Below are positions 1-64,000 of a DNA stretch of 64,000 bases, in pieces. This stretch comes from Mobula hypostoma (Eukaryota), in the NCBI RefSeq assembly GCF_963921235.1, contig NC_086108.1, forward strand, positions 28,336,001-28,400,000. Direction: 5' to 3'. Made by a program: the position numbers and the translations under genes. The notes under the pieces were generated by a model, which saw only the letters and a program-made list of their open reading frames with translations, was not told the origin of the DNA and made no database searches. The stretch's first letter is position 1; each line of letters begins with the position of its first letter.

Positions 1-3000
1 CAAGACATCAGGAGTAAAAACTCACATGGCTCGAATATAAACCCGCGACACCGGGTGTAGAACACACTGAGCGAAGTATGGCCCCGGCTGTACTGGGTTT
101 AAAACTCACTTCAGCGGGTATGAAGTGGCAATCTACTCGGTGTTATCTCACTGGCTGAGCGTAGTCCCGCTTCTCAGCGGCGCTGTGAGATTTTTGTTGA
201 ACAGTACTTCACAAAACGAGGAGCCGCTTACCAGATCACTCATTGCATGGAACCTGCTTTTTCCGAAATTGCTCGGACAATGCGGAAGTTAAATAAAAGA
301 TCGCGTTCTTGTCCGGTCACTGGACTCACGTTCCGTCTGTTTAGCCATCTGATTCCTCTCGCACCCTAACCTTCTCATCAACATCAAGAGACCGAATCCC
401 GGACACCGCTGTCCCAATCTGCAATGCATAGCTGCTGGAAGTTGAGAGGAACAGTTATTTTATTAACGGGGGTCTAAAATTTACACTTTGCAAAGTACAC
501 CCATCTATTATAGTTCGGAATTCAGGGACATTTACAGATGATTTCGTGTGAAGAATGACATCCGTGATGTACTTTGTCAAATGAAGGTTTTATTAAGTGT
601 ATACAGTATCTTAAGAATGTTGCTATCAGTACTAGTTCTTCGGCGATTGTTCAAAATCTATCAGTTCTTGTAATGAAACAAAGGTTCAGATTAGGATTGA
701 GCTGCCGATATACTTGTTGATTAAATTATAATGCTCTCTGCTGCATACCACTCTGTTTTGCCTAATATGTAGAACAGTTCTCTGTAATACATTAATCCAC
801 ACTGTACAGATAAGTTATGACACGTGTCTTCATCTTTTTCATGCTAACAGTAAATAGGCTTCCAGAGAACTTCAGTAGTTACAACACATTCAGAGTGTCT
901 TGGAAAGAAGACAAATGTTGATATTTAAGTACAAGTCTTTTGTGTATGCAATATTATCGTCTATTTCATATCAGTCGGAACATCATTGCGCCCAATGTGA
1001 TACTTTACACTGATTTCCTTAATAGATTTATTTGGTACGTAAAATAATAATCCGTATTATAACACAGCAGATTCTGCCTATAATTTTCAGAACTTTTGAT
1101 GACAATACCCACTACTTCCTTTGATAAATTCTGCTCCTCCCCTTATGCTAAGTCAGTTCATTTTAGGATAAGTGTGCCTTCTATGTGGCTACGTCTGTAT
1201 ACAGTATATTCCGCCGTGTTTTTATATTTCTGTTATTATGTCAGATCTGCAAACAAATCAGGAGGTTTGCGATTAGGTTGGAAATAAATCAGATAAAAGA
1301 ACGTCCAGCTGTTGTATTTACTAAACAGCTGACCAATAGAGAGGATGTTCGTTCAGTCCATTCACGGAAATTTTGCTTGTTGAACTGGTTTTAATACAAA
1401 TCTTTGTGAGTGTAAACTCAAATAGCTATTTGAAGTTTAATTGTGTGAAAATCCATATGCCTGTTTTATCTCTTATGATGTGAGTGCGGGGATGTAAATT
1501 TCCATATTATTTACGTGCATTCTCTTTTCTCTCTACCCACGCCCCACCCCGTCAGCTTTTTCGACAACAGTTTTTTTTAAAATATATAACGCTTGGCACC
1601 TAAGAATCTATCTCAGAGCTCAAAGCAGTGTTGAAAGACAAATCGGGGCAGTAAACCACAGATGTGGGGAATAGTCATACATTTGCCAGTTAGACTTTGA
1701 GTGCAGGAAAAGAGGGAAAAGGGGGAAAGAGGTTTTTGAAGGGGACTTCTTCCTGGAAACTGTGACTGGAGTCCTGGTATCTGAAGGCTATAGGAATGGA
1801 GGAGCTGACAGAGATAGAAATTGAAATTGTTTGCTCTCTAACTCCTCCTTTCTGTGTTCTGTATGCCCAGCTCCTGCCCTATTCACTACATAGGTACTAT
1901 CCTGAGTGCGCCCGAGGCCTGATGCGTTGCCCTCTCGCACCAAGCTTTGTCCCTCCCCTTTATAATCTACTTATGTTGTTCCAGCTGTTCAAGAGAGCTC
2001 AGCGCAGCCTTCAGAAGCACAAATACACAACAGACTTAGCAGGGATCAGTGCAGGGAACACGCTCAGGCCGGCACTGATTTCCTCTCACGCTTTCAGATT
2101 GAATTGTTAGCCCGAAAGACGGAGGAGTGGTGCGGGTGTTTTTTTTTGATCGAACAATTTAGCCAAGTTCTATGAAAGGAACGTAGACGCAGCAGACCTT
2201 AATCAGTGCTGAAAAAGCATGAGTTTCCGATATAGATGGGGAGAGGTTGAAAGGGTGATACTGGAAATGTATTTTACATGGGAAGTGCAATAATTTGTCT
2301 AGCGTTATTGAAATTGAAGGTTTGACAGTAAATAGATGTGAGCATTCCATGGATAGTGGTCCTGAAGCGACTGCTTATTTTTCTGTTTTTGTGAATGTTT
2401 TAGCTGGACAGTGTTGTAGCCCTGCCGATAACCTCCGCCAGCCCAAACCCCTTTTCACCTTGCCCATTCCTGTATGAAGTGCACAGGCGCTGCTCCCTCT
2501 GTCTATTACGACAAGTCAATGTCTAAAAATACAGATAAAATCTCTGGCTATCTTTCTCATTAGTAGGTGTGAATCTTGGCTTCTCAATGCCGAAATTTAC
2601 TATTAAAATTAGGATTTATTTCAGGTATGAAATACAATACTTCTCCCGATATTTGAGGAGAGGCAGAGAAAATGACATGCACATGAAACTATATGGTGTA
2701 AAAGCATCAAAAATGGAAAACAATATATGGCTATTCTTATATTAATAAAATTATTAACAGTTACTGCACACTTTGTGAAAAAGAGCGTTCATTAATATAA
2801 CACATGCATATGGTTCGGCAACTCACGCGCAAATCATTCATTCACGTCTTGAATTTTGCATTTATGCAATCTGTATACATAATCTGGAGATTTTTCATAA
2901 ATATAAAACATTGTATGCAGACCTCGCAAATATACATCCCTTAATAGCTATTTTATGCAAATCATACATTTTTTACAATAGTTCGTGGACAAATCTATTA

Positions 3001-3139
3001 AATATCCATGAAATGTTTACTGATGTGTCTAGCTATAACATCTGTGCAGCCGGCCAAAACATATAACATAGACTCATAGATACCTCACGGGTTAGTCTGG
3101 TGAGCAGGTACCATCGCTGGGTATTGTCAGGCGTTGGCA

Positions 3140-3690
3140 CAGTACTCCGCAAAAGTCTTGGGCACTTATATCTAACAAGAGTGCCCAAGTCTTTCGCACA
3201 GTACGGCTGCCGCACAGTAACTATATGTATCGCACTGTACAGCTACCGCAAAATAAATGCACGCATTTCACGACATATGTGAGCGGTGATAAATCTGATT
3301 CTGATATGGGTCTCTATTGTGGATTGAGTGGGAAATGGGCTGGGAGAGTGGAATCATGGTTGGGAAAAGGGGAAGGGAAAGGGGAGGGAGCGGGAAGCTC
3401 CGAAGAGACATTCTGTAATGATCAATAAACCAATTGTTTGGAATCCAATTACCTCGCCTGGTATCTCAGGGCTGGGTCTGTCTGCACCCATGCCACACCA
3501 CGCCTCTGGCACTCGTTCTTTGCCATCTGTCCCACACCCCTCCCGGGGTGCTCCACCCTCGCCATTCCCAACACCCTTTGCTCCGGCCAGATGTACAAAC
3601 TCGCTCTCCACTCCGTGTTGCCAAGTACAGTATCGTGCAAAAGCCTTGGGCACCCCAGCTACATAAAAGTGCCTAAGATTTTTGTTTTGT
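3140..3690 (+). mobile_element. Composite non-autonomous repeat with Tc1-like mini-hairpins at both ends, copy 1
   Basis: CAGTAC..GCAAAAGTCTTGGGCAC/GTGCCCAAGTCTTTCGCACAGTAC hairpin at 3140-3206 and a second hairpin from 3628. The body is clearly homologous to 31936-32574. Confidence 0.75.
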
Positions 3691-4374
3691 GTTGTATTGT
3701 ACGTCGCCAGAGATGGACCCAGAGTATTTAAAGACATTTTGTTAGACTGTAAACTCATAGTTGTATATAAAAAACACAAAATCTGCTTTGAACAGAATTT
3801 GAGGCAAGAGTAGAGTATTCGGCTTCACAGGCCCGCTCCAGGGATTGGGATTACTAGAATTGTGTAGTATATTCAATATCATTCCTGTTGTTTTGTAACG
3901 TGTATCAAAGTCAATATAGAATTCCAGCATGTTGTATATTAGCATAGGGAAGTCACATGCTTGGCTGGTTTTCAAACCTTCCAACTATGAAACATGCCAA
4001 TTCATTCAGTTTTCCCTAATATAAATAAAGGAGCTGTGCAGATTGGTGGAACAGGACTAGTATATATATATAACTTACTACATAATCACTTTTATATCAT
4101 AACATAAGGATTGTGTAGTGAATTATAACCCGATACCTCACAGACAGCTAAGATATGCCATGTTTCTGTAATATATAAAGCACATTTAACAATGTTTAGT
4201 GCACAGTACCAAATACATGGCAAGTACAAATATGCAACATAACATTCTGTATATTCCAGATACAGCACCACAAACTTGTGGCACAGAATGTAAATATATG
4301 TGCCTCATACATGTAATAATACATATAATATTAATTACATATTATGTTATTTCCATATTAATATACAGTATATC

Positions 4375-4710
4375 ATCATCATTATGTGTTGTGTCATATG
4401 ACATAGACAATCATGGTGACCATAAATGTTCTTGACAAAATTTTTCTACAGAAGTGGTTTGCCATTGCCTCCTTCTGGGCAAAGTCTTCACAAGACGGGT
4501 GACCCAAGCCATTATCAATACTCCTCAGAAGTTGTCTGCCTGTTGTCAGTGGTCACATAACCAGGACTTGTGATATGCACCAGCAGCTCATACGACCATC
4601 CACCACATGCTCCCCTGAGACTGATCAGGGTGGCTAAGCAGGTGCTATACCTTGCCCAAGGGTGACCTGCAGGCTAGTGGAGAGAAGGAGTACCTTACAC
4701 CTCCTGTCTT
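4375..4710 (-). mobile_element. RTE/Bov-B-related short interspersed repeat
   Basis: The minus strand reads GGAGGCAATGGCAAACCACTTCTGTA, the motif shared by Bov-B/Bov-A/Sauria-type elements. Confidence 0.55.
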
Positions 4711-5384
4711 ACACCAGTATCTCCACCCTGACACCCTATACAGCAAATCCATGAATTATAAAGTTTTTCAAAAAAAAATAACATATCGCAAATCACCACA
4801 GGCAGTTAACATACAAAGTCTAATGTCTTTCCACTTGCTGAAGTGTGGACAGATCTCTTAATAAGAATATTCTGAGTCAGTATATAACTCAGAATATACA
4901 ATTCAGGTGCCACAGATATCTCAAATTTACTGTATAGTTTGCATTATAAATTTGTCTTTGCTTGAAGTACATTACAGTTGCTGAAAAGCAATGTGACTGT
5001 TCATATTTGGCCTATCGCGAGAAATCTGGACTGAAGAAATTGTGTTATTTCCGCCCCCAGCCCGCACATTATTGCCATTCACTACTGTAGTACAGTGTTA
5101 GCTAGTATAGTCCCCATGCTCTAATTATGCAGTGACAGACCTTCTGGCAATTAGGGTATTGCGGTTAATGGGTACAGTTCAAAATTTGTCCTTTTGAATG
5201 GTCTTGACCGCATTTCTCTAACTCACGTCCCAACTAAAATATCACTGCCCCACTTCATGTTCATTCAGGCAGAGAGTTAGATTTTGTCTGAGCTATGACA
5301 TCACAATGTCCTCCTTTATTGATGCAGTGCTTGAGGTTGGACTTAAACAGTAGGTGATTGACCATGGTTGTTAATCCATAATGA

Positions 5385-7160
5385 CAATGGCAGAAGCAAA
5401 CCAAATGGAAAAAAATGTAGGCAGTATAGTGTGGAATATCTGAAATATGGGTTTATACCAGCACCAAGCAACCAACAGCAGCCAATCCGTATGCTGTGTG
5501 AAAAAGTTTTTTTTTCAAATGAGGCAGCGAACCCTTTCAGACTTTGAACATTTGAATGGAATACACTCTGATAAAGCAAACAAGAATTTGGCTTATTTTC
5601 AGTCACTTTGTGAGAACTTTCAGAAACAGAAAACACTTCAAACATGTTTGCCAACACTTCACAAAACAATGATGACTTGCGTGTTCATACAACAACTCAT
5701 TGCTCATTGTTAAACCAATTTTGCCAACAGTAAGGGAGGTTAAATACGGTTTAGCATAAGTCACCAGACCAAACAATTAAAGTGATTCGGCTCAGCAACA
5801 GCTCTGTTCAAAGATGAATAGATGGAATGTCTGAGAATGTAGGAGACACACTGTGCAACATACTTAGGATAGCAGAATTTGCTCTGCCGTTGGATGAGTC
5901 AATTCTGCCAGGCAAAGAATCATTGCTTCTTATAAATGATAAAAGCATGCTTCAAGAGTTGATATTCACCAAGGGGTTGCAAACAGATATAAAGGTGGAG
6001 TGGAGTCAATATTCTGGGTTGCTGAGCAATTTTTCAAAGACAAGGATATTCCACTCACCAACATTCTTGCTTGTGCAACAGATGGGGCACCAACAATGAT
6101 AGGACATCACTGTAGGGTTATTACCTTCCTTAAAAAAGCTGCACCTAACATGTTTACCATTCACTGTATAATTCACAGACAACATATACTGTAGTCAAAA
6201 AAACCCTAAGTAATCGGGTGCATAAATCATTGAACGCTGTTATTACAGCAGTAAATATAATAAAATTCCAGACTATTTTGAGAGCTTTGTATTGAGAATG
6301 AAGAACAGTTTGAACGCTTGCTATTGCACACAGATGTCGGATGACTCTCAAAAGGAAACTGCCTGAGACACTTTGATGTGCTTTTTGAAACAATGATAAA
6401 ATTCTTTGAAGACTCAAGTGCTTCATTCAGTAATCAGCTCAAGAATATTAGGCATGATAGTGCTTGTTTGTCAGAATTATTTGCAAGGTTTAATGAAATC
6501 TATTTTCTATTGCAAGGAAACGATGTAGTAACACTGTCTCATTTGGCTGTATTCATGAGTATTCATGTATGATTAAATGACAATTAGACTTGAATTGAAT
6601 CTTATCAAAATCAAATCAGGTGTCTCCACATTTCAGTCTAAGTTAACACTATTTAGGGGCAACATTGGTCATCGTGACCTTTCCCAGTTTCTGAGCCACT
6701 CTGATTTGGAAGGCAAAGAAAGAATAACAGATGATGATCTTCAAGTACTGTATACTGTGCCCACCTGGCTAAGCTGCACACAGACATGTCAAAGAGAATT
6801 CAGAATCTTCTCTTGATCTAAATTCCAGGTTAGGTTATAAATCCATTCCTGAGCACTTGTACAAAGGAATTATCATGAAGGATGGAGGAAGATCTGATCT
6901 CACTACAAAATAACTTAGAGCTGAAGCCATGGTTCAAAAAATTGTATCAAGACTTTTGGTTGCAGAAAGAAATCTCTGAATGCTATTTTGCACTGTGGAA
7001 AAAAGGTCAGGATGTTCTTCATTGCTTTTCCAGTGTCATACTTAGTGGAATGAAGTTTCAGTTTTGTCAGCCAACCCCTTTCAAAGCAATGAAACAGACT
7101 ACAAATTACTGAACATGTGGATCTGAGACTCCTGAGTGACAATCAGGTTGATGTTGAAAC
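5385..7160 (+). mobile_element. hAT (Buster/Charlie/ZBED-like) transposase fossil, frameshifted
   Basis: Motifs across frames: RQYSVEYLKYGFIP and a BED-finger remnant, FALPLDES, CATDGAP, IHCIIHRQH, LLHTDV..LSKG, and a C-terminal dimerisation-like region (DFWLQKEI..LWK). Many stops and frameshifts; TIRs not identified. Confidence 0.85.
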
Positions 7161-7164
7161 AAAA

Positions 7165-8040
7165 TGAGGATCATAATCAGGTTTAATATTACTGGAATAT
7201 GTTGTGAAATTTGCTGTCTTTGTGACAGCAGTAGATATTAATAGAGAAAAAAGTCCATGAGTTACAGTAAGCATATATATTAAACAGTTAAATTAAACAT
7301 GTAGTGCAAAAATAAAAAAATTACTAAGTAGTGAGGTAGTGTTCATGGGTGCAATGTCCATTCAGAAACTGGATGGCAGAGGGGAAGAAGCTATTCCTGA
7401 ATCATTGAGTGGGTGCCTTCAGGCTCCTGTACCCCCTTCCTGATGGTAGCAATGAGAATAGGGCATGTACTGGGTGATGCCACCTTTTTGAAGCATCCCT
7501 CCTTGAAGTAGCCCTGGTTGCTATGGAAGCTAATGACCATGATGCAGCTGACTAAGGTCACAAGTCTCTGCAGCTTATTTTGGTCCTGTGCAGTAGCCAC
7601 TGCCCCCCCCCCGCCCCCCACATACCAGACAATGATGCAGCCAGTTAGAACGCTCTCTACGGTACCTCTGCAGAAATTTGCATATGGCTTTGGTGACTTA
7701 CAATGTCTCCTCAAACTCCTAATGAAATATAGCCACTGTTGTGCCTTCTTTGTAGCTGCATCGATATGCTGGGTCCAGGATAGATCTGTAGAGATGTTGT
7801 CACCCAAGAACTTGAAATTGCTCACACTTTCCTCTTCTGAACCCTCTGTGGGGACTAATGTGTGTCCCCTCGTCCTACCCTTTCTGAAGTCCACAGTTAG
7901 TTTGTTGCTCTTACTGACGTTGACTGCAAGGTTGTTGTTGTGACACGACTCAACCAGCTGATATATCTCGCTCCTGTACGCCCCCTCGTCACCATCTGAA
8001 ATTCTGCCAACAATAGTTCTGTCGTCAGCTAATTTATAGC
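7165..8040 (-). mobile_element. Rex1/Babar-type LINE, 5'-truncated
   Basis: ORF 7391-8149(-) contains KLADDRTIVGRISDGDEGAYRSEI..LAVNVSK..VDFRK..FKFLG..KKAQQWLYFIRSLR, which is typical of a Rex1-clade RT C-terminus. Confidence 0.8.
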
Positions 8041-9789
8041 ATGAACACATTGCTGCAGAAATGCATATGCAAATGCACACAGATATGCATATTGATACAG
8101 ATACACACAGGCCCATACCCAAGAAGATGATGTATTTGAACAAGTGCACACAGTCAGAGTAGAGATTTACACAAAACTATCAACACACGTAGATGGAAGC
8201 ACACGTGCATAAAAAATTAGCAACCATACTGTACGTGCGCATACAAACAAAAAAACACATTATAAGTTTTTACAGAGCATTACATGGAGAAGGCAAGAGA
8301 CGAACGCCGAACTAAAAACCAGACAATGTCATATATGTGCAAACACGTGTATTGGAAGAAAGCTTTCGATTCTGACTGCACCATTTATGCAATGGTATCA
8401 AGGCTTCTGTATTTAATAATGACTTTCTCAAATTTGACCTTGCTCTTTTCAAGTTGATTTGTGTCAGAGAGGCTCAACGCAGAAGTAAATGTAGAATCCC
8501 ATGTTGCTGTTTGGCATGAGGCTAGAATCATGGTTAAGAAATGTCACAACAATGATTTAAAAAGAGTTATTAACAGCCAAAGCTTTGACCAAGTGCAATC
8601 TAATCTCAATCGTGCATTTATATTATATTAAACAGAACATGCTGGGCAAAGGTTTTTTTTCCATCATAAATGAAGTAGGTGTTTCCCAAATGGAGACAGG
8701 TTACATAGGCTTTAATAGCTTGGCCATTATCAGCAGTCATAAAGTGAAGTGAAGAGTAGGGATCCACAGTGTAATTACAGCTACAGGAGCAACACTTAGG
8801 GTTAGCAAATTAAATGCTTCTGCTCCTTGACCCTGGTATTCATTCAGTCACTGCTATAGATCAATTTCAGCAAGAAGGCCCTTGTAGCACAGGCAGGAAT
8901 TTTATAGCAGCAATTTTATCGGAAAAAAAACTCTTAGCTAAGTCTGATAGCAGTTCCTCAATGGTGATGTGGCCATTTAGTGTCTGTTAGTTGCATTTGA
9001 CATTTGGATTGTTAATTCAACTTACACTGCTGCTTTTTGGTAGATTTCTGTAAATTGAAATGTGTCTTCCTGACTCCAGTGCTGTTAATTACAGAAAAGG
9101 GGAAACTTAATGCTTTGAACTGGGGAAGGCTGATTTCAAGAACAAATAAAAACCTGGCAAAAATAGGTTGGGCAAAAAATGCTTGCAGGTAAAACAGCAG
9201 CCAACAAGTAAGGTCTTTTAAAAGAGATTTAGTAATAGTTCAAGGCCAGCAATTTCTGGTACGGATGAAAGGTAAGCTGGCAAGACTAAGGAACTTTGGA
9301 TGACGAAAGACGTTGAAGGTGCAATCAGGATAATAATAGGAATCATACGACAGGTATGGACAATACGGCTTGAGGATGTTTCGAGGAATATGGAGTGTGT
9401 AGAAGAGAACTTAAGGATGAATATAAGATAAAAAGGAGCAAAGCAGTATACTTGACAAGTAAGATTAATCCCAAGACATTCTATAATTATTTTTGGACCA
9501 AGAGGGTAGCCGAAGAGAAAGAGGGTTGCATTCAGGACCAAAGGGGGGTCTGTGAAAGATGTGGAGAATAAGGTTTTCAGGGAAAGGTACGCAGATAATC
9601 TCGAGCAGATCTGTATAAAGAGGGAGGGGTCATTCAATGTCATGAAACACATAGGAATTGTTAAATTTTCTGGGCTGGATATATCCCAGAAGGCTACGGG
9701 GAAAAACAGAGGAGATGGAGACATTTGCATCTTCATTTGCAACTTGTGAGGTGGTAAAAGACTGGAGGATAACTAAATGATGCTTTATT

Positions 9790-10280
9790 AAAGTTCCACC
9801 CACCACTGAGTACATTTATATGGAGCACAGCCACAAGAAGTCAGCATCCATCATCAAAAACCCCCACCATCCAGGCTATGCTCTCTTGTAACTATCACCA
9901 TTGGGCAGGAGAGACAGAGGTTTTCGGTCACACACCACCAGGTTCAGAAACAGTTATTACTATTCAACCATCAGACTTCTGAACCAGTGTGGATAACCTC
10001 ACTGTCCACAACCCCTGAACTTATTCCACAACCTATAGACTCACTTTCAAAGACTCTTTTACCACTCATATTCTCAGTATTATTTTTATATGCATATTTT
10101 GTCTTCTTGTGGACATTGTTTGCTTGTCTATCTATGTTTATGTATCTTTTATTATGTAGATTCAATTGTATTACTTTAGTTTTCCTGTAAATGCCTGCAA
10201 GAAAATTAAATTCAATGTAGTATATGGTAACATTTATGCACTTTGATCATACATTTATTTTAACTTTTGATTTTGACTTT
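9790..10280 (+). mobile_element. Rex1-type LINE 3' end nested in the old CR1
   Basis: ASIIKNPHHPGYALL-like terminus plus 3' UTR ending in (TTTTGA)n, with a candidate TSD CTTTATT on both sides. Confidence 0.65.
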
Positions 10281-10354
10281 ATTTAAGAAGGGCAACAGGA
10301 ATAAGTCAAGTAACTACAAGTCAGTGAGTCTTATGTCGTGGCAGGGAATTTGTG

Positions 10355-12085
10355 GAAAAAAACTCAAGATACTGGAAAGGTAGTAATGGGAACAATGAAA
10401 TAGCAGACAAACTGAATAAGTATTTTGTATCACTCTTCACTGTGGAAGACACTAGCAGTATAGTGGAAGTTCCAGGAGTCAGCAGTCATGAAGTGTGTGA
10501 AGTAACCATAACTAGAGAAAAGGTTCCTGGGAAACTGAAAAGCCTGTAGTTAGATAAGTCACTTGGATCAGATAGTGTACACTGCAGAGTTCTGAAACAG
10601 GTGGCTGAAGAGAACGAAGAGGCATTAGCAATGACTTTTCAAGAATCACTAGAATCTGGAATGGTTCCGGAAGACTGGAAAATTGCAAATGTCACTCCAC
10701 TCTTCAAGAAGAGAGAGAGGCAGAAGAAAGGAAACTATAGGCCAGTTAGTCTGACCTCAGTGCTGGGGAGATGTTGGAGTCAATTATTAAGGCTTGATGA
10801 AATAGGCTGTACCCAGCAAAGTTACATCAAGAGAAAGTATTCCCAGGCAAATCTGTTCGGATTCTTTAAAGAAATAACAAGCAGGATACACAAAGGAGAA
10901 TCATTTGATGTTGTGTACTTGGATTTTCAGAAGGCCTTTGACAAGGTTCCACACTGGGGGCTGCTTAACAAGCTACAAGCTCATGGTATTACAGGAAAGA
11001 TTCCAGAAATGAAAAAGCAGTGGCTGATTTTCAGGAGGCAAAGAGTGGGAATAAAGGACACCTTTTCTGGTTGACTGCAAGTGATTAGTGATATTCCACA
11101 GGGGTCTGTGTTGGGACTGATTCTTTTTAGATTGTATGTTAATGATTTGCATGATAGAATTGATGGCATTATTGCAAAGTTTGGAGACAATATGAAGATA
11201 GTGGAGGGGCAGGTAGCTTTGAAGAAGTAGAGAGGCTACAGAAGGACAGACAGATTAGGAGAATGGGCAAAGAAATGACAGATGGAATACAGTGTCAGGA
11301 AGTGTACGGTCATGCACTTTGTTAGAGGAAATGAAAGGGTTGAATATTTTCTAAATGGAGAGAAAATATAATTAACTGAGGTGCAAAGGTGCTTTGGAGT
11401 CCTTGTGCAGGATTCCCTGAAGGTTAATTTGCAGGTTGAGCCTGTGATGAGGAAGGCAAATGCAATCTTAGCATTCATTTCAACAAGACTAGAATATTAA
11501 AGCAAGGATGTAATGTTGAGATTTCACACAGCACTGGTGAGGCCTCACTTGGAGTATTGTGACCAGTTTTGGCCCCCTTATCTTACAAAGAATGTGCTAA
11601 AATTGGAGAGGGTTCAAAGGAGGTTCACAAAATTGATTCTAGGAATGAATAGCTTATCATATGAAGAGCGTTTGATGGCTCTGCATCTATATTCACTGGA
11701 ATTCAGAAGAATGAGGGGTGACCTAATTAAAATCCATCAATGGTGAAAGGCCTTCACAGAGTGAATGTGGAGACGATGTTTCCTATGATGGGGGAGTCTA
11801 AGAACTGAGGACACAGCCTCAGAATAGAGGGATGTCCTTTTAGAACGGAGATGAGGGATTTCTTTTACCAGAGAGTGGTGAATGTGTGGAATTCTTTGCC
11901 ACAGGCAGCTGTGGAAGCCAAGTCTTTATGTATATATAAGGCAGAGGTTGATGGATACTTGATTGGTCAGGGCATGAAGGGATACAGTGAGAAGACAGGA
12001 GAATGGGGATAAGAGGAAAATTGGATCAGCCACGATGAAATGGCCAAATGGCCTAATTCTGCTCTTATATATTTATGGTCTTATG
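10355..12085 (+). mobile_element. CR1 LINE, 5'-truncated, decayed ORF2
   Basis: PEDWKIANVTPLFKK..GNYRPVSLTS, VVYLDFQKAFDKVPH, LVRPHLEYC, followed by a typical CR1 3' tail. Confidence 0.92.
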
Positions 12086-13169
12086 TATGGTTTGACTACA
12101 TTTGAAAAGACAAAGCCTGATCACAGACAGTTATCAGAGCAAATCCTGCCTCACTAACTTGACCTTTTTGAGGAGGTAACTGAGAAGGCTGATGAAGGCA
12201 AAGTGGCAGATGTTGTCGAAATGGATTTTAGTCAGGCATTTGAAAACATCTTGCATAGCAGACAAGTCCAGAAACTTAAGGCATATGGGAACCAAGGTGA
12301 GCTGGCTAATGGGATCCAAGATTGGACTGGTAATGTGTCTTGGTGTAATGATGCTTTTTTTTGATTGCAAGTCTATTACCAGTAGTATACCACAGGCATC
12401 TGTGTTTGCAAACTTGTGTTTATGATATATATTAAAATCTTGAATATGAATATAGGCAGTATGATTACTATGATTATAGATGGCATGAAAACTGGTGGTA
12501 GTGGATAGCAAAGAAGATTGACTAAGTCTACAATAGTTTATAGATCAAGTATAAAGTTGCGTGGCGAGTTAGCAAATGGAATTTGATACCAAGAAGTACA
12601 GCATCTCTTACTACAGTGACTGATCAATGAAATAGCAATTATGACACACAGTTGTACCAGATGTACACGGTCAAGCAGGTATTTGTACCTGAAGTGGTGC
12701 AGGCTCATATTGCGCATTTATACACTCAGGTGTTTTCAGAACAATATAAAATCTTTCTGTGAAATCAGCCTGTACTTTTAAAACAAAGCAATAAAAAAGA
12801 TCTTCAGGTTTGGCTTATATCAAGGATTGCAGCAATTTGCAGTGCAGTGAAGAAAAGATGATATGGAATTAGTGGGAAAGGTCATTACTAAGGGAATAAT
12901 TGAGTCATAAGGAAAATAAATAGTCAAATCAAGTCATTTTTCACAAATGATGAAATCATGCAAAGCTAAGGTACCATTCAGAAAGCATTCACAGGATCAC
13001 AAGTACAGAGTGGTTCGAAGGTGGAAGGAGACCACTCACTCTGGCATCTCGATGTTAGCTCTACGTAGGAACATTCCAACTTCACACCATTTCCCCACAG
13101 ATCCTAGAGAGGGAAGGACACCGAGGGGACTCAGAGAACATGAACAGTCACATAACAGTGCAGACCAAT

Positions 13170-13890
13170 GATTCAAGATTCAAGATTGTTTAAATCATTT
13201 CTTGTAAATAAATGTAAAGGAGAGAATGAAATAATTGTTACTCTGGATGCAGCACAAATCACAAAGGAGAGAGAACACAATAATAATAAAAAACACAATA
13301 AATCTAAATACATAAGATATCTAAATAGAGTACATAAGATGCCTCATATACATTGATTGTTTGTCAATAAACTGATGTGCAGGAGATAAAGTAGTAGTGG
13401 AGTTAGTGGGTGGAGATGTTGATCTGTCTTAACATTTTGGGAAAGTAACAGTTTTTGAGTCTGGTGGTTCTGGCATGGATGCTACACAACTTCCTCCCTG
13501 ACAGGAGTGGAGCAAACAGTCCATGAGCAGGGAGGATGGGATCCTTCATGATGTTACTGGCTCTTTTCTGGTGCCTTTCTGTATATATGTCCTTGATAGT
13601 GAATAGGCTGGTACCAGTTGGGCAGTTTTGATTACGCATTGTAAAGCCTTTCTGCCCACCACAGTGCAGTTTCCATACCAAACAGAGATACTACTTGTCA
13701 GAATGTTCTCTACTGAAGGATTATGGGGAGAAGGCAGGGGAATGGGGTTGGGAAGGATATGGATCAGCCATGATTGAACGGTGGAGCAGACTCGATGGGC
13801 TGAATGGCCTAATTCTGCTCCTATTTCTTATGATCTACTGTGCATCTGTAGAACGACATGTGTATGGATGTGCAAAGTCCAGTTCTCTTC
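13170..13890 (-). mobile_element. Rex1-type LINE 3' fragment
   Basis: Reverse-strand ORF RASNIMKDPILPAHGLFAPLLSGR..ARTTRLKNCYFP; (ATTCAAG)n tail at the left end. Confidence 0.75.
13716..13833 (+). mobile_element. Short CR1 3'-tail insertion with 7-bp TSD
   Basis: TCTACTG at 13709-13715 and 13834-13840 flanks a CR1 3' UTR (GATGGGCTGAATGGCCTAATTCTGCTCCTAT). Confidence 0.8.
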
Positions 13891-15519
13891 AGAAAGTAGT
13901 GATGCAATTAATGGATAGTAATTATGAAACTGGAGTGGGTGAAGATATGCTTTGTGTGCCAAGTTACCTCTGGAAGAGTTTAGGAATACCAAGTTTGTTG
14001 ATGGACTAAGGTGCATGCCTTGCCTCTTTTCTCCCTAATGATATACATCACCTGACATCCTCTTTTGGAGTGTTGCAGGACATCTGGGTTCAAAAGTCGA
14101 TACAGTGTTAATGTCACTCCAGCCCTCTGTTCTCGTTGTGTTGGTATTGCACTATACACCAGTAAACAGTATCTGCAAATGCCTCTGTAAGTACACTGAT
14201 ACCAGCACAATCACAATAGTTCTTTATTTAAACTGGCAATGAATATCCCATTTTAAAATGGCTTTGATAGTTACAAAGAAAATAATCTAATTTCTGTGTT
14301 TTGATGACAAGCAATTTGAGCTGTTTTCTGATATATTTTGCTTTCGTTCAACCTTTTTAACATCATAATGACTTGCATCAAGATAATATTCTTTATGCTT
14401 TCTCTGAGACAATTTTGTATTTCTGGCATTGTATTTTTTCAAATTTCTGTTTAAAATCAAAACTAATTGTGATAGTACTTTGATGACATTATGTCTTGTC
14501 ATATTTTTTTGTTTTGCATTGTCCATTAATGATGACTTCTTTGTGCTTCTCTCTGACTCTTCAGCAAATTATATAGGTAATAGGAGTAGAAGTAGGCATT
14601 TGGTCCTTTATGCTTGTTCCACTTTCAATATGTCCATTTTTTATCTTGTACCTCAGCACCTGCTTCATATTTCTCTGCACCTATTTTCCTTGATTCCCTT
14701 AATATCAGCTTCTACAAAGAATAGCATTATTATGCCAAAGTGGTAGATAGATATGTACTTCAGAAAGAAACAGAAGGATAGACTGAGAGTATTGAATGCT
14801 GTAAGCTCATGTGAAGTGAAAACATGGGCGTGGATTTTGGTCTGAATCACCTGCAACGTCAATATAATACTAATTAAGTGAAGCGATCATGTGTCCAGTC
14901 CCAAGTGAGCACATCTGCCCCTACTTCAGGCCTGAATTGCCTTTCTTACTTAAATAGATGGTTTGGTTGTGAAAAAATATTTACTGAGCTTTTGAGCATT
15001 GCTGTTCCAGTCAGAGGTACTGAACTGTATCAAGTGCAGAGAAAATAGCATCTCATTGTATCTAAATTCAGCTTCAGCTTTATATTTTCTCAATTACATC
15101 TCTACAATCATTAAATGTTCCATTTCTTGTTATTTTCTTGTAAACAATCTTCATTTTCGTGGGTCAGTTTGGCTTGGTTAGAAACTCTCACCCGACCCAA
15201 TTTAGAAGATTGTGAGCTCAAATTACGCATTAAAGTCAAAGTTTGTAATCTAGACTACCCTTAAGTAGTATAGTGATCAAGTGGAGATTCTGCTGTGTGT
15301 AAATGATGCTGGGTCCAGGGTTTCAGCCTTGTTTTTTAACATAGTTCCTGCAAACTAGTTGATGGAGACCGATTGATGGTCAACAATCCATTACCAACAT
15401 AATAGGCATTGCCAAGCTAGCATCAGAATTCCACACCAGTTTTTTTTAAATGCTTGGCTACATATTGTGGTGTGAAAAGGTACTGTATAAAGGAAATGTA
15501 TTGTTTCTCCCACGATACA

Positions 15520-15981
15520 CACTTCTCTCCTCTTAGATTACTTCTTTGGTCCTTTATCTTTTCCACCTATCACCTAGCAGCATCTCACTTCATAACCCTC
15601 CCCTACCCACTCATCCACCTTCTCCCTCACCTGGTCTTGCCTGTCCTATCCAGCCCTTTACCTCTCCTACCCACATGGCTTCAGCTATTACCTTCTAGCT
15701 ATTCTCCTTCCTCACCCCTCACCTGTTGATTCTAGCATTTTCCCCCTTTCTTTCCAGTACTGAGAGGGGTCTCGGCCTGAAATGTTGGCTGTTGGTTCAT
15801 TTCCATGGATGCTGCCTGACCTGCTGAGTTCCTCCAGCATTTTCTGTGTGTTGACCTGCCAGCTTGAACTCCTTCCCTGCCCTCACCCCAACTTTTGTAG
15901 CTTCTTCCCCCTTCTTTTTCAGTCCTGACGATGAGTCTCAGCATGAAATGTCAAGTGTTTATTCTCCTCCATATGCCTGAT
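15520..15981 (+). mobile_element. Penelope-type terminal repeat, two tandem partial units with hammerhead-like cores
   Basis: Pyrimidine-rich leader, then CAGTACTGAGAGGGGTCTCGGCCTGAAATG..GATGCTGCCTGACCTGCTGAGTTCCTCCAGCA, then a second unit CAGTCCTGACGA..GAAATGTC. The second unit resumes at 18438-18490 after a CR1 insertion. Confidence 0.65.
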
Positions 15982-18437
15982 TTAGAAACATAGCATCACA
16001 GAAAACTTACAGCACAATATAGGTCCTTCGGCCCACAAAGCTGTGTCGAACATGAACTTACTTTAGAAATTACCTAGAGTTACCCATAGCCCTCTATTTT
16101 ACTAAGCTCCATGTACCTATCCAGGAGTCTTTTAAAAGACCCTATTGTATCCACCTCCACCACCATTGCCAGCAGCCCATTTGACGCACTCACCACTCTC
16201 TGTGTAAAAAAATTATCCCTGAAATCTCTTCTATACCTTCTTCCAAGCACCTTAAAACTGTGTCCTCTCATGTTCACTGTTTCAGCCCGGGGAAAAAGCC
16301 TCTGACTATCCACACATTCAATGCCTCTCATCATCTTATACACCTCTGTCAGGTCACCTCTCATGCTCCGCTGCTCCAAGGAGAAAAGGCCAAGTTCACT
16401 CAATCTATTCTCATAAGTCATGCTCCCCAATCCAGACAACATCCTTGTAAATCTCCTCTGCACCCTTTCTATAGTTTCCACATCCTTCCTGTAGTGAGGT
16501 GACCAGAAATGAGCACAGTACTCCAAGGGGGGTCTGACCAGGGTCTTATATAGCTGTACATTACCTCTCAGCTCTTGAACTCAATTCCACAGTTGATGAA
16601 GGCCAATGCACTGTATGCCTTCTTAACCACACAGTTAACCTGCCCAGCAGCTTTGAGTGTCCAATGGATTTGGACCCCAAGATCCCTCTGTTCCTCCACA
16701 CTGTCAAGAGTCCTGCCATTAATACTATATTCTGCCATCATATTTGACCTACTAAAATGAACCACCTCACACTTACCTGGGTTGAACTCCATTTGCCACT
16801 TCTCAGCCCAGTTTTGCATCCTATTGATGTCCCGCTGTAACCTGTAACAGCCCTCCACACTATCCACAACACCCTCAACCTTTGTGTGATCAGCAAATTT
16901 ACTAACCCATCCCTCAACTTTCTCATCCAGGTCATTTATCAAAATCACGAAGAGTAAGGGTCACAGAACAGATCCCTGAGGCACACCACTGTTCACCAAC
17001 CTCCATGCAATATGTGACCAACCTACAACCACTCTTTGCCTTCTGTGGGAAAGCCAGTTCTACATCCACAAAGCAAGGTTCCCTTGGATCCCATGCTTCT
17101 TTATTTTCTCAATAAGCCTTGCAAGGGGTACCTTATCAAATGCCTTGCTGAAATCTTTATACACTACATCTATTGCTCTACCTTCATCAATCTGTTTGGT
17201 CACATCCTCAAAAAATTCAGTCAGGCTCATAAGGCACAACCTGCCTTTGACAAAGCCATGCTGACTATTCCTAATCATATTATGCCTCTCCAAATGTTCA
17301 TAAATCCTGCCTCTCAGGATCTTCTCCATCAACTTAATAAACACTGAAGTAAGACTCACTGGTCTATAATTTCCTGGGCTATCTCTGCTCCCTTTCTTGA
17401 ATAAGGGAGCAACATCTGCGACCCTCCAATCCTCCAGAACCTCTCCCGTCCCCATTGATAATGCAAAGTTCATTGCCAGAGGCTCAGCAATCTCCTCCCT
17501 CACCTCCCACAGTAGACTGGGGTATATCTCATCCGGTCCCAGTGGCTTATCCAATTTGATACTTTCCAAAAGCATCCTCCTTCTTAATGCTTGTATGATC
17601 AACCTTTTCTGTCCGTTGTAAGTCATCCCTACAATTGCCAAGTGAATTTCTGCAATGAATACCAAAACAAAGTATTCTTTAATTACCTCTGCTGTCTCCT
17701 CTGGTTCCATACACACTTTTCCACTGTCACACTTGATTGGTCCTATACTCTCACATCTTATCCCCTTGCTCTTCACCTACTTCTAGAATGCCTTGGGATT
17801 TTTCTTAATAGTACTCACCAAGACCTTCTCATGGCCCTTCCTGGCTCTCCTAATTTCATTCTTAAACTCCTTCCTGCCAGCCTTATATTTTCAAGATCTC
17901 TATCATTACCTGGATTTTTGAACATTTCGTAAGTTTTGCTTTTCTTCTTGACTAGATTTTCAACAACCTTTTTACACCATGGTTCCTGTACCCTACCATC
18001 ATTTCCCTGTCTCAATGAAATGTACCTATGCAGAACACTATGCAAATATCCCCTGAACATTTGCCACATTTCTGCCGTATATTTCCCTGAGAACATCTGC
18101 TCCCAATTTATGCTTCCAAGTTCCTGCCTGATTGCTTCATATTTCGCCTTACTTCAATTACACGTTTTCCGAACTTGTCTGCTCCTATCCCTCTCCAGTA
18201 CTATGGTAAAGGAGAGAGAATTGTGACCACTATCTCCAAAATGCTCTCTCACTGAGAGACCCGACAGTTGACCAGATTTGTTTTCCAATACATGTTAAGT
18301 ACAGCCCCTCCTCTTGTAGGCTTATCTACATATTGTGTCAGGAAACCCTCCTGAACACACCTAATAAGTTCCACCCTATCTAAACCCCTTGCTCCAGGGA
18401 GATGCCAATCAATATTGAGGAAATTAAAATCTTCCAT
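15982..18437 (-). mobile_element. CR1 LINE, 5'-truncated within the endonuclease domain
   Basis: Minus-strand ORFs run from DFNFLNIDW through GNYRPVSLTS, DFSKAFDKVP and VSKFADHTK to EYCAHFWSPHYRKD; AAACATAG-type tail at the left end. Confidence 0.95.
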
Positions 18438-18530
18438 CAGCATTTTGTGTTTTGCTCTGGATTTCCAGCATCTGCCAATTCTCCTGTGGACTAATTTGTA
18501 TTTTTGATCAAAGAAAGTTTATTTCAGCCA

Positions 18531-18731
18531 ACATACACCAAAGTTGCTGGTGAACGCAGCAGGCCAAGCAGCATCTATAGGAAGAGGTGCAGTCGACGTT
18601 TCAGGCCGAGACCGGCCTGAAACGTCGACTGCACCTCTTCCTATAGATGCTGCTTGGCCTGCTGCGTTCACCAGCAACTTTGATGTATGTTGCTTGAATT
18701 TCCAGCATCTGCAGAATTCCTGTTGTTTGCA
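18531..18731. mobile_element. Young Penelope-type foldback insertion (80-bp arms, 4-nt loop) with 13-bp TSD
   Basis: Arms 18529-18608 and 18613-18692 are 79/80 complementary. TTTATTTCAGCCA occurs at 18518-18530 and 18732-18744. Confidence 0.9.
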
Positions 18732-19034
18732 TTTATTTCAGCCATATATGTTAAGAATATCAGTTGTTGGTAATGTTTGAGATTTGGAGGCTGATTGTTC
18801 TGCTGCCTCATTCTGAAGTTCTGATAGCTGAGAGTAAAGTGCTGCTCTTCCATGATGTGTTGTGGCTCACCTCAGTCATAAAATCAGAAGTTTGTGTGCT
18901 GTGCTATATAAATCCTCTTTTGCATCATGCATTAATCCATCCATGTTAAGTAACCTTTTCTACAGGGCTTAACGTAATCACATTATCATCCTGTGCTGTG
19001 GAAAACATTACTGATCCTGTGAGGACCATTGAGA

Positions 19035-20752
19035 TTAGGACCAATCAAGTGTGACAGTGGAAAAGTGTGTATGGAACCAGAGGAGATAGCAGAGGTACTT
19101 AATGAGTACTTTGCTTCCATATTCACTACAGAAAAGAATCTTGGCAGTTGTAGGGATGACTTACAGTGGGCTGAAATGCTTGAACATGTAGATATTAAGG
19201 AAGAGGATGTGCTAGAGCTTTTGGAAAGCATCAGGTTGGATAAGTCGCCAGGACTGGACGAGATGTACGTCAGGTTACCGTGGGAGGCGAGGGAGGAGAT
19301 TACTGAGCCTCTGGTGATAATTTTTGCATGATCATTGGTGGCGAGAAACGTTCTAGAGGATTGGAGGTTTGTGGATGTTGTTCTCTTATTCAAGAAAGGG
19401 CATAGAGATAGCCCAGGAAATTATAGACCAGTGAGTCTTACTTCAGTGGTTGGTAAGTTAATGGTGAAGATCCTGAGAGGCAGGATTTATGAACATTTGG
19501 AGAGACATAATATGATTAGAAATAGTCAGCATGGCTTTGTCAAAAGCAAGTCGTGCCTTACGAGCCTGATTGAATTTTTTGAGGATGTGACTAAACAGTT
19601 TGATGAAGGTAGAGCAATAGACGTAGTGTATATGGATTTCAGCAAGGCATTTGATAAGGTACCCCATGCAAGGCTTATTGAGACAGTAAGGAAGAATGGG
19701 ATCCAAGGGGACCTTGCTTTGTGGATCCAGAATTGGCTTGCCACAGAAGACGAAGAGTGGTTGTAGACTGGTCATGTTCTGCATGGAGGCCGGTCACCAG
19801 TGGTGTTCCTCAGGGATCTGGAACCCCTACTCTTTGTGGTTTTTATAAAGACCTGGATAAGGAAGTGGAGGGATGGGTGAGTAAATTTGCTGATGACACA
19901 AAGGTTGGGGGTGTTGTGGATAGTGTGGAGGGCTGTCAGAGGCTACAGTGGGACATTGATAGGATGCAAAACCAGGCTGAAAAGTGGCAGATGGCGTTCA
20001 TCCCAGATAAGTGTGAGAGGTCAAATATGATGGCAGAATATAGTATTAATGTTAAGACTGTTGGCAGTGTGGAGGATCAGAGGAATCTTGGAGTCCGAGT
20101 CCAGAGGACATTCAAAGCTGCTGTGCAGGTTGACTCTGTGGTTAAGAAGGCATACGGTGCATTGGCCTTCATCAATCATAGGATTGAGTTTTAGAGCTGA
20201 GAGGTAATGTTGCAGCTATATAAGACTCTGGTCAGACCCCACTTGCAGTACTGTGCTCAGTTCTGATCGCCTCAATACAGGAAGGATGTGGAAACCATAG
20301 AAAGGGTGCAAAGGAGATTTAGAAGGATGTTACCTGGATTGGGGAGCATGCCTTATGAGAATAGGTTGAGTGAACTTGGCCTTTCCTCCTTGGAGCGATG
20401 GAGGATGAGAGGTGACCTGATAGAGGTGTACAAGATGATGAGAGGCTTTCTCCCAGGGCTGAAATGGCTAGCACAAGGGAGCACAGTTTTAAGGTGCTTG
20501 GAAGTAGGTACAGAGGAGATGTCAGGGGTAAGTTTTTTACACAGAGAGTGGTGAGTGCATGGAATGGGTTGCCAGCGACTGTGGTGGAGGCAGATACAAT
20601 AGGGTCTTTTAAGTGACTGCTGGATAGGTACATGGAGCTTAGAAAAATAGAGGGCTATGGGTAACCCTAGGTAATTTCTAAGGTAAAGTCATGTTCGGCA
20701 CAGCTTTGTGGGCTGAAGGGCCTGTATTGTGCTGTCGGTTCTCTAGGTTTCT
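19035..20752 (+). mobile_element. CR1 LINE, 5'-truncated, same subfamily as 15982-18437
   Basis: GPIKCDSGKVCMEPEE, GNYRPVSLTS, YMDFSKAFDKVPH, SKFADDTK. TSD ATTGAGA at 19028-19034 and 20753-20759. Confidence 0.95.
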
Positions 20753-21095
20753 ATTGAGAGAATAGAAGTCAGGCCATCTTGTTTTCGGGCACTGTTTTAA
20801 TCAGATGTAAGAGGTTGCTCTGAACGCTTCAGGAACTCATTCCATTCTTCAATGCTGCTCCATTCCCAGAAAGACAAAACACAAGGGGAAGGTCAGCACT
20901 GTAATGGTGCAGACTGGCAGCTGGTTTTGATGACCACCACACTGCTCTGTTGATCTCTAGCCCATACTGGACAGCTCAGATCATCACTGTTCAACACTGG
21001 GCAGTTGTTTACTAGGCAGCTCTGATGATTACTAGTATTCTCTGTGCTGTTGATTACTGACCCACAATGAACAGTACTGACAGTCACTGGCATAT

Positions 21096-21318
21096 ACTGG
21101 GCAGCCAATTACTGGCACACACAGGGTAGCCAATCACTGACACACACTAGGAACCAATCATTAGCACACATTGGGCAGCCAATCACTGACACACACTGGC
21201 AGCCAATTACTGACACATACTAGGAAGCCAATCACTGACATCCACTGGGCAGCCAATCACTGGCACACACTAGGTAGCCAATCACTGGCACACAGTGGAC
21301 AGCAAATCGTTGGCATAC
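21096..21318 (+). repeat. 25-bp minisatellite, 9 copies (ACTGGGCAGCCAATCACTGGCACAC)
   Basis: Units of 24-25 bp read directly from the sequence; 8 of 9 retain CCAAT. Confidence 0.92.
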
Positions 21319-21824
21319 AGGATGCTGCTATGACATTATTTCAATTTCAGATTCACAGTATTACAGTTTTTTCACTAAGTTTTACACCTATTTGGTTAAA
21401 TATTAGCAGTATGACTTGATCTGAACAGGTATTGAGATTTATGATAGAAATCAGTAACATTGCATTGAGGATTCAAACAGGGAATGATGAAGATATTCAG
21501 GCAATCGAGCAGCATATGTGAGTCAATAACTTCTCATGGAAACCAACTATTTCAACTTTACAGCATCTGCCATATTTTCTTTTACATTATGTGCTATTTC
21601 ACACTGCTGCTGTGATCATAACTGCTGAAACCTGCACATTCAGTCATTCCTCTAGGACACACAGCTATTCTGACAGAGGGATCTAATGAAACAAGGTGAA
21701 ATGGACTTCCCATTCATTAGCTTTGGGCAAGGACAGGTGCAAGTATCTCAATCTTGTGTCTTCCTTTTAAGTATTTGGATCAATTATCATGAGGAATATG
21801 GCTGTTCCAGGAAACATGTTAAAC

Positions 21825-22045
21825 AACACACACACAAAATGGTGGAGGAACTCAGCAGGTCAGGCAGCAACTATGGAAATGAATAAACAGTCAATGTTAT
21901 GGGCCAAGACTTTCATCAGTACGAGAAAGCAAGAGGATGATGCCAGAATAAGAAAGTGGTGGAAGGGGAAGGAGGACAGATTAGGAGGTGACAGGTAAAG
22001 CCAGGAAGGTCGGGGAGGGAGTGGAATAAGAAGCTGGGAGGTGAT
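21825..22045 (-). mobile_element. Penelope-type terminal repeat copy
   Basis: GGAGGAACTCAGCAGGTCAGGCAGCA..CAGTCAATGTT..GGGCCAAGACTTTCATCAG is the reverse complement of the 15.7-kb unit. Confidence 0.7.
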
Positions 22046-22189
22046 GCCCTGCCTGCTTTCTGAACATCCTGTATCTGACGGTCAGCTTGAGAGTGGCAGT
22101 GATCAGAGAAGAACATCAGTGGATCTGGCCATGAGTGCTTTCAGACTGGGCTAAGCCCTCAGGTGACTTGCAACAGTGCTCCATTTAAC

Positions 22190-24680
22190 GTAGGACACAG
22201 AACAATACAGCACATGAACAGAACCTTTAGCCCACAATGTCGCACCAAACCAGCTAAAAAACAAATCTAAAACATCCAAGTGCTAATCTCTCCTACCTGC
22301 ACAATGTCCATATCCCTCCATCTTCCTCACATCCATATACCTATCTAAACATCTCAAAAGCCTCTAATGTATTTGCCTCTACCACCATACCAGGCAGCAC
22401 ATTCCAGACATCCACCACTCTCTGGGTAAAAATCTTACCCCTCACATCTCCTTTGAACCTAATTCCTCTCACCTTCAATCCTCATCCCTCTCACCTTCAG
22501 TCCTCGTCCTTCTCACTTTCAATTCATGCCCCCTGATATTAGACATTACAACCCTGGGAAACAGATACTCTCTATCTACTCTATCTATGCCTCTCATAAT
22601 CTTATCGCCCTCTATCAGATCTCCCCTCAGCCTCCGCCACTCCAGAGAAAACAACTGAAATTTATCTAGGCCGTCATGATAGCACATGCCCTCTGAACCA
22701 GGTAGCATCCTGGTAAGCCTCTTCTGCACTCTCTCCAAAACCTCAACATTCTTCCTAAAGTGAAGTGACCAGAACTGTATGCAATACTCCAGATGTGGCC
22801 TAACCAGAGTTCTATAAATTCGCAAAATAACCTCTTAACTTTTGAACTCAGTGCCTCGACTAATAAAAGCAAGCATTCCACAAGCCTTCTTGACCACCTC
22901 ATCCACCTGTGTAGCCACTCTCAAGGAGCTATGAACTTGGATCCCAGGATCTCCTGCTCAGCAACACTGTTAAGGATCTTGCCCTTAACAGTGCACTGTC
23001 TTCTTGCATTTGCCCTACCAAAGTGCAACACCTCAAGTATATTCTGCCATTTTTCTGACCATAGCTGCAATTGTATTTTATTTCAGTCTTCTACACTATC
23101 CACAACTCTACCAATCTTGGTATCATGCACAAATTTGCTAACCCCACCCATCTACATTTTTATCCAGGTCATTTATATCTATCACAAACAGCAGAGGTCC
23201 CAATACAGATCTCTGCAGAACTCCACTAATTACAGACCTCCAGCTTGAATAAGTTCCTGCAGCCACTACCTTCTGTCCTCTATGCACAAGCCATTTCTGA
23301 ATCCAAACAGATTAATTGCTGCAGACCTAATGCATCTTAGTGTTCTGGATTAGCCTCCCATGAGGGACTTTGTCAAATGCCTTCATAAAATTCATGCAGA
23401 TGACATGCACTGCATAGCCCTTATCTCTGTCTCTCATCATGTTGTCAAAAATCTCACTCAAGTTGGTAAGATATGACCTGCTCTGCACAAAGCCATGCTG
23501 GCTCTCTCCCTAATTAGGCCATGGGTTTCCAAATGCTCATATATCCTATTCATAAGGATTTTCTCCAGAAATTTCCCGACAACTGACATGAAACTCACTG
23601 ATCTATAGTTCCCAGGATTTTTCCTTGTTCCCTTCTGAAACAGAGGCACAACATTAGCCACACACCATTCCTCTGGGACCTCACCTGTGCCTCGAGAGGA
23701 CAAGAAGATACAGGTCAAGTCTCCAGAAATCTCGTTTTCTGTCTCATTCAATAACCTGGGGTAAATCCTAGCAGGCCCTGGGGACTTATCCACCCTAATA
23801 CTCATTAAGAGGCCCAACACTCCGTTCTCCTTGACCTCTAAATGCTCTAACATATTTATACACTCAGCACTGATCTCCTGGTCCTCCATTTCCTTGGTAA
23901 ATACTGAAACAAGGTACTCATTAAGTACCTCACTCACATTCTCAACAAATGTTCCCCCCTTTATCCATGAGTGGTCCCACCCTCTTCTTAGTTATCCTCT
24001 TGCACTTGATATGTGTCTACAATGCCTTGGGATTCACCTTAATCCTACTTACGAAGGACTTTTCATGGTCAGTCCTAGCTTTCCTAACAGCCTTCCTTAG
24101 TTCTTTTCTAGGTTATTTATACTCCTGATCTCCTTTGTTTAATCCTAACTTTGAAAGCCTTACACACTTTTCCTTTTTCTTTTTGACTTAATTCGTCACC
24201 TCTCTGAACATCCAAGGTTCTCTTATCTTTCCAACCAAGTCCTTCCTTCTAACAGAAGCATACTTTCCTGTACTCTGTGCAATTGATCTTTAAACACCCT
24301 CTATATACCTGATGTGGACTTGCCAGAAAAAAGATGTTCCCAATTAACTTCTTAGTTCTTGCCTAATGCCCTCACAATTTGCCCTACACCAATTTAAAAC
24401 TCTCCTGCAAGCTCCATACCTATCCTTATCTATAGCTTTCCTGAAAGATAAGGAGTTGTAGTCACCCTTTCCTATCTGCTCACCCAGTGAAAGGCCAGTC
24501 GCCTGGCCGGGTTCATTACCTGACACCAGGTCAAGTACAGACCATCCTCAAATTGGTCCATCCATATATTATCAATATATCGATTTCCATATATTGATTT
24601 AAGAAACCAAACAAATTATGCCCCAGCAAGTTGCTCAACCAAGTTTTAGTAATGGCTACAACATCGTATTTCCACAGTTT
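22190..24680 (-). mobile_element. CR1 LINE, older, with an internal deletion in the endonuclease region
   Basis: LVRPHLEYCIQFWS, VPEEWCVANVVPLF..GNYRSVS, and WKYDVVAITKTWL at ~24640-24680. Includes a 3x ~21-bp tandem duplication at ~22465-22525. Confidence 0.88.
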
Positions 24681-25270
24681 GGCACCTTTGGTATTTCCAC
24701 TAGGAATCCAATCAGCTCTCTTGATGATTCAATTGAAGTTGCTGGCCAGAATGACTGGCCAGGGTGTCACCAGCAGTGGTGGGACAGCGAATCACTCAGT
24801 CAGTGGGGACATTGGGAAATCCAACCTCATCTTTGGGGTCAGCTACAGTACAGGTCCCAGTTGCCCTCAGGTGGGTGCTCCTGGACTGAGTACTTTTCTC
24901 ACTGGTTCTTTTCTTCCTCCTTGCCATCCCTTCTAGTCTGTTGTTTTCTCTGCCTATGGTATCAATTTGTTGGTGACACTTTATTTGTTGGTGATGAGGG
25001 CAGACTCCCAACTGAGCATTTGTTACTTTTTCCCGTTTATCTTCTCGCTATTCAAGATGCCCAGGCTCTGGATGGTGATTTCTGTATCTTCAACTCCTTT
25101 CACTTCTCTGTATATTCCACTCTGGTCTCTCTTCTGTTGATTCAATCACCAGGAAAAGAGTTCAGGGTTGATGTCTGAGGCTTAGTAGCCTGAGGTGCTC
25201 AGACTTCCCTCACCATTCCTACCTTCTTTCTCTGCTGGAGTCTCAGTGAGGACGTACCTTGTCCTCATTC
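24680..25270 (-). mobile_element. Possible Tx1/L1-like LINE fragment (endonuclease remnant)
   Basis: The minus strand reads PVILASNFN*II, resembling the ILAGDFNCII motif of Tx1-type AP endonucleases. Very degraded. Confidence 0.35.
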
Positions 25271-25819
25271 CTTGAGGATTTGGTTGACAGCTCCCCAAGT
25301 TATTGCCCATGTATAAAAGCCAAATTAGTTTATTATTCTGTGCATACATGCATGTGTGTACAGGTGCAATGAAAAACTTACCTTCAGCAGCATCAGAGGC
25401 ACATAGCGTCAGATAAGCAGCATTCACAAGAAAACATAAATTAAATATAAATTATACAGAATTTTCTGAGAAAACTAATAGAGAATAAACAAAGGTCCAT
25501 TTTGGTGCAAAGTGATCGAATTGTTCATAATAACACCATAAGACATTCAAAAAATTTCAATGAGGTCCCCCCATCCACCCCATCCTTCTAAATTCCAGTG
25601 AGTACGGACCCAGCGCTATCAAATGTTCCTTGTATGATAACCTTTTTATTTATGGAATAATCTTTGTGAACCTCCCCTGAACCCTCCCAATGCAGCACAA
25701 CTTTTCTTAGATGAGAAATTAGTTGTTGCCACCTAATTTCATCTTGCAGGAAGTTAAATTGTGCAAGCCATGACACAGCTGTCAATCATCTGCCTATGAT
25801 TCCAGTTAAGTCTGAAATG

Positions 25820-25906
25820 TAGCAGGCCAGGCAGCATTCTGCTGCGTTCACTAGCAACTTTGATGTGTGTTGCTTGAATTTCCAGCATCTGCAGAATTCC
25901 TCGTGT
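25820..25906 (+). mobile_element. Micro Penelope-type insertion with short inverted 5' piece and 14-bp TSD
   Basis: TTAAGTCTGAAATG at 25806-25819 and 25907-25920. The insert is AGCAGGCCAGGCAGCAT (inverted) followed by CTGCTGCGTTCAC..CAGCATCTGCAGAATTCC. Confidence 0.85.
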
Positions 25907-28900
25907 TTAAGTCTGAAATGACATCTTTGCATTTACAATGGCCTTTGGACAATGTACCTGGACTTCTCAACTAACTCTGGGTTGTCGTCCTAAATGCACA
26001 GATCTAGCCCTTAGCAGATTACAAATTTCTAGGCTTATCCAGGCTTTCTGGCTCAGGGTGATCTGCTGAGTGAGCATCTAAGGCAGATCTTCCCATGGTG
26101 ATCTACTTCCCCACACAATTTGCACCTTGATCTCCTGACAGTCTTTGGTCTAAAGGCCCTCCCAGTGCAATTCATTCACATGATTACTTGGCACTGGTCT
26201 GCTAGATGTCCTGCTGCTTGTTGAAGTTATAGCACACTCTGGACTGTACTACATACACCATATACCTACGTACATCTTTCCCCAACTGTGAAAATAGATG
26301 ACAAGTAGATAATAATTCCCTTGTCAATGACTCTCTATGTGACCTTGACCTGGCATTTGCTCATCAAATCAAAGTAATTATTCACATTGATACAGTTTCC
26401 TGCTCCCTCAACAGATTGGGACAGGGAAGTGTGCACATCCTTGAAAGGAAATAAGGATTGAATGTGTGTATAGCGAATATACATTCTCTTCTTGTGGGAA
26501 AGGCAAAGAACAGCTGTCCTTCACCAGTAAAAGGTGGACTTAACTAGTATCAATAATTAAAATGCATCATAATCTCCCTTCTCTTATATTCTGTGCAATG
26601 GCTAATGAAGGTATGTATCCTTTATGTCTTTTTCACTATTTTATCTTCTTATGCAGTATCTTCAGGAATCCTTAACTTGCACACAAAGATTCCCCATTCA
26701 TCAATACTCCCATTCACTATTAGTCCTCTCAAAGTGTATTCCCTGAACTTATCAGAATTAAATTCCACCTGCCATTGTTTTGCCAATCTTAACAACTGAT
26801 CAATATTATCCTTCAATCTAAATTGACTTGTTAATATAAACAAAATTATTTTTGATAAGGCAGTCTAAACTTGCCCTTGGTAGCATGCATTTAAATTATA
26901 TATTCTTTTCAATAGGGTAGAAAAGGTTAAAGGTAGATTTAATTTTGGTTAAAATATTATGAAACAATTAAGTCTTTTTAATTGTGATGAGGAGAGTAAT
27001 TTTCTGGTCCAAAAGTGTAAGTGGTGGGGAGTCACGAATGTATAATTGATATTAGCAATAAGTAAAAATATTAGAAGCAATTCTTAAGGAAAAGCTTATG
27101 GACCACACAATAATTTGCATTGGAAGAGTGTTGATTCAGAGTCCATTGCATCTTTAAGAAAGCTTGAACTAATATCTGAAATAGAAAAGGTAAATGTTGT
27201 GGACAGTATGGCTTTCCCCTTAAATTATACGAGCAAAGAATTAGCACAGACCATTCAAATGGTCACTCACCGTGGTAGCAAGTGCTTAGGTCATTAAAAT
27301 GCTATTGCTGTTAATAATATAATAACTACTGGTAAATTATCATGAATTCGTTTTAGATGATATCTATAGAACACTAAAGTTATCATTGGTAATCTACACT
27401 AATGGTTTTAGGAAATAAACAGATAAATCATCGTTACTCATAAAAATGGCAAGACTGGTAAAGTTCACAAATTATTTTAGGTAACAAATTGAAATCAATA
27501 TTAGTGGATTGTTAAATTATTACTGGTATGTAAAAATAGCACTTTAAATAATGAACAATTAAAATACTTCTGGTAATGGAAATACTACTGAAAACAAACC
27601 CAGAAATGATTTTAAATAATGTAGATAAAACCTTCTTTAATGCAGATTATTTCCACAATACAACACTAAAGTTACAATTAGCGAGCATGCAATGACTCTA
27701 CTTAACGTAGACAGGCTAAGTCGAATGTCATCTGCAAGGTTCGAGAGGCCGCCTATGATATCATGATGTCAAGAAATGACCTGAAATTGTCCTGAAAATT
27801 GATTTTGATACGAGAGAATGTGCAGAGAGAGAGAGAGAAAAAAATCCTTCGTTATTGTAGACTTAACCGGACCAAGTCAAAGTGAAAGAAAACTGAGGAT
27901 ATGCCACATTTGTGGGCACTATAAACGCTGGGTTAAATCCGTACTGCATGGGAAAGTGAATCGTTTAAGTTTATCTTTCTAATGTAATAAAATCAGTAAT
28001 AATACTATATTTTCCAAAATTAACATCTAAATAGAATCTTGGAATTGGGGGTTGGGTTGTTCTAATTCGCCGTGTTGTGTAAATGGTCGCAATTAACGGA
28101 AATTTGAACCTAGTAGCAGCGAAGCGGGAATAAATCTTGATGGGTCAAAACGCCAGCAGCTAAAGGAAGAATAAACCACTCACTCCCTGAGCTCTGGTAA
28201 TGGGATCATTGCAAGCAGTATTTATTCTCTCCGAAATTCGCCAACTGAAGTGTGAGAAAGCAGTGGAAAAGCTCGTTGCATATCTCGTGTGTTTGTCGCA
28301 ATGGTTCTTCTGTAAGCTATGTTAGTCATTATCCAAGCATTGACCTGGTCCGGGGGAATTAGACATGATAAGCAGCTCAGGGTAGGTGGGATTTATGCAT
28401 CACCTCGAAAACTTGTGGTTTTTTTTCTCCGATTTAACCATTAAAAGTTAGCCGTAAATGTTTATTAAAGCCCATTAGTTGTGTATGTGCGTAGGTGGCT
28501 TGCCGTAGCGCAGTGAGTTCAGTGCATCGCAAATACGTCCTTTCGAAATACTTCAGGGGCTGCTAGCTATCCTGCAGTGTCTGATCCAGGAATCCATTCA
28601 GATCCGCAGGCTTAGAGTTGATATCAAGGGGCAGCTGTTAGATGTTTGAAACTGGACTGAGCAAGTGGGCTGGTGGGTAGACTTCCGGATGCAAATCAGT
28701 AAGTATCTTTTCATAGGACGAAAGGATCGGCTTCAATGTTGTGAATTGTTATCAACTGTGCTTAGAAAGGCGTTTTGCAGAAGAAAGAAATGGAAACAGG
28801 TTCAGCGCTTCAAATGCCAGTGTTATACTAAATCAGGCACATGAATTTACCTAAGATCTTGTTCTGAATTGTCTGCATTCATGTGAATGTGTTACTATCG

Positions 28901-31900
28901 TGACATACAGATGTGTGATTCTGTGTGTTGTTGGGATTGCTGAGCAGCAATGTAAAGCAATCTTCACCGTGTGGGATTATCTGCTTCTCCCAGCGTTTAT
29001 AGGAACGTGTGTATTCATGGCAAATTATTATTTCCGTGTTCACCATTAAGTTTTCTTTCTTACTGGTGTTTCTGTGCATTTGGCTAATGAGCTACATTTC
29101 AGTGTGAATGGATTAATATTAAAGTTACCTTTTAATTGCTTGTTTCTGGATTGATTAGAAACGATTGTATTTTATGTCCTGTTTTGAAACGTGGAAGTTA
29201 AGACATTCACTCAGATCGTATTAGAACTAAAACATATAATGCTTATGTCAGTCTAGTTCTCTAGCAGTTCTGCAATTTCAGAATAGGTTGTTTCTTTTAA
29301 GTTTGTGTTGAGGACGTTCTATGCTAAAACGTTCACAAAGTTTAAGAAAAACTTTAAAACAAATTAGATTCAATGGTTTATGTTAAAATTCCAGTCGTTT
29401 CTTGAAGCAGAGTAGGCTAGGGACTGCGAAATTAATGTAGACGATGCTGGAAGCACGGAGCACGTGTTTCCACGTCTTTGAAAATAACAACATTGTGCTT
29501 TAGGTTGAAGATATTTTGTCACAATTCAAGGCAAAGCCCTTTGGATAAGGCCGGCAATTCTTACGGAAGTTGTTCCATCTGAAATGTTAACTTTGTTTCC
29601 TTCCCCGTGGATGTTGCCTGATCTTTTGGACATTTCGAACATTCTCTGTTTTTACTTCAGGTTGCCTGCATCTGCAGTTATTTTTGTGTGTGTGACTGTG
29701 ATTTGTTAAAATGGGGATTACTTCAAAATCTGCTTATGCAACACCGTGGACTCCTACATTTCGATTTTCAAATAAAATTCACCACGCTATTTCCTCTACT
29801 GCTCCCACCCCCCATCACACGATTGATCCTAACTTTTCACTTTTTCAGTCCCGTGTCTTCCGTTCCCATATTTTAGCCGTGAGCCCCTACATTTCTAGAA
29901 AAGCTTTTGGTAAACAGGAAATGGATCGTGCAATCTACGTAAGGGGCTTGGGAATTTAATCTTTGATCACAGCAATGCCTCATTCTCTCTGCAGTGAGGA
30001 CGCAGTTCAGTTTGTTAGATGATGTCTTGACGTTGATTGCATTTCTGTATGTATACCTGAGAGGGTTTAGTTTCAAAATGTAGCGGCCGTGCTCTCCTTT
30101 CCCAAAGGCAGGTGTGCGTTTGCGGCGGTTCATCCTTGAAACTCTCAGCATCTCCCAGATTGATTCTTCTATAATATGTTTCCAAATTAATCTTTGCTAG
30201 ATACTTTATCGATTGTGTTTCATTCTGACGAACGATCAATGAATTCAATGGAAATCAATTCTTTCGCTGATTTAATACGTGGGACAAGCAGGCCTGTGAA
30301 AGATTCTCCCTGGATTCGTTTTGTTGAGTATTCACACCTTTTGGGGACAGTTTTACAATTTACACAAGCGCACACCATTCCAACATGTTTATTTAGGATA
30401 TTTGAAATACTACCCGAACGTTTTAATTGGATTCAGCAGGGCAGGGAACATCTGTAGAAGGAGAAGCAGTCAACTTTTCGGATGAAAAACCCTTCGTGGG
30501 ATTGTAGATAGCACATGACTCGAGTGCGAATATGTACCTTTGATCTGGTCTGCAGTTAACGGCCGCACAATGAGGCGATTTTGGGAAACATTGTAAGACT
30601 GGATAAAGTCAAAGGAGGAATATCAATTACTGAAAGATTTTAACTTCATGGCATTTCATTTAAAAAAACAAAGGTAGCGGATTTATAAAGAATTTCTTCT
30701 TTGCATACGTAGACAAGGAAGTAACAGCTCCACACAGACGAATCAGTTTGTTGCTGAAATTAAAGTTGGCGTTGAGAGTCCTCGCGATATTATTATATCA
30801 GCTGCAAATCGCAAGATAGAAATATGCATAGTTAAGGACGTAGTAGACTTGGGTAATTATCTTATGTTCCTCGCGACTTTTCCTTACAGGTGATTTATGC
30901 TGCAGTTTTTCTTCCAGGAGTAGTCTTGTAAACCCAACGTTACGGTGGGAAATTTGAATAATGCAGTCTGTCTCGTGCACACTGTAATTAAAGCAATGGA
31001 GGTGAATAATGTAATTTTGTATGCAAAACTGGGAATCCAAAATAAAAATCGAATCACATACATGAAATAACCGCGTGGGCATCCAGCAATAGTTATGGAG
31101 AAGCGACTCTCAGGGGACGTGAAATGGGAGTCATTGCGAGAGAACCTGGTGTGCCAAAGCAGATTGGGGGTTCAGTGAAAAAGTAGCTAGTGTGATAACG
31201 AGGAATTAATTAAACCAAAAATAGAAAACGCCGGAAAAGCACAGCGTGTCAACATGTTGAAAGTATCTCGACATAAAACGTAAACACTTGTTTTCTCCAG
31301 CACATTGTTTTTTTTTTCAGATGACCAAGATATGCACCTTTTTAAATATTACAGTTAAGATGTGATCCAGTCAAACCAAAAAAAACTCTTATACAAGTTT
31401 ATAAACATAATGAAAAAGTGCATTTTTTTGCCACGTAGACAGCGTAGCTGGAGATTTATATGCAACTGTGTGCACAAGTTGGTGAGGCCAGAAAGGAGAG
31501 AGAAGAGAATTAGCAGAATAGAGCGAGGATTGAGTGACCACGTAACATGGAGAGATTGGGGTTGTACTTCTGCGGGCAGAGAAGATTAAGGGGGAGGTCT
31601 TTCTGAGGGGCTAAAATCATGAAGGTAGATAAGGAGAAGGTGGTTCGGTTGGCAGTAGAGACAAGTCATGCGGTATTTGTTGTCAAGTGCGCAGGTGGGG
31701 TAAGTTAGAGAACACTTGCTGATGTTTGGGATAGGGTTGAGCAGGACTATCTGCGCGAAGAACCTGATGATCTTAGCAACGCAGTTGCTCCTGAACCGAG
31801 TGATGTTAAGTCGGCTTAAGTTGACTGGTGTGACAGCAAGAGGAGAAGTGAGGAAGACGTACTTGACATGGAGAGTCCTGACCTGCGGACTCGAGGCGGA

Positions 31901-31935
31901 GAATCAGCAGAAACTTTCAAATGGGATGGGATATA

Positions 31936-31964
31936 CAGTGCTGTGCAAAAATCTTAGGGACACT

Positions 31965-32004
<40 letters not shown>

Positions 32005-32472
32005 ACCTAAGACCTTTGCATAATCCTGTAGCAAATTTATGTATTGCACCATACTACTGCCGAAAAAAAAACAAATTTCATGGCATATCTGATTGTTGTT
32101 AAACCTGATTTTGCTATAGGTCTTTACTGTGGACTGAGAGTGCGAAGGGGCTGGGAGAGGGGAATCATGGTTGGGAAAAGGGAAAGAGAGAGGGGGGAGA
32201 GCGAGAAGCATCAGAGAGACATTCTATAATGATCACTAAACCAATTGTTTGGAATCAAATGACCTTCCCTAGTATCTCAGGGCTGGGTGTGTCTGCACCC
32301 ATGCCAACCCCCAACCCTGGCACTCCTCTGCCACCTGTCCGACACCCCTACCGCAGCACCTCATCCTCGCCATTCCTAACATCCTTTGCTCCCACCAGAT
32401 TTATAAACTCGCTCTCCGCTCCACGTTGACAACTACAGTGCTCAGCAAAAGTCTTAGGCACCCTAGCTATAC

Positions 32473-32539
<67 letters not shown>

Positions 32540-32574
32540 TATATATACATGCCTAATACTTTTGCATAGTACTA
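31936..32574 (+). mobile_element. Composite repeat with Tc1-like mini-hairpins at both ends, copy 2
   Basis: TA-CAGTGCTGTGCAAAAATCTTAGG-(TG)n-CCTAAGACCTTTGCA, then a body homologous to copy 1, then TA-CAGTGCTCAGCAAAAGTCTTAGGCA-(TA/TACA)n-TGCCTAATACTTTTGCATAGTAC. Confidence 0.78.
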
Positions 32575-33041
32575 TATCCTAGCATGGAAATATTATAATG
32601 TTCTTGCGAGAAGACTGAGATAGATGCAACCACCCAGTGAATTACCACCAACGAGATGGGCCTATTTCCACCTCAATACTGTATAATTCTGTGAAACGCG
32701 CATCATAAAGCGAATACAAAGAAAAACATTGTGATGGGAAGGTCTCCTGCGAAAGCTTCTGTATATCGAGCAAACTGTATTTGGGAACTACATAGCTGAA
32801 CGCCTCAAACATCGCCATATATACTAAGTTAATGACAACACTTAAATTTCAGGAGGAAGGGAAAAGCATCCATAGTTCAACATTACTGATGAAACAGTCC
32901 TCTGTTTATGTAATCGTTCGCTCCATTATTGACATTCCAAGGCTTTGGTAGGCCGCCCCGTCGATTTCCATTTGGGAATCCAATCCTTTAAGATGGCTAG
33001 CATCTTGATGAGATCGACAAGGTTTGCCAATTTATCAGGTC

Positions 33042-34151
33042 TTAACCACTCGCGCCATCACAACCTGCAGACTCCCCACAGACAACGGAACGATTGGTCG
33101 AATGTTCATCGTATGCCCTAGTACATTCCAAGCATCATCCTTCCTCTGTTACATCTTTCAACTTCGAATCTCATGGCCAATCCAATCCATTGTGATATCT
33201 GCAATCAAACTGCAAATGTCTTCTATCATTGAAAACACTTGCTCCTTATCTACCCCTTACGTTTCTGCTGGTATCTTTAATTCCACTCCACAGGTCTCCT
33301 CGACCATTGGCGAGCACAGCACACCCGGTAACAATCTCTTCTGTAATCCAGTCTCCGAATTGTCAGGTCTTGGTTGGAGGCTTTGGTTGCGATTGCTTCT
33401 ATGTACACACTGAACAACACAGCTCACAATCACCCTTCTTGTTGGTCGTTGATCTAACTTCCTGAACTACCACCTTCATTTTTGTCCTGCCGCGTTGCGT
33501 ATTTTATTGGCAACTATCTCTCCACGGCATACCAATTGTGGGGTAATGTTAGCTCATCTCAGTTCGCTCTGCTTAAACAAAATGTAAATGAAACTGAATA
33601 CTTCTGCATAATGTTCCTTAATTTTCTGGATTCATCCTTATTATCCGAGATATATTTTGCCCACTCGTGCTGTGAGCGTTTCTTAAACTAGAATAGTTAA
33701 TGGACAAGCTTTGGGACAATCCAAAAAATTGAGAATTAAAATGACTCATGCTGACGCGTATGACAAGAAGGTGGAATGTGGGATTAAATTAAGACAATCG
33801 AAGAAAAGCAACGTTGACTAAACTGAAAAAGGAACCGGAGACTGGATTACAGAGGAGATTGTTACCGGGTGTGCTGTGCTCGCCAATGGTCGAGGAGACT
33901 TGTGGTGTGGAATTAAAGATACCAGCAGAAACGTAAGGGGTAGGTAAGGAAGAAGCGTTTTCAATGATAGAAGGCATTTGCAGTTTGATTGCAGATATCA
34001 CATTGGATTGGATTGGCCATGAGATTCGAAGTTGAAAGATGTAACAGAGGAAGGATGATGCTTGGAATGTACTAGGGCATATGATAAACATTCGACCAAT
34101 CGTTCCGTTGTCTGTGGGGAGTCTGCAGGTTGTGATGGTGTGAGTGGTTAA
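33042..34151. repeat. Long inverted repeat: 316-bp arms (33042-33357, 33836-34151), 478-bp spacer
   Basis: The arms are ungapped reverse complements with about 13 mismatches by hand count. Also visible as the near-identical ORFs 33024-33413(+) and 33789-34205(-). Confidence 0.95.
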
Positions 34152-35709
34152 ACTGCACCACCTCCCTGATCTAGCCCTGTACCCCAGCAGACTATAGGTC
34201 TTCAAATGGTCCTCCGTGCATCTATTAAATGTTAAAGATCTCTATCTCTATCATCTTTCGGATGATTTCCAGACCCCCAATTGTACTTTGGGTGAAAAAC
34301 TATAATTCCCCAGTTGACCCCTAATCCTTTGGCCAAGTACTTTAAATTTAATCCGTAATTGGCTTTCGTTCATCCCGTCAGTCACCCATTCTCACTCGCC
34401 CTAGACCAACCCAAATCAAAAATTATTCTCCCCACGTTTTCATCAAGTCCCACCCGATTCGACCGCTCACTTAACACCAATCCAAATATTTCTGAGATCT
34501 GAGAAACCCACGCTGTCACAACGTCCAAACTCCAGACTGAGAGCACCTGATGTCTCTGCTGCTGCGAAACAGCAACTCTACCACTGCGCCACTGTGCCGC
34601 CCAAAAGTTGGGTGGGAATTACAGATCTTACCAGACAGGATCTGAGCTAGAACCTCACAGTGGTCTTCTGGTGGGCGAAACAAACCTTAAATAGAAGGCA
34701 AATCATTTCAACCCAGCAGCACGAAATTAGTAACGCAATCGGAGCTGTCCAACTGCATTTTGCAGCTTTAAAGGCAATGAAATTTCTGCTATTACTCGAA
34801 CTCTCTCTGAACCTTATATTCTTCTCAGTGTTGATAACTTAATTATCAAACACGTGCCCGGGTTGTTACAAACCGGTGCAATACCTATCCGGATACTGTA
34901 AGGAATATAAACCAAGTACAATATCTTAATTTGTAAAGTATTTCTCGGTATTGTTAATGCGGCATGTACTGTATAATCTCGCAGTAGTAATTGTCCGGGT
35001 GTGCCGGATTATATTGTTTATGTGGATAGCCAAAATAAATGGACCCTATCATGCTCTGATAGCAAAGCACAATCTTATCTTTTTGAAATATTTGAATTTG
35101 TAAGTGGTCTCAACTTTTACAGTTTTTAACAAGTAATAAATCTGAGAATTTACATCCAAATAGCAAATCAATTTATTACCATTACTATCCATTGTAAATA
35201 TCTATTCTTTCTTTAATGTGCAAAAAAATCAGAAGACGATTAGCACAATGTTTAATGAAATGGACCTCGGTGAAGTAGTGAGACGTTGGGACAATGGAGT
35301 GAATGCTTGCCCAGATTGATAGGGGATTTTGGAGGGGGGGGGATATAGAGATTGAGAAGAAGGAAATGCCGGTATGTGGAGCCTATAGCAGATCAAAGGG
35401 TGGCTTATTCCAGTGGAACGAAGGATCGGAGGTTGCACAAGAGATGCGAAGGATGATTGTTGGGAGGACTGGGTAGTGGTGAATGGGAAGTCCGGGGTAT
35501 GTTGCAGATATTGGTAAAGGGACTTTGAAAGAATGTATATAAGCGGAGATGGGCGTGACAAGTGAACTGTATTTGGAGCTCAGTGGGCTTCAGTCTACTG
35601 AATATAAATGCTTACAGTTTGTGGCCGATGGTGGTATAGTTGTTCGGAGGTAGCAAAGGCATGCACTGGCCTTTGACGTAAGCAGAAGCAGTGTTGCGTA
35701 ATGTTGCCA

Positions 35710-36370
35710 AGATGAGCACAGATATGACTTGCCATGTAATTCTACAGCACCATGGAAACCGGCTTTTCGGCCCATCTCATCCATGCAGACCAATGTGCCT
35801 TCCTGAGCTAGTTCCATTTGCCTACATTGGGCTCACATTTATATAAACCTTTCCGTTTATAACCTTAACTGTCCAAATATCTTTTAACGAGTAAATCTGT
35901 ACTAGTCTGTGCTGCTCCTTCCACATAACCAGCACACCATTGGAAAACCCTAACCCTCGGGTCCAATTTAAAATTTTCCCTTCTCTCCTCAAACCTATGC
36001 CCTCGAGATTTAGACTCTCCTACCTGGGAAAAAAGAGCAGCCACCTGATCGGTGATCCTACATGATTTTATAGATCTCGGCTTCCTTTGCTCCGGAGAGA
36101 AGTTCCAGCGTATCCAGTATCTTATTATTCAAGCGCCCCAGTCCCAGAAACATCCTTATATTTTTTTTTTGCGCCGTCGCTATCTTTATCACAGAACTGC
36201 GCGGAATATTTCAGGTCGTGTACAGCCAGCCGCAACAACTCTTATACTCCGTACCCCGTTTGATGAAGGCGTGAGTACCACCATGTCTACCTGTGCGCCA
36301 ATTTCAAGCAACTGTGCATTTGTAACCCAGAGTCTCTACAAGTTCCCAGCAATGAACCGATTATGTATCT
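35710..36370 (-). mobile_element. Heavily decayed CR1 3' fragment
   Basis: Recognisable reverse CR1 tail (ACAGCACCATGGAAACCGGCTTTTCGGCCCATC..CCATGCAGACC) followed by ORF2 remnants. Confidence 0.55.
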
Positions 36371-36374
36371 TTAG

Positions 36375-36472
36375 CAACATATACAAAATGCTGGAGGAAC
36401 TCAGCAGGTCAGGCAGCAGCCATGGAAATGAACAGATAGCAGACGTTTTGGGCCGAGACCCTTCTTCAAGAT
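36375..36472 (-). mobile_element. Penelope-type terminal repeat copy
   Basis: AAAATGCTGGAGGAACTCAGCAGGTCAGGCAGCA..GACGTTTTGGGCCGAGACCCTTCTTCA. Confidence 0.75.
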
Positions 36473-37249
36473 TATACATGTATCTATAGGACCAGATTGT
36501 GATCAACAGAGTGTTAGGCCTTCAATGAGGTTCTAGCTGAGACATTGAGCTGCGAGCCAGACTTGATGGCAAGGGCATAGGCAACGTGCCGGGAGCTTGT
36601 ATATTGTGAAACTTGGATGGACAAGAGAGGTGCAGCAGATCCGGATAGAGATTAATACAATCACGGTGCTTATGAAAGTGGAGCTCATGCCTTCGGACCA
36701 ACAACAACCCTAAGCAGTGACATCTCCAAAGATGTTTCACAACTGGATCATTAAAGAACAAAAGAAACATTAAAACATTCAATTAAGCATGACAGAGGCA
36801 GCACGGTGCAGAACTTTACGGCTGTTGGAAAGGTGGAGAATCTGGAAAATGTGAAGAAGGTATCTCAGGGCTAACTTGGCCAAGAGTGGACAAACAAGGA
36901 GTACACGTGAACGGCCTGGAGTGGAAGAAGACGCGACAGTCAAATGTCGATACCACGGAAGTAAACCATAGGAATAAGGAAAGAGATCACTGTCATAGAT
37001 ATTTCTGCCACAATTGGATCGGCAGTGCTGCTGCCTTCTAGGCTGGTGGAACTTAACTATTTGGTTAGTCCAGTGACTGTTAAAACCAGGGGGAAAAAGT
37101 GGCGTAAGATCAGACTGACAGTATTCAGAACATAAAACTCGATTCTACACGGTACAAACATTGGATGATGGGCGCGGGTCTGCTACCTGCTCTTGCCACA
37201 ACCATAAATATAGGGCCATGCTTTCTGTGCCAAAATTCGGGAGTGGAAT

Positions 37250-37664
37250 CGTATGGTGCGTCGAAGTATACTGCGGCTTTAATTAGTTCCACTGAGTGAA
37301 AGGAACCCGAGGTGGTGCATTGATTATAATGACGCACCTATTTATGGAGATCCCGCCCATCGAAGCCCAATTATTTCCGCTTATGGCAAAGTCGCGCCTC
37401 CAGAGGGGGCATCCTCAGTGCCTGATTGGCAGGTGGGAGTCGGTGATGTCATGAAGTGTTGGACTGACTGTATGATAGCGATCTTGGATGTGTCAGTGAG
37501 TAGGGAATCCCGCATCAGCCCCAGCGACCGAGGCAGTAGATATATTTATTAATATCTACACGGATCGGCGTGCAACACGGGCCGGAGTTATATTGTGTAC
37601 ATTTATTTTATTGTATGTATTTTTTCTGTTCTCTGTTGGGGGAGGGGAGAATTTCGGTTTGAGA
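37250..37664 (+). promoter_or_regulatory. Putative lhx4 proximal promoter and 5' UTR
   Basis: CpG-rich and repeat-free, directly upstream of the ATG. GC box CCCGCCC 37352-37358, CTCF-like CCTCCAGAGGGGGC 37397-37410, reverse CCAAT (ATTGG) 37425-37429, several TAAT cores. The transcription start cannot be determined. Confidence 0.65.
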
Positions 37665-37740
37665 ATGATGCAAAGTGCGGCGGTCGCCACAGAGAGTCCT
37701 GGGAAAGGAGTTCAGGAGCTGTTGGGAGTCACAGTGCAAC
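37665..37740 (+). CDS. lhx4: LIM/homeobox protein Lhx4, coding exon 1 (MMQSAAVATESPGKGVQELLGVTVQ + 1 nt)
   Basis: ATG at 37665, 76 nt, GTAAGG donor at 37741 (phase 1). The peptide resembles the vertebrate Lhx4 N-terminus as I recall it ([26 protein letters not shown]) and splices in frame to exon 2 (C|AG = Gln). Confidence 0.93.
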
Positions 37741-39801
37741 GTAAGGAACCTTTCAAACAAGGACGCTTTCTCCCTCCACTTCGCCACCGTCCTACCTGTC
37801 AGTTCCACACATTCCAGAACCAAGCGAGCAGGAGAGTTGGTACTGGGCCAGGGTGGGTGCACGGATTTGGTGGGGACGGGGCGAGTGGGGAAGAGAGGCT
37901 AGTAGAAGGATATACCAGAGGGAAAAATGACGAGCGACGAACCGCAAAACAGGCAACCTTAATGTATTTCTAGACTGCGGTGCTAATAAGGCCCAAACGA
38001 TTGGTCATGATGTCTATTATTGACGGGAAACGTGATACTGATCTGTGCAGTGAAAGGGCGTGAGTTACAACTTTATATTGAGAATGCTGAAAAGGGTGAG
38101 AGGTAGTATGGTTTATTTAACTGTGGCTTCCGACCGCATAAATCACCTGTTATTAAGTACGACTTCCAGCGATAGGACTGACAGCGCTCGTGTTGGACCG
38201 ATAATGTTGCAGCATTAAGGTAGTGCAATTAAGATATACTTACGAGGCTGCGCTCTCCGCACTGTGCAGTCAAGTCGGAGCCAAGTTCAGTCAGGCAACG
38301 CCGCAAAAAAAAAAGCGTCATTTCTGCTGAAGCCGCTAATGGAGTCGGCAAAGAAATATGTTTAACAAGCAGCCAACAGTCAGTGATCGGGGCAGGAGAT
38401 TTAAAAGGAATGGCGAGGTGCCGAGCCTGTCGGATCCAGATACTGGTACAGCACGAGTAAATTGTCTGAACTGTTTTATCTGTAGGCCATCTCAGATGTA
38501 ATATTGTATCACTTAGGCCTTTCTCATATCTTCGGAATGTCATGAGCTATTCCCCATCTGAAAACGGACATCCTTGAGAAAATCTACCATTATAGGAGGA
38601 CTCTTATCATTTTTAAGGAATAGGTAAAACAAAATCTCACTGCAGTGTTGCAGGGGTATCAGCTGGTTGGGTTTTCAATTACAGGTACCTAGTGGATGAA
38701 AATAGGTATTTACTATTTGCTACTGAAGCTCATCCATTCCACTGAAAAGGCAACGTTGCTCCCTCGCAATGAGCAGGGCAAGGCAGCAATGTGTTTTTGT
38801 TTATGTCAACGCAGTTGACAACTCTCAGCGGCACCGGTCCCATGTCAACAAAATGGAACAGATTTGGTGTTAGGTTAAACTTATTCAAAGCTCTGGACAC
38901 TCGTCCATTTGAGAAATGTATAACCAGTTCCGTTTTGAAACGCTGAAAACAGTATGTGAAATCTCAAAGCATTTATTTCGGTTAACGCATGTTCTTCCGA
39001 AACGATATCCCTGGCGCTGGCCGTGCACAGAATGAATACATTGATACAAAGCCATCAAATACTTCCCATTCATAGCGTTGATCCTACTACCGATTTACAT
39101 CGTTTAGGACAATCTCACCCCTTGTTATTTTAAAATTATGGGAACACAATAGCTGTTGAAGTCCAGGACAATTTATACCTGATTGACACTCTACTTAAGT
39201 GTGGGGGAGTTAGGAATGAACTACCGGACATTGTAAACACCTTTATTCTCGCGTTCAGGATTAATGGAGGCATATCCTGCATTTTTTCCTCTTTTTATTT
39301 CTCATTGAAACTTCATGTCCTTTGCTCTGTATATTTGAAAGCATTTTATATATAACATGCTGCACTGTATGTTTAATTGCTGTAAGTTTATAATTAAAAT
39401 ACTTAAATTAGAAATTGCAACAGCGAAGTATTTCAGAGGGTTGAACATAGTCTCGATATTATTGTACTTCCACGCCAACATTATTCTGTCCGTTCGCTGA
39501 CTTTCTTAAATCAGAAGCCAAGTATACCTTTATTCTATAGTTCAGACCAGCTTTTTAATTGTAACCATTGAATACAGAAATTTCGCTTGAAAATCTATAT
39601 AGCTATTTTACGGTCTATTTGGTTGACTGTGGTCTTCTTGCAAAAACGTTTATTATTTTACGCTAAGGCATCTTTACACCTGAGTGCTTTAGGTTTATGC
39701 ATTCCCACTTGTTTTCTCCCCGATCCGGCATTAGATTCATCCCACTCCCACAGCTTCTGAATCTCTTTCGGCTTGTTGAATTCTCTCCCTCTCCTTTGTA
39801 G

Positions 39802-39973
39802 AGATCCCGCTGTGTGCCGGCTGCAATCAGCACATACTGGATAAGTTCATCCTGAAGGTGCTGGACCGATCTTGGCACAGCAAGTGCCTGAAATGTGCCG
39901 ACTGTCAAGTCCAGCTGGCCGACAAGTGCTTCTCCAGGGCTGGGAACGTCTATTGCAAGGAAGACTTCTTCAA
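39802..39973 (+). CDS. lhx4: Lhx4 coding exon 2, first LIM domain ([58 protein letters not shown])
   Basis: Polypyrimidine tract and TAG acceptor ending at 39801, 172-nt open exon, GTGAGT donor at 39974. Complete LIM ligand set C-x2-C-x17-H-x2-C-x2-C-x2-C-x16-C-x2-[20 protein letters not shown] and CKEDFFK favour Lhx4 over Lhx3. Not present in the ORF track in this frame. Confidence 0.96.
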
Positions 39974-42900
39974 GTGAGTCACACTTGGGTTTACAAATGG
40001 GTAGGGGAAGGAATGGTTTCAGTCCTGCATAGTTTGGGGGAAGGGGGTGGAGAAACCAATGTAATAAACAGCAGTGTCCGCCTCCGCCACAGCCGCGGGA
40101 TTGTCCGTGCCCTCCTCCTTCAGGAGAAACAAGTCATGCCCACTTTCATACATGGCACTTTCCATGCCCTAAAGCACCGCGGGTTACGGAGTTCGTGATT
40201 AATAACAAAACAAACAGTGCGATTTTAACAGACAACGTCCTGGCTTAAATAATCTACATTATTGCTGGATCAGGCAAAGTTATTATTGTTCATTTATGGT
40301 AGTGATGCCCAGGGGCACTCGTCGTGATACCTGATATTCCTGCCACCATACCCACCCCATTGACTCGTTAGTCGCTACTTAGAAATATGGATGATTGTCC
40401 TTTCAAACCCACGCACCAATCTTGTTTCAAACACGCCCTTACTTTGATTGCAGCGGCGTGGTTTCATACGACTTGTCCAGTGTTAGCGCCGGTTGTAAAG
40501 ACGGTGCGAGGAATTGTTTTAAAGAGTAGAAAATGTCGGGAAAATTCAGCGGGTCAGGCAGCATACGTGCGCCGACAGAAACAAATGGTCTTCATCCCTT
40601 AGAAATTCTGCTGTTCTAAATTTGAATCACTATTTGAATATTTTAAAAATGCCAAAATAGATATTGATCCTTGTGTTTATAGTGAGGAGCCCTGTTGCAA
40701 GCATGCTTCGGATCAAAGCAGCGTAGTTGTTCCTGGGGCAAATCGCACCAGTTTGCAATTATAATCAGTAACAGTGATGTGTGTGTGTGGGCGACATTCT
40801 GCTTCGTGTAAATTCGTTCAGTTGGAAAACCCGAAACAAAACATCAAGAATGGTGTTAGATGGGATAGTTAAGGAGGGGCGGGTTTGGTTAAACAACCCA
40901 CAACAAAGGGGGCGGAATATGACCTGTCAGAGCGAAAGAAGGGCTCTCTTCTTCCGTGGTATGAGCAAGATTTGTGAGTAGTTAAGACTGGAGTTAGCAT
41001 GCTGGGGAGCCACAAAGAGAGAGCAACTGGCACTTCTTGAGGCGGAGATTCTGTTTGTTACATTACAAATTGTTATGAGATGCTTTGTGTTAATATTTCC
41101 AGACCAGTCGTACAAATATTATGAAGACAATTGTGTAAATATTCTGTGCCTAGAATTTAGTGCAATCAACCATTAGTTTAAGGGAGTAATCGGTTGAGTC
41201 TGGGGTCCCTCGTCCTCCTCTGGGCCTTCTCTAATGTTGGCTGTTGCTGGAGGGACACTGCCGGGCCAAACAGTAGATATATTTGTCTTTGTGGCACAAT
41301 TAACCTCCCGTAAATAAAGACTGTAGTAGATTTGCAAGCCTGCCGCCTTTATCCTTAGCGAGGAAGCACCGAAACCGGGCAGAGTGCTTGAGAGATAATG
41401 GTCGCAGGCTGCCTGTTAATGTTTTAGCCTTGGCAGAAGTTACTTCGTGCATGGCCACATATCTAGAACTGAATTAACATTTCTGCTAGAATACAACAGT
41501 TCATTGTGCTGGACACGGGCTTTACTGTAAGTGATATTGCAATAAAGTAAACACGCAGAAAGTAACAGATATACACGTCGATATAGTAATGTATATAGAT
41601 ATAAAGATTACATTATAGTTTAGATTTCTGTCTTCAAATGCAGCTAGCTGTATTTAGGCGATCTGTTTATAAAATAAGGAAACATATCGGACATTGTGAG
41701 TGTGTGGAAGAAACAAAGCGTCCAATGTTAATAAAGGAAAGGCGTTCGTGGCATCGAAGATCCGAAAAAACGAACGAAAAAAAAATGTTAGCAGATGCTT
41801 AAGAAGCGTGGTGATTTTTACAGCGGGACCCCTATGTTAGGAATTGCTGAGTACAATCACATTCCTTCAATTTGCAGTTAATGCAACCATTTATAAAATT
41901 CTGTGATTGCTGGGTTTGCTTTTTACAAGTGAAGTTGCACTAGCCGTTCTGGAGTTCTCTTTTTTTGTCCTCTCTCTGTCTCTCTCCTCTTTCGTTCTCC
42001 AATGCTTTATGTTGACCCAAATACTGAAGATTAACTTCTGCGTGTTTGCCACCGTATTACACCGAAAATCCGAGCCTTTAATCACCTCGTGAAACAACAT
42101 CTGTTCACACTCATCGAAGCCCAAAATGCCGACCTCTGGTTGAGATTGTGCGCAATACTGTGCATGTAAAATAAGTACATGTTTTACAAGCAGCGCGTTG
42201 TAAATTAACATATGCAGTTTACCCGTAAATAGGGCGATTCATAGACCCTTCTTTCCACTTAAAATGAACGGAAGAGAAGTCGGTACATTGAATTTCCAGC
42301 ATCGGCAGAATCCCTGTTGTTTACATTGTCAAACCTTTGTTTAAGTCATTGTCGGTATTTATGCAGATTTTGCGGTTTCTTTACAGACCGTTAACGGGTT
42401 TGAAACAGGACTGCTCTGTAATTCGGAATGTTGCATTACAGAGTTTAACTTGGAATGTTTTAAAATCGAAATGATTATTAAATTTGGCAAGCTGTGGTAA
42501 ACCTGGGTGTTTTGCAACTATTGTTAAACTAGCACAGAGAATTACATTATTTCACTTTACCTGACCGCTAAATTGCACGCATCTTTAATAGGTCGTGGTG
42601 TCAGATCATTGTTTACAATTGGAATGTTAAACGATCTGAGTTTGAGTTTTAATTGGCTTTCACGGTCAAATCTTGTGTTAGCAGAAATGGCACACCCGCT
42701 TGACGCGATTAGATACTAGAAACATTTTGTTTAATTTAACATGAAGAACTAAAAGCCTTGCGTTTAACTGCTCAGCGAACGAAAATATAGAGGTTGCAAT
42801 CTGAAGTAACTACTATATACTGTACTTTTTAAATTCAAATTGTGCCTTTATTCGCTAATTTCCAACCAGAATTATATATAGTTCGTTCCGCACTGAAGTC

Positions 42901-45085
42901 AGGAGACCTGCCGCCCGACATTTCTCCTCTGAACCAAATAGCATAACCACACTCATGATTTTTTTAATAAATCGGAACAAAAGTAAATCTAATGCTTGTA
43001 TCTCGGACGATAAAATAAAACGAATTTATATTCATGTTATTTTTCTGCCGAGTTTCAACTGCTTGTAACTGATAATGGATTCAAAAGAACCTGAGAGAGA
43101 AAATCAAACAAGCTGTGACTTTGTTGAATTGACAGCAGGCACGCGAAGCCCGGCAGATATGAAGGTTTGACAATCAGATATTATCTGGTTAGAGTGATTG
43201 AAAAACCCGTATTTCCGTCAAATGAAACACCACTAACTCTACTGAATGTCCCTTCTAGCATAGATTCCCAGTTAGGATGAGACTTTGAAATGAAAGAGGA
43301 TGACTGGTAAATGTGGAGGTACAATGCAAAGTGGATAACATGTGAGCCGCACGAGAGGCGTGAACTGTGGGCAAGATTAGATGGGTGAACCGTGTTGGAT
43401 TGTAGTGTTACTGGGGTTCAGTGTAAAATGGTTGTTTCTAAGGTTGAGTTTCACGTGAACATATTTTGTTATTCACACTTGTGCTCAGCCAAATTTCTTC
43501 TGAACTCGCTTCCAAACTCTATTGGTCCTTCCTGTAAATAAAATTCCTTTCGCCAAGCCGCCCTGATCTCGCCATCCTATTCAGAATCGGAACACCAGCT
43601 ATCTCCCCGGGCCGAGAGCGGCTTCCCGTTGAATCCTGAAACTCCTCAGAAAAATTGAACACGTAATCATTCGAAACACATTTAAAAATAACAGTGAAAA
43701 AATTGAGCGTCTTCCTCATTTTAAATAAGCCTCGTGGATGTGAATTTCCAAGCTCCTCTACAGATACAAGACCAACGAGCGTGTGCACTGAGAATGTGGG
43801 TTCTATTTACCGCAGTTGGTCTGACCGATACGACACTCGTCGGTCGTTGAACCGCTATCGAGAGCATCGCTGCTCTTCACAAATATCTCCTAGCAAAGCT
43901 CAGGAAATACTGCATGCCATTTAAGTGAACTGATAATAAATACCTTTGCTTTAACGATCTTGAAAACAACTGGTCCATTTATTTTTATGTGTTCCTTCCC
44001 AAGTTGGAGAATGATAACTTGTTTTTCTTCACACCAGTTCTTCAGTGTCGCAGGACCTTCTTTCATATAAACACTTCAAAATAGCAAAGGCTGAATACAG
44101 ATCGTGTGTGTGTGTGTGGTGCTGTTGCTGAATTTACGGGATATAACAGTGCAAGAAACGATCTGGAATGAAGGCCAGAGTGGAATCGCACCTGGATTCT
44201 TACTTATTTCAGATATTTTCTTGGGAACCTAGTCCACTACTCTCGCCCTTTCACCAGCTCGGATTACACCGCGGCTGTGGCTCGAAATCTACGCTGTCGG
44301 AGTCGAGTACCCTTTCCTTAAACTCTGCGTCGTCTCTTTGCTGCTGGCTGCGCGTTCACGTGCAGCTCAACACAGCACTTTACCTGGAAATCAGGGCTTA
44401 GGGCTCAACCTGAGTCCGGGGGCAAGTGAACAGCGACTAATCGAAACCACGCAGAGATGAGTTAAACAAATGACGTATTCGTTGTGATGATAATGTGGAA
44501 GTGCCTGGGCGGAGAGGAAACATTGCAAAGGCCCCGAAGTCCAGTGCTTTTGTTTTTGTCCAGTGAATCATTTATTTTGGGGAAATGATGAGACTGTGAA
44601 TATGTCTCTTTATAAAAATAAATGCGGGAATACAAACATTTTAAAAAAGACTACAGATGCTGCACATCTGAATCAAATATAGAAATTACTCGGCAAGTCG
44701 GCCGCATTTGTGGAAAGGCGAGTTTCAGATGGAAGAGCATTTGCTTTGTTTTTGTTTAATGCAGATAGTTGTAAAACAGTTAGATCAACATGTGTGGTTA
44801 AGTAAATACTGGTCCTGTTTTTTGCTAAGTATCTGGCTTCAGACAAAGTTGCATGCAGGATTTCTGAGTCACATGTACTTTTTCTACTTTCGGGCTCTGA
44901 GAGTGCGGTATCAGAGCTAATCTCCCCCAAAGCAGGACATAGCGTTTGAAACTAAAAGTAAACTATCAAGATGTTTTAATAAGAGTTGTGACTGGGTTTG
45001 GAGGGAATGTAAAGTTGGTAGCTCAAACTCATTCTCATTGAGTTTGAGTTGATGTATTTTGGTTTAAATAGAATCAGGAGTGTGG

Positions 45086-45612
45086 AGTGGCCACATTATT
45101 AGGTACACCTTTACACCTGCTTGTTAGTACAAATATCTAATCAGCCAATCATGTGACAGCAACCCAATGCATACAAGCATGTATACGTGTCAAGAAGTTC
45201 AGTTGTTGTTCAGACAAACAAGAAATGTGATCTAAGTGACTGTTGCTGTAAAATGCTTGTTGGTGCCAGAGGAGGTGGTTTGAGTATCACAGAAATTGCT
45301 GATCTCTAGGGATTTTCACACTCAACAGACTATGGAATTTACAGAAAATGGTGCAAAATGCAAAAAAAAAATAGCATCCATTGAACAAGGCACAAACAAC
45401 TTGTTAGTAGGAGAGCTCAGAGACTAAGCTGACAGGAAAGTGATAGCAATTCAAATAACCACCTGCTACCACATTGGTGTGTAGAAGAGCATCTCTGAAT
45501 GCAAACACCTAGAACCTTGACGTGGATGGGTTACAGCAGCAGAAGGCTACCAACATGCACACTGACCATATTATTTCGTACAGGAGGTACCTAATAAAGT
45601 GGCCAATGAATG
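45086..45612 (+). mobile_element. Tc1/mariner-derived non-autonomous element, copy 1
   Basis: TIRs AGTGGCCACATTATTAGGTAC / GTACCTAATAAAGTGGCCAATGAATG followed by TA. The interior is homologous, in reverse, to 51837-52383. Confidence 0.8.
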
Positions 45613-46636
45613 TATCTGGGGCAGCATTTCATAGGATTTTGAAAGCTGTAATTAAGTTTGTGGGATGCAAGTTTTTGTTCCTGATATAGAACAGGCAGTG
45701 ATGATCCTATATACAACATTTGTATGACCAGCTAACAAGTTTTGAAGAGTATTGGATGGCACAGTGTAAGCAGGATACGTATGTTTTGGAGATACCATAA
45801 AGTAGACTGACCAAGATGAACATATAGTGAAATACTGGAAAATTGGCATGTTATTTTTGAGACATAATGCATGGCTTTGAATTTATCCAAGATGAGATAT
45901 AATCAGACTGTTTTTAATAATGATGGGGGCTAAGGCAAGGGGTGACATGTATGAGATCAAATGCAAATTTAGAATAGAGTGTGGAAGCAAGCTCATTACA
46001 AGGATACCTGTGAAAATGAGATATACTCTTCGAGGGTTCAGACAGAAGATGTGTGGGAAATCAAAATTATGTTGGAAAGGGGGAATGACAGGATTGAGAA
46101 ACAGGAGCCAGATCTGGTCGTGTGTTTTCTCAAGCATGATCTTCCATTCCAAAAGGACCCATCTAACTGCCTATACCCCAAGGTGGAATTCCTGCTTTAT
46201 TCCCATGTCTGTTTTTTTTTGGTCCTTCAATTGCAGTTTTGAATATACCCAGTAACTGAGCAGTCACAACCACCCAAAGTAGAAAACTAAAGATTTATAA
46301 CCTTTCTGATTGAAGTTCCTTCTCACCTTATACTGTACCTAAATGGCTGACTACTTCTAAGGCTGTTCTTCAGGGTACAGTCCTAAAAAATAGGTTGAGG
46401 GGAACAGTTTAATTGAATCACAACCATTTATGGAAGGTAGCTGTTGGTGTTTAAGGTTCTAATAGCTTGATTTGATGTGCTAAGTTCTCTATGTTTTTAT
46501 GCTAATTTGCTTAGTTACAGTCTATTTGGGCCATGACCAGACTTGCACAATAAATGATGAGCAACTGTTCAGAGGAGCTATTTATTACCACCCTAGGTGA
46601 TGCGACTCCTGAATCCTCACTCCAGTTGTGCTTCTG

Positions 46637-49600
46637 ATATTGTCAAATGCCTTACTAAACTCCATACAGATCACATCCACTGCACTACCCTCATCTATAT
46701 GCCTGGTCACCTCCTCAAAGAACTCTATCAGGCTTGTTAGACACGATCTGCCCCTCACAAAGCCATGCTGACTATCCCTGATCAGACCATGATTCTCTAA
46801 ATGCCCATAGATCCTATCTCTAAGAATCTTCTCCAATAGCTTTCCCACCACAGACATAAGGCTCACTGGTCTATAATTACCCGGACTATCCCTACTACCT
46901 TTTTTGAACAAGGGGACAACATTCGCCTCCCTCCAATCCTCCGGTACCATTCCCGTGGACAACAAGGACATAAAGATCCTAGCCAGAGGCTCAGCAATCT
47001 CTTCCCTCACCTCGTGGAGCAGCCTGGGGAATATTCTGTCAGGCCCCGGGGACTTATCCATCCTAATGTATTTTAACAACTCCAACACCTCCTCTCCCTT
47101 AATACCAACATGCTCCAGAACATCAACCTCACTCATATTGTCTTCACCATCATCAAGTTCCCTCTCATTGGTGAATACCGAAGAGAAGTATTCATTGAGG
47201 ACCTCGCTCACTTCCACAGCCTCCAGGCACATCTTCCCACCTTTATCTCTGATCGGTCCTACCTTCACTCTCATCATCCTTTTTTTCTTCACATAATTGA
47301 AGAATGCCTTGGAGTTTTCCTTTACCCTACTCGCCAAGGCCTTCTCATGCCCCCTTCTTGCTCTTCTCAGCCCCTTCTTAAGCTCCTTTCTTGCTTCCCT
47401 ATATTCCTCAATAGACCCATCTGATCCTTGCTTCCTAAACCTCATGTATGCTGCCTTCTTCCCCCGACTAGATTTTCTACCTCACTTGTCACCCATGGTT
47501 CCTTCACCCTACCGTTCTTTATCTTCCTCACCGGGACAAATTTATCCCTAACATCCTGCAAGAGATCTCTAAACATCGACCACATGTCCATAGTACATTT
47601 CCCTGCAAAAACATCATCCCAATTCACACCCACAAGTTCTAGCCTTATAGCCTCAATTTGCCCTTCCCCAATTAAAAATTTTCCTGTCCTCTCTGACTCT
47701 ATCCTTTTCCATGATAAATGCTAAAGGCCAGGGAGCAGTGGTCACTGTTCCCCAGATGCTCACCCACTGAGTGATCTGTGACCTGACCCAGTTCATTACC
47801 TAGTACTAGATCTAGCATAGCATTCCCCCTAGTCGGCCTGTCTACATATTTTGACAGGAATCCATCCTGGACACACTTAACAAACTCTGCCCTATCTAAA
47901 CCCTTGGAACTAATCAGGTGCCAATCAATATTAGGGAAGTTAAAGTCACCCACGATATCAACCCTGTTATTTTTGCACCTTTCCAATATCTGCCTCCCTA
48001 TCTGCTCTCTGCATGTCTGCTGCTACCAGGGGGCCTATAGAATACCCCCAATAGAGAAACTGCTCCCTTCCTGTTCCTGACTTCCACCCATACTGACTCA
48101 AAAGAGGATCCTGCTACATTACCCACCCTTTCTGTAGCTGTAATAGTATCCCTGACCAGTAATGCCACCCCTCCTCCCCTTTTCCCCCACTCTCTATCCC
48201 TTTTAGGGCACTGAAATCCAGGAATATTGAGAATCCATTCCTGCCCTGGTGCCAGCCAAGTCTCTGTAATGGCCACTACATCATAATTCCATGTATGTAT
48301 CCAAGCTCTCAGTTCATCACCTTTGTTCCTGATGCTTCTTGCACTGAGGTACACACATTTCAGCCCTTCTACCTTACTACATTTACACTGTTTACTCTGC
48401 TTCTCTTTCCTCAAAGCCTCTCTATATGTTAGATCTGGCTTTACTCCATGCACTTCTTTCACTGCTCTATTGCTCTGGACCCCATCCCCCTTGCAAATTA
48501 TTTAAACCCTCCCGAACCATGCTAGCAAACCTACCTGCAAGGATATTGCTCCCCCTCGAGTTCATGTGCAACCCATCCAATCTGTACAGGTCCCACCTTC
48601 CCCAGAAGAGATCCCAATGATCCAAAAATCTAAAACCCTGCCCCCTGCACCAACTCCTCAGCCACGCATTCAACTGCCATCTCCTACAATTCTTACCATC
48701 ACTGTCACGTAGCACTGGCAGCAATCCTGAGAACGCCACTCAAGGTCCTGTTCTTCAGCCTTCTGCCTAGTTCCCAAAACTCACACTTCAGGACCTCATC
48801 CCTCTTCCTGCCTATGTCATTGGTACAACATGTATCATGACTTCTGGCTGCTTTCCCTCTCGTACCAGGATGTCATGCACCCGGTCAGAGACATCCCAGA
48901 CCCTGGCACCCAGGAGGCAACAAACCATGCAGGTGTCCTTTTCACCTCCACAAAATCTCCTGTCTGCTCCCCTGACTGTAGAGTCTCCAATGACGACAGC
49001 TCTCCTCTTCTCTGTCCCACCCTTCTGCACCACCGGGTCAGACTCAGTGCTGGAGGCCCTGCCACCGTGGCTCACACCTGGTCAGTCGTCCCTGCCAACA
49101 GTATCCAGGACAGTAAATTTATTATTCAGGGGAATGGCTACAGGGGTGCTCTGCACTACCTGTCTGCTCACCTTCGCTTTCCCTCCCCTGACTGTCACCA
49201 ACGACCTGCTTCCGACAGCCTAGATGTGACTACCTCCCTGTAGCTCTCATCTATGACTGCCTCATTCTCCCTTATGAGTCGAAGGTCATCCAGCTGCTGC
49301 TCCAGATTCCTTACATGGTCTTCCAGATCGCCCAGCCGTATGCACTTCTGGCAGATGTGACTCTGCGGGAGAGGGACATTCCCCCAAGACTGCCACATCT
49401 CACATGAGAGGCACATCACCGTCTCAGGAGGCATTGTAAAGGCTAACTGCGAGCTAGCTTGTCCACCGCCTCTTCTCATCAAAGCCTCAAAGCTCCACTC
49501 CTTCACTGGCCACTTCGCTTGAGCTATCCCTCTATTTATCTGTTTGAGCTTTTCAAAATGCTTAGTCACCTGACCTCAACTGCCCAATCAGCTGCTTTCT

Positions 49601-49780
49601 GCTGAGTCTGAGCTATTCAAATCTTGATTGTCTAATCAACGGCTTTCTGCTGATCTATTCAAATCTTGATTGAGTTGATTGCACAGACCAACTGCCAAAA
49701 CTGCCAGAATCTCTCGAGTCAAAGCCTCAAAGCTCCATTCCTTCACTGGCCCACTCACTCACTGGCCACTTTCCACAGCA
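46637..49780 (-). mobile_element. Relatively young CR1 LINE with 5' UTR, ORF1 (zinc finger/leucine zipper + SGNH esterase) and 5' part of ORF2; 3' end missing
   Basis: CLSCEMW..HICQKC..LEQQLDDLRLIR; VVIGDSTVRG..GARV..DGLHMN; YDVVAITETWL; VGDFNFPNIDW; the RT ends abruptly at FSKAFDN (~46640). Frameshifted. Confidence 0.93.
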
Positions 49781-50214
49781 AACAGCAAAACATAGATTCA
49801 AAAACTATATAATTTTTTAAAAGTGGGTTAGATAAAACATTTTCTTCCACTAAATTTCAAATTGGTAGAAAATTTCAATGCCTTGACAATGAATTAAGAG
49901 TAGTTTGCACAAGCGGCGTGGCCTGATTCTCCTGCTCCCAGAAGGCATGAATTTCTGTTAACCATGCCTTCGTTCATCATGTTGTGAGATGCAGTGGTCC
50001 TTCCAAAGAAGCATTATATTACATTTTAAAAATCCTGTTTCTTGAAGGAGCTTTTGTTTGGATCTTCCCCATTGTTATTACTCAGGTTTTGGAACTGAAC
50101 CTATGTGTACAACAGGCCTCCTGTGTTGTTTGAGGCTGATAGCCATAACCCAGGAACAGAACCTGTGTTTCTCAATCTGAATGCCTGATGCCACCCTGTT
50201 CCCTATTTGCATAT

Positions 50215-50600
50215 GTACTTAATGCCCATTACACTGCTGGCATTTAGGGAAGCAAAGAAGGTCCTCCATCTCTGTCTGTCCTTTGCCATCTTCTCGATTG
50301 TGCCCCAGGTGTAGTTCAGCTTTCTCATTCTGCCTTTACCGTCTTTGGTCTCTCACATTTCCTCCACCAATCAATGAAGTGCTGTCTTGATGATGCAGTT
50401 GGCCTCTTCACATATTTCCTCATGCGGCCATGTCATCTTGATGACACTGAAGGCGTGAGGCGTGGTTGGAAATCTTTCTTGGCCCGAAAATATGGAGGAT
50501 CTTCTCAAGGCTCCTAGTGTGGAATAACAACAGCTTGGGAAGATCACTCTCTGTCCTGTGCCAGCATTCTGACCGTACTTGCATATCCCTGATTTTTTTT
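50215..50600 (-). mobile_element. RTE-clade LINE 3' fragment
   Basis: The minus strand translates to MRKLNYTWGTIEKMAKDRQRWRTFFASLNA, a typical RTE C-terminus. Confidence 0.65.
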
Positions 50601-51836
50601 TTGGTCCACCATTCTGCCTTTAGCTATATAGGTCCCAAGTTCGTGAATTCCCTTCCCATCCTTTACAATATTTCCAAACCCCTCAACTTTTTTAAAATTA
50701 CTTCTGCTCCACCTCTTTAATGCAGGCACACTTGCTCTGATAAATCTTTATATCTTAAAGTCAACTTTGTTTTGTAATTACCCTTGTGAAGAGCTTTGGA
50801 TATTTTATTATATTTAAGTATACAAGGTGTTGCAGTTTCCCAACCTGTATTGTATGTAGTACACACAAGTAATCGAGAGGTTTGTGCTTGCCTTTCATTG
50901 TAATCAATTTAACTCCTATGCCTGTATTTACTCACTATAATTTTATTGTTAACCTTCGACTTGAGCTAAATTTAATCCTATAGCCAGCATGTTGTGAATC
51001 TGTCAGTGCTTAAGATTGCCCAACAAACAGCTAAGTGAACTGCTGAGACGGCACAGTTGCTGTAACCAAACTAGTGCGCATTATGGATTGGAGTAATTCT
51101 TCAAGGAAGCAGCACAGGAAGTGCGCAATTTAAGAATTGGTATTGCTGCAGTTAAATCATGTGAATTCTTGCACAGAGTGGTGCCCAATGTGGAGTTTTA
51201 TGACTGAGATTATGTGCTGTTCTGTCTTCATTGATGTGAGTTATTAATGTTAGGACAATTGGATTCTTTCGCAACACTGACAATACAAAGTCGGTGGACA
51301 GTAACATGAGTTGTTGAACACATGTCAACGTTTAAATGTAATTATTTTAATTTTCTGCTCTGTCTTCTCTGTAATCCAGCCTTTCTTCCACTCTCTTTGT
51401 TTTTTTTTAATATATCCCACACCGGTTTTGAACAAATCAAATCTTAACCTGGTTATCTCAGTCTTCTTACCTCATTGATTAACCTGTTTGTTTTACGTGA
51501 CTACAGTTGTAGCCGTCCCTCTGTCCTTGTCACCCAGTTGTCCACAGGATAAGCAATAAAATGAGCAAAATAGAGACACAAGGGACTGAATATCTGGGAA
51601 CCTGGAGCCATGCACAGGACCCTGAAGAAACTCTATGGGTCAGGCCGATGGGTAGAGATTGGTCTCCAGCAGGTGAAGAGCTTCAACTCGAAACTCAATT
51701 GCCAATCTTCTTCCACAGACACTCTCTGATCCTCCAGCATTGTGTGTGTGTTGCAACATGAGGAACAACATGTTTTAATAAGTTAGTATACATTTGTAAA
51801 TCTTAAAACAGGCCATGTGTAACGTATCGGTACATA

Positions 51837-52383
51837 CACTCAGTGATCACATTGTTAGATACCTGGTAAAATGGCCACCGAGTGTCTGTCTGTGGTCTTC
51901 TGCTGCTGTAGCCCATCCACTTTAAGGTTCAATGTGTTATGTGATCTTCTGCACACCACTGTTGTAACATGTGGTTATTTGATTTGTTGTCACCTTTCTT
52001 TCTCCTGGAACCAGTCTGGCCACACCCCTTTGACCTCTCTCATAAACAAGGCTTTTTTTTGCCCACAAAACTGCCACTCACTGCGTGTTTTGTTTTGTTT
52101 GTTTGTTTTTTGCTCCATTCTCTGTAAATCCCAGGAGATCAGCACTTTCTGCAATGCTCAAACCACCCTGTTTGGCACCAACAATCATGCCATGCTGTAG
52201 GTCATTTTGGCCATATTTCTTCTCCAGTCTGATGTTTGGACTGAACAACAACTGAACCTCTCGACCTTGTCTGCATGCTTTTATACATTGAGTTGCTGCC
52301 ACATGATTGGCTGGCTGATTAGATACAGTATTTGAATTAATAAGCAGGTATATAGGTGTACTTAATAAAGTGGCCACTGAGTC
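51837..52383 (-). mobile_element. Tc1/mariner-derived non-autonomous element, copy 2
   Basis: TA-CACTCAGTGATCAC..GTACTTAATAAAGTGGCCACTGAGTC-TA; the transposase N-terminal remnant GMIVGAKQGGLSIAESADLLGF lies on the minus strand. Confidence 0.82.
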
Positions 52384-53169
52384 TATTTTAAGAAGTGTGT
52401 AATTAGATTTCTGCTTCCATAATTCTTAGCCTTGGATTTGTATAAATTTTGATCATTCCATACACAGAAACCTGATTTTACATATTTGGACATTTTGGCT
52501 AAGTATTGTTAGCAGTGATCTGTACATGTAATATTTTAGTTCTTTATGGTAGTGTGTCACAGTAGATGTACATGTAGCACACTGCTATCTTTCAGGGTGG
52601 CTTTACAGTCATGATGTCACTGCCATGTATTAGAGCGCAGGACAATAGAATGTTATGAAGTATATAAATGTATTCTTTCATTGAGTGTAGTAATTTCTGA
52701 CTGTGTTTCAATATCTTTTGGGGTGCAATGTTTGATGTTCTTACAACATATATGGATATATCTGGGCTCTTCCACTGGCACACAAATGTACAAGTTGGGT
52801 GCAGGAAAAGGGCAGTCGGTCTCTGCAATCTGTATTGTTATTCAGTAAAATAATGGCTGATCTGATTATAATTTCAACTCCACATTTCCATCAGCCCACA
52901 ACAACCTTTCACTAGCTTGCTTAACATCAATCCAACTGTCTTAAAAATTCTTAATGACTCTACTTCCACTGTCCTTTGAGAAAGAGAATTCCAGATGGCT
53001 AAGGTGCACATTGAGAAAAATAATTGGCCTGGTCTCTGTATTATTTTTGTACAGTGACCCAAGTTCTAGATATTCATACAAGAGGAAGCGTCGTCTCCAT
53101 ATTCACTGTATCAAGACCACTCAGCATCTTTCATACCCAATGACCACTGTCACTCTATGTCCAATGCCT

Positions 53170-53530
53170 TATCGTCTCTTTCTTCATTTCTCCCTCCATT
53201 TCGCTTTTTCACACTGCATCACTCATTGCCTCTCCCTTGCCCACTCTTCCTCATCCCTTTTCTCACCCCAGTTTATCTCTCCAATCTCTCCATTTTCTCC
53301 TCCACTTTCATTTCCATCCTCTCATCCTCTATATCTCATCTCTCATAGCTGATTCTCACTCACTTGTTTTCCCTTCTTTCCTTGCTCCTCCTACTTCCTT
53401 CTCTCTGACTCCGCACACCTTTTCCACTTCCAGCCTCCTCACCCCCTCTCCCCTCTCTGCCTCTCATTGCTCTCTTCCATCTCTCTTCCCATTGCCTTTC
53501 CCCTCTCCTTGCTTCTCCCTACTCTCTCGA
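53170..53530 (+). repeat. Polypyrimidine/polypurine low-complexity tract
   Basis: About 360 bp dominated by C and T on the + strand. Confidence 0.85.
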
Positions 53531-53929
53531 GTTTATCTCATCAGCTCGACCCATTTGGCTAACAACACCCGGAGTGATTAGAAAAACAGGAGCATTCGAA
53601 ACTGAACAGGAATTGACCTGCCCAGTCTTTCAGCGGCTCCTTTTTCTGGGCTCTTCACTTCTTGCTCATCCAAAAATAACTTTTCTTGAGTAAACTTAAC
53701 AGTGTGATTTAACTGTACTGCTTTTTAAATGGGTTGTATATTCATCAGTGAAGGAAAACAGTTATATGCACAAGAAACAAGAATGACAGATTGCTGAGAC
53801 CTGAGGCTATTTGATCAGTGGTAATCACAAAGATAGCTCGAGTCCATTGAGGAATATGAGCACAATTACAATTTTTATTTTATTGTTTGAGGTTACTAAG
53901 ACAATTCATTTTGCACTGGACCACTCAAA

Positions 53930-54715
53930 AATAAAGTCAAAGCCCTTTCCAGGCAATATCTTTGTAAATCTCATCCACACGAAATCTAATTCCACATCCT
54001 TACAACAAAGAGATGTCCAGAACTGAACTGCAACATTACCTTGTGGCTCTTGAACTCAGCTTCACGATTAGTGAAGACCAACACAACACGTGTCTCCTTA
54101 ACCACCTGATCAACTTGCATGGTAACTTTGAGGAATCTATGGACTTGGACCCCAAGATCCCTCTGTTCCTCTACACGGCAAAGAGTCCTGCTATTAACCC
54201 TGTATTACACATCCAAGTTCAATCTTCCAAAGAATATCACTTCACACTTTTCCGTATTGAACTTCATCGAACACTTCTCAGCCCAGCTCAACATCCTATC
54301 AATATCTTGTTGTAAACTACGCAACCTTTTACTGTATTCACACTATCAAACTTTCTATCATCGACCAACTTTCTAACCCACCCTTCTACTTCCTCATCCA
54401 AGTAATGTATAAAAATTACAAAGAGCAGAGGTCCCAGAATAGAACGCTGCTGAACACCGCTAGTTACAGAACTCCAGCCAGAATATGCTCCATCTACTAC
54501 CCACCTCTGCCTTCTGTAGGCAAGCCAATTCCAAATCTTGCGCAGTCAGCTTTCCATGGATCCTATGCATCATAACTTTCTGGATGAGCTTACCATGGGA
54601 AACATTGTCAAAATCCATATGCACCACAATCACCAGTCTACCCTCATCGATTTGTTTTGTCAACGCTTTGAAAAATTCAATCATGCTCATGAGGGAAGAC
54701 ATGCTCCTCAGAAAA
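53930..54715 (-). mobile_element. CR1 LINE internal fragment
   Basis: IEFFKALTKQIDEGR..VVHMDFDNVSHGKLIQKV on the minus strand, collinear with the other CR1 copies. Confidence 0.8.
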
Positions 54716-54717
54716 CT

Positions 54718-54856
54718 ACAAACAAGAGAAAACCTGCAAATACTGGAAATCCGAGCAACTCTCACAAAATGCCGGAGGAACTCAGCAGGCCAGGCAGTAT
54801 CTATGGAAAAAAGTACAGTTGACGTTTTGGGCCAAAACCCTTCAGCAGGACTGGAC
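54718..54856 (-). mobile_element. Penelope-type terminal repeat copy spanning the whole hammerhead-like segment
   Basis: The minus strand reads CCAGTC-CTGCTGA-AGGGTTTTGGCCC-AAAACGTC-AACTG followed by the shared tail. Confidence 0.75.
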
Positions 54857-55089
54857 CCTTCCAATGCAGGAGTTGGAATGTGGGGCAAGTGGGTTGACAG
54901 TGAGGTGAGGGGGGTGGTTTCCATCTATAGTTTAAACAGGACTTCTGAGTGTTCCCACTGCCGCAAGAGTATTCGATGTTACATGTTATAGTGTAGTAAC
55001 ACATGGAGGAGTGTTGAATATTCCATGGCATGGTGTATTGCTATAATGTAGAGATACTGAATTCTCAATTCCATATTCTCCACTTTTAG

Positions 55090-55166
55090 CAGGGATATTC
55101 AGTATTACTTCATGGTCAGGGATATACTGTATTACTTCATGGTCAGGAATATACAATATTACTTCA
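55090..55166 (+). repeat. 27-bp tandem repeat, ~2.9 copies (CAGGGATATACTGTATTACTTCATGGT)
   Basis: Read directly from the sequence. Confidence 0.85.
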
Positions 55167-56411
55167 GCCCAAGGAACGCACATTGAGTACTGTGTCATGA
55201 GTGCCTGATGCTCCTATACTGCATTTATATACCCTCATGGAATGGTCAAAGGCTATTATGTACTAATTTACAGTGCTATGGAATATTTATAGTATGTTCA
55301 TCTATTGTGACATGGCATTCAATGTTCCTATAATACATTAAGATAGATTGGCATGGGATGCATGATATCCCTTTAGTACATTAATAATCTTTGTCATGGA
55401 AGGGTTGGGGTCCCTATGGTGTAATGCATCGTGGATCAGTCAATATTTTGATAGTACATTAAAGCACCATGACATTGAGTATTCAATATCCCAAGTGTAC
55501 TGTGCACTATTCTAAACAATATGCTGTGCCATGGGATCTGAGCTGCCCTCATATTTCTCGTTCAGAAATAGGGAAATATTGTTGCAATTTTACAGGGTAT
55601 TGATGAGACACAGTCTTGGTCTCCTTATTTAAGAAGGGATGCACTGACATTGGAGGCAGTCCGAAAGAGATTCACTGGGATAATTTCTGGGGTGGGAGGG
55701 CTGCCTTATCTCTAAAGAAGTCTGAGTTGCATTATTTGGAATTTAGAAGAATGGGTGATAATCTTATTGAAATATATAAGATCTTTCGGGGGGAAAGACA
55801 GAGTTTGTGCAGAATCGTTTCCTCTAATGGAAGGATCTCGTGAGGCAACATACAATGAAGTTTAGGGGACAATCACTTAAGACTGAGCTCTGTAGGGACT
55901 TCTTCGTGCAGAGTGGTGAATCTCTGAGAGTCCTTGTACGGCACAGTGGCATTGCTAGTACAGCCATCGCCTCACAGCGGCGGAAACCCAGGTTCAACCA
56001 TGACATCAAGTGTTTGTGTGGTATTTGGGGGTTAATGTTGATGACGAGTAAGTTCAGGGTGGGAAGAGCTAGATCTGAAAAGTTGATCATGTTGGGGTAA
56101 CAAAGGCAACATGTGCTTTGGGTTGACGGGCAAGGACTGATGAGGGAGTTGTGCTGTGGGTGTTGGTAGGGGTTGTATGAAGGAAATCACCAAGCAAGAA
56201 CAGTTAAAGAAAGAGCTAATATGAGGCACATTAGCAACTCTCCAGGTCGCGACAGCTCTTTACTGCTAGAGTGGGATTTCACCAACTGACTGAAGCCTCC
56301 TCCAGTATTCGTATCTGACAGCTGAGTACTGGGCACCATTCTGGTGTTATGGTACTGACCCAGAAGACTGCCGTGCATACAGTTCTGTAGATCAAACATT
56401 CAGTTGCAGTG

Positions 56412-56672
56412 TGGCACAATGGCATAGTGGTTAGCATAATGCTTTACAGTATCAGCGTTTAATTCACACGACTGCCTGTAAGGAGATTGTACGTTCTCCC
56501 CATGACTGCATGGGCTTCCTATGGGTGCTCTGGTTTCCTCCCACAGACCAAAGATGTAACAGTTGGTAGATTAATTGGTCATTGTAAGTTGTCCCGTGGT
56601 TAGGGTAGGGTTAAATCAGGGGTTGCTGGACGGGCCTATTCCGTGCTGTATCTCAATAGAAAAATAAAATAA
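56412..56672 (+). mobile_element. tRNA-derived SINE (HE1/V-SINE-like)
   Basis: A-box head TGGCATAGTGGTTAGC, core GGGTGCTCTGGTTTCCTCCCACA..CCAAAGATGT, LINE-like tail GGGCCTATTCCGTGCTGTATCTCAATA and an A-rich end. Confidence 0.85.
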
Positions 56673-59600
56673 TGCACTTAATCTTCTTTAGTGATCATCT
56701 TTTTGATTAAATTCTTTCTCGTCGTGCATAAATGAGTTATACCATAGAATTTCTAGACTATTATTTCACAGAAGTGTACCTATGATCCATTAACGAACTG
56801 TGTCATCCCTTGGTCTGTGTCCATATTGAAGTCCTTGAAGTACTCTGGATTTCTATATCACTTTAGCAAACCAGCATAGAGCGTTCTAGACTCTTACTGG
56901 ACATCTATCAGGAAGCTCATCATGGGTGTCATAAAATGCCGTGCTCAGCATCTCAAAAGTATTTGAATATACTGCTGCAAGGATTGCTTATGAATTCCAT
57001 TGTATGTTAAGATACTCTGCATGTAAAGTGTTAGTAAAATGTCACAGAATATTCCACATAACAATCATTTAGAAGCATGTCACCAGATGGTGTTTGTGTG
57101 GTCTTCCAGAAGGCACTTAATAATTGCCCTCATAAGAGAGTTCCAGATAAAATTCACAGAATAAAGGTAATTTATTAATCTGGTTACAAAACAGGCTGAG
57201 TAAGAGACAGAGAAGGGATAATGGGCATGTAGCTAAGTTGGTCATGTGTGACTAATGGTATCCTACAAGGCAGTGTTGGGGCTGTAAATATCAATTATAC
57301 TTATAAATGAATTAGATGGTGCAATGGAAAGTCACATATCCAAGTGACCAAAAGACAGGTGACATTGTGACTACTGTAATTAGAATTTTAACATTACAGA
57401 GATATCAATAGATTGAGTAAATGGATAAAACTAAATTATTAAATTATTAGTGTGATTTGAATGGAGATTAAGTAGAACTAATGCAGTTGGATGAGGACAT
57501 CGATTTCTGTGATCAAGGGGTCTTTGACAAATGTGTAAATATTAATAATTAGTGCAAAGTCTTTCTTAAATGAAATTAGAAAACATTTGCACATCAAAGT
57601 TGCCATAGAAGTTTGGAATTCTCTTCCACAAACAAATATTAATGCAATTTCAATCAGTAATTTTAAAATCTTAGACAGATAAATTTTATTAATCAAAATA
57701 AATAAGAGGATATGGGCCCAAGTTGAGTTAGGTGTGAGATCATTCAAATTGCACTGGATGGTTGAACAGGTTTGAGGAACAAAATGCTGCAGCTTCCATG
57801 CTCTATTGTTTCTAGTACGTTATAAAATGTTGTGCTGAATGACCCAATAGGCCAGAAAATACACTGTCATTAAGTAATCTTTGCTTAGATAGTACGTTAG
57901 TATTCTTTGCTGTTGAATATCCAATGTCAATGTGGTATATTAATATATTGTGCAATGAAACACTCATTTTCCCTATTGAATGCTAATTTATATGCCAAAG
58001 AGTGCTTTATGTCCCTGTTGGATATTAATATTTAGTGCAATGTACCCTTGAATCACAATTAATACACAGTGTATTAGAATATTCAAGGTTCATATATTAC
58101 ATCAAAATACCATATCATGGAGCAATCAGCATTCCTATAATGCATAAATATATTGTGGCATAATGTGTCCTGCATACTGTTATACATACTATTCAGTGTC
58201 CTGGTAGTACATTATTGTGGCATGTGATGTTAATTTTAGTACTGTGTTTGTTTTATATTCCTATTTTATGTTAATTTGCCCTACTATGGAAAGTTAATGT
58301 ACATCAAAGAATAATGAAGGTCATGAGGTGCACATCTTCCTTATGCTTCATAATAGAAACATAGAAACATAGAAATGACCCAGCTCACAGAATGCTGAAT
58401 GCTGTACCACAGTCAATGTCCTGGCAATGCATTATGCCATTGTGACTTGGTGCGCTCGATTCACTGCAGTTGCATGCTGCATAATTGTGTTCTCAATAAG
58501 TGACTGTGTCAAAGGCTGCTCAGTGAGCCTAGAGTCTATACTCTAGAAGATGACAACGAACTTCCAGTTCAGATCATGTCAGGGAGCAATTAATGTCCTA
58601 ATGGTATATTTAATGATTGTGTACTATGTCAATTTACCCTTCTGTGGAATACTTGGTGCACATGTCAGATCACAATATATTATGATCTCCCAACAGTGCA
58701 ATCGTATACTGTGATATGCAAATTCAATATCCATATAGTATGGTAATGCACCGTTCCATGGAATGCCCATCATTTTCAGTGCATTTTATTATTTCCTCTG
58801 TACATTACTTATGATTCCTGTACTTTATAAATATACAGCACACATGAATTCACGTTGAACACCAATATATTGTGATTTTCTGTGGTTCTAGCCTTGTCAC
58901 GCTTGCACCAGAGTTGGAAGATCACTGTGTTTTGGAGGTGCAGGCTGCAGATGGTTGTGAAACTGGGCTCTGATGCAGCATTTGATATCTCTATTGTGCA
59001 TTAATGTAGTGTGCCAATAAAATGTCTGTGTTCCTTTTTAAGGGACATGGCCATTGCCAGGAAGACATGCATTTATTGCTCGTCAATACTTGCCTTTGAG
59101 AAGGTGGTACTGAGTCATCTTCTTGATGGGTAGTGCAGTTAATATAGTGCAACATGAAGTATGCTACAGTATATCTCTATAGTACACTGATATACCATAC
59201 ATAGATGCATCCCAATGCTGGGTAATACTATGTAATAGAGTGATCCACATCCTTATTCTGCATTACAAAACACTACCCATAGAATAAGCAATGTATTGCT
59301 TGGCACATTAATATCTTATATCACGGAACTTAACTCTTCCTGAAAGTTCATTAGTATATTGATTCATAGAGCATTTAATATTCATATAGTACACTAATAT
59401 TTGTGCCATTTAGGTTACATATTTTAATAAACTCTAGAAATACTCAATACACAGAAGACACAACTTAAATTATATAAAATACCACAGCAGTAATTTGAGC
59501 TAAGAAGTCCCAATATCTATAACCCCAAAACCTGGAGTTTTGGAAGGCTCAGCTTCTTTCTGGAACATTAACATTTTCTGGATCATAGAAGGCTTGTATT

Positions 59601-60139
59601 TTCTAAAGTACATTAACACTAAGTAATATGAAATTATGCCCAAATTGTACTCTATAATCTTTGGCATTCGTATTGAATTATAATACCTTGCGCAGTGGAA
59701 TACCCAATCACCTTTAGGTATATTAATATCCTCTGTGATAGAATGTTCAGTCTGTATATGCTGTCACAGAATGCATAATGTCCTTGTAAGTACATTGCTG
59801 TACTGTGACGGAGAGTTTGATATCCCTATAATCCTTCACTGTACCTCAACACTAAGTAATCGATGTTCCAGTAGTATATTAATATATTTTTGTCATGGAA
59901 TGACCAATGTTCCAAAAGTCATGCGGTGCCCGATGTTCATATTGTACACAAATATATTGGGACATGAAGGCTATATACTTATTTATTCAGGTACAGCCTG
60001 AACTAGGCCCTCCCAGCCCTTTCAGACATAGTGCCCAACAACCCCTGACTGAACCCTAGCCTAATCACAGGACAATTTACAGTGACCAATGAATCTACCA
60101 AATGGTACATCTTTGGAATGCAGGGGGAATCCGGATCCC

Positions 60140-60335
60140 CAGTAGTGTCATTGTGGTCTTGCAGCTTATTGTATGCCTGCACTTTCTCTGTAACTGCAAC
60201 ACTATTCTGCATTTGATTATTGCTTTTCCCTTATACTACCTCAATACACTGATGTGATTGAAGCAATCTTTATGGATACCATGCAAGACAGTTTTTCACT
60301 GCACCTCAGTACACGTGACAATAATAAACCAGTTT
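60140..60335 (+). mobile_element. Rex1-type LINE 3' UTR fragment
   Basis: GTTTTTCACTGCACCTCAGTACACGTGACAATAATAAAC tail. A similar tail of another subfamily lies at ~61190-61435. Confidence 0.5.
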
Positions 60336-60761
60336 ACATTGGTTAAGATTAAGACTATATATTTTTGTTTTAAAACAACAATTTGCACTTGGAAATACAG
60401 GCCAATTTTCACATTTACTGATGGTTATAGACTTCAAGGAGATATAACCATGCTGGTGGGAATGAGCAGATCTATGATGAATGAAAATTTATTTGAAAAA
60501 TGATAAGAAACAATATGCAAGAGGGGATAATTCTTAATAAAGGGGTTTAAAACTAAAGAGGCCCAGGATCACAGGAAGCAGTGGAGTAGGCTAACAAAGT
60601 GTTTAGCACATGAGTCCTTGGGCTTTGGAAAAAGGTTTAGGCCACAAGAGCACAGTAAGCAGATCTACTGCCTTAGCACCTAAGATTTTGGGTTTAGTAC
60701 CAACCTCAGGTGTGGTGTTTGCTTGCTCTGTCATGTACAGGTCAACTCCAGGTAATCCAGC

Positions 60762-61020
60762 TTTTTATTTCTTTATTGAGATACAGTGCAGAATAAGCCC
60801 TTCCAGCCATGCTGCCCAGTAGCCCGAGCGGAATAATGGGATAATTTACAATGACCAATTAACCCACCAACCGGTACGTCTTAGGACTGGGGGAGGAAAC
60901 CAGAGCACCTGGAGGAAACTCACGCAGTCATGGGGAGAAGGTACAAATTCCTTGCAGACAGGGGCGGGTATTGAACTGGGGTCGCTGGTACTGTGATGTG
61001 TTGTGCTAAGCACTACACTT
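60762..61020 (-). mobile_element. tRNA-derived SINE (HE1/V-SINE-like)
   Basis: Reverse-complement homologue of 56412-56672. More decayed copies lie at ~34480-34600, 60005-60140 and 61720-62020. Confidence 0.85.
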
Positions 61021-62169
61021 TTAACAAGACCTGGGCATTGCCAGGAAGACAGACATTCATTGATCATCAATATTTGCCTTTGAGAAGGCGGTATTGAGTT
61101 GAGTCGCCTTCTTGAACCAATATTTCTATACTAATTCAGTTAATAGAGTGCAAAATGAAGTATTCTATATCCTTATAGTACACTCCCCACCAACACTACC
61201 TTACCATTTCCTGTAAGAGTCAGCTTATGTACAAATACTGCTGTACCTAGTGTCACTTTATGTACATATAATCAGTCAATGTATTTAAGATAACCTTATG
61301 TATTTAGGTCTACTGTGTTTTTATTGTATTCTTTATGCTTATTGTGTTTTCTATGCTGCATCAGATTTGGAGTCTTGTTCTCCTTTACACTTGTATACTG
61401 ATGACTGACAATGAACAAACTTGAATCCTGAATCCAGAGCAACTATGGAAAATATCAGCCAAATACAGAATTGCATTAACAGCCAGAGGAAATGAATGAG
61501 CAAATAACCTATAAAATAACCAATAAAACTTCTTGAAATAATCCTGCTGGAAGGTCCAGAAATTTGGGTAGTGTTTGCTGGAGTAAAGTGGTAGCAGAAG
61601 TATTAAGTTAGTTTTGCATTCGCAGTGACATCATAACCTATATGTTCAGCAGTTTACAGCCTTCACCAAAACAGCAACTGGATCAATTCTCATATTTCTT
61701 GTATTTTCCTTACATCAAAGAAGTTATTCATCCCATCAAGTCTATGCTACTTTTCAAAACATTCACCTATGTCCTATTTCCCCCATTTATTCCCTGTAAC
61801 TTATTCTATCTTACATGTTCATCAACTCCCCATTATCCTATCACACACATGTACTATGGTCAATTAACTTAAGGGTACATGTCTGGGATGTGGGATGAAA
61901 TCAGAGAATGTGGGAAAAAACGTGGTCACGGGGAGGAGATGCAAACACCGCACACTCTGCATCCGAGGTCAGTACTGAACCGGTGAGTGGGTACTGTTGC
62001 CTGATGCACCACAGTGTGACTCAGCTGTACTTTGATATCATCCTGAGCTGACTCCAATCGTGAACTGCAGAGTATTTTGGATCCCAAACAACAATGACAC
62101 TAGCCAAGGTACAACACAACTAAGCCCAGCTGCATACCCACTCTGTCCTGGAGTGGCTTGTGGAGTATT

Positions 62170-64000
62170 TTTTCTTCAGCGGTTTGATCGAGGCACGACT
62201 GCGCAGGCGTGTGGATGTCAGCGAGTTAGACCGGCTGGAAGAATGTGAAAAGAAGACAGCTTTATGGAGTGGATGTCAGAGGAGGAGGGGTTTGGCTCAA
62301 TGGGTTGAGGCGAGCTAAGTTACTTGTGAATAATATGAATAGGAAGTATGTCTGCAAGGCCGGTGTTCTGTACTGGATGTCAGATGTGGGCTGTCCAGGA
62401 AACTCCCAGCCTCCCGGACAACCACATCTGCGCCAGCTGCGTCAAGCTGCAGCTCCTTAGGGACCACCTTAGGGAACTAGAGGTGCAGCTCGATGATCTT
62501 CGTCTGGTCAGGGAGAGTGAGGAGAAGGTGGAGAGGAGCTATATGCAAGTAGTCACACTGGGGCCTCGGGAGACAGACAAGTAGGAACAGTCAGGAGAGG
62601 GAAAGAGTCTCATACTAGAGAGTACCCCTGTGGCTGTCCCCCTTAACAATAAGTACTCCCGTTTGAGTACTGTTGGCGGGGGGGGGAGCTGACCTGGGAG
62701 AAGCAACAGTGGCTGTGCCTCTGGCACAGAGTCTGGCCCTGTGGCTCAGAAGGGTAGGGAAAGGAAGAGGATGGCAGCAGTGAAAGGAGACTCTATAGTT
62801 AGGGGGTCAGAAAGGTGATTCTGTGGACGGATGGTAGATTGCCTCCCAGGAGCCAGGGTCCAGGATGTTTCTGATCGCGTCCACGATATCCTGAAGTGGG
62901 AAGGTGAACAGCCAGAAGTACCAATGACATAGGTAGGAAAGGGGAGGAAGTCCTAAAAACAGACTATAGGGAGTTAGCTGAGAAGCAGGACCACAAGGGT
63001 AGTAATCTCGAGATTACTGCCTGTGCCACGCGGCAGTGAGTGTAGGAATAGAGTGAGGTGAAGGATAAGTATGTGGCTGAGGGATTGGAGCAGGGGGCAG
63101 GGATTCAGATTTCTGAATCACTGGGACCTCTTTTAGGGCAGGTGTGACCTGTACAAAAAGGACGGGTTGCACTTGAATCCGAGGGGGACAAATATCCTGG
63201 CAGGGAGGTTTGCAAAGGTGATTGGGGAGAGTTTAAAGTAGAATTGCTGGGGGTGGGGACTGAACTGAAGAGATAGAGGAAGGGGTGGTTGGCTCACAAA
63301 TAGAGAATGCTTGTAGACAGTGTGAGAGGGAGGATAGAGAATGGATGCGCTCAGATTGATGGTTTGAGATGTGTCTATTTTAATGTAAGGAGTATCATGA
63401 ACAAAGCGGATGAGCTTAGAGCATAGATCGATACTTGGAGCTATGATGTTGTGGCCATTACAGAGACTTGGATGGCTCAGGGGCATAAATGGTTACTTAG
63501 AGTGCCAGGCTTTAGATGTTTCCAAAAGGAAAGGGAGGGAGGCAAAAAAGGTGTGGGCGTTGCACTGCTGATCAGAGATAGTGTCACGGCTGCAGAAGAG
63601 GAGGAAGTTATGGAGGGACTCTCTATTGAGTTTCTGTGGGTGGACGTTAAAAACAGGAAGGGGTCAATAATTCTACTGAGTGTTTTTTGTAGACCACCAA
63701 TTGTAACAAGAACATCAAGGAACAGATAAGGAGACAGATTCTGAAATGGCGCAATAATAAGAGGGTTGTAGTGGTGGGAGATTTTAATTTCCCCAATATT
63801 GATTGACATCTCCCCAGAGCAAGGGGTTTAGATTGGGTGGAGTTTGTTAGATGTGTTCAGGAAGATTTCCTGACACAATATGTAGATAAGCCTACATGAG
63901 GAGAGGCTGTACATGATCTGGTATTGGGAAATGAACCTAGTCAGGTGTCAGGTCTCTCAATGGGAGAGCATTTTGGAGATAGTAGTCACAATTCTATCTC
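62170..64000 (+). mobile_element. CR1 LINE 5' portion (5' UTR, ORF1, start of ORF2 endonuclease), continuing past the window end
   Basis: MSARPVFCTGCQMW..HICASCVKLQLLRDHLRELEVQLDDLRLVR; GDSIVRG; DGLHLN; VAITETW..GGKKGVGVALLIRD; VVGDFNFPNID. Stops and frameshifts present. Confidence 0.93.

What the first reader, a model, noticed from the sequence alone, without database searches (positions are those of the whole stretch)
15750..54856. Dispersed Penelope-type repeat whose consensus forms a minimal type-I hammerhead ribozyme
Seen: copies at 15755-15790, 15920-15957, 18613-18630, ~21888-21922(-), ~30465-30505(-), ~36445-36472(-) and 54816-54854(-) give a consensus CAGTC-CTGA(C/T)GA-AGGGTCTCGGCC(C/T)-GAAACGTC-GACTG. 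This parses as stem I (CAGTC/GACTG), the CUGANGA core, a short stem II, GAAA, a vestigial palindromic stem III (ACGU) and a GUC cleavage triplet. Known: Penelope-like elements and retrozymes carry minimal hammerheads that cleave as dimers. Inference: this abundant repeat is a ribozyme-bearing Penelope terminal repeat or retrozyme-like family. No single copy here is fully intact; several changes look like CpG decay. Several copies lie inside lhx4 intron 2.
Basis: partly seen in the sequence, partly recalled or inferred. Interest (0 to 1): 0.7.

Follow-up and report, generated by a model that had tools for sequence, protein, structure and literature searches.

The report
Penelope retroelement ends with uncut hammerhead
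These repeats are decayed end pieces of a very abundant Penelope-like jumping gene that carries a known type of tiny hammerhead RNA motif, and insertion breakpoints across the genome suggest the copied RNA was mostly uncut and likely began at the motif's first base rather than at its cut site.

Summary
Confirmed, and of a known kind. All seven sites are decayed 5'-truncated ends (pseudo-LTRs, pLTRs) of a Penelope-like element; none has an intact hammerhead. Genome-wide the 33-nt motif has 52,678 exact matches (control 0). It lies 300 nt behind an RT + zinc-linker + GIY-YIG ORF (Neptune-type) and recurs every ~3.5 kb in tandem copies: the minimal hammerhead of Cervera & De la Pena 2014. The scan noted the same kind in three other genomes.

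Corrections: only 1 of 7 sites is in lhx4 intron 2; no stem covariation was found; 18613 is one arm of a fold-back insertion with a 13-bp target duplication.

Added here: 5' breakpoints are rare at the cut site (122 against 30,960 read-through copies) and peak 32 nt upstream, at the first base of stem I (1,706; control 389). In 11 of 35 internally deleted copies one 5' stop is used twice (2 expected). This fits an uncut linear template copied with end-to-end jumps, which also yields 200-450-nt hammerhead tandems resembling newborn retrozymes. Cleavage is untested.

The parts
15624..15865 (+). Older-subfamily 3' pLTR fragment (about -160 to +79 relative to the cut site); decayed hammerhead at 15755-15790
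   Evidence: (E 1e-24 against a natural older copy)
15847..15980 (+). Second older pLTR fragment, hammerhead core at 15920-15957 with broken stems; a different repeat follows
18531..18613 (-). Inverted arm of a young fold-back insertion: -19 to about +65 (first tail site)
   Evidence: (I19, 97% complementary)
18613..18731 (+). Sense arm of the same insertion: -14 to about +102 (second tail site); carries GAAACGUC and the 3' strand of stem I only
   Evidence: 97.6% identity, E 2e-43
18518..18530 (.). 13-bp target-site duplication, left copy (right copy 18732-18744)
21792..22045 (-). Older-subfamily pLTR fragment (about -163 to +95), hammerhead at 21888-21922 with GAAA broken
25806..25920 (+). 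Young mini-insertion without hammerhead (+32 to +101 plus a short inverted arm) inside a 14-bp target duplication
   Evidence: sequence read directly
30433..30508 (-). Strongly decayed pLTR fragment, hammerhead core broken
   Evidence: (E 2e-06 to 9e-05)
36373..36474 (-). Older copy from about -33 to +68; C3 and G12 lost; about 1.2 kb upstream of the inferred lhx4 start codon
42284..42328 (+). Tail-only fragment (+67 to +101) with a 7-bp flanking repeat
54720..54854 (-). Older copy from -33 to +102; A6 and G12 lost; the only listed copy in lhx4 intron 2
   Evidence: (E 1e-20)
39802..39973 (+). Host gene context: Lhx4 LIM1 exon (exon 2); exon 1 inferred at 37665-37740
   Evidence: (Lhx4 E 6e-37, Lhx3 1e-30)

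Best explanation
The repeat is the hammerhead-bearing terminal segment (pseudo-LTR) of an abundant, recently spreading Penelope-like retrotransposon, and the window copies are dead 5'-truncated remnants that were likely copied from RNA in which the hammerhead had not been cut. Shown: a unit of about 3,514 nt with one ORF (1,016 aa unbroken in L173; RT, Cys-rich linker, GIY-YIG); one hammerhead per unit, 300 nt after the stop and 138 nt before the next ATG; 3' ends at two sites 35 nt apart; 13-15-bp target duplications; head-to-head arms that end at different tail sites. Inferred: the endonuclease nicks both strands, each nick primes RT internally at one of the two tail sites (as shown in vitro for the Anolis element), RT runs through the intact hammerhead, and most copies stop early. 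Inferred: one common template 5' end is the A that opens stem I (-32). Predicted: the monomer folds into an inactive rod in which the core pairs with the cut site, so cleavage would need a dimer or the element's protein and is likely a later or regulatory step rather than the maker of template ends.
For: 52,678 exact motifs, control 0. GIY-YIG coding sequence upstream in long copies. Pfam RVT_1 E 3e-05 and GIY-YIG E 1e-03 (both below gathering score); DKG, GVAMG, YIDD, CxxxxCxxC and two His motifs. Hammerheads 3,511-3,515 nt apart in L069, L074, L083 and three in L173. 3' ends of 30 copies: 11 at +64 to +69 and 11 at +101 to +103. Of 88 loci bearing the ORF start, 1 has its 5' end within 10 nt of the cut and 59 run upstream through a second hammerhead position. 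Genome-wide breakpoints: 1,706 at -32, 389 at -36, 460 at -28, 122 at the cut, 59 at +4, against 30,960 copies reading through the cut. Monomer fold: core GACG pairs with CGUC, 4 kcal/mol below the open core. PMC11167929 (parts 1-2 read): HHR mutants do not affect insertion; cleavage needs protein.
Against: No compensatory change in either stem (0 of 8 pairs; the alignment was enriched for damaged copies), and the block downstream is as conserved as the hammerhead, so selection on catalysis is not shown. The youngest subfamily has U at 11.1 (189 of 199), weakening the usual G10.1-C11.1 pair. The cut site has about twice the breakpoints of +4 (122 vs 59), which could be a small cut fraction, although 4 of 20 such loci are fold-back joints through the stem I complement. 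About a tenth of the -32 matches are older subfamilies with different upstream sequence, not breakpoints (3 of 30 loci). A seamlessly re-ligated circle would also leave no mark at the cut site. No RT tree was built.
Confidence: 0.85

Rival explanations
1. Cut-and-circularise model of Cervera & De la Pena: two hammerheads in a tandem transcript cleave as a dimer, the 3.5-kb unit is ligated into a circle, and RT copies it for more than one round.
For: More-than-unit copies are common: 59 of 88 ORF-start loci extend upstream of the 5' cut site, and L069 and L173 hold over two units at 98-99% identity. Exact ligation leaves no scar. The palindromic ACGU is kept in all subfamilies.
Against: A circle has no 5' end, yet in 11 of 35 deleted copies the same upstream stop is used twice within one insertion (shuffled mean 2.0, 0 of 20,000 shuffles as high; 7 of 26 without the -32 class). 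None of the 35 acceptors lies within 5 nt of the cut. Tandem source loci can supply over-length linear RNA without a circle.
Confidence: 0.25
2. The motif is kept not for cleavage but as a structured or promoter element: a transcription start at -32 (the local sequence fits the YYANWYY initiator pattern, recalled) plus a protein-binding hairpin.
For: The breakpoint peak falls on the initiator-like A. Conservation between subfamilies starts at -32 and is equally high in the downstream hairpin. The Drosophila Penelope pLTR holds an Inr/DPE promoter (PMC2377424, passages). Naiad PLEs proliferate without a hammerhead (10.1101/2021.04.23.441226, passages).
Against: Apart from CpG-type changes and one 3-of-6 plurality at U4 in an old subfamily, the catalytic positions, the extra A and both stems are kept across four subfamilies, while N7 and a stem II loop position vary, which is the hammerhead pattern. 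The Anolis PLE hammerhead cleaves in vitro when protein is added (PMC11167929).
Confidence: 0.15
3. The dispersed short copies are an independent non-autonomous family (retrozyme or SINE) with its own RNA intermediate.
For: Short copies with their own target duplications vastly outnumber copies bearing the ORF start (52,678 motifs vs 561 exact ORF-start matches). Some loci are tandems of 200-450-nt hammerhead units.
Against: 5' ends form a continuum from the hammerhead into the ORF. Short copies are 93-100% identical to the autonomous unit. Each tandem has its own junction (35 loci, donors all different but for two pairs), so there is no amplified master.
Confidence: 0.07

Closest known systems
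Minimal hammerheads (min-HHR) in the pLTRs of metazoan Penelope-like elements (Cervera & De la Pena 2014, PMC4209133; parts 1-2 of 4 read)
   Same: Type I topology, no loop 3, palindromic 15.2-16.2, an extra nucleotide between 9 and 10.1, 4-5-bp helix I, one motif per pLTR, mostly single truncated copies, some close pairs on opposite strands.
   Different: Helix II is 4 bp, not the 7-8 bp of the schistosome motifs. The youngest subfamily has U11.1. Copy number (over 52,000 exact) exceeds the about 4,000 and 9,000 reported there for coelacanth and Xenopus, and the motif is homogeneous rather than heterogeneous.
Neptune-type endonuclease-bearing PLEs (features as given in Craig et al., 10.1101/2021.04.23.441226, passages)
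   Same: RT then GIY-YIG in one ORF, CX2-5CxxC linker, CCHH endonuclease residues, partial tandems, inverted 5'-truncated copy, 30-40-bp tail.
   Different: Clade placement rests on motifs only; Nematis shares the linker and no tree was built.
Poseidon element of Anolis carolinensis (Frangieh et al. 2024, PMC11167929; parts 1-2 of 4 read)
   Same: Two RT start sites bounding the tail, extension on both strands, uncut RNA as the dominant substrate.
   Different: There the hammerhead overlaps the start codon and the RT start sites lie 111-118 nt inside the ORF. Here the ATG is 138 nt after the cut and both tail sites lie before it.
Non-LTR retrozymes (Cervera & De la Pena 2020, PMC7229834, passages; Li et al. 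2026, 10.64898/2026.07.22.740005, parts 1 and 3 read)
   Same: Derived tandems of 200-450 nt with a complete hammerhead per unit (L174: 4 units of 310 nt; L170: 262 nt; L103: 441 nt), in the reported 170-400-nt range.
   Different: The window copies are not tandem. The genome's tandems are one-off, include the first 30-160 nt of the ORF, and carry a minimal rather than a canonical hammerhead. Circular RNA is not shown.

Membership tests
Endonuclease-bearing Penelope-like element | Single ORF with RT followed by GIY-YIG endonuclease | tested here: met
   (1,016-aa unbroken ORF in L173; Pfam hits significant but under gathering score)
Endonuclease-bearing Penelope-like element | Tandem or partial-tandem units forming pLTRs | tested here: met
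   (period 3,511-3,515 nt)
Endonuclease-bearing Penelope-like element | 30-40-nt optional tail and inverted 5'-truncated copy | tested here: met
   window 18531-18731
Endonuclease-bearing Penelope-like element | RT groups with PLE/telomerase RTs in a tree | not tested
Endonuclease-bearing Penelope-like element | Spliceosomal intron in the pLTR (some PLEs) | tested here: inconclusive
   the 37 junctions inspected are not GT-AG splice joints; no RNA reads
Neptune clade | CX2-5CxxC zinc-finger linker between RT and EN; CCHH in EN | tested here: met
   the linker is shared with Nematis, so not exclusive
Minimal type I hammerhead (min-HHR) | CUGANGA, GAAA, UH core with palindromic 15.2-16.2 and no loop 3 | tested here: met
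   intact in 124 of 199 young copies, 1 of 20 older copies and 0 of the 7 window sites
Minimal type I hammerhead (min-HHR) | Extra nucleotide between 9 and 10.1, and a G10.1-C11.1 pair | tested here: inconclusive
   met in older subfamilies; G-U (or an A-U register shift) in the youngest
Minimal type I hammerhead (min-HHR) | Compensatory changes in the stems among families | tested here: not met
   0 of 8 pairs; stems are invariant rather than covarying within this genome, so the test has little power
Minimal type I hammerhead (min-HHR) | Self-cleavage after GUC as a dimer or with protein | not testable with these tools
   needs in vitro assay
Non-LTR retrozyme | Tandem units each with a complete hammerhead | tested here: not met
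   not met for the window copies; met only at derived loci such as L174 and L170
Non-LTR retrozyme | Expressed as small circular RNA | not testable with these tools
   no raw RNA reads offered

The most novel reading that the evidence does not exclude
This genome records how retrozymes are born. The element's protein holds a short linear RNA that starts at the base of the uncut hammerhead (or a little upstream) and ends 30-160 nt into the ORF. It primes RT at both tail sites, runs off the RNA's 5' end and jumps to its 3' end. Each such event writes a new 200-450-nt unit flanked by two intact hammerheads, the dimer needed to cut out a retrozyme-sized RNA. About 40% of loci bearing the ORF start (35 of 88) are internally deleted products of this kind.
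Probability: 0.4. Interest if true: 0.55.

Novelty: new member of a known kind. Interest (0 to 1): 0.3.

Why it matters
The kind has been known since 2014 and the window copies are dead, so the catch itself is ordinary. What has value is the scale. Tens of thousands of near-identical insertions let breakpoints be counted base by base, which bears on an open question: what the PLE hammerhead does. The counts agree with the one in vitro study (uncut RNA is copied), point to a specific RNA 5' end at the first base of stem I, and offer a direct route from an autonomous element to retrozyme-sized tandems, a link so far argued from co-occurrence and trees. Natural two-hammerhead units of 200-450 nt are ready substrates for dimer-cleavage assays.

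Tried and rejected
Rfam scan of the window: no hammerhead family at E up to 5; uninformative for decayed minimal motifs.

Splice origin of the -32 junctions (a pyrimidine tract and AG precede the core): rejected, the donors lack GT and the AG stays with the acceptor.

Stem I microhomology as the main cause of the -32 peak: rejected for most loci, as the inverted arms end at many different places.

Covariation: the first count had stem II off by one column and was redone, with no signal. The alignment included 15 loci from a search that selected for an altered stem I, which lowers the paired share. A search for a family with a different stem I returned mostly mutants of the same families.

Fold z-scores of single hammerheads were weak (+0.46 to -2.05). 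The constrained double-hammerhead fold lies 17-23 kcal/mol above the minimum in 10 natural two-motif loci; nearest-neighbour energies omit core contacts, so this is not used for or against.

Expression: no RNA holder listed. Laying four contig runs showed the family in other coded organisms but cannot show starts, ends or cleavage.

tblastn of the ORF against the window: no hit, so the window holds no coding part.

Literature: 'Penelope + shark + hammerhead ribozyme' gave one review (listing only). Two further searches (listings) showed no paper on breakpoints at stem I. Subscription papers, Repbase/Dfam entries and bioRxiv supplements were not seen, and the family may be annotated there.
Full report
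Observation. The seven stretches are at the stated places and all align to the end of a full-length element from the same genome (E 2e-43 to 9e-05). The window is G000:C50:28336001-28400000 of a 3.48-Gb animal genome. That it is a cartilaginous fish is my recollection from its repeat content and was not tested. None of the seven window copies is intact. Positions below are relative to the predicted cut after GUC (0 = first base after the cut).

Host gene. A LIM1 exon at 39802-39973 matches Lhx4 better than Lhx3. A phase-compatible first exon is inferred at 37665-37740 (likeness to the Lhx4 N-terminus is recalled). Only the 54816 copy of the seven is in intron 2; the other six are upstream of the gene.

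What the repeat is. Among the first 30 genomic matches, the longer copies run upstream into coding sequence for a Cys-rich linker and a GIY-YIG domain, and further into RT. A protein search found many copies with long open frames (the best 150 of 76,988 candidates scored). Twenty stretches fetched around 19 long-frame places showed hammerheads 3,511-3,515 nt apart on the same strand in L069 (three), L074 and L083. L173 holds three motifs and an unbroken 1,016-aa ORF. Pfam gives RVT_1 (E 3e-05) and GIY-YIG (E 1e-03), both under the gathering score. The DKG, GVAMG, YIDD, CxxxxCxxC, GVIY..YIGET and two histidine motifs are present. The hammerhead core begins 300 nt after the stop codon and the next ATG is at +138. 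This is an endonuclease-bearing Penelope-like element with the Neptune-type linker; no tree was built.

Ends. In 30 copies the 3' ends cluster at +64 to +69 (11) and +101 to +103 (11): the 35-nt optional tail. Many short insertions are head-to-head, one arm ending at each tail site, inside target duplications of mostly 13-15 bp. The window's 18531-18731 palindrome, with a 13-bp duplication, is one of them. This matches the two internal RT start sites and both-strand extension reported for the Anolis element (PMC11167929, parts 1-2 read).

The hammerhead. Stem I is AGUC/GACU (5 bp with a terminal pair). Then come CUGAYGA, an extra A, stem II of 4 bp with a 4-nt loop, GAAA, CG, UC. This is the min-HHR of PMC4209133 (parts 1-2 read). 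At least four subfamilies share the block from -32 to +4 (31-34 of 36 commonest letters equal). Most differences are CpG-type, plus N7 and 11.1, while the spacer after +5 differs in length (older subfamilies had only 6-7 copies each, and the upstream comparison is confounded by truncation). In three of four public contig runs the family's sequences part from the reference at -32 and at +4. Against a strong claim: no compensatory change, the downstream hairpin is as conserved (biased because it was the anchor), and the youngest subfamily carries U11.1 in 189 of 199 copies. The monomer is predicted to fold as a rod in which core GACG pairs with the CGUC at the cut site, an off state consistent with a need for a dimer or protein.

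Is the cut used? I examined 88 loci that carry the ORF start (from the first 100 of 561 matches: 90 fetched, 2 dropped as overlapping). One has its 5' end within 10 nt of the cut; 59 extend upstream of it. Genome-wide I counted copies whose three preceding bases all differ from the element: 1,706 at -32, 389 at -36, 460 at -28 (including single-base deletions), 122 at the cut and 59 at +4. The denominators are about 40,000 (77 of the 100 listed matches are that variant; estimate) and 30,960. So about 4% against 0.4%. About a tenth of the -32 class are older subfamilies (3 of 30 loci). The two-fold excess at the cut over +4 may be a small cut fraction or fold-back joints through the stem I complement (4 of 20 loci). 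Position -32 is the first base of stem I and fits an initiator pattern (recalled). A transcription start and an exonuclease stop at the stem both fit; the junctions are not splice joints.

Internally deleted copies. Thirty-five of the 88 loci join a donor in the ORF to an acceptor near the hammerhead. Nine acceptors are at -32/-33 (one of them, L174, could be -34) and none is within 5 nt of the cut. Twenty-five donors lie at +170 to +301 (2.9 expected if uniform; short donors are favoured by how the loci were chosen, which by my rough estimate raises the expectation to about 7). In 11 of 35 the acceptor equals, within 3 nt, the 5' end of the upstream piece or the inner end of the inverted arm (shuffled mean 2.0, none of 20,000 shuffles as high; 7 of 26 against 1.1 without the -32 class). 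Junctions show microhomology or short A/T-rich additions. My inference is a linear RNA with a fixed 5' end, copied from both tail sites, with RT jumping from the 5' end to the 3' end. Ten such loci carry two or more intact hammerheads 202-441 nt apart, and L174 has four 310-nt units. Its units alternate at one base, so part of that array probably grew by DNA-level duplication. These meet the operational retrozyme definition of Li et al. 2026 (part 1 read), but each junction is a one-off.

Comparison and novelty. The system is a new member of a known kind. Three earlier notes of this scan reached the same reading on other genomes. Four literature searches showed no paper on this family or on breakpoints at stem I, but they do not cover Repbase, Dfam, most subscription journals or bioRxiv supplements. 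Interest 0.3: ordinary as a catch, with a modest, testable mechanistic addition.

Noticed in passing
window 15990-17750 and 19031-20754: Two LINE-like RT fragments (SKFADDT-type motif, CR1-like by recall) in inverted orientation, 84-91% complementary, flank the fold-back Penelope insertion; more such fragments lie at 10550, 23143, 46585 and 54340.
   Followed up: no
window 21056-21330: Tandem repeat of about 25 nt, at least 11 units.
   Followed up: no
window 55315-59966 and 56457-60976: AT-rich dispersed 34-40-nt repeats and inverted arms of 110-157 nt inside lhx4 intron 2.
   Followed up: no
window 33042-33357 and 33836-34151: 316-nt inverted repeat, 96% complementary, 478 nt apart.
   Followed up: no
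L097, L119, L131, L160 (element positions +777 to +989): The same 212-nt duplication inside the ORF recurs in 4 of 88 loci, so a variant lineage of the element carrying it has spread.
   Followed up: no
L072:1149-7302: Two near-full ORFs (904 and 964 aa open) joined head-to-head, a 6-kb fold-back insertion.
   Followed up: partly
L231, L234, L251 (just after the cut triplet): Three copies lose 9-12 nt right after GUC; a repeated CUC/GUC-UU microhomology could explain it, but a link to cleavage was not tested.
   Followed up: no
L239:1501-1600: A copy jumps from the cut triplet back into upstream pLTR sequence, a possible cut-site junction (1 of 30 loci in that search).
   Followed up: no
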